A stretch of 63,994 bases of DNA, filler included, from Bonamia ostreae (GCA_040357525.1; 14 parts of 14 records of this genome joined end to end with filler, not necessarily neighbours in it); one strand, 5' to 3'; numbered from the whole stretch's first letter, positions 1-63,994 are shown. Notes: generated by a model from the sequence alone, not told the origin. Numbers and translations: made by a program.

Positions 1-199
1 ACTCGTGACCTAGCCATGATTTTAGACATTCATGTTTTAGAACGATGTTTCTTAGAGTTTAATAGAAAGATGGTGAAATACCTGGTTATTTCCATTGTAT
101 ATTTCCAGAAAAGGAGTGATCTTGAAGCTTTGTTTAGCATAATTAGAATGTTCAGTTAATAGCACATTAATAGCTAGGGTTATATAGAACGTGAATATC

Positions 200-295
200 G
201 GCCTGGATAGTTCAGCAGTTAGAACACTGAACAAGTAGTGTAGGAGTCCCGGGTTCTGTTCAAACCATAATTTTTCTCCTTTCCTCTATTACAGT
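200..295 (+). mobile_element. Degenerate tRNA-derived SINE-like element, copy 1
   Basis: tRNA-like head with A-box-like tagttcagcagttag and B-box-like gtcccgggttc, then a tail ttttctcctttcctctattacagt shared with copy 2. Confidence 0.5.
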
Positions 296-421
296 TGGTG
301 ACCTTGACCATCCTGGACTTCAGTTGAAAGTCTGTCAGGGGCAAAATAATCTGGATCGGGTGTCTTTCATGGGGAACACAATTTGAAAGGAAGAAGGAAC
401 ATGTACTTGTTAGGGCTATAA

Positions 422-519
422 GGACCGTGGATACTCAGCGGTTAGAGATTTTGACTATTTATGCAGGGGTCCCGGGCTCCAGGTCCAGGCATAGATTTTC
501 TCCTTTCCTATATAACAGT
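422..519 (+). mobile_element. Degenerate tRNA-derived SINE-like element, copy 2
   Basis: tactcagcggttagag...ggggtcccgggctcc...ttttctcctttcctatataacagt aligns by eye with 200-295. Confidence 0.5.
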
Positions 520-3500
520 AGCACGCACTCTATGGAATTACATTTGGACTTTACATCTGAGAATTGGATTGGACTTAACGGTCAATCTGTGACAGCTTAT
601 ATTTTCGTAGATGAATTCAACTCTGCAGTAAACCGCCATCGTATACTGTTTTGTGAAATCTAATTCAACCCACTGTAAGTTAGTAATTTTATCCTAAATA
701 TATATTCTGTAAATAATTGTAAATAACTTACTAAATCTTTAAATTATTTGTGATTGATTTCTGTTATTTGGACCCGTAACACATTGTGGCCGTTATACAT
801 TAATCAAGAGAAGTGAATATATCATAAATAAAATGGAGGCTCCTCGATGAATATAGCGTTGAGGATTAAAAAGGATTGTTAAACTATAAGAACCACATTT
901 GCATCCAGAGAGATATAAACAATAACTGTTGAGCTACAGTTTTCTTACAAAAGCATACTAGTGTTTTTCTCATAGTGTAACGTTTGAAGAAAATCGTACT
1001 CCAGATGTTCGAAACATCTAAACAGTTCAATAGTTAATCCATATGTTTTGAATTACATTGAAAACATTTTTGTGTGCAGAAAAACATCGTCTTGCCAACC
1101 ATACACGTACAAGAAAAGACTACATAATATCTATTTGCGATTTAATTTGACATATTCATCTAGCTAAAGTAGCTAGATATGGTGTGAGACATTACTTATT
1201 GTATTAGGTTTACACTTACTGGTGTCCCTGCGATGTGACCAGTTGTCCATGTACTGACTAGAATGGTGATGGCCATAAAGGAGGACCATCTTTGATGTCC
1301 CATCATATATCTTTTATTACATTTTGATTTCTTGTCCTATGAAAATAAATCAAAATTTATCATTGCTCTTCATTATACATCCATGTATACTACCATAAAT
1401 GTTCTATTAAGTTTGAAAAGGACGACGACAGAGAGATAATCATGATTGAGAAGTATGCCAATAATCGTGGCCCGATCTACGTGATTTGACAACAAATTTC
1501 AACTTTAGTTCCAAATATAAAGCATCATATCGCATCTTGAAATATTTTTATTACATGCGACCAAGGAATAAAACATCAACTTTTTAGTCAATCATTATGT
1601 GGTATATATCTACGATACTTTAGTCTGATAAGACCGACAGGTTAACATTCATCCCGCACCTCTGAGCTATAAAATAATATAAAGAAAACGAAAACGGTTA
1701 CGTGTAGGTGATCCAATCATTTACATGCAAGTAAACTGCACATTGTTTACCCTAAGTGCGTTTTACCTATCGGTATAACATAAATTCTAAAGTTTTATAG
1801 CATATCAAAATATATTTTGAATGTATCTGATGCACACAATATATTACAGTATTGCAATTTTGTATCTTGTCTGTTTTCTGAATGTTTGTCTGCTTGACAT
1901 CTATGTTTTAAGTTTTTCGGACTTTTGATTTCCTTTCAACAACCACAAGGCCAAGTAAAACATAATTGATGCAAAGTGACCTTGGGCAGAGGGTAAATGA
2001 AAGACCATAATCGCGCAAAAGGGAAGAAAGCATATGTAACATTACGTTTTTGAAACGGGAGCTGCTTGCTCAGAGAAGTCAGGAATTTTACGCATGAAGA
2101 AAATTCATCAATTCAGCACATTTGATGATTATCTTCATGTAGTGTAGAACCATGTGTGTTCACACAACAACCCCATAATCCCCCGGAAAGGGAGGTAAAT
2201 TTGGATCAATCGCCCACTTGGATGTGGAAAGCAGGTAGAGGATGAAAAGACATGTACTAATGATAGACTTAGAGGCGCACAAAACAAATTCAGAAAAGGT
2301 AATTTTGCTATTGAGTATAGTATATGATTCCTATCAGCACAAAATTTATCACTTATATATTAAATCTTCAATTACATGTACATTGAAATAGTTGTATTGC
2401 TTATTCGCATTTTGAAGAAGCTGACGTCATTACGTATGTCATCANNNNNNNNNNGTAGGATGAGTACTTAAAAATATGCTAAGAAGTACCACTTACTCTA
2501 CCCAAACTAGCCGCTTCGCACAGAAATAAAAAGAATAGATGCCCAAACTCAAAAAACAATTACACGGCTTTGTGATGAATAAATGATTTATGAGCACCTT
2601 TTATTGTATACTCGTTATTGAACTCTTACTGCTGCTCCAAAATATCGCCATGCAACATCGCTTCAGAACAATTTTTGGCAAAGTGCAAAATGTTGTCGCA
2701 GTGATATATGTGTATGTCCCCTGCATTGCATAAGTCATATTGGTTTGGTAGAGTACTAATTGTCAGGCCCTGTTAGATGTTCAGATGCCCCGTCGTTCGA
2801 TCAAAACATTTTGTCATTTCAACTTCTCTGAAACTGTTGGATGAATCCCAGTCAATATAAACATTAGCATGTGTATATTAGCATTTAGTCAGGAAATTCT
2901 TCGAATCTCCAACTCAATTGTTATCTTCACTTTTAGCCAGGTGCGTTCAGTTATAGATTTGACGAAAAGCCGGGATATGTGAAGTTACCAACATCAGTCA
3001 ATGAAAACATGATGTACCAACTTAGATAAAAAAGAAGCTTATTTGAGCTGAAAACGCTTTGTACCAGATGATTTTTATTTGACATTAGTCATGTGGTACT
3101 TGATCAAATGTGATAATTCCAAATAATGGACAAATATCACCAGAGTTGATACAAATGACTTGCGTATATATCATATCATCGCTGATTTTACAACGTTACA
3201 CACACCATATCCATGTTCAATATTGACATTCTAGATTTACCAATTTTATTATATGCAAACAAATCTTTGAATAGACGAACATGATTTAAATGTCTGTTTT
3301 GTCAATAGTGCACTAGCAATACAAGGTTGGTTTCGCAATAAACATTCTAACCTGACATAACCAGTCAATTCAGGTCATGGATTTTAACTGCATTGTTCAT
3401 TCAATCCACTAGGTTTAACTTGTTCACCGTTATAAAGATACCATTATGATACAATCTTTATAATTGCTATTCGAAGTCAGTCGTCTTTGGTACACATATG

Positions 3501-4539
3501 TATATAATGGAATAAACAAGTTAGCAACATTAAATCATCTAGTGTAAGGTTGGGGAGATATACTATAAGTTGGGTAGACATACATCGGTGAAAGCTAAAT
3601 AAAAGGCAGTTCTTTTACATTTTAGCCTTAGATAATTATTTCTACAAATTGAATATAAATGATATGCGGATATCAATTCCGGTAGTTAAATACAACGATC
3701 GAATGAAGGTAGCATTTGAGACGTTTAATCAATTTGCCTCCATTAGCAAAATGAAAATACGCATATGTGGATTTTTGTAAATTTGCAAATATATCTACAG
3801 TCATGCATATTCTCTGCTTGACCAAGGAAATATTGACTTACCAATAGGATCAGTGGTGTGATAAGCCAACGATTACTGTGTACCATCTGGCATTGCATTT
3901 TTCCAAAACATTAACTGCGCACTTTCAAAAAAGGCGTACTACGGCTGCTTATCGGTGATATAATGTACGTATTTAGGATGTGTTTTATTTTTGAGTCGTT
4001 TCGCGAAGCGAGATACTCTTTGGTATCACCGCCGCCTCATATTTTTAGCTGCTCACAAGCTTTTCTGTTAACAACGCTGACTGCAAATAAATCCTTTACA
4101 TAAAGATCATCAGCATTTTACATGTATGTGCTTATTTTGAACAACTTCATTAAGTTCAAACTTCCCCCTTGAAGATTACGGACTCCATTGTTAACGATGG
4201 AGTTACAGTCCACTCTGAGGCCCTTCAGGCCTTTGATTGATATTCTATGGTAATACGTATAGGTATATGTGTGCAACACAGTGCGTGATGAATTTTGATT
4301 TACAACTATCAAATAAATTATAATTGACATATATCTAATGTTTTATGTGTATTTTGTCAGTGTTTTATATTATAAAGCAATGCACCTGTCAATAAACACC
4401 ATCTCGCATGTGCAAAGGGACATAATACAAACAAAGGTTTATGTGATATTTATGCATTCGGCAAAACTATCCAAATTCTTCTTTAAAAATAAATCTCATG
4501 GCGCTTAAATAGATTGGTTGATTGATTGATTGTATATTG

Positions 4540-4639
4540 NNNNNNNNNNNNNNNNNNNNNNNNNNNNNNNNNNNNNNNNNNNNTTAATTAATTAANNNNN
4601 NNNNNNNNNNNNNNNNNNNNNNNNNNNNNNNNNNNNNNN
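4540..4639. other. Artificial contig spacer N44-TTAATTAATTAA-N44. It recurs at 9170, 13784, 18397, 23009, 27616, 32211, 36795, 41374, 45951, 50528, 55102 and 59663.
   Basis: Identical 100-nt unit with stops in all six frames; genes are cut at its edges; contig lengths decrease along the window. Confidence 0.98.
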
Positions 4640-5039
4640 TCAATAATCAAAATTTTGGTCAATTTGGACAACAAAATTTTCTCAATGGTCAAAAGTTGGG
4701 TCAATTTGGACAACAAAATTTAGCTAATACTCAAAATTTTCCACAAAAACCGCCTGGAATTTACAAAAAACATCGATATTCAAATTATCAACATGGCGCG
4801 CCCCCAAAAAATTATTTTTTTAAAAAAAGTTTTGAAAAAATATTTGTCGAAAAAAAATTTGTGGCAACTAATTATTAAATTTAGCCAAATATGAAAACGA
4901 AACGAATGTAAAGAGACAAGCAGAAAACATTAGAAAACCAAATAATAGTTCGTACGAACGATTTGCAAATGGGCAAACCAGAAATATCTACAAAAATGAA
5001 GATTTTATAAGCTTCAACAACGATATGAATTTTTACTGA
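4640..5039 (+). CDS. 3' fragment of a hypothetical N/Q-rich protein (about 1 intron)
   Basis: Open frame NQNFGQFGQQNF (repeated), a putative phase-1 gtttt...ttag intron, then a last exon ending MNFY-TGA. Confidence 0.45.
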
Positions 5040-5406
5040 ATTTTGATTTGACATAATTTAAATTTTATTTTCAATACTCTTCACCAAACCATCATTGTTT
5101 CCATTCTTGTTAATAAAATATAAAAACAGAAATGGAAATTAAAAAACTTTCTAAAACAAAAATAAAAATTTTAATTACAAAAACGCTAAAAATTTATAAA
5201 ATTGTGGAGCAATTTATATAAAAAACATATTTGCAATTCAAAAGTTTTGGAAAGGATTTTTTAATTTCGAGAAGGAAACTGGTGAAAAAAGACGAGATTA
5301 TTAAATCTTTTTTAAATAATTTTTCAACGAAACTTTAAACGAGGATATTAATTTTATTAATAAATCGAAAAAAGGAGTAAAACTAGTTTAATTAACCGAA
5401 AAATAA

Positions 5407-7451
5407 ATGGCTATTATTTTTTTCTTTATCATAAAAATTTGCATCCAGAAAAGTTTTTGTTTCAAGTGCTCTTTTTTAATTACTTTTGTAGAATTGTAAA
5501 AAAAATTAAAATAAGACTGTGAAACAACAAGATTAAAAACCGAGTTGCAATCAAAATCAATAAAATTCTCTCAAAACGATCTTTGCAATCAGATTGAAGT
5601 TCAAAGTGGAACAAATTGCGAAGTCGTTTGTTCGCTTGAAAATAACGTCTTTTTATATTCCAATCCTTCGACAAAATCTTTTCTTTATTGTGATAATGGA
5701 AAATGGTTATATCCTGTCACTTTCCTCTTTCAGACTTTCTATGAAGATTTTGAAGGATCTGACGAGTTTAAATGTACTGGTTTCAATGCTTTTTACGTCA
5801 AATTTTTTTGTTAAAAATATTATTTTCTGATTTTAAATAAAAGAAAGTGATCCTAATCGATTTTGCAATTTGGAAGGAATAAAAACTGAGTACACGACAT
5901 TTTTGACGAACCAAACATTCATTTTTGAAGGAGAAAACTTGAAAATTGTCTGTTTAAAGAACACAGAAATCGCCCCATTCGACATTTATTGCCAAAACCA
6001 AATTTTGTACTTTGACAATTATCTAATTGACACCATTTTTAGTGTAGAAAAAGCAAATCTGTTTTGTAAATCAGATTGTGATTTGCCAGAATATCGCCAA
6101 ATTTCTTCCAATTGCATTGAAACCACTCAAAAACATGGAAACTCTTGCGTCTTTTTTTGTAATTCCTCAAACGAGCTATTAAACATTGACGACAAAAGCA
6201 CTTCTTCATTGGAGTATTCATGTAAAAATGGCGAATGGGTAATGCCAGATGGCGAAAATGGCGTCTTCGGATGCAAATCTGTTTCAGAAGCCAATAAAAA
6301 GCACTGCAATTTTAACTTTGAGAATTTGATCGATTTGGAGTACAACGTTAAATCAATCGGAACTGACCAAACAGTTAAAGCGCAATGCTCCAAAATAAAT
6401 TTCAAATTTCATATTGGTTGTTACAATGGCTATATCATAAACACAAGCAGCTTGTTACCAATAACATCGTGGTATTGTGACAACATATGCAATCTGGCAT
6501 CTTTGAATGATTTTCTGGGATCAAAAAGTGCCCTTTTTTTGAGAAACATTAATTTTGTCGAGAAGTCGTATTTTGAGAATAGTGGTATCTATGGAAAGGT
6601 CGCTTGTGCGCCCAAAAAGATGATGAACACTTTTGATTCGACTTTATTTGATGTCGAATGTTTTGAAGGTAATTGGATCGTTTCGTACGGTGATAGTTCT
6701 TCGAATTGTGTCGGTTTAGTATAAAATAGAAAATTCGGTTAAAAACAATGAATTCTAAAATTAAGACGCGCGAGAAGAATCATATTATTCTTTCGAAAAT
6801 TTGAACGAATCGTTTATTGAAACAAACGGAATTCCAGGAATCGTCTATAATCAACCGGTGGAATTGAAATGCAAATCTTCCGCCAAAAAAATTAAATTCC
6901 ATTATAAAAAACATTTAAAAAAAGTAAAAATCGGCAATTTTTACATTTCGCCGCAGACCGAAATAACTGAGAGGCAATATCGAATTTTATGCGATGGTTT
7001 AATTATTTTCTAAATAACAAAATTTAAAAGAGTTCTGCAGCTTGAACGAATTCGAAAATTTGCTTAAAAAGACAAATGTCCTCCCAAAAACGAAAGATTG
7101 TATACTAAATCCCGAATTAATTCAATCTGGGGCAAACATATTTGAACGAAAGTGTGCATTAATTTGTCGATATGGCTACCAATCACCCAACAACAACAAT
7201 TTGGGAGAAATCGAATGTCGAAACTACAGATTTATTCACATTTCAAGTGAAAAAGTGGACACAAATCCAAAGATTATAATTGATTCGATGTGTCGAGGTT
7301 TTAATTGGAATTGCAAGACACAAAAACGAAGACTTGCGATTACGAGGCGTTAAGTTCATCTGAAATTAATGAAGAAAGGGAGAAAACCCTGAGAGACTAT
7401 TTGAAAGACTGCGAGGGGAAAGAAGATGAATGGGGAGATTGTGTTGTTTAA
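5407..7451 (+). CDS. Cys-rich, probably secreted sushi/CCP-like repeat protein (about 600 aa, 5 introns)
   Basis: Hydrophobic N-terminus MAIIFFFIIKICIQK; repeated GxxCxxxC and CxxGxW motifs (CDNGKW, CKNGEW, CFEGNW, CALICRYGY). Introns 5453-5515, 5780-5843, 6714-6765, 6997-7030 and 7298-7317 join the ORFs in frame. Confidence 0.7.
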
Positions 7452-7508
7452 TAAAGCGATAAAAATTGTGTCCTTGTAACTTTCTTAAATCAAAAAATTA
7501 TTACCAAC

Positions 7509-8583
7509 ATGTTTTGGTCGTAACCACTGCAAACTAATCCAAAAACAAAATTCTGTTTGATTTGGGCCAGACCATCTTTGGTTAACAGAAATAATTTCCA
7601 CTTTAGATGAAACCAATTACTGCGAAAAAATTGAATTTATCGATTAATCAATTTATTCGAAATATCTTTTTAATGAAAGATTTTCTCGCCAACTTTGAAT
7701 ATGTTTTGAGCAGAATCGTTGCAAACAAAGTCGTCTTATTTTTTGATTGTTTCGGAATTCGAATTTTGCTTAAAACAAAGACGACGGCACATTGACGCCA
7801 ATAACAAAAGACAGGAAAAATGCTTTAATACCGCAAAATCTGCGAGAAGCGTTGGCCCATTTGAACAGATCGGCCAGAATCGATGTAGCGGTCGTCAGCG
7901 GAAGAACGGTGCCCGAATTAAAGAAGTTCATAGGTCTGTCAGATTTTCTGTACGCCGGAAATCACGGCTTTGAGATAATTAAAGGAGACAAATTGCTTTT
8001 AAGAAAAGGCCATGCTTTTCGACGATTAATCAAAAAAGTGAGAAAAAAGCTAACACGAACATTCGAGGATTTTGCGCGCACTGGAATACTCATCGAAGAC
8101 AAAAGCCTCAGCGTAGCAATCCATTACCGGGAAGCCATTAACAAAAGCGTTTTGTCGGCTCATGCAATAAAACAATTGGCTCTGGACGCCATTAATGAAA
8201 TCGGGGACGGCAAGAAATTGAACTTAAAAAAGGGGAAAAAGGTTTTCGAGATAGTTCCCGACGTGGGATGGCACAAAGGGAAAGCGGTAAAATGGATTTT
8301 AGAGGACTACTTTGGCATTTCGAGGGCGCGAAATGCCGTTGTTGTCTATGTCGGCGATGACAAAACAGACGAAGACGCATTTTTAGAAATAAAAAAGCTA
8401 AAGTTTGTGGAAGCTTTTAGTGTGTTGGTTTCGAATGGTTTTTAAATTTGGATTAATTTTTTGTGAGTTTTGATTCAATGCAAAAAAGACGCGTCTGAAA
8501 GAGAAAGTTCAAATGCAGATTACTTCGTCCGCGATTCAGAAGATGTTCGCGATTTGATCGAGAGATTGAATAAACGCATTTAA
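7509..8583 (+). CDS. Trehalose-6-phosphate phosphatase (HAD IIB, OtsB-like)
   Basis: Splicing restores VVLFFDYDGTLTPI; also VVSGR, YAGNHGFEI, IEDKSLSVAIHYR, HKGKAV and YVGDDKTDEDAF. The 5' exons are uncertain. Confidence 0.9.
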
Positions 8584-8705
8584 AGCTTTCACCAAAATAC
8601 CAAAATAAAAGTTTAAATGCCTTCAGACATAACGCCAATTTTAGCCAAATTATATTAGTTTAAAATAAGTGCTATTTAAAATTAGCCAGACTAAATTTAA
8701 TAGAA

Positions 8706-9065
8706 ATGAGTGCCATGAACCGCAACAGAAACCAGAAGATAATGGTACAACCAAGTTCTTTCGTAAAATTTAAGTCAATCTGATTTTCCAATTTATGCAA
8801 TCCGACGCCAAAGTCCGAATAAACTTCAACGAAATAAACACTTTTGCGATCGAGGGCAAAATAATTGTTTTCAAAAATGAAGTTTTCCTAAAAGGGCTTC
8901 GATGAGTACATGAACCTCGTTTTGAACGACTCAGAAGAAATCCTTTTGAAAAAGAACAGTCGAAATCAGCTCGGAAAAATAATGCTGAAAGGGGACAATA
9001 TAAGTTTCATAATGAAAGCGTTTTTAAAATGATCACATTAAAATAACAGACCTCCCGCGGCGTGA
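8706..9065 (+). CDS. SNRPE: Small nuclear ribonucleoprotein E (SmE), 3 introns
   Basis: Spliced QKIMVQPINLIFQF...[21 protein letters not shown]...[12 protein letters not shown]. Not in the ORF track. Confidence 0.95.
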
Positions 9066-9403
9066 TAAATGTTCAGCGTTTTTTGCACATATTTTTGAGC
9101 TTCAAAATGAGCGAGTCAAAAAATTTAAAAATCTATGTTTCGCCCATTCTTGTCCATCAGTTCCTTTTANNNNNNNNNNNNNNNNNNNNNNNNNNNNNNN
9201 NNNNNNNNNNNNNTTAATTAATTAANNNNNNNNNNNNNNNNNNNNNNNNNNNNNNNNNNNNNNNNNNNNCAAACTTTTTAAAAAGTTCATCTTATTTTTT
9301 GCTTTTATTATTAATTTTGCTGTTTTGTGCAAGAGGAAGATATTGATGTAATTTTGCATTTTGCTTTTCGGAGTTACAGAAATATTGCAAATAATATAGA
9401 AAA

Positions 9404-12400
9404 ATGTCGCAAACAAAAATAACCGATGTCCTTTCAGAACCTGAAAGGTTTTTGAATGATCTGATTTTGATCTTTAAAGAACCATTTTTGATTTTGAGAG
9501 TTTTAACGAAATACAGTCCGCGATGTTTAAGAGCTGTTACGAACAGAATTCCAATTTGGTTGTGACAGCTCCTACTGCTTCCGGGAAAACTGTCATTTTT
9601 GAAATTTGTATTTTGAGATTATATCGTTCGCACTTTACGTTTTAATATTTTTCGATTTTTATATTCGTTTCGAATTTGCAGCTTTTTAAATGTCTTCTTT
9701 TTATTCTGCAAATTTTAAAAATTTAATGTTCTTTTCATCGTTCAAAAACTAATAATTGAATATCAACAATTTAAATTTAGCAACCTTGAACGTCCAGAAA
9801 ACCTTCCGAACGAAAAAACGCCCAAAGTCGCCTATATCGCGCCCCTCAAAGCACTAATCAGTCAACGAACCGAAGAATGGCATTTTTATTTTCAACATTT
9901 TAACATTATCAGGAAAAACAAGTTTTCGAAGTTGAAAATGCGAGTTGAAGATCTGAACAGCGAATATGATATTTTCGAGGATTTTAGGAAACTTTGTAAC
10001 AACGATATTTTGTTTTTAACATAACCGACTTAATTTTTGTCAATGTTTGTTGTCCAATTTGGCATTAAAATTGTCGAATTAACAGGTTGTCGACGCCTGA
10101 AAAATGGGACATTTTAACAAGGAGATGGGAAGAACACGAAAATCTATTCAAAAACATCAAAATCGTAATCGTTTTCATTTTTCATAAAAGATCGACGAAA
10201 TTCATTTGTTGAACGATGAAAGGGGCGGATGTCTGGAATCGCTGATAACTCGACTTAAAATAAGACTTGCCAACACGCAAACTCGTTTTGTTATTGCTAG
10301 CGCAACGATTCCGAATTTGGAAGACTTCTCAGATTGGCTGAACGCGAAAAAGTTTTCTTTCGGAGAAGAATATCGACCAGTCCCTCTTCGATGCCACATT
10401 TCGCCTGTTTTGCAAAAAGGAAATAATTCTTTTTTGTTCGAAAATTCTCTGAATTCTCTTGTTTTCCCTGTCATCCAAAAATACGGCGATCGTAAACCAG
10501 TGCTCATTTTTTGCAATTCAAGACGTTCCACAGAAAAACTTGCTTTATTTCTCAAATCAGATTTTTCTGTATTTGAATATATTAAAAGCGAGAAAAAAAA
10601 TTTGAACAATTTTAAAAACGATAAACTTAATCGTTTTAATTTATTGTCGATTTTAGTAATTTTGCAAACTATTTTTCAATATTGTTCAAAATGTCAATTT
10701 TAATTAAAAGCTGTCCGCTTTTGAATGTCGTTAAAAAAATTTAAAGAGCTTATAGAAAGCGAAATATCATTTCACCATGGCGGTCTCGACAAAGAAGATA
10801 GGTTAAAAATAGAAAAGATGTTTGCGGAGGGGAAGATAAAGGCGCTTTGGTAACTAAAATTTAAATGACAGTTCAACAAGTACTCTTTCAATGGGAATAA
10901 ATTTGCCTGCACATTTAGTCATTATAAAATCGACAGAAATGTATGTTCGTGGAGAGGGATATAAAGAATATCCTTTAATTTCGATTATTCAAATGATTGG
11001 AAGGTTAAAAATTTGGATTTCTGAGACGATATTAAAAAGTCGAAAATTTTTATAATTTTTAATTTTTGAGATGAAATTTTAATTTTTCAGACGATATTAA
11101 AAAGTCGAAAATTTTTATAATTTTTAATTTTTGAGACGAAATTTAAATTTTTCCGACGATATTAAAAAGTCGAAAATTTTTATCAATTTTTAATTTCTGA
11201 GACGATATTAAAAAGTCGAAATTTTTTTTATCAAAATTAAAAATCAGGGCAGGAAGACCGCAATACGATAAAGAGGGAATAGCTGTTGTTTTGACAAAAA
11301 CGGAAACATCAGACATTTACAAAAATTTATTTTCTGGTAAAACAGCAATTGAATCAAATTTTTTGCCTCGAATTACAGAATATTTAGCCGCGGAGCTAAT
11401 TTCTCACAAAGAATTTAATATCAAAATCGCGAAAAAATGGATCAAAAACACTTTTTTATGTTCTAATTTTTTAAACTATTTCTTATTGTTTTAGAATTTA
11501 AAGCTTTAATAAAACGAATTTATTTAAAGATATCAGATGTTTGAAAAACCCGAAAAAATACGATATAAAATTTGATAACGTCGAAAAATTTTTAGAACAG
11601 AAATGTCTTGATTCGCTAAACAAATTGTCAAACGAAGTTTAAAAATGATCATTTTTATTGTAAAAAAGAATATTATTTTGAGAGGAGAAAACGGGCGATT
11701 TATTAAAAAGATCGAAACTGTTCTGATGAACAAATATTATTTATCGTTTGAGACAATTAAAGTTTTTGCAAAAATTTATAGAATATGTTGTCGTTCTTTG
11801 AACGAAGTCGAAACGATTCTGAGATAAACCTCATTCAAATCATCAATAATTTTGCTAATTTTGACGAATTCGAAGCTTTTTTTAATTTAACTTTTAACCA
11901 TTTTTCGATTTTTCTGGAAATATTCATAAAAAGCGATAATATAAAATAAAAAGACGTTAAGAATAAGATACGGCGAAAAAAAATTTTTAAACGAATTAAA
12001 TAAAAACAAAGACTTGAGACTAAAATTTAAAGGAAGAATAGTCTTTAATTGGCAAAAAATATCTATTCTAATTCAACTTTGTCTTTCAAACTCAAATTTT
12101 CCCAAAAATTACGAGTACATTTAATTTTAATTTGAATAAATTACAAAAAATTAAAATAAATAAAATTCGTTTTTGAGTAAAGTAAAAAATTAATAAAAAT
12201 TCTTTTTTGATTAAATAACAAAAAAGTTCGATTTTTAACAAAAATTTTTTACAATTGGATTAAATTAATAAAAAAATTTGAAAATTAAAAAAAAAGATTG
12301 AAACAAGATCAAAAACATATTCGATTTAAAATGCTAAAAATATGTTCATGCCAAATCGAATATTTGCTCTTTCAAAAAGAACAAAATCTAAATTTAATCA

Positions 12401-13633
12401 AAAAAATTCTCAATTTGTTTTTTCTTCTAAAATTACAAAATTTAGAAAGAAAAGTTTGAGCCGAAAAATTTGGTTTGACGAAAATAAAGAGTTGATCCAA
12501 ATTGACGGAATCGGTCCTGTTTTCACAGAAAAATTTTCGAAAAATAATAGTTTTATTCAATTTGAAATTTAGTTCATAAAATTTGTCAATTAGAAAATTT
12601 GTCAAGCGACGAAATCGAAATGGTTTTCTATTTTAATAAACTATTTAAATTTGGTTTAAAATTATTTCAATTTAAAAAATTTAAGATAACAAACAGAAAA
12701 CCGCCATTCGGAATGAAAATTTTGCACCAAATAAAATCAAAATTTCCAAAAATAATAATTTCAACCCTTTTCGAAAACAATTTATTAAAAATTTGTCTAA
12801 ATTTCAAATTTAACCAAAACAAAATTTTTACGGCTTTTGCTTTTGTTTATTGTTTTTGTTCAAATTTAAATAATCAAAAAAGCGATTGATAACGATACAA
12901 AATCAATAAATCTGCTAAAATCCGAAAAGATAACATTTAAAGTTCAAAAAAACGAGCTTAAAAAAGAAATTTTTATAAAAACGAATAAAAACAAATTAAT
13001 TTTTGAATTGCTATTCGAAGATTTTATCGGACGAGACAAAAAACTGCAAATTTTAAACAAATTTTCTCCGACCGTCCTTACAAGAAAAATTTGTCCAATA
13101 AATGCAAATTTGCAAGAAAAGTCGAAAACATTTTGTTCAATTAATTCCAAAACGAAAAAAATCACAGAGCATTTTGAAACAGTAAAAAATTTTAAGATCG
13201 AAAAATGTAAAATCGGAAATTACAAAAATAGTTTTTCGCCTTTTGCAAAATCGATAAATAACCTCAAAGTTCGAAATAAAAATTTGAACAAAATGGCGAC
13301 TTTCAAGTTTTTGTTCAAATAATATTTAAACCAAAAAGACAACAAAATAATTTTACACAAAACAATTTTCTTTTGATAGACAAAAAAGAAGAGCTTAAAC
13401 TTAGCAAAAACACGAAAAGAGTCGAATTAAAAGTTATAAGAAATATTGTAGAGAATTCTGAAGATTTGCCTAAAATAAGAAGAATAAGAAAAAAAGGAAA
13501 TTTTCGAAAATTTGTAAATGAAATCGGTTTTGGAATGGATAAAAGGAAGTTTGAGGACAAAGAAAATATTGATCCGGTTTACAAAAATTTAAAATCAGGG
13601 AATGAATGTGGCTGCGAAGAAGCCGATTTTTGA
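9404..13633 (+). CDS. HFM1: Meiotic Ski2-like DNA helicase MER3/HFM1 with a Sec63 domain (many introns)
   Basis: APTASGKT, STPEKWDILTRRW, IDEIHLLNDERG, SATIPN, FGEEYRPVPL, STSTLSMGINLPAHLVIIKST, QMIGRAGRPQYD, NRKPPFG. Confidence 0.88.
11020..11225. repeat. Intronic tandem repeat in HFM1
   Basis: Four copies of gacgatattaaaaagtcgaaaatttt. Confidence 0.9.
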
Positions 13634-13883
13634 TTACAGAAAATCGGTCGAAGATTTATTTTAAATGTCAAAGCGTTTAAATTTTAATGCAAATTAAAAA
13701 AAAAAGAAACAAAGGGTAAAATAATCCGATCATTTTGCCATTTTTATAAAATTTTGTAAAAAATAATTTCGAATACAAATTAANNNNNNNNNNNNNNNNN
13801 NNNNNNNNNNNNNNNNNNNNNNNNNNNTTAATTAATTAANNNNNNNNNNNNNNNNNNNNNNNNNNNNNNNNNNNNNNNNNNNN

Positions 13884-14075
13884 GGCTGTTTAAACTAATT
13901 GCGATTTTTTGTAATTTAAAAATGGTTGTTTAAAACAATTGCGATTTTTTGTAATTTAAAAATGTTTGTTTAAAGCAATTGCGGTTTTTTGTAATTTAAA
14001 AATTGTTGTTTAAAACAATTGCGATTTTTTGTAAATTTAAAAATGGTTGTTTAAAACAATTGCGATTTAAAAAAT
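13884..14075. repeat. About 40-bp tandem repeat
   Basis: About 5 copies of ggttgtttaaaacaattgcgattttttgtaatttaaaaat. Confidence 0.9.
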
Positions 14076-14199
14076 GGTCGTTTAAACTAATTCAAATTTT
14101 AAAAGAAAAATTTTTTTACAACATTTTAACAAAAACTTCAAATTTGATAAGAACAAAACTTTTACAAAACTTTTACAAACAAATATTTAAACGACCAAA

Positions 14200-14637
14200 G
14201 ACCAAGTTAACGCAATAAAAATCTCATCTTGCCATTTTAGGTCAATTGAAATCCAAAATTTTACAAAATTCGTTTTAATACAATTTGTTTTACAAAATTT
14301 AACGGATGACGGCATCCTTGGCCCCGTTAAAATCTTTTCGGTCGAGACAGAAGTCGATCACACTGATCGCCGCGCTGTCCATGAAGAACCTCAGTCCTGT
14401 AGACTGGAACGCCTCGATCACTTTCTCGTTCACTTCGTTCTTATTTTTGTTTTTTTTCTTCAAATATTTCTTCATTTTTTGCGCTTTCCGGCGATTTTCT
14501 TGTTCGACCATCTCTTTCGGTTTCACCCAAGTCACTTTGTTGGAGAAAGTGTGGTAGTAATAGATGCGGCCACTTTCTTTGTCGAGTGCACCCCGCCATC
14601 TGCCGAATTTTTCTGAAATATTAAAAGTAAAACTCAT
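14200..14637 (-). CDS. WW-domain protein, 3' truncated by the contig end
   Basis: WRGALDKESGRIYYYHTFSNKVTWVKP is a WW motif; followed by a GT-AG intron and a short exon. Confidence 0.75.
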
Positions 14638-15484
14638 TTCGAATTCTATTGAAGAGTTCTATAAGAGCTTTCACAATGACAACTTTTGAATATACTGAAA
14701 TCACTAAAACTAAGGTTTATAAAATTTTAGTAAGTAAAAATTGATTTTGAATAAAATTTCAGTAAAACAGATTTTCGCGTTATTTTCTGTAATTTTTTAG
14801 ATTTTTCATATATTTTTGTTTTTTGCTATTTTTAATTTTTGTGCGTATATTTTTAATTTTTGTGCGTATATTTTTAATTTTTGTGCGTATATTTTTGTTT
14901 TTGTGCGGATAATTTTTGTTTTTTTGTGATTTTTGATTGTTCTAATCAGATCGTTCATTAGTGATTCTGCTAATTAAAATTACAAATAATGAACCTCCAT
15001 AAAAACAACAAAAAGTTTCTTAAAATAACTCAAATGATATAATTAATGTTCATTTTGGCATTTTAAGATCAATGATCTCAAACAAACCTTCTGATTCCAT
15101 CCATTGACGGCCATTTTTGGAAATTTTAGAGAGAATTCGTCGTCTTTAAATATGAAAGTATCGAAAATAAAATTGGAGGCGAAATTTTGATAGTTGAAAT
15201 AAAAGACAAGTCGACGTAAATACAATAAGGTCGACTTATAAAACTCAGTGGAAGTGTCGATAAACAAATGAATTTTTTTATCGAAAAAGTTGAATGTCGA
15301 TCATCAGAAGTCTTGAGATTGTTAGTTGAAGAATATGTTTGAGGGGAAACTGGTTTTAATTTTGTAAAGATAAATTACTGTTCAGTTTTAAATACTGTTC
15401 AGTTTTGACAAAGCGAATAAATTACTTTTTTACATTTATATTGTGGCTCTTTTAAAAAGATTTTGTTATAAGAAAATAAGAAAG

Positions 15485-15799
15485 TCATTTATCTTCAACA
15501 CAATAGCAAGTTCCCCAGGTGTAAGTGAAGGGCTCTTTTGCAGTGAAAGGCAGTAAAGTGTTTCTAAGACGGGTGAAATTGAGGCATTTAGTAAATTTTT
15601 TGTCGGCGACCATTCCCGGATTTTTGAATTTTCGGTTGCAAAGATTTGTGCAACAGTTTCGGAGAATGGTGGAATTGCACATTGAATCGACTTTGTTTTG
15701 GATTAAGCAATTGTTGTAATCAGAGTCCCACAAAGGAAAGCCATTTCGACTCGAAGCAATGCAATTGAAGAAATGAGAGAGCACTAAAAGAAAAAGCAT
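15485..15799 (-). CDS. Small secreted Cys-rich protein with defensin-like Cys spacing
   Basis: Signal-like MLFLLVLSHFFNCIAS, then 8 Cys including CCTNLC (CxxxC) and GTCYC (CxC). An upstream ATG at 15865 is also possible. Confidence 0.65.
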   Translation of the reverse strand: MLFLLVLSHFFNCIASSRNGFPLWDSDYNNCLIQNKVDSMCNSTILRNCCTNLCNRKFKNPGMVADKKFTKCLNFTRLRNTLLPFTAKEPFTYTWGTCYCVEDK

Positions 15800-15963
15800 T
15801 TGATTCTCAACTGTGTCGTTGAGAAGAATATCGTCAAAACTAATGATAATTATTGTGGCGAGCATATTATACTATATCGATAAACACAAAAAATTTAGCT
15901 CAAAGCTATTTTTATAAACGACAATCGCGTATAGTTTCCTAAATTTTAAATAGGTTTTAAATA

Positions 15964-16328
15964 ATGGCCCAACGAATTACATACAGAAAAAGGCAACCGT
16001 ACAGGACCAAATCGAACAAGATAAAACCGTTTTCTAAGCCATTTTTAGAGTTCGCACGCCCGGAGGCAAACTCGTTGCGCATTACCACAAGAAGAAGGCG
16101 AGAGGACCCAAATGCGGCGATTGCGGGACGTCCATTCAAGGCATAAAATGTCTCCGTCCCAGACAATACCACAAATTAAAGAAGAAAGACAAGACTGTCT
16201 CGCGCGCGCACGGCGGCTCGAAGTGCCCGAAATGCGTTAGTCAGCGGATTTTAAGAGCGTTTCTCGTCTACGAACAGAAACAAACCAAACAAAACAAGTT
16301 GCCTAAACCGAAAGTTAATAAATCCTGA
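15964..16328 (+). CDS. RPL34: 60S ribosomal protein L34 (eL34), 20-nt intron at 16029-16048
   Basis: [31 protein letters not shown]...PKCGDCG...TVSRAHGGSKC...ILRAFL. Confidence 0.97.
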
Positions 16329-16413
16329 CTAGCTTGATTGCTTTTCCATTTTAGGACATCTCGCTCAAATATTAACAAATTTACTTTCGCTTTTTGGCAT
16401 AAAAAATTAGACA

Positions 16414-18303
16414 TCAAAATTTACTTTCGTCTGAAATAACGCAAACGTCGTCGTCTCGCTCTTTCGCTTTTTTGTTTTTATCTTCCACGCTTTCTTTTCC
16501 GTCCTTTTGGCTCTTTCGCTTGTTCCCGGACATTTGTGTTTTGGCTAACAATTTATGGCTTTCCAAAATAAAACAATGGTCAACTCGCGGAGTCACGTTT
16601 TTGCTGAGTTTGAACCGCTCGTCGTTCTCTTCTTCGCCAAGATCTTGTCTAAAATTTTGATACAAAAATTGCAAAAGTTCTAATATATCAGACGCGAAGC
16701 CCTAAACAGCTAAAAAATGGCTCGAACAATAACTGGTGAGAGACCATTATCTTGAGCGTAAACTTTTGCTTGTCGTCTGAAACCGTTAACATGCTGCCGT
16801 GGTTGATTTTGATCGCCTCGCGCGAAAGGGGGTTTTGGAAGTAATCGGCCATCCACTTCTCGTTGCCGTCCCAGTCGGAAATGTCTTCCGATATAAAGTT
16901 GGCGTGTGAGCCGTAAGTGACGTCCACAACGGGCTCGACCATCCCAAGTTTCTCTTTTAAAACGTCATCAAAGAGCTCTCTCAGCGTCAGCACCCGCGTG
17001 TTGCAGACCATGTTTATGCTCTGCTTGCTACAAACGATGCACTTCTTGCTGGGCGGGCTCAAAGCTTCGGGCTGGATTATCCTCGAGCCCGCGTAATTGA
17101 GCTGAATCCAGCTGCGCTGGCACTTTTTGAGGTTTTCTTTTTATTTTGTCAAAAAACGGGCAATCAGCACTTTCCAAGCTTCAATTGCCATGAGCCCGGC
17201 GCATATTGCGTTTGTAGTGGCTATCGCGTGCACGATGTTGCCAGCGATTCCTTTCGCCTTGAACCGGCTGATAGTGTCGATTCCGTAGTTAGCCATTCTC
17301 AGATTTGCAGCGAAATGCACAAAATCCATCGCTGTTCCGTCGTCTTTGTCAAAGCCGTGAAAGGCATTGCCGTCTTTTAAAATCTTTTCGACGACAGCTA
17401 GAAATCCGTTCGAAAGATTTTCCAGCAAATCTTTCTTTTTCAAAATTTTCGAAAATCCCTTTTCTTTTAACAATCCGTTTTCTTCCGAGAGTCCATTTTC
17501 TTTCAAAAATCCATTTTTGCTTTCGCTTATAAAATCGCTCAATTTTAGAGGAACCGGTTTCTTTCCGTTGCTATCAGCGAAATTTTCTTTTAACTTAATC
17601 GCTTCGAGCCGATCCAGAATGGTGCGCTCAAACAAAAATTCATACAATCGTCTCGCGTATTCTAGGCCGTTTTCGTCTTCGCGCTTCGCCATTTTCATGT
17701 CCGACATTTCGCTGTTTTCGATCTCGTCGGAAGCGAACAAGACACCGAACATCATTTTGGCCCACGCGATGCAATGGACCGGCTTTTCGGGCGTGTCTCT
17801 GATCGTGCAAACAGGGAACGTCTTCGGGGCCATCTTTTCCACGCACTCGTAGCATTCACTGAAACCCTTCTTTATCAGGTAGACTTGCCCGGAGTACCCT
17901 TGCGTGCCGCTCTCGATGAGCGGTTTCCCCAGCGCGACGCAGATCCGGTTGACGTGTCTTCTGGTCGGGAGGTTGTCGAGCGCGTTTATGATCAAGTCGA
18001 ATTTCTGGAAAAAGGGGGTACCGAAACGAGCGTCTTTTATGTTACCGTGATGAGCCGTTATTCGCGCGTCGCGGCAAAAGTTTTCTGAGCGCCTTTTCGC
18101 TACGATCGCTTTCGGCTGGCCGATGTTGCTTTGTCTAAACAGGAATTGTCGGTTTAGGTTGGAAAGTTCTATTGTGTCCAAGTCCACCTTTTGTTTGGAG
18201 AATTATTGCTAAAGAAACGATGTGGATGTCGACGAATCCAGTAACGACTAGATTTTTCAGTAGTTCGCAGCCTATTCCTCCGGAGCCGACAATCAAAATC
18301 TTC
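16414..18303 (-). CDS. UBA2: SUMO-activating enzyme subunit 2; 5' end unresolved or truncated
   Basis: [68 protein letters not shown] and a CxxC motif. Confidence 0.93.
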
Positions 18304-19293
18304 TTGTTTTAATGTTAAGACTTATTTTTTATATAAAATGTTTTATATTTTTTCATGTTGGGATCAAAAAAATAAAAGATTTTACTCAATCTTATCNNNN
18401 NNNNNNNNNNNNNNNNNNNNNNNNNNNNNNNNNNNNNNNNTTAATTAATTAANNNNNNNNNNNNNNNNNNNNNNNNNNNNNNNNNNNNNNNNNNNNGGAA
18501 CGTTGATGTTTTTTTTATTCAGAAGTAGAAAAGAGCAGCAAAAAAATAATTTGGATTTACAAATCGATCACCATTATCGCTATTTTCGAATGGACATAAT
18601 AAATCAACAAAATCATTATTTTCAACCTATACATTTTTTGGCTTTTTTTTGGATTTTTCGACAAAATAAAAATATTTTTATTTTAATAATGGTTTTAAAG
18701 AATGATTTCTTGTTTTGTAATTTTTGTTTTATAATTTTTTGGTTATTTAACTTGATTCCAATGATTTTTCTCGCAAGAGGTTCTAGTTGAGCACCCGGTA
18801 GTCATGCCATTCTCAAGACAACTTAAACTTATTCCAGAAGTTTATGTATTGAGCAGATTTCCTTTCCCCAAAAATGTTCTAAAAACCCGAGGAATATTAT
18901 AGAGGATCAATTCTCCTGGATACAAACGAAAAAAGTATAAATTCCAACTGGGTTCACTATTAAATCCAGATATTCCACCACCGATTATATTAAAGAAACA
19001 TTGTCAAAACAATTAAAAAAACATTAACTTCAAATCTAAATCTAGTGACAATGACGGTTTTAATGACATAGAGACAAAATAAGGAATAAACATTTAATGA
19101 CCTAGAATACAACAAGTGGTCAAACTCTTTCTGGTATTCTGACCCGTGCACGTTCCCAAGAAAGTACATAATACTTAATAAATACACTAAAGTGCTTCGG
19201 TTTAACTTACGACATATACAATACAATTTTATACTAATATCAATTGGCTTGTTTTACTGATTTATATTGAACCTTATAGTAACAAATTTCTGA

Positions 19294-22124
19294 ATGGATA
19301 CAGTAGAGAATACTCGCAGTATAACTACACCCCATTTCACAACTTATAGATTCAAAGGACTAAGATATTCTATTATGGTCAAGAAAAAAGAAAAGATTAT
19401 CTTAGACAATATTAACGGTTTTGTCGAAACTGGGCAAGTTCTAGCAATTCTTGGACCTTCTGGTTTTTGTAAATGTCTGATTGAGCTTTGAAATCTGATC
19501 TAAATTTTTCATTTTAACCTTAAATTTTATAAGAAGACATTTTAATTTAATTTTAAAATAAGGCGCTGGTAAATCAAGTTTTTTAACTATGCTTACTGGA
19601 CGGATCCCAAAAAATGCCAAAGCTGAAGGTGAAATTTTGGTGAACAATGTCCCAATCGAACACAATACCCTCAAAAACATATCAGGGTATGTTCTACAAG
19701 AAGGTTGCTCTATTTAAAATCAGATTTGCTATATGCAAACCAAACGGTCGAAGAAACAGTCCAATTTTCCTCTATCTTGAGGTGTCCCAAAGGGTACACA
19801 GATGAAGATTGTAAAGTAAAGGTTTATTGTTACATTTTTATCCAAAACAGTCAACAACTAGTTTTATTGTTACAGCAATGATTAAACAAAGAGTGATGAG
19901 GTAATTAGGCAGCTAGGTTTATCTAACGTCAGGCACACTAAAATCGGAAACGAGTTTCAAAGAGGTGTTTCGGGTGGTGAGAAGAAAAGAGTCAGTATTG
20001 GCGTGGAATGCGTTAGAAATCCGTCGATATTGTTTCTAGATGAGGTAAATCTTTGAAAAAATAAAGCCAACGACAGGTCTGGACAGCTCCATGGCCTACA
20101 ATGTTATCGAATCTTTAAGTGATTTGGCTAAGAAACATAACAAATTAGTGATTTTTACAATTCATCAGCCCCGTTCAAATATTTTCGAAGTTTATTTGAT
20201 GATATTCAATTTTCTTTAAAGTTATTTGATAAGATGATGCTAATCTCAAAAGGAAAAGTAGTATACTTTGGCGAAGCCAATCAAGCGGTGACTTATTTTG
20301 CAAATTTGGGTTTTCATACACCTCCAGGATTCAACTTTACCGATTATATACGTTTTTATTTGGTAATTTTGTAAAATTTTCAAAACAAATAATTAAGAAA
20401 CTTTGTAATTCATTGATAGTGGTGTAACAAAATTAATTATAAAGTCGATCAAACAGCTCCAGATTATAGGACTCCAGAAAGCGAAGTGAAATCTTTAAAG
20501 CGTTTTTATACATCAAAATCTTTATCACAACGATTTTCTAAATTTGCCGCGTGCAATTTTTATTTAAAAATGTTCATAATTTACAGTGCAAAAAATTTTT
20601 ATTGTAACAATACCACAAAAGAAATCAAATATATGCACAAAAAATGGGAAGAAAACAGACATAAAATTGAATTAGAGATATATTCTTCGGGAAGAGCTTC
20701 GACAGGCGAATTCGAATTAAAAAATTTATCTACAATGCGCTATCAAAAACGAAAAGACAATATTTGTGTGCAAGTACCCGTTCTACTAAAGCGCCAATTA
20801 ACTGAATATTTCAGAAACTATGTTCTCATTGCCGGGCAAATTTTTCAGCAAATAATCGCTGCTTTATTAATCGGTTTGTTTACAAAAAACATGTTCCATT
20901 ATAAAATAAATGTGTTTTATTTCATTTACCATTTTAATTACAAAGGGGGTGTCTTTTTCAATCTGAAGAGTGATTTTGTTTTTATTTTAATAAAAAGGCG
21001 GCTGTACAAAATATACAAGGCGTATTGTTTTATATGACATTGAATCAAACGGTCACACCGATGTTCGAAATGATATCGGTTTTCTTTGTGACAAAATTTG
21101 TTTATCTTCGTGAATACAACGCAGACTTCTATTCTTGCTTTTCGTACTATATATCTACGTATATTGTTAACTCAATGATGCAGCCAGTTTATTCGCTCGC
21201 GTTTTTATAGTTTGCAACTTTGTTACATTTTGTCTATTTTGCGCTAACACTTTCAAATGATTTTCTTTTATTATTTTTGTCTTCACTGTGATTGAAAATA
21301 GATACGCGGGAATAATTTATCTGATGGCTGGTCTTCGAAGAGGAGCAAGGCATTTTTGTTTTGTTTTTTGACAAAATAGTCATTCTATACGCCGCTCTTA
21401 TACTTTGTAAATACTGCTCGACTTCGTTCGCTTTTCTTATGAGTTGTGCTTTCTCAAAATATCAAGTTTCATCATTATTTTATCTTTATTAATATTTTTG
21501 TGTGAAGTATATATCAGTTAATTAAATTTTTTCTCTAAAAAGTACGCTCAAACGGTTACACCAGTAATGCTTTATTTATTCACTTTATTGGGAGGGCTTT
21601 ATATCAACCTTAACGCTATAGTACAGCCATTCAATTTTTTGCAATATTTGGATTTTCTTCGTTACGCCTACCAAGTGCTCTTAAACAATGAGTTTGAAGG
21701 AAGGTCATTTGCTTGTAGTTCGAGTGCGACAGCTACAGTTTGCCCCGTTCCAGGAGAAGCAATCATTGACAAGGTTGGACTAAGAATTGACAACTTTGTT
21801 GAGCCAATGTTGGCTATGGTTGCTATAATGATTGGTGTTGCAATACTTGGAGCCCTGGCACTTTGGCTACGGACGCCCAGATTTAAAAAACTTAACAAAA
21901 AAACACACTATTCTAACATAGATAACTCTATCAACGACGACGAAGATATGGACGTTGATATAGAAAATAACGGTGAGAATATTGAAGAAAATGAAACAGT
22001 TGACGTTGATATAAAAAATAACGGCGCAAATATTGAAGAAAATGGAACAGAGTTGAAGGATAAAGAAAAAATTGAAGTAAGGGAAGAAAATGAAGTTGGT
22101 ATAGAAAAAAACGGTGAAAATTAA
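19294..22124 (+). CDS. ABCG (White-family) half transporter, about 12 introns
   Basis: [39 protein letters not shown]-terminal TM domain with LLNNEF and CPVPGEAII. Confidence 0.93.
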
Positions 22125-22180
22125 ATCTTTATTTGCGTGAATTTATAATTTAATTTCGCTTAATTTATAAAATGTAAATG

Positions 22181-22921
22181 TCAATGAATTTTGTACTTGT
22201 ACTCGATCGGCAAATTTACAAGAACAACGAGAACAAATCCTGTTATTAGAATTGTTGAGTGCATTCCGAAAAAAATAACTTCTCCCATTTTATCACTGTC
22301 ATCAGATATAAATAGTAGCAATTGCAGCAGAATCCAAAGTGCTATAACAAACAAAAATATTGAGGGTGTCAAAATGGTCTCCAATAACAGTTTTTTCTTT
22401 TTAAATAAAAAGCATTTTTAACGAATAAACAATTTAATCTTCAATACAATAAAAACATCTGAACCGAATCTGTAGACACAAATAAGAAATAACAAGAAGA
22501 AAAAGGAAAAAATTAACACAGTCGTACAAGACTTGATAAGCACAAAATCAAGTTTAAGTCCTTCAAAATTTGTAACAGACAAACACAGATAAGAAAACAG
22601 CCAAGTCATCCTGTTTTCAGAACTCTTATCTGCAAAGTTAAGAATATCGATAATCAATTTTGATGTTTCCGCGAGAATCATCAAATCTAGTTTTATCGAG
22701 TTCAAATTCGTCTTTAAATAATTATTCGGTTTGAAATCAGAGAGAATATTTGTCATGCTGTAAAGACTGATATTTACAAAAAAATTTGTTATCTTATTGC
22801 GAATATTTATTCTTTTGTTTTCAGAGCACGTTTCGCCATTTTTTAATACCCAAATTGCTAAAGTGTATATGAAAAGAGCGAGATATGTTCCTATTATGTT
22901 GTCAGTCATCGACATTTTCAA
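22181..22921 (-). CDS. Hypothetical multi-pass membrane protein (two ORFs, probably joined by intron(s))
   Basis: Several hydrophobic segments in ORFs 22418-22921 and 22181-22384; no recognised family. Confidence 0.5.
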
Positions 22922-23108
22922 TTTATCTTTATCGTTTCGCGAATTTTCATTTTTTATATTTTTTATAGTGTTTTTTTTTGTTAATTTTGGAATATGTTGT
23001 GGTTTTGANNNNNNNNNNNNNNNNNNNNNNNNNNNNNNNNNNNNNNNNNNNNTTAATTAATTAANNNNNNNNNNNNNNNNNNNNNNNNNNNNNNNNNNNN
23101 NNNNNNNN

Positions 23109-23519
23109 GTAACAGCGGTGATATTCTTTGCCGCCATTAACGAATATGATCAGGCTCTGTTCGAAGAGAAGAGCCAAAACAGAATGGACGAATCCATCAA
23201 TCTGTTCGAAGACATCAGCAATAGCACCTGGTTCAGCGAATCCATCATTGTACTCTTCTTCAACAAGAAAGACCTCTTCGAGAAGAAAATCGGCTCTACT
23301 CCGATCACCACCTTCTTCAAAGACTACTGCGGAGACCCGAAATCAGTGAGTGAATCGATCAATCACATACGAAAAGTGTTCTTGAATAGTTCGCAGCATC
23401 CGGAGGAGATCTACACGCACGTGACGACCGCCACGGACAGCAAAAACATCGACGTGGTCTTCAACGCTGTCAAAGACACCATTCTCAAGACAAATTTGAA
23501 GCGAGGCGGATTCATATAA
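23109..23519 (+). CDS. Heterotrimeric G-protein alpha subunit, C-terminal fragment
   Basis: VTAVIFFAAINEYDQ, NRMDESINLF, IVLFFNKKDLF, YTHVTTATD, NLKRGGFI. Confidence 0.95.
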   Translation, partial: VTAVIFFAAINEYDQALFEEKSQNRMDESINLFEDISNSTWFSESIIVLFFNKKDLFEKKIGSTPITTFFKDYCGDPKSVSESINHIRKVFLNSSQHPEEIYTHVTTATDSKNIDVVFNAVKDTILKTNLKRGGFI

Positions 23520-23791
23520 TTTTAAAAATTTTGCACTTTTCCATTTTCGCTAAATTTAAACGCGCGCCATCAAAATCTTTTGAGCAGAAGAACTTTATCG
23601 TTTGAGTTTCGCCATAAAACAAAACTATAGCAGTTTTAATAAAGCGATTGCAATCTCCCTTTAACACACATTTCAAATGCGATGGCATTTGCACCATTAA
23701 AATTTAAATGTCGAGTACTTAAATTTAAAGTGTGATATTTATATTTTGTGACATGTAGAATATTTCCAATTTTGGCCATTTACACTGTTCG

Positions 23792-25003
23792 CTAGTTAAT
23801 CTGAATGGTCGGTTGTGGGTTGGCGTCGCCGGTTATCGTTACGAGCAGATTTGAGACTAATCGAACTTTCGACTGCTCGTCGAACACAAGCCCTTTCTTT
23901 TCCAAACTTTTCACTGCTTGGTCGGCTATAGAGCACGCGTTTTCAACTATCGTTTTCCGGGCGTCCACCTGAAATTCGTTTAGAGAAGTTATCAAAATGA
24001 ACCATCGCGAACGCTTGTTGTCGAACCAGCATCGCCTGCGCTATTTCTTTTGCGTAGGAGAGATCAGTCAGTTCAAAGTTGGAAACTCTGACTCCCGCTT
24101 TGAACACTCTGTCCTGCAAAGAACGCACCAGTTCAGATCTGATAGAGCTGGAATTTATTTTGAGCTCGTCGTAGGTACTCTTCGAGACTACAATTTTCAT
24201 CACTGCCAAAGCCTTTTTATTGGGATGATGTTGAAACATTGTCAAATAGTCTTCGTTATTAATAACCTGCGTCAAGACGTAGTTGTGAGGATCGTGCACA
24301 TTGAGCGCCGCGCTTCTTGAATTTACAATTTTGTAAGTGGTCACTCCGCTGATGACGAGTGGTGACCCAGTCGAATCTACAACTTTAACGTCCCCCAAAT
24401 CCACACTTTTGTTGTCTGTCCTAGTTCTAAGTATTGTTGTGCCGCATGGGTTGTTCAGATAGAGACCTTTAACGTTAATATCACAAAAATTCCAATATAT
24501 TCAATAATGATCGACAATTAAAATATATTCAACAATGATCGACAATTAAAATATATTCAACAATGATCGATAATTAAAATATATTCAACAATGATCGACA
24601 ATTAAATTAATTCAATGATGATCGATAATTAAAATATATTCAACAATGATCGACAATTAAATTAATTCAATAATGATCGACAAATAAAATATATTCAATA
24701 ATGACCTGGTTCTTTGATGGTGCCAAGATAATTCCCAAAATTCAGAACGACCAACTCTTCCCGTTCATTGACGACGTAGCACGAAGAAAGCCACATAAAC
24801 GGGCACACGGTAGACAGACAACAAGAAAGACACGACGGGCAACACCGCTTTCCCAACTCAATTTCCGATTCCCGCGTTTGCTTTAAACTTTTGCTGTTTT
24901 CCGCTTTTTCTTTCAAACCTTCTTCGTTCAAAGTTTTGTCCCCTTTTTTAACTGATCCCGTGTTTTCGATAATAGAAATTTCACTCTTTTTCTGACCAGA
25001 CAT
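23792..25003 (-). CDS. SPFH/band-7 (stomatin-like) protein with a Cys-rich N-terminal segment, 3 introns
   Basis: VVNEREELVVLNFGNYLGTIKEPGLY, ELTDLSYAKEIAQAMLVRQQA, LVSNLLVTI. Confidence 0.88.
24497..24696. repeat. Intronic tandem repeat in the SPFH gene
   Basis: About 7 copies of atattcaacaatgatcgacaattaaa. Confidence 0.92.
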
Positions 25004-25141
25004 TATATCAACAAATCTCTTTAATGTTTATTCCCGATTAGTTTTACTTGGATTTAGAATTTTTATGTTGCGAGGTTATTCGCGAGGTTAAATTAAATAG
25101 AGCAGACGAATATACGAAAAAATGCAATTTTTAAAATCAAT

Positions 25142-25975
25142 TTACTCAAATCTGGGCCGTTTTCTTAGTTTCTCCGAATCGGATAATTGCTCGATTTCCT
25201 TCGAAGCTACGCTATCCAAAAACGATTCTCTGCTTCGTGCTCTTTCAAAGACTACGTGGGCGTTTTCTAAAACCGAGGCTCTGGACGATTTGAGATCCAT
25301 TTTGAACAAACTGCAACTAAAAATTTCGATGAAGAAACAAGTTGATTAGATCGTAGGGCCCTCTCAGCAACATCGGGTCATCGGTTCCAGACGAGAGCAA
25401 CAGATTTCTATAACTTGACATCGCGCCGAGCAAGTCAAAATTTTGCATGAACGCCAAGCGCTTGCTTTCGTCTTCTATGAAGTCGGAATAACAGACTTCA
25501 AACATGATTCTCCTGCGATGAGCGATTTTCAGCGATTTCCTTTTCAACAAAAAGGGATTTTTTTCAGCGAAGTCGAGACAGATGATATCGAAAAATCCTT
25601 CTTCGCAGCAAGAGTGGAATATCTTTTCGTTGCGAGTCTTTATCGCCACCAAATCGATTTGGCTTTTCGGCAGATTCTGCTCGATTTTTCTGGCTGCGCT
25701 CAAATCGCTCATTTTCTCTATTTTGATCGTGATTCTTTTCAGCACTCTCATTTTTTCTGTCGAGTTGGCGATCTTGTCGAACCCGTCAAAGTTTAATTGA
25801 CTCATCGCCTCCTTCTGCTGTTGAAAAACTTGGATGTCCACTTCCTTGTCAAAAGCAATGACGGAATACCCCACTTTAATTTAGCGATTAAGCGGAAACG
25901 GTTTTTGGAGTGGCGCGCCATTTCGGCCGCTTTCCCGATTCTCCAAACAAGGTTAAAATCACAAAAACCAGCCAT
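25142..25975 (-). CDS. RPP30: RNase P/MRP subunit p30, 2 introns
   Basis: FCDFN...LGYSVIAF, DLVAI, DIICLDF, IMFEVCYS, LLLSSG...LRGPYDLINL. Confidence 0.9.
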
Positions 25976-26032
25976 AAACCTTAAATAAACTGTGGAACGA
26001 ACTATAAAGAACCTTTTAAAACTGTGCACTGT

Positions 26033-27555
26033 ATGGAATCCGATTCTTTCGACGACGACGACTTCGAAGACGTCACCGGCGCGCTGAGGGCTCTCGACGT
26101 CACCGGGAATGCCGAGTCGCCCTTCGCGTCGATGACTTTGGCCGAGCTCGCCCTGTTCGCGAGAGAAAAAACCGAGCGCTTCGCGCGAAAGCAAAACCTG
26201 TCGGGGGATTGCGCCGAGCTGGTTCTGAAGCAAATCGGCTTCGACGAGTCCAAGTACTCGCCAGAAATGGCCGAGCTCGCGGCGAAAATCGACGCGAAAC
26301 TAAATAGCATCGATATTGATCGACGCGGAAAGCCGCGGATCTGCAAGATCTGCTGCGGGGACTTGTCCGAAGCGGTTTCCGGGGTCCCGTGTGGCCATCG
26401 GTTCTGCGGCGAGTGTTGGAAACAGTATCTCGAGACGGCGATGCAGACGAGCGGGATCAACGCGGCGAAGGTCGCGTGCCCGTTTTACGGCTGCAACTCG
26501 ATTCTGCTGTCGTCTTTTCTGGACACAGTTCTGGCCGATGAGACGCGGGCGCGCTACGAGCGGTTCTGCGCCGACTTTTTCGTCTTCCACTCGGAAGACG
26601 CCATCGACTGCGTCAACCCGAAATGCGACCTCTTCGTCTGTAGAACCGGCGGCGATGGGCGGCGGCACGGACGATGCAAATGCGGCGCGCTGTTTTGGTT
26701 GTTTCAGCCATTTTTAGCTTCGTCTGCGAAGCGGAGGACCACCGGCCCGCGACCTGCGCGCAAGTTTTTTTTGCCACCGAAGCGCTCCGCGTGGGAGAAG
26801 AAGTACGAGAGCGAGTCGAGTTCGGCCAGCTACTTGCTGGTGAACACGAAGCTCTGCCCCAACTGCGGCTCGCGGATCGAGAAGAACAAGGGCTGCAACC
26901 ACATGGCTTGCTTCAACTGCCGCCACGAGTTCTGCTGGGTCTGCCAGCGCGACTGGACGGAACACAGTTTGCACTTTAACTCGCAGACGCCAAGACGGGC
27001 GGCTTCTACAGATGCAACGTCTACAGAGAGCTGAAGCTGAAAGGGGAACTGGGGCGGGATAAGAAGAGGCAAAAGTCTGCGAAGTACTTGTTCTATTACC
27101 TGCGGTACCAGAACCACGAGCAGTCGCTCAAGTTCGCGCAGAGAAACCTGTCGGACCTGGAAGCGAAGATCTCGCTCTTGTGGAAGACGGACGACGAGTC
27201 CTGCTGGAGCGACTTTGACTATCTGCGCGACGCGCTGCTGACCGTAACCAAAGTTTTTTCGGGCGTTGTAGTGTCGCAAGCTGCTAAAGTACACCTACAT
27301 CGCGGGATACTTCATGGAGGAGTCGCCTGAGAAAGAGTTGTTCGAGTACTTGCAACAAGACTTGGAGAAAAACACAGTTTTTTGTCTGAATTAATTCTGC
27401 GAAGGAAGCGTTGCACGGACTGGTAGAGGCTCCCGCGGAAAAACTGGATCGAAGCGCGATAACTAGTCAATCTGGATTAGCCAAAAACGTTTCTTAAAAA
27501 ACCAAAACAGTTTTCAGAGAATTTGTTGAAGGCGGACACCGAAAGTCATAATTAA
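26033..27555 (+). CDS. Ariadne-family RBR E3 ubiquitin ligase, 6 introns of 19-28 nt
   Basis: RING1 CKICC...CGHRFCGECW; IBR; RING2 NTKLCPNCGSRIEKNKGCNHMAC...HEFCWVC; Ariadne domain YYLRYQNHEQS, CRKLLKYTY. Confidence 0.95.
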
Positions 27556-27715
27556 ATATTTTAGAGATTTTAGATTTTTTTCGATTGTTCTTGTTACTAA
27601 AACAAAATTTTTAGANNNNNNNNNNNNNNNNNNNNNNNNNNNNNNNNNNNNNNNNNNNNTTAATTAATTAANNNNNNNNNNNNNNNNNNNNNNNNNNNNN
27701 NNNNNNNNNNNNNNN

Positions 27716-28367
27716 TTTTGGCAGAGGTAAACAGTTTATTGTTTTTCTGCACTTTGACATTGTAACAACAAGGGCAGAGCCATTGATTACGCCGAAAGCA
27801 AAGGAGTGCTTTGCGTAGCTTCTTCTGGTAACCACACCCGATCCACAAAATGGGAAGATGTCGATGTGGCTTACCCAGCTTTCTACTCCGAAGTGCTTTC
27901 GGTTGCCGCCATTAATTTTGATGCGCGAAAAGGATCATTGAACTTTGACGAAACCAAATTTTCCTATCGCAACAGTCAAGTCGACTTGTGCGCCAACGGC
28001 GTCAATGTTACTTCGACGGTACCCGGTAACCGTTATGGAATTTTAAGTGGGACATCCATGGCTGGTTAAATTAATACAATTAACAAAGCTCCGCATGCCT
28101 CAGGATATGCAGCATTGTTGCTACAAAAGGCCAGACTGTTGTTGGAAAACACAAGTTTTGTAAATTTGTTAATTTTCAGGCCATGGAATCGGCAATTTGT
28201 TTACACTGGTGAAAACTCACACGATACCGATAGATGTGAATCATTTAATCGACGATGACGGGATCGACGTTATAACTGGAGCCGGGTTGGTTTCCGTCTA
28301 TCCGGAAATTCCCAAAAAAGACGAAAACGGGAATTTTTACTTTGAGAATCTGTTCAAGGTGATGTAA
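27716..28367 (+). CDS. Subtilisin-family (S8A) serine protease, 3' fragment with introns
   Basis: AIDYAESKGVLCVASSGN, YPAFYSEVLSVAAI, VDLCANG and catalytic SGTSMAAPHASG. Confidence 0.92.
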
Positions 28368-28508
28368 CTCACTTCATTAAAACTTTAATTTCCGTTATAT
28401 CTATTATAGTCAAAATAATTTGGCATCAATAATCTTTAATATCGCGTTTTTTAAATGAAAACAAAGCGCTAATTTTAAAAACGGCAAATTTAAAAGAAAT
28501 AACCGAAA

Positions 28509-29228
28509 ATGTACATGACGATAGCTTTTTTTATTTTATCAATATACGACAATTTAACCTTCGTAGGAATTGTTGTCTTCAACGAGAAATTTTTGAGTTC
28601 AGCCTATATACTAACAAAATTGTCGATGGTTTTACTGATTTTCGCATCATCCGGTTCTTTTGGTTTCACAGACCATCATTTCTCAATTGGAACAACAAAT
28701 TTATTTTATTCTGTTTATTTGTTAGTTATTTTTCTACATGTACTTAACTTATTGGTATTGTTACTGAGAAAATATTTAAAAATGTTCCGTTTTGCGAGTT
28801 TTCTGTATTGCACTCCGCTTGTGATTTGTTCTAATTTGTTTATTTTCCGTGAAAAGGATTCTTTTGTTTTGGTAAAAACGATCGTTTCTATTTTCGGAAC
28901 TATTTTTTGTGTGATTTTATTTGTGATGACATTTATCTTGGGGCCATTGGTTCTAAGAATGAACGTCAATGTTTCGGAGATAACAACAAAAAAGTTTGCG
29001 AAGAGAGTTATTTTTTGGCGGATTCAATCGGTTCTTATTTTTGGTAATTTTTTGATCGAATTGATCGAGAATTTTGCTGTTTTGAATCGGAATCTGATCG
29101 ACGAGAAATTGGTCTTTAAGTGTAAAATTTTTTATCTGTTGTTTTATCTTTGTTCTGTTATTAACATTAACATCTTTTATAATTGTTACACCGAAATTGC
29201 TGAAGAAGAGGTTGGGGAGTTTTACTAA
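28509..29228 (+). CDS. Hypothetical multi-pass membrane protein
   Basis: 239-aa ORF with about 6-7 hydrophobic stretches. Confidence 0.6.
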   Translation: MYMTIAFFILSIYDNLTFVGIVVFNEKFLSSAYILTKLSMVLLIFASSGSFGFTDHHFSIGTTNLFYSVYLLVIFLHVLNLLVLLLRKYLKMFRFASFLYCTPLVICSNLFIFREKDSFVLVKTIVSIFGTIFCVILFVMTFILGPLVLRMNVNVSEITTKKFAKRVIFWRIQSVLIFGNFLIELIENFAVLNRNLIDEKLVFKCKIFYLLFYLCSVININIFYNCYTEIAEEEVGEFY

Positions 29229-29290
29229 ATGTTTAGCTATTTTGTATTCAAGTCTTGAACAACAACAAATAAGACCAATAATTTAATCTA

Positions 29291-30909
29291 CTATCTTTTC
29301 AGCTTATCAAGTTTACTCGCAAATTCGACATTGTTCGCTCTCACCAATTCTTTGTGCTCAATGTAGCACAGAAAAAGAGTAAGCACCATCGCATGGATGA
29401 CATACAACAGCGTCACAGACCCAGAAAAATAGAGCTTTTGTCACAAATAAAAACCATCGCGGCGATGAGACAATAGAAAACGTTATCAGCAATCCCGACA
29501 CGTTCAAAAACAACTTTACAAACAAAGAAGACGATGAGCGCACCGGAAAAAGCGCACGCGTTTATGAGAATTTTTGTTGTGACGTAAGTAATTATCGAGC
29601 CATTCGGATTCTTCATCGTTTTTTTCGTCGCTTTGTAGGACTTTGCGAAGTTGTTTCTGTCGATTGCGACGTGCACCAAGAGCAACTCGCTCAGCAATTT
29701 GACGATTGCTTCCAAGAAGTCGAGGATCGCGCCGCAGATGCAGCCGAGATAAGTGTTTACCTCGTAGAACAGCTGCTTCAGAACCGCGACCAAGATCTCG
29801 ACGAGAGTGATGATAAGCGTTACTAAAGAGATTGTGCCGAGGCTCCCGGAAAGAATTTTCGTGGCGGAATCAGCCAGTTTTTTCTTCTTGCGAGCCATTT
29901 TTTCGAGGAAAATGCTCGCGGCGAACTCGGAACAAATTGTGAATTGCAAGTAGAAAACGGTTCGATACGTCCATATCGACGTAAAAGATATCAGAATTAA
30001 GTAAAGGACATATAAACGCGCTTTGTTGATTCGAATGAAGTAATAATAACTGGAAATCGTTAGGATCGTTACGATTATCTGAATTTTTGGGATTGGCGTT
30101 AGAAAAGAAAACGAGGATTGAGTTAAAAAAGAGGGAGAGATAGACGATTTCGATGTGTTTTGTAATGATCAGCGATGCTAGTTTTAAATAAAGCGCTGTC
30201 AATTCTATTTGTCTGCAGACCGCGAGGAAAACGAAAACAATGAAGATCAAGCTGACGATTGCAGAAAGTATTAAAAAAGAAGTTCTTCTCGTGTCTTTAT
30301 TTACAAAAATAATAGATTTTAAAAACAAAAGACAAAAATCAGAATGAAGCTGGCGACGATGCTGGCTGCGTAGACGACCAGAATGCAGTAAAGAGAACAC
30401 AAAGGTTTGTGTTTGAAAATAAAGATGAGAGCTATCCCAACAATGTACGAAAGCAAGATCACTCCAACTTTAAATTTGGATTTAAATTTGGAGACATTTT
30501 TGGACAATAAATTTGGATTTAAATTTGGAGACATTTTTGGACAATAAATTTGGATTTAAATTNNNNNNNNNNNNNNNNNNNNNNNNNNNNNNNNNNNNNN
30601 NNNNNNNNNNNNNNNNNNNNNNNNNNNNNNNNNNNNNNNNNNNNNNNNNNNNNNNNNNNNNNTGGAGACATTTTTGGACAATAAATTTGATTGCGATAAA
30701 AAAAAACCGAAAAGCAAATAAATCCCTCTCGGAAAAGTCCTCAAATTTCCCGATTTGAGAACATTTACAAAATTGTATATTGACCATACCACAAAAGCGA
30801 TTGCGTTCAAAGCGAAAAGTCCCAACCAAACAGGGTCTCTGCAGCGCTTCGAAGGTTTTGTGTTGCGATCATCGTTTACGAAATTATTTTGCGCTTCGTA
30901 GTCATTCAT
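29291..30909 (-). CDS. Choline transporter-like (CTL/SLC44/Pns1) protein
   Basis: KRCRDPVWLGLF, GSLGTISL, HVAIDRNNFAKSYK and spliced TLFLCYIEH. An N gap lies inside intron 1. Confidence 0.8.
30470..30690. repeat. 37-bp tandem repeat in the CTL intron, spanning an N gap
   Basis: Copies of tttaaatttggagacatttttggacaataaatttgga. Confidence 0.88.
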
Positions 30910-31429
30910 AGTTTATGAAATTATGATATAATTTTGAAATATGAGTTTTCTGGAAAAATATCAAAAAATGGAAAAATATCAAAAAATGGAAAAATAATTA
31001 GAGTCAAAATTAGATAATCGTTTATGTCTATCTTATTCCCGCAAACAAAAATTAAATCTTTGTAACAAGTCAAAATTTTGAAAACGTAATTTTAACTTTT
31101 TTTACAATATCTCTCAAGTCTTGTTGTGACCGATTTTCCAGTTTGTCTACAAAAATTTATTTTCGTCGACTGTTAACCGACTCGCCAATTTCAACTAAAT
31201 TTTTGCCACCGGTTTTGTTTTGTGTTCTTTTCGCATTTGAAGACGGCGATTGTTCCTTTCGTATTTTGAAGCAAACTTTCAATGTTTTCCGCGACGGCAA
31301 TTTTCTAGTTTGGTTCAAGTTTAAAATTCGATTTCGAGTTCCTGGTTAATTGTCAACTTTTCAACCGCTTTAAATTTTATCCGCTCGAAATATATTATTT
31401 TCCTTAAAATCAGAAATCCTTCGCAAATA

Positions 31430-32104
31430 ATGGCAACAACCCCAAAAAACGACATTGGAATAATAGCAATCGAAAGCTATTTTCCACGATTTTACGTCGA
31501 ACAAAACGAAATCGGCTTTTATAAAAACTAATTTTTTCTATAAAATTTGTTAAACAATAAAATTTTTGTTAAACAATAAAATTTTAGAAGAACACTACAA
31601 AATACCAAAAGGAAAGTGCACAATTGGACTCGGACAATCCGGAGTATGTTTTGTAAACGACAGAGAAGACGTCGTCTCAATGGCGTTAACTGGTAACAAA
31701 TCAAATTCCGCCAAAAAATTAAGTGTTTTCGAAACTAATGGCGTCATATAAAATCGATTACAAGAACGTCGGCAGATTGGAAGTGGCCACTGAGACTATC
31801 CAAGACCACTCAAAATCGATAAAAACGTTTTTGATGCAGCTTTTCCGCGAAAGTGGAAACTTCAACGTGGAAGGGATCGATAGCACGAACGCTTGTTACG
31901 CGGCGACGAACGCCTTTTTCAATTCGGTGGCGTGGATAGAAAGTTCAGATTGGAATGGCAAGTACGCCATTGTTGTTTCCGTGGACATCGCAGAATACGA
32001 AAATGGGCCGGCGCGTCCGACGGGCGGGTAACTTTTTCTGAATAAAAGAGCTGGAGCAGTTGCGTTTCTCGTTGGGCCGCAATCGAACATTGTTTTCGAA
32101 AAAC
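31430..32104 (+). CDS. HMGCS: Hydroxymethylglutaryl-CoA synthase, 3' truncated
   Basis: IGIIAIESYFP, GKCTIGLGQ, VGRLEVATETIQDHSKSIKT, EGIDSTNACY, GPARPTGGAGAVA. Confidence 0.96.
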
Positions 32105-32310
32105 GTTTAAGATTTTTAATTGATAAAATTTAATTCGTAAAAAAATGGTAAAAAGGAATTGACAAAAATAAAATTAAAAAATGGTAAAAATAAAATTAAA
32201 AAATGCTAAANNNNNNNNNNNNNNNNNNNNNNNNNNNNNNNNNNNNNNNNNNNNTTAATTAATTAANNNNNNNNNNNNNNNNNNNNNNNNNNNNNNNNNN
32301 NNNNNNNNNN

Positions 32311-32485
32311 ATATCGACTAAAAACAATCTTGCAAAATTTTTAAATATCGACTAAAAACAATCTTGCAAAATTTTTAAATATCGTCTAAAAACAATCTTG
32401 CAAAATTTTTAAATATCGACTAAAAACAATCTTGCAAAATTTTTAAATATCGACTAAAAACAATCTTATAACAATCTTGCAAAAA
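32311..32485. repeat. About 36-bp tandem repeat, intronic in the TTI1-like gene
   Basis: About 5 copies of atatcgactaaaaacaatcttgcaaaatttttaa. Confidence 0.92.
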
Positions 32486-32493
32486 TTAAAAAC

Positions 32494-35400
32494 CTTCGAA
32501 ACAAGTTAAAACTTTCAAACAACCAAAAATTTCAGCCGCCAATTGGTAATCCGGCTCGTTTTTATACCCTTTTTCGCCACTTCTGTTGCCACTCTTTAAA
32601 ACGTTAAAATTCCTTAAAATAGTCTTCAAAATAGGCCAAAGTTCAGTTTCAAATCGATTTCTAAGAAAATTTTCGCTAAGTAAAAGCATCTTAGCCAAAC
32701 AATTAAAAGCTTTCTTGACGACAATTTTGTTTGAATGGCGAAAATCGTCTTTAAGATACGGCCATGTCTTTGATATCATTGGCAACAATGAATTTTGTTC
32801 TGTTGAAAGCAGTTGTATTGAGCAAGACAGAATTTCCAAAGAAATAATTTTTATGGTCAAGAATGGACAAGAAAAGTATGGGAGACAGTTTAGTAAATGT
32901 TTTTCAATTGTTTTTAGCCATTTCTCATCGATTTTTTGGCTAATTTTAATCGATTTTGTGGAATTTTGGTTATTTTTATTTATAATTACTAAATTATTTT
33001 CGTTTTGGTCAAATTTTGGCGATTTTTCAAAATTTTCATCGATAAAATTATTTTCGTTTTGGTCGAATTTTGGCGATTTTTCAAAATTTTCGCCGATAAA
33101 ATTATTTTCGTTTTGGTCAAATTTTGACGATTTTTTGTTAACAAAATAATCAAAAACATCTTTTGGAGAATAGAATATTTTATCATTTTTTACCACATTT
33201 TTATTATCAATAAAATTGTCATCAATAAAATTTGGCCCGAAAACAATTTTGACCAAATTAATATTGAAAGCCAAAACAAATTTGCAGTAATTTTCGATTT
33301 TAATAGCGCTTAATAAATTTTGACTTAAATTAAATGTGGCCAAATTTTCAAAAATTTTATCTAAAAATTTTGGATAAAATTTTATTGATATTTTTGGATT
33401 TGTTAATATTGAAAAGATGTAGTTGTTGTCACTTTCGATAGTGTTGTTACTGTTACCAAAATTAATTGAATAAATTGAGTTGGAGATAATATTATCAAAA
33501 TTAATTGAGAACATTCTTTCGATTGATCCGTAGCAATTTTTACCAATTGTTTCTAATGTTTTTATTGCAATCTTTTTTATAAAAACATTATATTTGACTT
33601 AATTTTGATAAAAAGAATTTATTTTGTTCCATTTTTAGCGACAAAAATTATAAATTTAGATAAAATTTAACGACAAAATTTATAAAAATTACAAAAATTT
33701 TAACATTTTTAACAAATGGATCATAACTTCCAGTAAATTTAAAGACGTTAATTACAATTTCCATTAAATCTATTTCGGAGACGTCTTTAAAATTTTCAAA
33801 AATCAATCCGATCCCTTCTAAAATGGTTGAAATTAGTACTTTTTTAATTAAAATTTGACAATTTTAACAATTTGTTTCCGCGGAAGATTTTTCGTTTTCA
33901 AGCATTTTCGAGTATTTTGAATAAATTTTAGACAAATTATTCTTCGATTTGTAAAAAAGTGGACTTATCAAATTGTTTACAAATACAATTTTTTCTACTT
34001 TTATCTTATTTTCGTTCAAATAAAAATTTATTATGTTTTCGGATCTTTAAGTGAAATTTTTTATTTTTGGCCATTTTATTAAAAATTGTTTGAACATAAA
34101 TTGCTTAAATAATAACAATTCCGAAGAGCAACCATCTACAACAATTTGTCCAAATCTGTTAAAATCAATATTATCGTCAAATCGAAAATCTCTGAGAACA
34201 GAAGATTTGTTAAGATTTAACCAAAAAATGTCAAAAATGGCTTTAAAATATTTTGCGTCTAAAATTAGAAAATTTATAAATTCGGAGTCAAAACAGTTCG
34301 CCATTTTTAGCAAACCGCAAAATTGTTTTTTTGCCATTTTTTGTTGGTCTTCCGTCATCGATTTAATGTTGTCAGAAAGTTCTAACAGATATTTCGTCGT
34401 AACCGACATTATTTTTTCTTTTAATGTAAAATTTAATTCGAAATTTTTTGCAATTTTATCAAATTTAATCAAATCTCTCCACTTTAATGGATTTTTTTGT
34501 GGAATTTTGTCCATTAAATAATTTTCATTATAAAACTTTGTAATTTTTTATCAACAAAAATATAATTTTTTAGCTTAAATATGCATGAAATTTCTCGTAC
34601 TTTCGGGAAATCGTCTTCCGTGGAAAAAAGGATATATCGAAGCAGCAAAGTTTTTGATTTGAGGTCGAAAGAGTTGTAGCAATGCAACAAGATATTTCCC
34701 GCTGATTTTGTCAGATATTTCCTAGAACGCCATTCCGATTTTGATGGAAAATTGTTTATGTCGAAAATAAGTTCAAATCGCCTTTTAAGCTTCGACAATG
34801 TTATATCAAGCCAATCATCTTTCTTTGATTCGTTGTTCAATGTCAAAATGCATAAGATTTGAATAGCCTTCGACGCCATTTTGAAGTTTCTGTGGCCCTT
34901 TTTTGTTAAATAAATGTTTCATTGATCTTTAACCAATTTTATCGATTTGCCCTTACACAAAACGACTGTTAGAGCAGAGAAGATTCCGGGAAAAAATTCT
35001 CTGAGTTTTTGGAGATTGTCTGTCATTTTGTATTTGTGTAAGTTCAGATCTATTGGGTATACCAACAACTCGCAATACTGTAAAGATTATTTAAATTACA
35101 GTGACAATGATTCGAAGGCTCTCAAAAACCAATTCTTTGTCTTCGTTGAATTTTACCAAATCGCAAATAGACCAAATCAAATATCCAAAACAAACTTTTG
35201 TGTCGTCATTCGTCATCAACACTTTTTCTCGTCTAAAAATTTATAACAAAACAGCTTAGTTTCTTTAGATATGTTTCTTATGATTAAAAATATGCATTTT
35301 AAGCAACATTTTCTGAGATCATCAGAATTGTTTTTAGTGTCAATGTTGCCGGAAAGGTGAAGATTTGTGATATTTGCAATAAAATGCAAATTCTTCTTAA

Positions 35401-35656
35401 AGCCTAATATATTGCATTTAGTTAAAAGAATCGCAAATGATTTATAAAGGGATATCGAATCGTTTTCTTTTATAATTTTAGGGGAGAATTTTTTTGGGGA
35501 CAAAATGGCATCTTCAAAGGGTAGAAATAGCAATTGGTGATTTTCAGAATTAATTTTTTGGCGTTTCGATTTTAATGCGAAAGCCAATTTATTAAAATTT
35601 TCAACTGATTTATCAGTCAATAAATTTATCATTATCGATTTGATATCGTCGTCCAT
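32494..35656 (-). CDS. TTI1: TELO2-interacting protein 1-like HEAT-repeat protein, 3' truncated
   Basis: FFPGIFSALT, DWLDITLSKL, LLHCYNSF...EDDFPKVR, LLPMISKTWPYL and FLRNRFETELWP resemble TTI1 blocks. It contains three in-frame 54-nt repeats at about 32990-33130. Confidence 0.72.
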
Positions 35657-35734
35657 TTTAAAGCAAACAAAGATGTCTGGCTAAATTTGCCAATGTACAC
35701 AAAAATATTAATTATATTAAAATACTTTTTAGGA

Positions 35735-36605
35735 ATGTCGATAAAGTCAATATTCACCGACAATTTTTCAGATTTTGGCGAAAATATCGCTAAAAATCAA
35801 ATCGATCAGTCAATGGAAAAGCTTCAAACTGATTTTGAGCTTACAAATTATAAAAGTTATTTCGCTGTTGACAATATTTACGTTTTTAAGAAACTATCCA
35901 TTCTTCTGTTTCCTTTCCAAAACAAAGTTTTTAGTCATTCAAAATTTAAAGCTTCGTTTATTGTAACCGACTATATGGCTATAAGCTATTATTTTTGCGA
36001 AAATATTTCTTGATTTTAATGTCTAATTATATTTCTAGCTTTTAATGTCCAATTATATTTTAATGTCTCTTAAAAAGGAATGGGCGAGAAAGCTATCCGT
36101 AAACGACCAAGGAGAAAACATTTATTATCTTCCCAAAGAAGACAAAAATGCTTTTGATCTGTACATTCCGATAATGGCTTTTGTCACTTATATATTGCTG
36201 TCAGCTATAAAAACGGGACTTTCAGGGCCCACATTTACACCAGAATTTCTTTTGAAAACAACAAGTTCATCTTTAATCGCGTTCTCAATTGAATTGGTAT
36301 TACTAAAAATTTTCCTTCATATTTCCAAAAGTGATCTTTCGGTCATCGATGCGATATCAATGGCAGGATACAAATTTGTTGCCGTAAATACGACGATTTT
36401 GTTCTATCTTGTAACTGGACACATCGGTTACTATCTCGCGTGGGTCTACTCAACCGCAGCACTTGTTTTCTATATGAAAAACGCATATGCAAACGGGTTT
36501 TCTGAAAACAAAAAGGGCAGCGTTGGCCACAATTCTAAAGTTGCGGGTTTCGGGATTGCTGAACTAATACTTCAATCTTTGTTGATTTTGTACTATGGGA
36601 TTTGA
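35735..36605 (+). CDS. YIF1: YIF1 ER-Golgi transport protein (possible extra micro-exon at 35673)
   Basis: KSYFAVDNIYVFKKLSILLFPF, PKEDKNAFDLYIPIMAFVTYILL, AGYKFV. Confidence 0.93.
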
Positions 36606-36894
36606 TTTCAAGATTAAATTTGTCGATTTTTTATTTTCTACTCCGTTTATTTTTATTTCTCACTGAAAATGAGATATTAACAGCAAAAAATAAAAAAGAG
36701 CAAAATTGTTTATTAAAAAAATTTTGCAATTTTATTTTTTTGCAATTGATTTTTAACGATAAATTTTTTGCAATTGATTTTTAGCGATAAATTTNNNNNN
36801 NNNNNNNNNNNNNNNNNNNNNNNNNNNNNNNNNNNNNNTTAATTAATTAANNNNNNNNNNNNNNNNNNNNNNNNNNNNNNNNNNNNNNNNNNNN

Positions 36895-37241
36895 TCAAAC
36901 CACACGAAACTATAAAATTTGATTCAGAAGACCAATCGAGAGAAGAAACAATCGAATCGTGCTATTTTAAAATAAAAATTTGCAAAAACATTTTCGATTT
37001 TAAACATTTTTTTTAATTTTTTTAGCGATTTTATGGAATTTAAAATTTTGATAAATTAAAGTTTGCAATAAACTTCTTTGAGCGTATGAATTTTTTTCCA
37101 CTTTTCAGCAGTTTCTGAAAGATTTGAAATCTGATAGATGAAAATGGTGTTGGAATTGGGAGAAAGAGCGATTTGGCTAAAATCGCCGTTAAAAGCGCTA
37201 CAACTTACAACGCTTTCGATTCTGTGCTTTGCTATAGACAT
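36895..37241 (-). CDS. ARPC1: Arp2/3 complex subunit 1 (p41), 5' fragment
   Basis: SCSAFNGDFSQIALSPNSNTIFIY...HTLKE|HDSIVSSLDWSSESNFIVSCG. Confidence 0.88.
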
Positions 37242-37887
37242 TTTGGGGAATGCAGTGTTTTTAAATTTGGCTTATTATATAACGATTCTGCATATTTCAC
37301 TGAAGTTAGCTTAACACTTAATTTAGCATTTTTTTTATTAAAATTAAAGGAGATTTCTCAGTAAAATCTGAGTTACGTTTTTTTAAACATATCTGCCAAA
37401 AAAATGACTTTAATGCGTTCAACTAAATGCACGGATAGATTTCGGTGGAAAAATCGGTGACAAAATCGGCGGAAAAAATTTAATTGTTGACGAATATGTT
37501 ACTAGTCGACGAAAATACTATAGATTATAAAACTCAATAGATTGTTAGAGCAAAATGTGGAGAAACAAAAGAGTTTTTTGTAGAGAAAGTCGATTGTCGA
37601 TCATCAAAAATTGTAAAATTTGGAAAAATCGTTTCGAGAAATTGTTTTAGTTATAAAATATCAGCCAAATTTAAAATTGTTTTTAATTGTTTAGCGAAAG
37701 AATGGAACAAAAATTATTTCTATATAAAAGATGGAAATTGTTTGTTTTCAGCATCCTCTATCATTTTTTATATTTTAAAAAGAATAATATTTTTTCGGAC
37801 AACCTAAGTTTGTTTAAATTTTAAAGATATTATTGCAACTCTGTTTCAATTATAATTTTATAAAGATCATTTTACTCATCACAAAAC

Positions 37888-40183
<2,296 letters not shown>

Positions 40184-40280
40184 TTTTAGTTTTTAAGTTT
40201 TGGATAAGTTTGCTATTAGGCCAGTTCCATCTAATGATTTTGTTCATTTTTCGATATTAATAGTTCGCTAATCTAAATTG

Positions 40281-41373
40281 ATGTCCATCGAATCGAGCGA
40301 ACTGAAGCGATTGTTTGCAACTGGCAAATACCAAAAAGCGCTGGAACGTTTTAACGAACTTCAAGAATCGAAGACCATTTTCAAAACTGCGAAAAACAGC
40401 TTTTTCGCTTTGCATCTCAAAATTATTTTGAAATTGACCAACAGAAAAGAAATCGACTCATTTTATTTTATCGATCAACTTTGTTATCTATTTTTGTCCA
40501 ACACAAAATTGGAAAATTTTTAATATTTTTGTTGAAGACAATCTCAAGAAAAGTACGCTTGAACGGAATCCAAAAGTAGAAAAAAGTACTTTCGATTGTT
40601 TGAACTACAACATTGTTCAAAAAACTAATTTTTAGAGTTTGCTAAAACTAAACGCCGGACATTTAAAAGACTCGGAGAATATATGCAAAGAAATCGTCAG
40701 CTCATCGAAAAACGAAATGTTTCTGAAATCGATTTATATCTTGTTGGACATTTACTTTCTCTGCAAAAGCAACGAAAAAATCGAATATTTTTTGGAGAAA
40801 CTGAAAGACAAATCGCTATTGACCGATTTGCGCAAAAATAAAAAAATCGCCGAAAAATCGGATTTTGAAGATCGCGCCCATTTGATTTGGGCGTTCTATT
40901 ATCTCTCTCGTTTTAGTGTCGTTACAAAAAATTTTGACGAGGCGGAAAAACATTTAAACCAATCTTTCCAAGTTTTTGCAAAGTTAAAATTGCGAAGATA
41001 ATGAAAAAATTGTCGAACAACAAAATCGCGGATCACAACATAAAAAATGTCTTAAAAATTCAAAAAATCAGGATAAGTTATTTTAATGGCCAATACGACG
41101 ACGCTCTGGACGAAATTAAACAGCTTTTGTCAAATTTTAGGAAGAACGGGATGACCAAAATGGAAGGAGCGATAAGAAACAATTTTGGCTGCGTTTTGTT
41201 TAAAATGGACAAAAAAGAAAGCGCCAAAAAAATTTTCTTCAATTTGGTTTTTTTGTGTTTTGACTTTCTGCAAAGTCGCTTAAAAATGGCAAATTGAATT
41301 ACAATAAAAAAAAGTTGGCCAAATATAACGAAACTGCTTTGAACGATTTCAAAGATTCGTGTTGTTACGATTA
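40281..41373 (+). CDS. TPR-like protein resembling CCR4-NOT subunit CNOT10, 3' truncated
   Basis: FATGKYQKAL, CLNYNI, ILLDIY, ISYFNGQYDDAL and IRNNFGCVLFKM occur in the order of CNOT10 blocks. Confidence 0.55.
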
Positions 41374-41589
41374 NNNNNNNNNNNNNNNNNNNNNNNNNNN
41401 NNNNNNNNNNNNNNNNNTTAATTAATTAANNNNNNNNNNNNNNNNNNNNNNNNNNNNNNNNNNNNNNNNNNNNAAATCTAATTATAATTGTAAAAAGATG
41501 TCCAAAAATTTTTATTATTACAAAAATTTCAAAAATGCAGTTCAAAAAATTAAAAAAAAACACAAATATGATAAAATTAAGACAAGCGT

Positions 41590-41838
41590 TTAATATATAT
41601 ATGCTTCACCGATTCTTTCATATGAAGTTGGATTTTTTTTTAAAGCATCATAACAATATAATACAAAAGTTGATACAGTAAAGAATATTCCTAAAAAGAA
41701 GATGACGTTAAGATCAGCCAAATGTTCTGATTTTAGCTCCGCCAATTCATTAACTAAAATCGTAGCTATAATTATAGCGACACCAAGAGAAGCCGAAACG
41801 ATAGCTTTTATTAAATTATTTTTTCTTTCGCTATCCAT
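41590..41838 (-). CDS. Small two-TM orphan protein, paralog A
   Basis: 82 aa with two hydrophobic helices; shares upstream motifs with paralog B. Confidence 0.65.
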   Translation of the reverse strand: MDSERKNNLIKAIVSASLGVAIIIATILVNELAELKSEHLADLNVIFFLGIFFTVSTFVLYCYDALKKNPTSYERIGEAYIY

Positions 41839-42210
41839 TTTTTGGGTTTGTTAATTTAAATTTTATTGTGGATTGTTACAAAAACAAAGCTCTTTAGGTT
41901 TGAATGGACTTTGTGATTCTCCGATATATAAACTTCATTTTAAAAACAAATATGATTTTAGTTTCTTTTCTATNNNNNNNNNNCTATAAAAAGTTTCTTT
42001 AAAAAGTTCAGTTTATTTTTGGTTTAATTTGTTTTTTTCCAATTTTTTTGGTAATTACGCTTGAATAAGCTTTTCATCGACTTTAAAAATGTTTTATCTT
42101 CGTAATTTGAATAATTTTTTGGTAATTTTTATCTCGTTTAAAATATAATTGCTGACATTTTTTGGGTCGTTAAATTAATAACAAATAAGATCAAATAAAT
42201 TTAATATGTT

Positions 42211-42614
42211 CTAATAGTGTACCAAAATAGTCTGAATATTTTCGGCCGGCGATGTACTTCCATCTTTATTATTTTTAAATAAGATCAAATTATTAATTAT
42301 GAATAAATAGTTTATCGGATAACGCGTTGCTAGATCCTCATCACTAAATCTATTCAGATTGGATGTTGTTGCTTCGCCACGGTCTATATATGCAACACAA
42401 CAGAATATAGCCACTACTCCAATAACAAATCCTGAAGCGACGAAACCGGTGGTGATCTTTGAAACGATTTCTTTAAATTAACAAAAAAACCTTTATCGAT
42501 ATCTCCGACATGATTAATGACAATCGTAGTTACAATCAAAGCGGCAGCAACAGCAAACAAGATAAGAGCTCTGTGTTGTTTTTTTATAAAAGTAGTAATC
42601 TTTCTTTGAACCAT
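42211..42614 (-). CDS. Small two-TM orphan protein, paralog B (1-2 introns)
   Basis: ALIVTTIVINHVGDI resembles AIIIATILVNELAEL in paralog A; a 20-nt gtttttttgttaatttaaag intron joins the second TM. Confidence 0.65.
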
Positions 42615-43034
42615 TTTTCGGGTTTGTTTATTAAATTTATAGCAAAATATAACAAAAACAAAGCTCTTTGTGTTGTTATAATTCTCGGATATATAAACTT
42701 CATTTTTATATGAATTCTCGGATTTTAAATGTTTTTTCAAATATACTTTATTCGATATGTTTTTTGTGACTAATCCTGCTAATTTCTATTGAGGTCTAAT
42801 TGGTTGTTTCGTTTTCTTGGTTGTTACGTTTTCTGCTAATTGGTTGTTAAGTTTCAAAAAATATGTGTTAACGAATTAAAAAATGAAGCGAATAAATGTT
42901 TCAGAAATTTAAAACTAAAAAATGTTTGAAAAAATCAAAATGATTTATTCCCCCGTTTTCTTGCAAATTTTCCTAACGAATTTTTGTAAAAAGGATTTAA
43001 TAAACGAACAATTGGACAAAACTTGATTTATAAA

Positions 43035-43458
43035 TTAAAACGAAGGACGATTGCGCAAATCAACACAATTGTAATGTTCAATATTGTCATTAAAGTTTCC
43101 AAATCCCATATTTTCTCTAATCTCATCATCTTTGCATGGAATATTTATTGTTTATTAAATAAGTTTCAAAATATATTGCATCGAAAAAAATTAAGAAAAA
43201 TAGTTTAGATTTAGACAATCAATTATAAATATATCTCTTTTTTGCACAAGGCACTTTTTCAGGACAAAATCTGCAAATGAAACATGAATTTTGATATCTC
43301 CTTCTGTATTTAAAGTTGATTGGTAACAATAAAAACCTGCAGAGTGGAAACAGAAATACGACTAAATAAATAAAAATTTAAAAACGAATTGCAACAATCA
43401 GAGAAACCTCCAAAATCGAAAGAAAAATAAAAAATCCAAAATAAAATTTATCCGACAT
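43035..43458 (-). CDS. Possible small multi-exon hypothetical protein
   Basis: ATG at 43458 with a hydrophobic start and phase-compatible GT-AG introns; the last-exon frame is ambiguous. Confidence 0.3.
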
Positions 43459-43654
43459 TATTTAAATTTGGCTTTTTGCAATATTTAATTTGCATGCACA
43501 CTTTTATAAGAAATGTTGAAGATTTAATAAATGAATGTTTAATATACAATATTTTTTTAATTTGTCGTTCCATTTAACTAAAATTTCGTTTTGTTTAAAA
43601 TCATAATAATTCTATATATAATTTGAAAAAAAAGAGCTTAAAATTGTTTGGTAA

Positions 43655-45483
43655 ATGATTGCCGGAATAGCAAAGCATCTTTTAAAACAGTTACTTAATT
43701 TTTTCATTTCTTTTCTATATTCAACTTCTCTTTTGGTCTTCAATACGATAAGGTACTTTCAGAGTTACCTTTTTGGCAACAAAAAAACAATAAAGTTTCT
43801 TCTAATTACTAAAAGTTTTAAAAAATCAAATTTGAAAATTACCATTCTTGAGCAAATCGGAGAAGGGGGATATTCATTTGTGTACGCGGCAAAAGACCAA
43901 ACCGGAAGACGATTTGCAGTCAAAAAAGCTCTTGTTCAAAGTAAAGAGCAAAAAACGGTAAATTTTGTAATGTCGTTAATGTAACAATAAAATAAAAAGC
44001 AAACAGACAAAGAAATAACAACAATGAAGGAATTCGATAGTCCTTATCTTTTAAAACTCATCGACGAAAAAAAAGAGCCACATGACAGTTATCTCAATTT
44101 TTATAACCATTTTTTGTTATTGCCATTCATCGAAGTTTTTATTTTCTGTGCTTTATAAAAACATCTACACAATTATGCGTCACAAATCAAAATCACAAAG
44201 AATTGTTAAAAATAAAGCTAATTCAATAATATAAACAAAATAATTGGATTGCCAAAAAATGTAAAAAATCAAAAACTGGATTGCCAAAAATTGTTTAAAA
44301 ATAACGCAAAAATTGCAATAAAATCCAAATAAACAAAATCTGCAAATCAATAAATTTATCGATATAATTTGACCAAAAATGTAAAAAAAATTATTAAAAA
44401 TAATTTGCAAAAATTCACCAAAAATTAGTTAAAATTGCTATAAAATCCAAATAAACAAAATCTGCAAATCAATAAATTTCACCAAAAATGCAAAAAAATT
44501 ATTAAAAATAATTTGCAAAATTCACCAAAAATTAGTAAAAATTGTTATAAAATCCAAATAAACAAAATCTGCAAATCAATAAATTTATCGATATAATTTG
44601 ACCAAAAATGTAAAAAAATTATTAAAAATAATTTGCAAAAAAGCAAATTTAAATCGTAAAAACTTGTAAATAATAACAATTTTACGACCCAAAAAAATAA
44701 AAAGCAAGGAAGTCTTCAAGACATTCTCAATAAAAGAATATACAGCGGAAACCTTTTCGAAGAAAAGACCATTTTTACCATTTTCGGAAAAATTTGCGAA
44801 GGAATTAGAACTCTCCACGATTCTGAGCCGCCATTGGCTCACAGAGACATCAAACTCGGAAATGTGCTCGTCGATTCTGTTTACAATCCGTTCATAATGG
44901 ATTTCGGCTCTGTTTCCGAAGCCCGTAGACAAATCCGTTCGAGAGAAGACGCCGTCGAACTTTCTGATTGGGCTTCGATGCATTGTACAAAGTTTTACAT
45001 TTTTGTAAGTTTTTGGCTATTTTTATCTTTTCGACAAATTTGCAATTTTTCGTTTTTCTTGTTTATTTTTGACCAATTTTGAATTTTTGCTATTTTTGGT
45101 TTAATTTATCTTGCGCCAATTTTATAATTTCGTTAACAATACGAATTGAAAGTGCCTACAGACCACCCGAATTACTAGATTGCCCCAGTGAAATAGACGT
45201 CGACGAAAGAACAGACATTTGGGTTTTCATCTTAACAATAAAGTCGCTGGGATGTCTTTTGTACGGAATGGCGTTCGGCCAATCGCCGTTTGAAGACAGC
45301 GGAGGAACAACAAGTGTGACCTTGGCAGTTTTTAGTGGCAAAATAGCCTTTCCGGAAGATAACAAGTATTCGAAAGATTTTGTAAAGATGGTTAAGTGGA
45401 TGGTCAACTTAAATGCTGAAGAACGTCCTTTTATTAAAGATGTCATCGAAAGAATTAAGAACTTATTGAATAATCATAAATGA
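43655..45483 (+). CDS. STK16: NAK-family Ser/Thr kinase (STK16/Env7-like)
   Basis: IGEGGYSFVY, FAVKK, AHRDIKLGNVL, MDFGSVSEAR...DWASMHCT, YRPPELLD, DERTDIWSLGC. Confidence 0.88.
44290..44640. repeat. Compound tandem repeat in an STK16 intron
   Basis: Three copies of aaaatccaaataaacaaaatctgcaaatcaataaattt...aaattattaaaaataatttgcaaaa. Confidence 0.9.
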
Positions 45484-45718
45484 TTTTTAAAATGCCCCAA
45501 AACTTTATTTTTAGCTCTAAAGCTGATCTTCTAAAGTCCGATGGCTTTTTAAGATCAAATTTTAAAGGAATGGCGGAGATTAAATTTTATTACTTAAAAA
45601 CATAGTCATTTAAATAAATGACCGATTATAAACAACAGTCTATTTTGGAGACCATTTTACAAAATTTATCTAAAAATTAAGCTAAACAAATCTAGCCACA
45701 ACAAATATAATTGAAATA

Positions 45719-45950
45719 ATGGAAGAAAATGGCAAACCTCTCCCAATCTTGTTGCGCTGGATTGCCCCTTTCAGCATTTTCGTCCCGATTGTCGAAAAAC
45801 CAAAACGGCCCGTTTCTTTTCGAGAAAGATGTCTCTGGACTGTTCTAGCTCTTTTGTTCTATCTCGTTTGTTGCCAGATCCCACTTTACGGGATAATGAG
45901 GAACACTAGTTCGGATCCCTTCATTTGGTTTCGAATGGTTGTCGCTTCCA
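45719..45950 (+). CDS. SEC61A: Sec61 alpha subunit, 5' fragment
   Basis: PKRPVSFRERCLWT...YLVCCQIPLYGI...SSDPFIWFRMVVAS. Confidence 0.95.
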
Positions 45951-46132
45951 NNNNNNNNNNNNNNNNNNNNNNNNNNNNNNNNNNNNNNNNNNNNTTAATT
46001 AATTAANNNNNNNNNNNNNNNNNNNNNNNNNNNNNNNNNNNNNNNNNNNNTTCTTGTGTAGTGTTGAATTTTTTAGTAAGATCTTTTTATATAAATAATT
46101 TTATGCCAAATTTTGCAAATGAAAAATAGAAA

Positions 46133-47021
46133 CTTCTGAAATGATGCCAAATCGAGCAAAGAGCTCTTTGAGCTGTTCGCTTTTGTACATAAGCGGAAGT
46201 CCGCAGACGTAGAGATTTGTTGTAGAAAGAATTTGATTTTCTGGTCGAGCTGTGAAAATTAGATTATTATCCGTTTGGTAATTTTTATCCATTTCGTCGG
46301 TTTTAAAGTATTCCGATCAAAATTATAAAATTTAGCAATTTTTAATTTGATTACATCGATTAACTTTAATAACAAATTTAGTTGTGTTGAGCTAATTTTC
46401 AGTTTTCAATGTTTCTCAAAAACTTGTTTGTTTTAAAACAAATTTCTGATAACACATTTTAAGAACATTCTTCACAATTTTTTATAGACAATGTGATAAA
46501 GCTTAAGACCATTATATTGTAAATGATTAAAATGTGTAAAAATGATTAAAAGTGTAAAATGTACCAAAAGAAGCTCGGATATAATGAGATTCGATTACTT
46601 TTCCGTTTACACCTTTGATAGCGTTATATGCGTTATTGAGGTCCGAAAATGCGACAAAGCCATAACCTGTCGGATTTTCTATTTAATTAAAAACCAATAA
46701 ACAAATTTTGTATAAAATCCATTTCAAAAAACAAAATTTTCACGATTTTCGTTACCGAATTTTATTAAACAAAAGTGAAAAATTTTAGCAGAAAGTCACC
46801 TGCTTTGTGTTTTAAGAATTTGATATAAGAAATTTCCCCAAAAGGATTGCAAAGTTTTTCCAAATCATCTTTAGTCATTGAATTTGGCAAATTGTCGATG
46901 TAAATTTGAGCCCGAGGATGCTAAACTTTAAAAGTCCAACCTCATTTTCAAAGTTGATTAGTCTGTGTTGTGTGGAGTTGTTTTCATTGAATTTTGATTG
47001 TGATTCAATTGTGGCTGACAT
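46133..47021 (-). CDS. ELAV/Sxl-like multi-RRM RNA-binding protein, 3' truncated
   Basis: IYIDNLPNSMT, GYGFVAF (RNP1), ARP...TNLYVCGLP. Confidence 0.8.
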
Positions 47022-47675
47022 TATATCTTATCTGACTAATATTTTATGAGAGAGCTTTAAGTTTATATTATATCGATATGGTTTAGGTTTAACGATTTTT
47101 AATTGATGTGGAATAGAACATTCTACGTAAAAATAATTCCAAAACTTGAAATTTGTTCTTTTAATTGGACAAAAGAATATTGCAAAGATCGTAAATTATT
47201 AGGTTATCAATAATTGAAATGAAAGTATTAAAACGCAAATGGTGCAGATCCAATTTGGAATTTTATAAATATCAAAGTAAAATTTTATGTATTTTCGTCA
47301 AATCGTTTGTTGCCTTTCTCAGATTGAATGGCGTAAAGGAATTCGTAAAGTGTCTTCTTTTCATCTATTTCAGGTTCTCTTCTGAAGTGATCAGTTATCA
47401 TTTCCACATATTTTTCCTTTGAAGCAGTTAAAGGTATTTCTGTCATATTGAAGAAAGCCCTGTATTTCCTCAGCGAGCTTAATTTGAGCTTTGAAAAAGA
47501 CGGCTATTTTAATTAAATTGCCAAATTAAAATTTTACAAATTTAATTACCAAATTTGAATCCATTCGTCAGTTTGTCTAAATCAAATTATAAAAATTCGT
47601 ATAATTATAATAGTTCAAAAAGCCTAATTCATTTCTACAGCTTTCACATATAATTTTTATCTTATCAAGCTTAAA

Positions 47676-48316
47676 ATGTCTATCACAAGATTGTTTAAGA
47701 GTATTCTTGTTTTTATAAAACAGAATTGGAGACAAGTGTCAGCTCACGATATCGCGAGTTTCTTGTTTGTACTGCTCATTGCTGTTTATTTGGTCTCAAA
47801 AAATCACTTATTTTTTTCTGTTTAATTACTTAAATTTAGTTTTTCATTTTGTTGTCCTATTTCATCCTCCTTTCTATCAAAATGTTTACTGCTTATATCG
47901 TTTTCTTCGAACATGACGATTATCAAGATGAAATCGTTTCAATATTTTTTAACAAAAATTAAAAGCGATCAATGCAAAATATTGTCAGAATTTTCGGAAT
48001 GGATCCCGTAAACCTGCGACTTACCCTCCGCGGCGGAGACTTCACAAGCGAAGATTACGAAAGTCTTCTAGAACTTGATCAAAACATTTCGATCAATAAA
48101 GGATTGTCTGAAAATATGAAAATCTTGTTTCCGGTTACCAAAGCGGACGAATCGGTTTTGAAAATGCAAAAAGTGTGCTCCGTTTGTTTGGAAAATTTGG
48201 ATTTAGGGAACGAGCTGAGAAGTTTGCCTTGTTCTCATTTTTTCCATACGGAATGTATAGACAAATGGTTTGAGCTGTCTACAAAATGTCCTGTTTGCAA
48301 CAAAAATTTTAAATAA
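47676..48316 (+). CDS. RING-H2 E3 ligase with probable N-terminal TM segments; 5' exons uncertain
   Basis: DFTSEDYESLLELD and CSVCLE...LPCSHFFHTECIDKWF...CPVC. Confidence 0.85.
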
Positions 48317-48319
48317 ATG

Positions 48320-48737
48320 TTATTTTTTCCTTGTCGTCAGTTTTTCCGTGTATTGGCCAATTTTCTTTAAGTTTTTATAAATAAAAATTTAATCAAATAT
48401 CCCATTTATAAAATTTTTTCGAAGATTCGCACATTAAAAGACGATTTTTAGCAAAATTTTATCTTCTTGTAGACGAAATTTTAATCAAAATTTTAATCAA
48501 AATTTGATTTTTCGCACATAAAAAAGTGTTGTATTAGTCCAAATTAAAAATAGATTTGATTGATTTTAATATCGATTAAACCATTTTTATGAACGATAAT
48601 AGTTCTTGATCTTTTCTGATAAAAATATGGTTATTGTCTAGTTCGAAAATGTCAAATTTCTTATTGTTCTGCAATGTCTTTATGTATTCTTTCATTGCCG
48701 GGTCGCATTTTATTACGATGCCCTCTGTTTTTCTCAT
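48320..48737 (-). CDS. GTF2H5: TFIIH subunit p8/TFB5, 1 intron
   Basis: MRKTEGIVIKCDPAMKEYI...ELDNNHIFI...|KIGQYTEKL. The CDPAMK motif is characteristic. Not in the ORF track. Confidence 0.85.
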
Positions 48738-48749
48738 TCAATAATATAA

Positions 48750-50527
48750 ATGGATTGTTATATAAGGAATTATTAATTTGTTTTAAATTAGCCAAATTTT
48801 TCGAAAAATATTGTAAATTTTTTGCAAAATATCGCTAAAGTTTTATAAAATAATGTTTACGTCAAAAATTTTAGATCACTCAAACAAAAATGGCAATATT
48901 AAGAAAGTAGACAAAAACAAAAATTCAGATCCATCAAAAATAGACAAATTTCGCCAAAATTTGGACAAATTTATCGAAAACGTTTTCAAAATTTAAAAAC
49001 AGAAAATAACGTTGAAAAAATTTTACAACACGTCAATTTTATTAATCCAAAAACAAATTGCAGAAAAACAAAATATAAAAACAGCTATTTTGGAAATAAC
49101 AAATTGTTTGCACATTTTTTTAAGCTTTTTTAATCAAATATCCTTAAAAACCGACATTAAATCGAACCATTTTGTCGTTACAAACGTAACTTTGTACATA
49201 ATTTGCAAAATTGCCGATTTGTTATTGATAATTAACTGGGAAATCGTTCCTGACTCAACTGTTACCAAAAATATTCTATATTCCAAGATTACGGATACGT
49301 ACTTTTGTTACAATACCTTTTTACTTAAAGATTGCAAGAATGTTAAAAAGTGCCGATTTTTATATTCTTTGCAAATTTTGAAAAATTTGAAAAGTCTTTT
49401 GACCGTTTTGTGGTCACCTTGGAGAATAAAAACGTCATGAATTTTATTACAGAAAGACAACTCAAAATTATTTCTTATTCGAAAAATAACAATGAATTAA
49501 TTCGATCAACAAAATTTATAAAAAACATATTATTAGTTAACAAAAATTTAAACTTATCAGAGAAAAATAAATTTTTGATTAAAAAATGTGAATATACTCT
49601 GGCGAAAATTTACTTAAAGCGATTTAAATTCGACAAATTTTTGAATATTTGTAATCAGTTTTTTTTTTATTTTTGCTAATTTTTAAATTATGAAAATAAT
49701 TTTGGTAAAACGATTATTGATAAAAAGAACATTAAGTGACGATAAAGAATATTTACAAAGTGTACTTTGTTTGATTAGTACACACAAAAAATCGAAGGAT
49801 ATTAAAAAATGTTTATTGGGAATATCATTTAAACTATTTCAAAGTTTTTATTATTTATAAATAGTTGAAATTTCATCTGAAGATTTTTATTGTGACGAAT
49901 TGCTAATTAAAAATTGTCTAAGAATTATTTTTAAAAATGGTGGATCGGAAAAAATAACTAAATATTTTCAAATTATTAAAAAAATTAAAATTTGTAAAAT
50001 AATAACGAATTTTTTAGAATTGCAAAAGATGAAAAAAGAAAAAAAATTTCTTATTATCACTCGCTTATATTGTCATTGCGATAATTTATTCTTCTCAAAA
50101 TTTGGTCAAAATGAACTGAAATATTTTTCCGATTTTTCAAAAATGTAAAATTTTTACGATTTAATTTTTTTTAACTTAATTTTGACAAATGTTAGAACAT
50201 TTTTCATTAAATATTTTTTATTAAATAATTTTAAAAAAGAATTTATAAATGTTCGAAAAATATATCAGAAATAGTTCGTTTTTACGCAATCTTAAACCAC
50301 TTTTTATCGACCAAAAACATTAAATTGGTTATCAAAATAGAAAAAAACTAGGAAAATTCTTTGCGATAAATTTTCAAAGAACAAATCGATTAATTTTAAA
50401 AATGAACACCACATTTTATTAACAAAATTAAAAGATTTTGCAAAAAATTTAAGAATTGAAATGCCAATGATTCACAAAAATTTTTATATCATTAATCTGA
50501 TTTTAACTAAAATAAATTTTACAGTGT
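48750..50527 (+). CDS. Hypothetical multi-exon protein, 3' truncated; start uncertain
   Basis: Chain of + strand ORFs linkable through gtt...ag introns; no recognised motif. Confidence 0.45.
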
Positions 50528-50869
50528 NNNNNNNNNNNNNNNNNNNNNNNNNNNNNNNNNNNNNNNNNNNNTTAATTAATTAANNNNNNNNNNNNNNNNN
50601 NNNNNNNNNNNNNNNNNNNNNNNNNNNGGATGATGTTATAATTTTTTTGTTTTAAGCGTTTTAAGATCACATTTTTTAAAGCTTTATGTTTTTTGTTTTT
50701 ATCAAATCGTTTTTTAATATTGTTTGTTTTTTTTAAACTGTGAACAAAACATAAATTGGAGAGATTTCATTAAATCTGAATCGACTGAAAAAATTGTCAG
50801 CCCAAATTTAATCAACGTACCATTTCAATGAACCGACATTACTTAAAATAAACATTTTCTTTTCAACAG

Positions 50870-53058
50870 AAGGAGCTTTTCTTTGATTTGGAAGCCCTCT
50901 ATGGCCACTTAGAGCGAAGTCACGTAATGTGCCAGTTTTGCAGAACACAAGGACGGCATGTATACGAAGCGAACAGAGAAGGAATAAAAGAACACTACCG
51001 CAAGAGCCATTTTATGTGCGAAGCGCCAGAATGCGTTGCGGAAGGGTTTGCCGTTTTCGCAAACGCGATAGATTTAAACGACCATTATGTTAAATTTTAT
51101 TAATGAGCCAGATCCATTTCCACGGGAAGGAAATCAGCGCCGCAGAACTAGAGCAAATCAAAGAGAATTCTGGTTATATTAGCTTAAGAGACAATCAGGA
51201 GCCCACACAATGTTTAAAACTACAAAATTAGTCACAATCAACAGAAGAAACACTCGCGAAACTTTTGTTCCCAACTCAACTTCTGGCAACAAAAACCACC
51301 CAATTTCGTTCATAAACACTTTGATTTCTTTTCCAGAGTTACCGAGAACAAGAGTTCCCGTCGCAAAGGTTAGCCCCGAAGCGAAAAAAAGAGTCAACAC
51401 AAAAATATCAGACAAAATTGGCGGGAAAATAAATTCGATTTCTTTCCCGCCATTGCCAAAATCCAATTTGGCCCAAAACATTAAAACGGAGACGAAAAAG
51501 ACTAGAAGCAAAACTGACATTTATTTGGACAGACTGATAAAGGGAGGAAATGAATCTACCAAAAAAATTGCAAATTCTAAAAAATTTGCGAAAATAAAAC
51601 GTTTTGATATGTTTGATGAGAACAAGCCGAAACCGATCCCTTTTTCCTATGAACAGCTGCCAGAGTTAAATCCAATATTCTTAACCTTTTTTAGTTCAAA
51701 ATTTTTGACTCTTTTTATTTTTTTTTGAACTTTAATAAAATTTTTTGTTTCGTTTTTTAAATTCTTTTTTCATTTTTTTGAAAAAAATTTTACTTTGTTA
51801 AAAATTTATTGAAAATAAAGATTTTTTTAAATTTTGAAAATAAAGACGCCATGCCAATCTGCATAAAAGATTGAAACAATTGGGAGGTTCAGCAAAATTT
51901 AAAAAGTTTCGAGAACTCTATTTTAAGTTCACGGCTGAAAATCTTCCAGCAGTTTTTTTTTTAAATTTTAACATCAAAATTTTGCTACAACATTTTTTTT
52001 GTTTTAAAATTTTTGGAAATTTCTATTTTTCTAAAGGAAGATTTTTGCTACAAATATTTATCAGTTTTTGGTGTAAACGAGCATTCGATGATATCTTTAT
52101 ACGAAATTGTACGGCTAATAACAATTGAATCAAAATCCGATAAGCTCTACAAAGTCTGTTTAAAAACAGATTTTTCAAAATTTACAAAGAAAAACATTAT
52201 CAAATACAACAAAAGCAAAAGTAGCGACATATTTTTAAAGGACAAGTTTTTGCAAAAAGACGAAAAAATCGAAAAACAAGAAAAAATTGACAATTTGAAA
52301 AAATCACTGGAAGATCTTGATTTAAAAGAAGAGATTATTGAAAGAATCGATATCGAAAATTTATATTCTCGAAAACTGCAGAACTTTGATGTTAACAAAA
52401 ATCAGTCATTTTTTAAAATTCTGGCAAAGTTTTTTGCGATGGAACTGATCGTTCGGCTAAAAAATAACCAGATTTTTCCAAGCGAAGATAAGTTGAAAAA
52501 ACTGCAAGAAGAAGCCATTATATTTTCAAATTTTATTAAAAAAGAAAATGGCGGAAGTTCGCCAAATCTATTGGCCGTTAGAAAACTGGATTCGTTTAAA
52601 GCATTAAGAAAAAGCACAGCTGAAAATGTGGCCGGTGTCGTTGATATTTACCGACAGAAAAAATCTAGTAGTTTTTGGTTGAAGCATAGTGTTGAATTGG
52701 ATTTCTTAAAAATCGATTTTTGATATTTTTCGCTCATTTTTGTTAATTTTAGCAATTTTTGGTTAATTTTATAAATTTTTCGCTCATTTTTGTTAATTTT
52801 AGCAATTTTTGGTCGTTTTGGTTAATTTTAGCAATTTTTGGTCATTTTGGTTAATTTTATAAATTTTTCGCTCATTTTTGTTAATTTTAGCAATTTTTGG
52901 TAGTTTTTGTTAATTTTATAAATTTTTTGCTCATTTTTGTTAATTTTAGCAACTTTTGGTCATTTTTGTTAATTTACAAAAATTTAAAGATGACGATAGA
53001 CGAACTATTTTCACTTTTTGTTTATTTGGAAAAAGCTCTGACAGCGAAAGAAATTTAG
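50870..53058 (+). CDS. ZNF598/Hel2-like C2H2 zinc-finger protein, 5' truncated
   Basis: LYGHLERSHVMCQFC...HYRKSHFMCEAPEC...FAVFANAIDLNDH, followed by FPEL/FPPL motifs. Confidence 0.8.
52725..52975. repeat. Intronic tandem repeat
   Basis: Copies of tttttcgctcatttttgttaattttagcaatttttgg. Confidence 0.9.
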
Positions 53059-53080
53059 TTTTTAGATAAAGCGAAAGCAT

Positions 53081-55036
53081 TTAATTTGTCCATTTAATCT
53101 TTCCGAGATCAATTCCTTGATTGACCATATCCCACAGCGGCGAAATATCTCTCAATTTGTTAACATGCTTTACTGTCTCTCTTATCGCTGTGTCGACTTC
53201 TTCTTCCGTTGTAAATCGCCCTATTCCGTATCTTTATATTTAATTACAAAGCTTTAATTTTATAAGCTTTTCGCACAATTTGATAACTTTTTAATTTCCA
53301 ATTATTAAATGCTGCATATAACTGATGCACACATCGCAGCGCAGACATAAATTACAACGAAATACAATTTTATGCAAAACTTTATAAAAAAACACAAAAA
53401 TGCAAAAATTTGAAAAGCTCCAAAAATTACATAAACGCAAAAATTAAAGTCCTACCTTATGGATGTATGCGCCATATCGTCAGAGACACCTATGGCCCTC
53501 AAAACGTAAGATGGCTCTAAACTTTCCGAAGTGCAAGCGGATCCGCTGCTTACCGCTATTTTGTTCATTCCCATCATTAGACTTTCTCCCTCTACACAAG
53601 AAAAACTCAAATTAATGCATCCGGGATATCGCTCTTTTTCATCTCCATTCAAAGTGATTTTGTCGAGCTGTGACCTTATTCCAGTTAACAGCTTCGAAGC
53701 CAAACGCGAAACGTGTTGGTAATCCTGGTCGAGATTGTTATGGCTCAACTCACACGCTTTGCCAAGCCCGACGCATAGAGCGGGCGAAAGAGTCCCGCTC
53801 CTCAATCCGCGTTCTTGTCCGCCGCCACTGAATAAGGGAACTAAACGTACTCTCGGACGTTTTCTTACATACAGAGCGCCTGTTCCTTTTGGCCCATAAG
53901 TCTGTTTTTTTTTACATTTTTTCAAACAGCAAATTGTGATTTTCTGATTTTTAAATATTCTAAAAACTATTCAACAAAAAATATTTATTCGGCAAAAAAA
54001 TATTTAATCAACAAAAAAATATTTAATCAACAAAAAAATATTTAATCAACAAAAAATATTTAATCAACAAAAAAATATTTAATCAACAAAAAAATATTTA
54101 TTCGACAAAAAATATTTATTCGACAAAAAATATTTATTCGACAAAAAAATATTTATTCGACAAAAAAATATTTATTCGACAAAAAATATTTATTCGACAA
54201 AAAAAATATTTAATCAACAAAAAATAAAATTTCCAAATTATCAAAATTAAAGATTGTACTTTGTGACCAGAAATTGAGAGAGTAGCAACATTTAACGCCC
54301 GGACATCTACGGGGATTTTTCCGACGGCTTGAGCGGCGTCGCAATGAAAATGAACATTGTGTTTTTTGCAGATTTGGCCAATTTTTTCCACAGGTTGAAT
54401 AACGCCGATTTCGTTGTTTACGAACATTGCGCAAACGATCGATGTTTTGTCTGGAATTATTGCTTTTTCAAGCACCTTAATTTTTAAAATTTTTAAGTGA
54501 CATTTTATTAATTATCGACAGAATGCAAAATTAAACTTTTAAGTCAACCAATCCATTTTTTAATACGGGTAAATAAGTTATTTTGAATCCTCTTGTTTCT
54601 AAAAAACGGCAAGAGTCTAAAACGCATTTATGCTCCTTTGAGATTTTATAAAATTTGGTTGTTTTTAAACTGTTTGTAAAGCGATTAGGTGGTTTTTGCG
54701 AGATTTATAAAATTCAGCCATTCCTTTTATTGCGAGATTATTTGATTCGGTCGCTCCAGATGTAAAAATAATTTCTCTTGATTCCGCGTTTATTAATCTT
54801 TATAATTAAAATTTTTTAAAATTGAACATTTTTTCCGATTCAAATTTTACAAATTAAAACAATTTTTTATTCAATTTTGTAATTGACTTTTAAATATTTA
54901 AACTTTGCTATTTTTTCTCTTGCATCTTCAACGGCTTCTTCTGTTTCCCACCCAAACACTTTTGAAAATTAGAATAATTTTTGTCAAAACTGTGATTTCT
55001 CGAATGCGGGTTTCCATATTTATCCGTGAAAAATGG
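53081..55036 (-). CDS. NFS1: Cysteine desulfurase, 5' truncated
   Basis: [75 protein letters not shown]. Confidence 0.97.
53970..54225. repeat. About 18-bp tandem repeat in an NFS1 intron
   Basis: About 13 copies of aatatttaatcaacaaaaa / aatatttattcgacaaaaa. Confidence 0.93.
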
Positions 55037-55201
55037 CTTTTTGTTATTTTATTTTTTTGTTATTTTAAAGTTTTTTTTGTCATTTTAATTTTTTTTGTTA
55101 TNNNNNNNNNNNNNNNNNNNNNNNNNNNNNNNNNNNNNNNNNNNNTTAATTAATTAANNNNNNNNNNNNNNNNNNNNNNNNNNNNNNNNNNNNNNNNNNN
55201 N

Positions 55202-55981
55202 TAAGTTTGAGATTCCCGCTTTTATCTATCATAATATTTTCCGGTTTTAGATCAGCGTATATAATGTCATTTTCATGCAAAATATGAATGATTCGCACTA
55301 ATTTCTTAACTAAGACGCCTTTTATTTTTGAATTAAATACAAAACAATTTATCGTATTAAAACATTTTTAAGGTTCCATTTTTAATATCATTTTTAAAAT
55401 CATTATAAAACTGGCCATTTCTAAACTTAACATTTTTTTTCTGTGTTTCATATACTTAAAAAAGTTAGACACGAACAATTCTAGAACAATTATATTATGT
55501 GTCATTGTTGAAAACAGATGCTCACACCTTACAAAATCTCCTTCAATATCTCTCAAAATCGTTAATATTATAATCTCGTTATTTTGATATTTTTCTCCTT
55601 CTCTTTTATCATATATTTTTACTGCAAAACGCTCTTTAGTGCCAGTATCTATAACTTTGTATAAACGTATCAATATTTGTTTAATTTTATAAATAAAAAT
55701 ATAAATATTTTTCCAAAACTATTAGTTTTGTACATTTAAAAGTAACCTTCATAAACACTAATTTTTTCATTACAACAAATTTCCCTTGAAATCCTAAAAT
55801 CCTTAATAGATTTACAACAACGTTCATTTCCTTTCGCTGCAAATGAACATTTACAGGCTTCAAATTCTTCTTTTTCTGAATCTAGCACTTTTTCCCAAGT
55901 TGGAAGCATTTTGGGTATTGGTTCATTTTCTTCTTCCAAAGTTGTAGGGATTCTACCTTTCTTATGTAAAATATTTCCCAT
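55202..55981 (-). CDS. Divergent protein kinase, 3' truncated
   Basis: MGN start, RFAVKIYDK, NEIIIL and catalytic loop IIYADLKPENIMID. Confidence 0.85.
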
Positions 55982-56377
55982 ATTATATTTATTTAAGGTT
56001 TATATATCTTTAGAGTACTTTATATAGAAAGGTTCAAAATTTGTTTTCAAATTATATTATAATTTGGAGAATTTAATTATTTTAATTATTCCACTTCAAT
56101 ATTTACCATATGACCATTTTTATTGTTTTTCGCTGTTTTAACATTTTTTCAAGTCAGTGGGATTTTATCCATTTTCAAAAACAACAACTTTTTACAGTTT
56201 CTACATTTCCAAAAACAATATTTGATCCATTTAGAAAGGAATTCAAGACCATAAGAAAAATTTGAAAAAGAAGAACCAATAAATTTGCTACAGAAAAATT
56301 AAATTTAAAGGCCATTTCATTAAATTTTTAAAGTTAAAGGCCATTTGATCAAAGAACAAATTGATGTCTTTACTCAT

Positions 56378-57001
56378 TTACTTTTTTTTCTTCGCTTCTT
56401 TTTCTTGCTGTCTCTTTTTTCGCCGCCCTTTACTCTTATTTTCTTTTAAAGCTTTTCGCAACTGAGTGTACACAGAACCGTTTTCTCTCAATTTCTCCAC
56501 TTCCGAACTCGTTTTATAAGACAACTGCACTTTTTCGACCACGAAAGGAACGACCATTTTGTCTAAAATTTGAGTGGTTTCTCTAATTTCTTTGTTATAT
56601 TTGGATCGATCTTTTTTCCCGATCGGCCTTACAATGAGCTTTTCTTTGTATTGCAGGAGGCGATCGACGTTTCTTTTCATTTCGTTTTCGTCTTTGTTCC
56701 TGCGGCGATGGTCTACGGAAATCCCGACTGTTTGGGCGTAGCGCGGATTTAATTTGGCAGCTTTAAGCTCGTCAAGAGTGAATCCTCGGCCAAGACGCAA
56801 TTTGGAGTTATAGCGGATAGTGGGGCACCTGACGATGGGACGCAAAGAATGGAGTGGTCTGGGACCCATTTTCTTTGCTTTTGCAATTCTAAGAAGACGA
56901 CGCTTCTTTTTTTTGGCGGGTTGGTCAAACCACGTCCGCACGTAACGTTGCCAGTCTTTGCGGAAGTGCTGGTTTTGGATCATGTTGTTGTGTTTGACCA
57001 T
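56378..57001 (-). CDS. RPL13: 60S ribosomal protein L13 (eL13)
   Basis: MVKHNNMIQNQHFRKDWQRYVRTWFDQP...GRGFTLDELK...ISVDHRRRN. Confidence 0.98.
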   Translation of the reverse strand: MVKHNNMIQNQHFRKDWQRYVRTWFDQPAKKKKRRLLRIAKAKKMGPRPLHSLRPIVRCPTIRYNSKLRLGRGFTLDELKAAKLNPRYAQTVGISVDHRRRNKDENEMKRNVDRLLQYKEKLIVRPIGKKDRSKYNKEIRETTQILDKMVVPFVVEKVQLSYKTSSEVEKLRENGSVYTQLRKALKENKSKGRRKKRQQEKEAKKKK

Positions 57002-57291
57002 CAGGTTTAAATTAAAAAGCTAAAAATGGATGTTTATAAAAGCTATTTTTTGTTTAGTTTGTTTTGGTATAACGTTTTTGTAAATAAGTTTTTGATGTTA
57101 AATTGGTGTTTTTCCGTATAATTTTTTTTGAGTTTTTTAGATGAAACTTTAAGTCTTTGTTAACTCATTCAAAAAGGGAACTAAAAGACAATATAAAAAA
57201 TTGTGAAACAAGAACCACATCAAATTAAACTTTAAAATAATTTTTATGTCATTATAAAAAATTAAATTAAATCTTTCACGTTTTTAAATTC

Positions 57292-57372
57292 AAAGGCCAT
57301 TTGACCAAAGAACTAATTAATGTCTTTACTCGTTTACTTTTTTTCTCGTTGTCTTTTTTTTTTGTCTAAAAC
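57292..57372 (-). pseudogene. Duplicated RPL13 3' end (last codons, stop and 3' flank)
   Basis: aaaggccatttgaccaaagaactaattaatgtctttactcgtttacttttt matches 56336-56390 and encodes KKRQREKK-stop. Confidence 0.65.
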
Positions 57373-57564
57373 GATTTAGTTGACGTGATTGCCGTTTTTG
57401 AAACCTTTTTCTGCGCATTTAACACAGTCGCTCTCTCTTTTTCACAAATTTTTGTCGAATGGCCAAACATCATCACTTTTTTCGATATCAAACGAAAAAG
57501 AAATCAAAAATCTGAAAATTTTCTAGAAGAAATTTATCAATTCATAAAGGATATTTTAGAAAAA

Positions 57565-58149
57565 TCAAATTTTATTTACAGGACGCGCCATTTTTTCCAC
57601 TTTCTTTACACTTAATATCATTTCCTCTCGCATTATCTCCATTTCGGCTTCTTTCCAATTCGCCTTTGACATCGCCTTTTTGGTGTAAAAGTAGCCAAAT
57701 AACGGCACTAAAGTCAGCAAAACAAAAAATGAAGCTCTTTTGACTCGAATTTTATTCATTAACTTGACCAAATCGAGCGCTGCCATATTTAGCAAATCTA
57801 ACGGAGAAATGGCAGTTGCGTCTTCGATCAAAATCGATCCTTTCGGATTCCGATACAAAACAGATTTTGCAAACCGCCCTGAAGCTAATCGGACTTTGCG
57901 TTTTACGGGCGGAACAAATGGCACTCCTCTGTTGCAGTCAAAAGCTATTTTCGCGAGACCGTTTGGAATTTTTACGGTCGAGAGCATTTTAAGCCGTTGC
58001 GGGTTCTCCAAAAAGTCTTTTCTTGTGACATTGACTGGTTTGTCGATGTTTTTGATCAATTTTTGTATTTTTATATTTTCCGCTTTTGCGATTTTATTTG
58101 TGGCGTTTTTTGAGATCGTTCTCAAATTGTTCTTACAAAGCTTGAACAT
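57565..58149 (-). CDS. Hypothetical single-TM protein, possibly mitochondrion-targeted
   Basis: Basic, acid-poor N-terminus and one TM segment FFVLLTLVPLFGYFY. Confidence 0.65.
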   Translation of the reverse strand: MFKLCKNNLRTISKNATNKIAKAENIKIQKLIKNIDKPVNVTRKDFLENPQRLKMLSTVKIPNGLAKIAFDCNRGVPFVPPVKRKVRLASGRFAKSVLYRNPKGSILIEDATAISPLDLLNMAALDLVKLMNKIRVKRASFFVLLTLVPLFGYFYTKKAMSKANWKEAEMEIMREEMILSVKKVEKMARPVNKI

Positions 58150-58498
58150 TTTTACAACTTCCTATTAGTCTTAAAAAAATTTGTCTAAATATCTTAAAAA
58201 AATTTACAACTTCCGATTAGTCTTATCTAGAAATGGTTAAAATGCTAAAACTTAAATCTTCGAAATCGTAGCATCGAAATGCCCACAAAAAAATAAAACA
58301 TTTTTTTGTCAATAATGTCTAAAAATTTTTGTTGGAATTAATGTCTTGATTTCTCATTTCGTTAAGCAAAATTTGTATATCATTAATCAATTTTTATAGA
58401 AAGCGATTTATAAACATTAATTCCCATCAAATAAAGAATAAATAGCATTTCGTTAATCTTAATAGTCTAAAAATTACTTAATTCGAGCTTATAAATCG

Positions 58499-59662
58499 AT
58501 GCCGAAGATTATTCTAATAACTGGAGGCGTAGTTTCAAGTGTCGGCAAAGGCATTATTACCTCTTCTCTCGGATATCTTTTAAGAACTTTTGGAGTTAAC
58601 ATCACTTGGTCCATTTTTAAATTTCAAATTTCTGATTTGATTAAAATAAAAATCTCTCTCACAATTTGAGCCAAACACAAAAATTATTAAAGCTAAAAAT
58701 AATGGTTTCCATTATATTATAACGAGCACAATAAAAATGATTTTAAATCGTCAAATGACGTATTTTAGTAATAACATAATTTAAGTAATGGCGTAAATTA
58801 AATAATGGCCTAATCAAAATAATGGCAAAATAATGGCGTAATCAAAATAATGGCAAAATAATTGCGTAATTAAAATAATGGCCTAATCAAAATAATGGCA
58901 AAATAATGGCGTAATTTAAGTGAACCTCTTTAGACAAAAATCGAATTATTACAAAAACGATTATAATAAAGCATAAAAATCGATCCATATTTGAACATCG
59001 ACGCTGGCACAATGTCGCCATTTGAACATGGCGAAGTTTTTGTTTTACAAGACGGGGGCGAAGTCGACCTCGATCTTGGAAACTATGAGCGATTTTTGGA
59101 TTTAGTTTTGACCAAAGACAATAATATCACCACCGGGAAAATTTTCGACCTCATTTTGCAAAAAGAACGACAAGGTCATTTTCTCGGCAAAACCGTCCAA
59201 ATCGTTCCACATGTGACTGGAATGATCAAAGAATGGATTTTAAGGCATTTTTCCACTTAAGCCAAAATTGACAATTTAAATTCCAAAATTTGAAGAGTGG
59301 CAAGGATTCCGACGGACGGAACCGACAAAGTTCCGGACGTTTGTTTGATAGAATTGGGGGGAACTCCCGGCGACATCGAATCGATGACGTTTTACGAGTC
59401 CCTTAGGCAACTCCGATTTGAATTGGGGACAGATCAGTTTTTGCACATTCATGCGACTTTTGTTCCGGAGCTAAGTCTTTCGGGCGAACAGAAAAGCAAA
59501 CCCGCGCAACAACATTTAGTTGAATTGAGGAAAGCTGGTTTTGCAGAATTTGCAAAATTTTAATAAAAGGTCTCAACGCGGATGTAATAATCTGCAGATC
59601 AAAAATCAAATCATCGGAAAAAATTCTCAAGAAAATATCTCTGTACGGAATGGTGAAGTACG
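58499..59662 (+). CDS. CTPS: CTP synthase, 3' truncated
   Basis: [63 protein letters not shown]. Confidence 0.98.
58785..58915. repeat. Intronic repeat in CTPS intron 1
   Basis: Copies of aaaataatggc(g/c)taatc. Confidence 0.85.
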
Positions 59663-59898
59663 NNNNNNNNNNNNNNNNNNNNNNNNNNNNNNNNNNNNNN
59701 NNNNNNTTAATTAATTAANNNNNNNNNNNNNNNNNNNNNNNNNNNNNNNNNNNNNNNNNNNNAAGCTTTTAAAAACATATTATCTTTACTTAAAAATAAC
59801 AAAAAGAAACAAATTATATGCGGAATCCGTAACCAAAAACAAATTTTTCACAACTTTTGTAAAATTAGCGGTTTAAAACAATTTATTATTTTTGGTTA

Positions 59899-61524
59899 AT
59901 GATGGAGGAAGACAATTCATCCGCTGAAAGCAAATCCCTTAAAACAACCGACAGTTACGACAAATCTCTCCTTGACGCTGTGAGCACTATTAACGAAGAC
60001 CTGAAAAAGCTCATTTTCGGAGTTTCTTCAGAAGACAAAACAGAAAAACCAATTAAAAATAATCCATTTGGAGCACTAAATTATTCTGCCTCGCCTAAAA
60101 AACTTGTTAATAATTCGGAAAAGTTTGATAAATATGCCATTAAATATGATGAAAATGGTTTTGATAAAAGTGGCAAAAATGAAAATTTTGCTTTTGAAGA
60201 CAAACCGATTATGTTCAAACGACATTCTTTCAAAAAAATGAATAATCTTATTCTTGAAAATGATAATTACAATCAAAATTTGGACAATCATAATTTGTTC
60301 AAAAATGGTCAAAAATCGATCAATAAAAATTTTATCAAAAATGGTCAAAATTTGGACAATCAAAATTTTATCAAAAATGGTCAAAATTTGGAAAATCAAA
60401 ATTTGTTCAAAAATGGTCAAAAATCGATTAATAAAAATTTTATCAAAAATGGTCAAAATTTGGACAATCAAAATTTTATCAAAAATGGTCAAAATCAGAT
60501 CGACAAAAATTTGTTCAAAACGGAAAAAACAAAAAGTTTATTGCGTTCCCCGTTTGTTTCACCGCTGGCTCCAGCTTCATTGCGGACAGCTCCTTACAGC
60601 TCAATGTTTTGGGGAGCAGATTATAACGTAACGGAAAGTTTAAAAGAACAAAAAAGTTCGAAAGAAGAACTAAAAAATGGGTCTCTGAACGTTGGACCGT
60701 ACAAATCGATGTTTTGGGGCGAAAACTATAATGTGCCGGAAAAGAAAGATAGAACAGAGATTTTGAGGGAAAATGGATTGAAAGAGCGATTTGGAAACAT
60801 TGAAAAAGTTCCAGAGAAAGCCATTGGAAAATCCAAAGAGAAAGGGGAAATGGAATCGGTCGGAGATTCTGTTACCGGAAATTTTGTTAATGGCGCGATT
60901 TATGACAATTCCAAACTTCAAAGTTTTTTTTGTTTTTCAATTTTTCGTTATTTACAATTTTTTGTTTTACATTTTTTGGAATTTTTTACGATTTTTTGGA
61001 ATTTTTTACAATTTTGCAAATTTTGCATTTTTTTGTTAATTTTTACAATTTTTTAAAAATCAAAACATCGGAAACATAAAAAAGAATCGGGATTTTTAAT
61101 TGCTACTCATTTGGTTAAGACAGCTGCTGCTGACAGAGCAGGCCTTTGTGTTGGGGACATCATTGTCCAATTTGGAAATTTTCGTAAAAATACGTAAATA
61201 ATTTAAATTTATCGAAAATTAGTCGAAAAAAAAAGCAAAAAAATTAAAATTAAAAATTTAAGATTTCCAGGTTTAGAAAAAATTTCAACGTTTGTCCAAA
61301 GCAAGGCAAACTCGCAAATTTCTGTAGTTGTTTTTAGAGAGGAAATCGTTTTTTAATTAAAAAAAGGGGCAAGTAGATAAATTTAAATGTGCGCACTTAG
61401 TTTTAAGGCCGATGCCAAGCAAAGATATTGGCGGAAGTTTTATTTTAATGTTAAAAATATTGAAGGAGGAGTTTTGGGCGCTGTTATTAATATTTGGCCT
61501 TTGCCAAAGCCGTTTGGTGATTAA
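59899..61524 (+). CDS. Low-complexity protein with a C-terminal PSMD9/Nas2-type PDZ-like domain
   Basis: Spliced C-terminus AADRAGLCVGDIIVQFGNF...FPGLEKISTFVQ...ISVVVFR...LVLRP...GVLGAVI; in-frame KNGQN repeats at 60270-60520. Confidence 0.7.
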
Positions 61525-61559
61525 TTGGTGAGTAATAATTAAATGTAAGTTAATAACTG

Positions 61560-62010
61560 ATTTTTTTGTTGTTTTCGAATCCATTTTTTTGTTGTTTTTG
61601 GAAGACATTTTTTTTATTTTTTCGAAGACATTTTTTTTGTTGTTTTTGGAAGACATTTTTTTTATTTTTTCGAAGTCATTTTTTTTATTTTTTTTTTTTT
61701 TTTGTTGTTTTGGAAGACATTTTTTAATTTTTTTCGAATCCATTTTTTTTGTTGTTTTGGAAGACATTTTTTTATTTATTTCGAATCCATTTTTTTTGTT
61801 GTTTTTGGAAGACATTTTTTTATTTTTTTGAATTTTTTTTTTTTTTTTTTTGTTGTTTTGGAAGACATTTTTTAATTTTTTTCGAATCCATTTTTTTTGT
61901 TGTTTTGGAAGACATTTTTTTATTTATTTCGAATCCATTTTTTTTTGTTTTGTAGACATTTTTTTTATTTTTTCGAAGTCATTTTTTTATTTTTTTTTGT
62001 TGTTTTGGAA
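61560..62010. repeat. T-rich intergenic tandem repeat
   Basis: About 10 copies of gttgtttttggaagacatttttttattttttcgaa. Confidence 0.93.
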
Positions 62011-62098
62011 GCGACTAATTGCTTTAAATAAGCTTTAAAGCAAATTTAGCCCAAATTGTTTTATATGTAAAACCAGTAACATTGACAATCATTTTCAA

Positions 62099-63813
62099 AT
62101 GAAAAGAAAATTGAACGCGAAAATAATTCAATATAAAGTAAAAAATGACCAAATCAAACAAATTTTTTCAAAATGGCAAAACTTGTCAAAATTTAGCCAA
62201 ACTGTAAATAAAAACGATTTTTTTAAAGTTTTTCAAGTCTATCTTCCGTTTTGGATTTTCGATGTTGCGGTTTTTAAAATTCATCGAATTTAGGTTAAAG
62301 CTGATTATGTGGGCCAAATAGGTTATAGACACAAAACGATCGGTTTTAGCCGTTCTCAAAATGTCTATTTTGACAGATTTAAGTACAGATGGCGTGTCTA
62401 TAATGGAGAGCATTATTGTTTAATAAAATTTTATTTTGCGATATTTTTGTAAAATAATCATTTCGAATAAAGTATTGTTGTCATATAATTTTCGATGTAA
62501 AAGAAAAGTCCGAAAATTATAAATTTTATAAAAAGCAAAATATACAAACGAAAATAAGAAAATGCAAATTTACGCTTCGAATAAGATATTTGAGCCGTTT
62601 ACACAAATTTTAAAAGGATTTGATATTAAGAAAAACGAGTGCAAAAAATTAAGTGCTTCTTTTTTGAAAACAAACAAAGCTCATTTAGAACAAATAAATT
62701 TCAGACCAAGTACACTTTGGCCCGATATTCTCAAAAATGTTGAAGAAATAGAAAAAGATAAAGCAAAAATTAAGCTTTTGGATAAACTTAATGCTCGTTT
62801 TTTAAAGAATTTCAATAAATTTGATTATTTAATTTTTGTGTTTTTAATTTTTTTTACAAATTTTAATTGTTTTTTCGTTAATTGATTTTTTTCAAAATTT
62901 AATTGATTTTTTTACAAATTTTAATTGTTTTTTTTTCAAATTTTAATTGTTTTTAAAAAATTTGATTGAAAAGATGAAGTGAAAATAAGAGATATGCGAA
63001 TAGAAGTAATGGCAAGAAAAGCAAAACTGATATATGTTCCGGCTTATGTCATCAATTACGATTGCGGCCCGTTTAAAAATAACATTTTCTTGTTAAACGG
63101 TCTTGACAAAGATAAAATGATAGGAATAAAAACTTTTAATCCATTTAAAGTTTATAAAAACTTTCAAAATTGCTTTAGCAACTTTAATAAAATTGCTTTT
63201 TGGCTCCATTTGATAAACAAAAAACTTCAAAAAGATCGGATCGGCAGTTTTGGCAATCAACTCGATCATTTTTTACACTTTATCGGGCTTTCTAATTACT
63301 GACATAGTCGCTGTAAGCTTGCTGACAATAATTCCAGCCGTTTTTAGCGGATGGCTGTCGAGACTGTTTTCGTATCGCCAAACACAAAAACTTCGGAAAG
63401 ACAGAAAAGAGCGCAACGAAAATCTCAAGACAATCGAGAGTTCGAGAAAGAACATCGAATTCGATGACGAAGAGAGCTTCGGCTATTTTTCCAATCTCTT
63501 CAACGAAAAAATTTTTCTGCAAAATCGCCTTTTTGACAAATTCGTCGAACAGAAGAGAGCCAAAATTCGAATGGCGCTAGACAAAAAGGGATACTATGCT
63601 CTGCTCGGGCTCGACCCTTCAACGCGCAAAATTACTCAAGAAGAAGTCCATAGCGCTTTTAAGAAAAAAGCGCGGACTTTGCATCCCGATCGCTTCACTA
63701 AACTTACAGAAAAGGAAATAGTTGTACGAAACGAAGTGTTTAAAGAGATAATAAAGGCTTATCAGATTTTAAAAGATGAAAAGAAGCGATCGGAATATGA
63801 CAGATTACAATAA
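62099..63813 (+). CDS. Membrane protein with a C-terminal J (DnaJ) domain, several introns
   Basis: KGYYALLGLD...AFKKKARTLHPDRF...FKEIIKAYQILKDEKKRSEYD; upstream YLPFWIFD and YVPAYV blocks and two TM segments. Confidence 0.85.
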
Positions 63814-63845
63814 TTTTTTACGTGCACATTATTTATGTAAATTAA

Positions 63846-63994
63846 TCAGAGATTGTACTTGTCCAAGACGGCTTGTTTTTTTGCCGCCAGCAATTTTTTC
63901 TCGATGTCTTGTTGACTGGGCGTTGGTACGAACACTTTGAACTGGTCGCCTTTTCCAGAGGAAGCCAAAATTGGCTTTTTTGGGACTTCGGTGG
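63846..63994 (-). CDS. ISY1: Pre-mRNA splicing factor ISY1, C-terminal fragment
   Basis: FKVFVPTPSQQDIEKKLLAAKKQAVLDKY matches the ISY1 C-terminal pattern VPxPSQQEIE...KK..LL.KY. Confidence 0.75.
   Translation of the reverse strand, partial: TEVPKKPILASSGKGDQFKVFVPTPSQQDIEKKLLAAKKQAVLDKYNL

Follow-up and report, generated by a model that had tools for sequence, protein, structure and literature searches.

The window, a stretch of 63,994 nucleotides with filler included, consists of 14 short scaffolds of Bonamia ostreae nuclear DNA joined with spacers and is not a single locus; two of its ORFs are 99% identical to NCBI proteins of B. ostreae. In the conserved genes of this oyster parasite the introns number 3 to 7 or more per gene, and introns were placed in genes for RPL34, UBA2, an Ariadne (RBR ligase) protein, a NAK-family kinase, SRP54, cysteine desulfurase (NFS1), HMG-CoA synthase and CTP synthase. 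The set comprised 33 introns, 8 of them set by spliced RNA contigs and 25 by matching the protein register to that of homologues or of solved structures, with donor positions +3 to +6 left out of all placements. The spliced aligner was restricted to GT-AG, GC-AG and AT-AC ends and was likewise blind to +3..+6. RNA contigs came from two runs, X1 (spliced) and X3 (some introns retained). A control set of 31 introns was obtained by dropping the two weakest calls.

Eight segments with GT..AG ends were present in the DNA and missing from the X1 RNA contigs, a direct demonstration of intron removal from RNA; three of them (14613-14633, 16649-16733 and 17137-17157) were run through by X3 contigs. In RPL34, the intron at 16029..16048 (+, 20 nt) has donor GTTTTC and acceptor TAG, and four X1 contigs start at 16049 with 11 letters from the end of exon 1. 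The 21 letters of 14613..14633 (-, 21 nt, GTTTTA) were absent in an X1 contig and kept in X3. Two further introns lie at 15015..15067 (+, 53 nt, GTTTCT; X1 joint 15014>15068, GT..AG) and 15353..15472 (+, 120 nt, GTTTTA; X1 joint 15351>15472, cut +1, GT..AG). UBA2 contributed four, all on the minus strand: 18188..18218 (31 nt, GTTTCT; X1 joint 18185>18217, cut +2; 12/12 homologues), 17137..17157 (21 nt, GTTTTT; absent in X1 and spanned by X3; 12/12 homologues), 16649..16733 (85 nt, GTTATT; X1 joint 16648>16734; 5/12 homologues exact, the others giving variants) and 16545..16574 (30 nt, GTTTTA; 30 letters absent in X1 RNA).

In the Ariadne gene, the end of exon 1 corresponded to residue 216 of ARIH1 chain 5udh_A and the start of exon 3 to about residue 233. 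The 16-residue gap in this PDB register matches exon 2 with its 16 codons, which placed the introns at 26698..26717 (+, 20 nt, GTTGTT) and 26764..26782 (+, 19 nt, GTTTTT). The intron at 26967..26986 (+, 20 nt, GTTTGC) was placed from exons 3 and 4, which align to ARIH1/ARIH2 in different frames, and is less exact because of three extra residues relative to the human chains. For 27253..27271 (+, 19 nt, GTTTTTTCGGGCGTTGTAG), the PDB register ended exon 4 at 5udh_A residue 380 and began exon 5 at residue 381. The intron at 27377..27404 (+, 28 nt, GTTTTT) was called by eye and is the weakest call of the set: an in-frame stop follows, this is the sole GT..AG that reopens the frame, and exon 6 had no PDB match. 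In the NAK-family kinase, the intron at 45223..45243 (+, 21 nt, GTTTTC) is in frame and stop-free, and equals exactly a 7-residue gap against the GAK kinase chains at the DIW/LGC boundary.

Seven introns were placed in SRP54 on the minus strand by comparison with E. coli Ffh. Spliced alignment restored the FVGLQGSGKTT block through the introns at 39912..39931 (20 nt, GTTTTT) and 39791..39812 (22 nt, GTTTTT). The intron at 39683..39725 (43 nt, GTAATT) is tentative; the aligner chose an AT..AC variant, and the GT..AG form was preferred since it keeps a KGW block known from eukaryotic SRP54. Two 21-nt introns are in frame and correspond to 7-residue insertions relative to Ffh, one at 39421..39441 (GTTTGG) bearing a stop and another at 39135..39155 (GTTTGA) bearing two. 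The intron at 39214..39329 (116 nt, GTCTTT) followed from the Ffh register, and 38515..38537 (23 nt, GTTTAT) was identical in three parameter sets of the spliced alignment.

NFS1 was aligned with splicing to one homologue, E. coli IscS. Four of its introns, all on the minus strand, were stable over the parameter sets tried: 54959..54990 (32 nt, GTTTTG), 54798..54903 (106 nt, GTTTAA), 54636..54670 (35 nt, GTTTAA) and 54476..54536 (61 nt, GTTTAA). Two long introns on the same strand were placed by IscS register only, at 53902..54259 (358 nt, GTACAA, containing a tandem repeat) and 53232..53455 (224 nt, GTAGGA). In HMG-CoA synthase, 10/10 homologues agreed on the donor of a GC-AG intron at 31515..31587 (+, GCTTTT), and its acceptor was split among them, six giving 73 nt and four giving 76 nt (to 31590); the introns at 31693..31723 (+, 31 nt, GTAACA) and 32028..32048 (+, 21 nt, GTAACT) were each supported by 16/16 homologues in one alignment run and 10/10 in another. 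CTP synthase holds a long intron at 58609..58971 (+, 363 nt, GTCCAT), supported by 13/13 homologues and flanked on both sides by the annotated protein P0242, a GC-AG intron at 59245..59295 (+, 51 nt, GCATTT; 12/13 homologues, with the junction also in P0242) and an intron at 59538..59569 (+, 32 nt, GTTTTG; 13/13 homologues), which P0242 enters and in which it stops. The two GC-AG introns and the absence of T at +3 in the three longest introns (363, 358 and 224 nt) had been missed by the sequence-only reading.

Introns began with GT in 31/33 cases and GC in 2/33, and all 33 ended with AG. The aligner was limited to allowed end types, and the GT..AG ends are shown independently by the eight RNA-defined introns. 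The acceptor was AAG in 23/33, another feature overlooked in the sequence-only reading; position -3 of an acceptor is normally a pyrimidine. Lengths ranged from 19 to 363 nt, a spread also passed over in that reading. Position -9 was A in 20/33 introns (p = 0.006) without an emergent motif, and the register-verified intron at 27253-27271 has no A before its terminal AG. The consensus of U12-type (minor) donors is [AG]TATCCTT, and no GTATC or ATATC start was present among the 33 donors.

It might be supposed that hand-placed introns in such DNA are wrong and that their donors are an artefact of picking T-rich GT sites. Introns in this DNA cannot be placed by ORFs alone: six ORF-only tests failed to separate GT..AG from decoy ends, and an ab initio finder misplaced 3/4 of its predicted UBA2 introns when judged by RNA. 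This supposition is nevertheless hardly credible: the aligner blind to +3..+6 regained the RNA-defined UBA2 introns with 12/12, 12/12 and 5/12 homologues, the eight RNA-defined introns gave an identical picture (GTT in 8/8 and GTTT in 7/8), and all four donors cited in the sequence-only reading (16029, 26764, 27253 and 45223) proved to belong to real introns, by RNA or protein-structure register.

T occupied +3 in 25/33 introns and +4 in 25/33, each with binomial p = 5e-5 against a T frequency of 0.409 (41%) in intron interiors, and the excess at +3 persisted (p = 2e-4) when the comparison was with the letter after every GT of the window, which is T at a frequency of 0.442. Both positions were T in 23/33 introns, and in the control set each was T in 24/31. 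T at +5 (19/33, p = 0.04) was marginal against 0.409, and at +6 (17/33), +7 (15/33) and +8 (16/33) it was not significant. Donors read GTTT in 22/33 and GTTTT in 13/33, and since T lies near background from +5 on, the donor signal is GUUU and not GUUUU. The minority donors were GTA (5), GTC (2) and GC (2); GTAAC or GTAAT occurred in 3/33, A, the only purine seen at +3, in 6/33, and G at exon position -1 in 11/33, without preference. The donors matched GTTTTT at a mean of 4.55 of 6 positions and GTAAGT at 2.88 of 6, the latter being little beyond GT itself.

These counts came from independently placed introns and agree with much of what had been proposed from about 70 introns placed by hand, namely that about four-fifths have T at +3, that only a handful have G at +5 (4/33 here), that none reads GTAAG (0/33) and that the canonical U1 match is poor. 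The proposed T-rich donor GTTTT held for +3 and +4 and failed from +5 on. That reading inferred compensatory changes in U1/U6, or donor selection by proteins or by intron length, and the first of these would have its precedent in Entamoeba. Intron-interior background, which the same reading had put forward as the comparison for +3 to +6, was exceeded at +3 and +4, marginally so at +5, and not significantly at +6. The explanation that there is no donor signal, only the T-richness of AT-rich introns, thus holds from +6 on (17/33, then 15 and 16) with +5 marginal (p = 0.04), and is already contradicted for +3 and +4 on the 33-intron sample, where the RNA-only subset gave T in 8/8 and 7/8; as an account of the whole it is very improbable.

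The introns of B. ostreae are, with high confidence, ordinary U2-type spliceosomal introns with GT/GC..AG ends, in which the donor consensus is shifted from GURAGU to GUUU with no +5 G. They resemble standard U2-type introns (GURAGU ... YAG) in the GT/GC start, the AG end and removal from mRNA, and differ from them in +3 A (6/33), +5 G (4/33), the AAG acceptor (23/33) and a donor not complementary to the standard U1 5' end. With such a 5' end, GUUU donors would form about 2-3 pairs at most, so a co-evolved U1 seems the most likely reader of the donor. The candidate U1 snRNA would have A opposite +3 and +4, like the ACAAAC of Entamoeba, a proposal by analogy to which we give somewhat less than even odds; the statement as a whole (U2-type introns, a GUUU donor and, most likely, a co-evolved U1) has a probability of about 0.4. 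The ACAGA box of U6 may give secondary help by pairing with U+3 (G.U) and U+4 (A-U), forfeiting the G+5-C pair, and the short, narrowly distributed length (14/33 at 19-23 nt) probably adds intron definition. No snRNA was matched by Rfam models in the window at gathering scores or at E <= 5.

Several observations weigh against a co-evolved U1. The consensus is loose, with GTTT in 22/33, whereas Entamoeba is described as strict (88-90% GUUUGU), and the GTA, GTC and GC donors would pair badly with A opposite +3/+4. At donor positions +2..+6, GTTTTT forms 4 pairs with the U6 ACAGA and GTAAGT 3, and 13/33 donors reach 4, which favours secondary help from U6, yet the mean U6 pairing of the 33 donors is not clearly above that of the canonical donor. 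According to 10.1101/2022.06.08.495308, most lineages with atypical donors retain a standard U1, and in mikrocytids only U2, U4 and U6 are reported as found (PMC10245619), which would point to loss of U1 and not to its change.

Such a loss is the substance of another explanation, possible though on balance unlikely, in which U1:5' splice site pairing is lost or sidelined and the donor is defined by contacts with U6, U5 and Prp8 and by its short, constant spacing from the branch and acceptor; GUUU would then be, equally doubtfully, a residue of U6 pairing (G.U at +3, A-U at +4) and of composition. The scant 5' information beyond GT and +3/+4 (-1 G in just 11/33), the 19-23 nt introns (14/33) and the loose consensus with its GTA, GTC and GC donors are in its favour. 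However, introns of 224-363 nt are present, for which length alone would be a poorer guide, and PMC11069148 puts the enriched losses of RNA-splicing genes at the common ancestor of paramyxids and mikrocytids and B. ostreae among the less reduced lineages, with "canonical introns".

A standard U1 could also have been kept that tolerates poor pairing, aided by U1-C, Luc7 or a TIA-1/Nam8-like U-rich binder. This is less likely again, as is its corollary that U at +3/+4 reflects protein preference or drift. A standard U1 with a non-complementary donor is the commoner outcome in the cited preprint (10.1101/2022.06.08.495308), and the GTAAC/GTAAT donors (3/33) would pair well with it. However, the precedents given there have one mismatch (a +4 pyrimidine) while +3, +4 and +5 mismatch in most introns here, and Entamoeba, the sole lineage described there with U at +3 and +4, altered its U1.

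The proposed co-evolved U1 has its model in Entamoeba, for which GUUUGU[U] donors are reported together with a U1 that reads ACAAAC where the standard one has ACUUAC, the U6 ACAGA being unchanged, in an intron-poor genome with 88-90% GUUUGU donors (Roy and Bowser, bioRxiv 10.1101/2022.06.08.495308, where Davis et al. 2007 is the source given for the donor). The same preprint lists 69 Saccharomycotina species, Giardia, five Mamiellales and Thecamonas as having a standard U1 with atypical donors. Like Bonamia, Entamoeba is a parasite with short AT-rich introns, donor U at +3 and +4 (25/33 each here) and donors unable to pair with the standard ACUUAC U1; its likely branch region, some 8-10 nt upstream of the acceptor, may have a counterpart in the A at -9 (20/33 here). 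Unlike Bonamia, it has G+5 and U+6/+7 (here G+5 in 4/33 and +6/+7 T at background), its 88-90% GUUUGU contrasts with GTTT in 22/33, and it is intron-poor, whereas conserved Bonamia genes have 3 to 7 or more introns with a minimum of 19 nt. The shift in Bonamia is independent of that in Entamoeba, since the two belong to Rhizaria and Amoebozoa.

Closer relatives offer a likeness in length. The mikrocytids Mikrocytos and Paramikrocytos are reported to have introns of 16 nt in 217/224 cases, or 17 nt, and a reduced spliceosome in which U1 and U5 were undetected (Zarsky et al. 2023, PMC10245619). They are Ascetosporea like Bonamia, with introns near the lower length limit and sequence-constrained ends as described there, but their introns are few and uniform at 16-17 nt against 19-363 nt here. 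Chlorarachniophyte nucleomorphs, with introns of 18-21 nt, and heterotrich ciliates, with 15-16 nt (both as given in PMC10245619), share the short length mode (19-23 nt in 14/33 here); the present introns differ in belonging to a heterotrophic parasite's nuclear genome and in having a wide tail towards greater lengths.

A literature search found no paper describing GUUU donors for Bonamia. The GUUU donors of B. ostreae are a rare departure from the usual donor signal GUAAGU, to which Entamoeba is the closest parallel described in the sources cited.

Eight introns were defined by RNA on one scaffold (13884-18396), where contigs of a single run of spliced RNA, X1, lacked eight segments, each reading GT..AG on its own strand. 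One is the RPL34 intron (16029-16048, +, 20 nt, GTTTTC), a donor already cited by the sequence-only reading, and it is real, since four X1 contigs begin at 16049 with the final 11 letters of exon 1. Four belong to UBA2 on the minus strand (18188-18218, 31 nt, GTTTCT; 17137-17157, 21 nt, GTTTTT; 16649-16733, 85 nt, GTTATT; 16545-16574, 30 nt, GTTTTA), and the others are 14613-14633 (-, 21 nt, GTTTTA), 15015-15067 (+, 53 nt, GTTTCT) and 15353-15472 (+, 120 nt, GTTTTA). Contigs of run X3 (depth about 2) read through three of the eight segments, which therefore exist in independent data and are absent only from the spliced set. The only contig of X2 (RNA-seq) on this piece, 16137-16337, ends in poly(A) with no gap and contradicts a 20-nt intron candidate at 16236; no contig of run X4 matched the piece.

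Three other features of X1 were observed on the same scaffold. Two joints do not read as simple introns: 14714>14963 (+), where 248 nt bounded by GT..GT are left out and 9 foreign letters stand between, perhaps a micro-exon or a strain difference, and 15118>15130 (+), where 11 nt bounded by GG..AG are left out. A single contig (14483-16001) joins the minus-strand intron 14613-14633 with the plus-strand introns 15015-15067 and 15353-15472 and enters RPL34 exon 1, as would be expected if transcripts of the two strands overlap or if an unstranded assembly has fused them into a chimera.

Elsewhere introns were placed by protein register with our own protein-to-DNA spliced aligner, in which only GT-AG, GC-AG and AT-AC ends were allowed. 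UBA2 served as benchmark: of its RNA-defined introns, the three in conserved regions were found by 12/12, 12/12 and 5/12 homologues, and the fourth, in the unconserved tail, was missed. No false call was shared by more than a small minority of homologues. A call was counted when most homologues agreed or, with only one bacterial homologue, if changes of the parameters left it in place. In all, 33 introns were obtained, spread over ten genes or transcripts and 7 of the 14 scaffolds; 12 of the calls come from a single bacterial homologue and two are weak.

HMG-CoA synthase had two introns agreed by 16/16 homologues and a GC-AG intron (31515-31587, +, donor GCTTTT) by 10/10. CTP synthase had three, by 13/13, 12/13 and 13/13 homologues, the second being GC-AG (59245-59295, +, donor GCATTT), which the public model P0242 contains as well; GC-AG introns thus make up 2/33. 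Two further CTP synthase introns were false products of a GT-AG-only alignment and were gone once GC-AG was allowed. NFS1 carried 6 introns against E. coli IscS, after false ones arising under a 200-nt length cap had been removed by a higher cap. SRP54 (38406-40168, -) carried 6 introns against E. coli Ffh plus a tentative one at 39725, whose position we presume; Ffh matched no SRP54 in 5300-9100 (5.5-7.4 kb included).

For Ariadne, solved structures were searched exon by exon: the introns at 26698, 26764 and 27253 fall in exact register with ARIH1, the one at 26967 in a looser register, and the 28-nt intron at 27377 was placed from sequence reading alone; exon 6 had no PDB match. The intron at 45223 in a NAK-family kinase coincides precisely with a 7-residue gap against GAK chains. 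The earlier donors at 26764, 27253 and 45223 are therefore real as well. A probable 24-nt intron of a subtilase (28065-28088, +, GTTAAA) was left out of the 33: its upstream exon ends exactly at ..SGTSMA, aligned to residue 223 of subtilisin BPN', the following codons read PHASG, and the downstream (second) exon had no PDB match.

Two other ways of placing introns were dropped. In placement from ORFs only, GT..AG was not clearly above decoy dinucleotide pairs, and the background of 'frame restoration' was 8-10% irrespective of the +3 base. Self-trained codon-usage gene finders predicted four UBA2 introns, three of them misplaced against the RNA, and were excluded from the counts. The window is eukaryotic nuclear DNA of about 31% G+C, and per-kb values range from 21% (12001-13000) to 59% (26001-27000); a single codon-usage model fails because of these strong differences between genes and scaffolds.

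The donors of the 33 introns, placed without using +3 to +6, had T in 25/33 at +3 (A in 6, C in 2) and again in 25/33 at +4, each with p = 5e-5 against the intron-interior T of 0.409; for +3 the excess also held against the T following every GT in the window (0.442, p = 2e-4). At +5 T was marginal (19/33, p = 0.04; G in 4), and at +6, +7 and +8 it was not significant against the interior (17/33, 15/33 and 16/33). GTTT opened 22/33 introns, GTTTT 13/33 and GTAAG 0/33, and the mean match to GTAAGT was 2.88 of 6. The real donor signal is GUUU, and the T's beyond it are essentially intron composition. The sequence-only reading had reported, for roughly 70 introns, T at +3 in about four-fifths, few G at +5 and no GTAAG, all of which held in this set; its longer GTTTT(T) donor is kept for the T excess at +3 and +4 and given up for the later T's.

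The interior comparison rules out composition as the cause of T at +3 and +4. An artefact of hand placement is ruled out by the RNA-only subset, with T in 8/8 at +3 and 7/8 at +4. When the two weakest calls (27377-27404, +, Ariadne; 39683-39725, -, SRP54) were removed, T stood in 24/31 at both positions, and T at +3 was found in 15/19 introns whose support was RNA, more than one homologue or register against a PDB structure and in 9/12 with a single bacterial homologue. U12-type introns are rejected too, since no donor among the 33 begins [AG]TATC.

The 3' end also looks atypical, because A prevails at -3, where the usual rule is a pyrimidine: acceptors were AAG in 23/33, TAG in 7/33 and CAG in 3/33 (A at -3, p = 1.7e-4 against an interior A of 0.374). 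Bases +3 and -3 gave no pairing signal in a covariation comparison, and 4/5 GTA donors also end in AAG. Lengths were 19-23 nt in 14/33 introns and 28-120 nt in 16, and three were long, namely 53232-53455 (-, 224 nt, GTAGGA), 53902-54259 (-, 358 nt, GTACAA, with a tandem repeat of unit about 19 nt) and 58609-58971 (+, 363 nt, GTCCAT). T at +3 fell from 13/14 in the shortest class to 12/16 in the middle and 0/3 in the long one; 25/30 at up to 130 nt against 0/3 above gave Fisher p = 0.01, with very small numbers and long introns placed without RNA. A stood at -9 in 20/33 introns (p = 0.006), an enrichment that may mark the branch region. The 19-nt Ariadne intron 27253-27271 (+), in exact ARIH1 register, holds no A before its terminal AG, and thus no conventional branch A.

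Donors that have U at both +3 and +4 and lack G+5 would be expected to pair little with a standard U1. Its 5' end, quoted as ACUUAC in the Entamoeba preprint (Roy and Bowser, 10.1101/2022.06.08.495308), would pair with G+1 and U+2 and little else, except that about half of the introns also offer U+6. By analogy with Entamoeba, where according to the same preprint 88-90% of introns carry GUUUGU and U1 reads ACAAAC, GUUU donors might be read by a co-evolved U1 with A opposite +3 and +4, which we consider possible at somewhat under even odds. U6, whose ACAGA box is stated there to pair with donor +2 to +6, would gain pairs at +3 (G.U) and +4 (A-U) and lose the G+5-C pair; GTTTTT makes 4 such pairs, GTAAGT 3, and 13/33 donors reach 4, so U6 pairing would be a modest help and not the explanation. 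No snRNA was found in the window by Rfam at gathering scores or at E <= 5, the latter giving five weak matches only, all to unrelated bacterial or fly families.

The donor could instead be recognized independently of U1. The snRNAs found in the related mikrocytids are limited to U2, U4 and U6, with no U1 (PMC10245619), and the loose consensus with its GTA/GTC/GC minority fits such recognition better than a strict Entamoeba-like system; we hold it to be rather unlikely. The looseness and the minority also fit a standard U1 that tolerates mismatches with protein help. Lineages with atypical donors more often show this outcome according to the Entamoeba preprint, which names Saccharomycotina, Giardia, Mamiellales and Thecamonas as having atypical donors with standard U1. 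The known tolerant cases concern one mismatch, whereas Bonamia donors have three, and therefore the co-evolved U1 is placed first, U1-independent recognition second and the tolerant standard U1, which seems improbable, last.

A transformed donor consensus is already known as a kind: the preprint counts six lineages and calls Entamoeba the most direct available evidence for co-evolution of splice signal and snRNA. Bonamia, an independent lineage, shares with Entamoeba the donor shift to U+3/U+4 and differs in its many introns per gene, loose consensus and minimal lengths of 19-21 nt. What appears to be new is the form: U+3/U+4 donors lacking G+5, AAG acceptors and introns as short as 19 nt, all in a genome rich in introns. 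The accessible text of PMC11069148, a study that includes a B. ostreae assembly, credits this species only with 'canonical introns', on average 2 per mRNA, and that of PMC13746701 describes intron numbers and sizes in Ascetosporea as drastically reduced. The literature covered, open-access main text on genomes and introns of Bonamia, haplosporidians (actin introns included) and Ascetosporea, describes no GUUU donor for Bonamia or for haplosporidians.

Conserved genes in the window had 3 to 7 or more introns each, and the published mean is lower. The public UBA2 model P0001 ('partial', 16691-18299, -) runs into the 85-nt intron, and P0242, the N-terminal part of CTP synthase (58499-59560, +), runs into a 32-nt intron at 59538 and stops there; both models end early because of missed introns. 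ORF 17141-18202 (-) was 99% identical to 'hypothetical protein MHBO_001294, partial [Bonamia ostreae]' and ORF 58970-59260, likewise at 99%, to 'MHBO_001315 [Bonamia ostreae]' (NCBI); the DNA therefore belongs to this haplosporidian parasite of oysters (Ascetosporea, Rhizaria) or to a very near relative. A metagenome scan for UBA2 gave no close relatives among 10 loci, with a best segment of at most 57% identity, and a tRNA scan of the window gave no tRNA. The 14 scaffolds, ordered by falling length from 4539 down to 4232 nt, are not one locus, and spacers of the form N44-TTAATTAATTAA-N44 stand between them every 4.6 kb or so (4540-4639, 9170-9269, 13784-13883 etc.). HMG-CoA synthase (about 32130), CTP synthase (about 59655) and Sec61-alpha (45950) are genes cut at scaffold ends, not pseudogenes; for Sec61-alpha, whose scaffold ends after about 73 residues, the representative search yielded no introns.

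Taken jointly, with a probability of roughly 0.3, haplosporidians would have an intron-rich nuclear genome served by a spliceosome without standard U1 donor pairing (U1 re-tooled or lost), in which both intron ends were rewritten (GUUU ... AAG), introns were compressed to 19-21 nt and at least one is spliced without a branch adenosine. On the practical side, the finding concerns the gene models of an oyster pathogen: since models stop in introns and intron counts exceed the published mean, the gene catalogues behind gene-loss inference in this group may be affected. It also offers an independent lineage in which to ask if snRNAs evolve together with splice signals or if the spliceosome tolerates drifting signals. 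If the joint reading is true, U+3/U+4 donors would have originated twice, independently, with Bonamia as the second case next to Entamoeba, and remodelling of the spliceosome in Ascetosporea would have begun before the extreme reduction of the mikrocytids.
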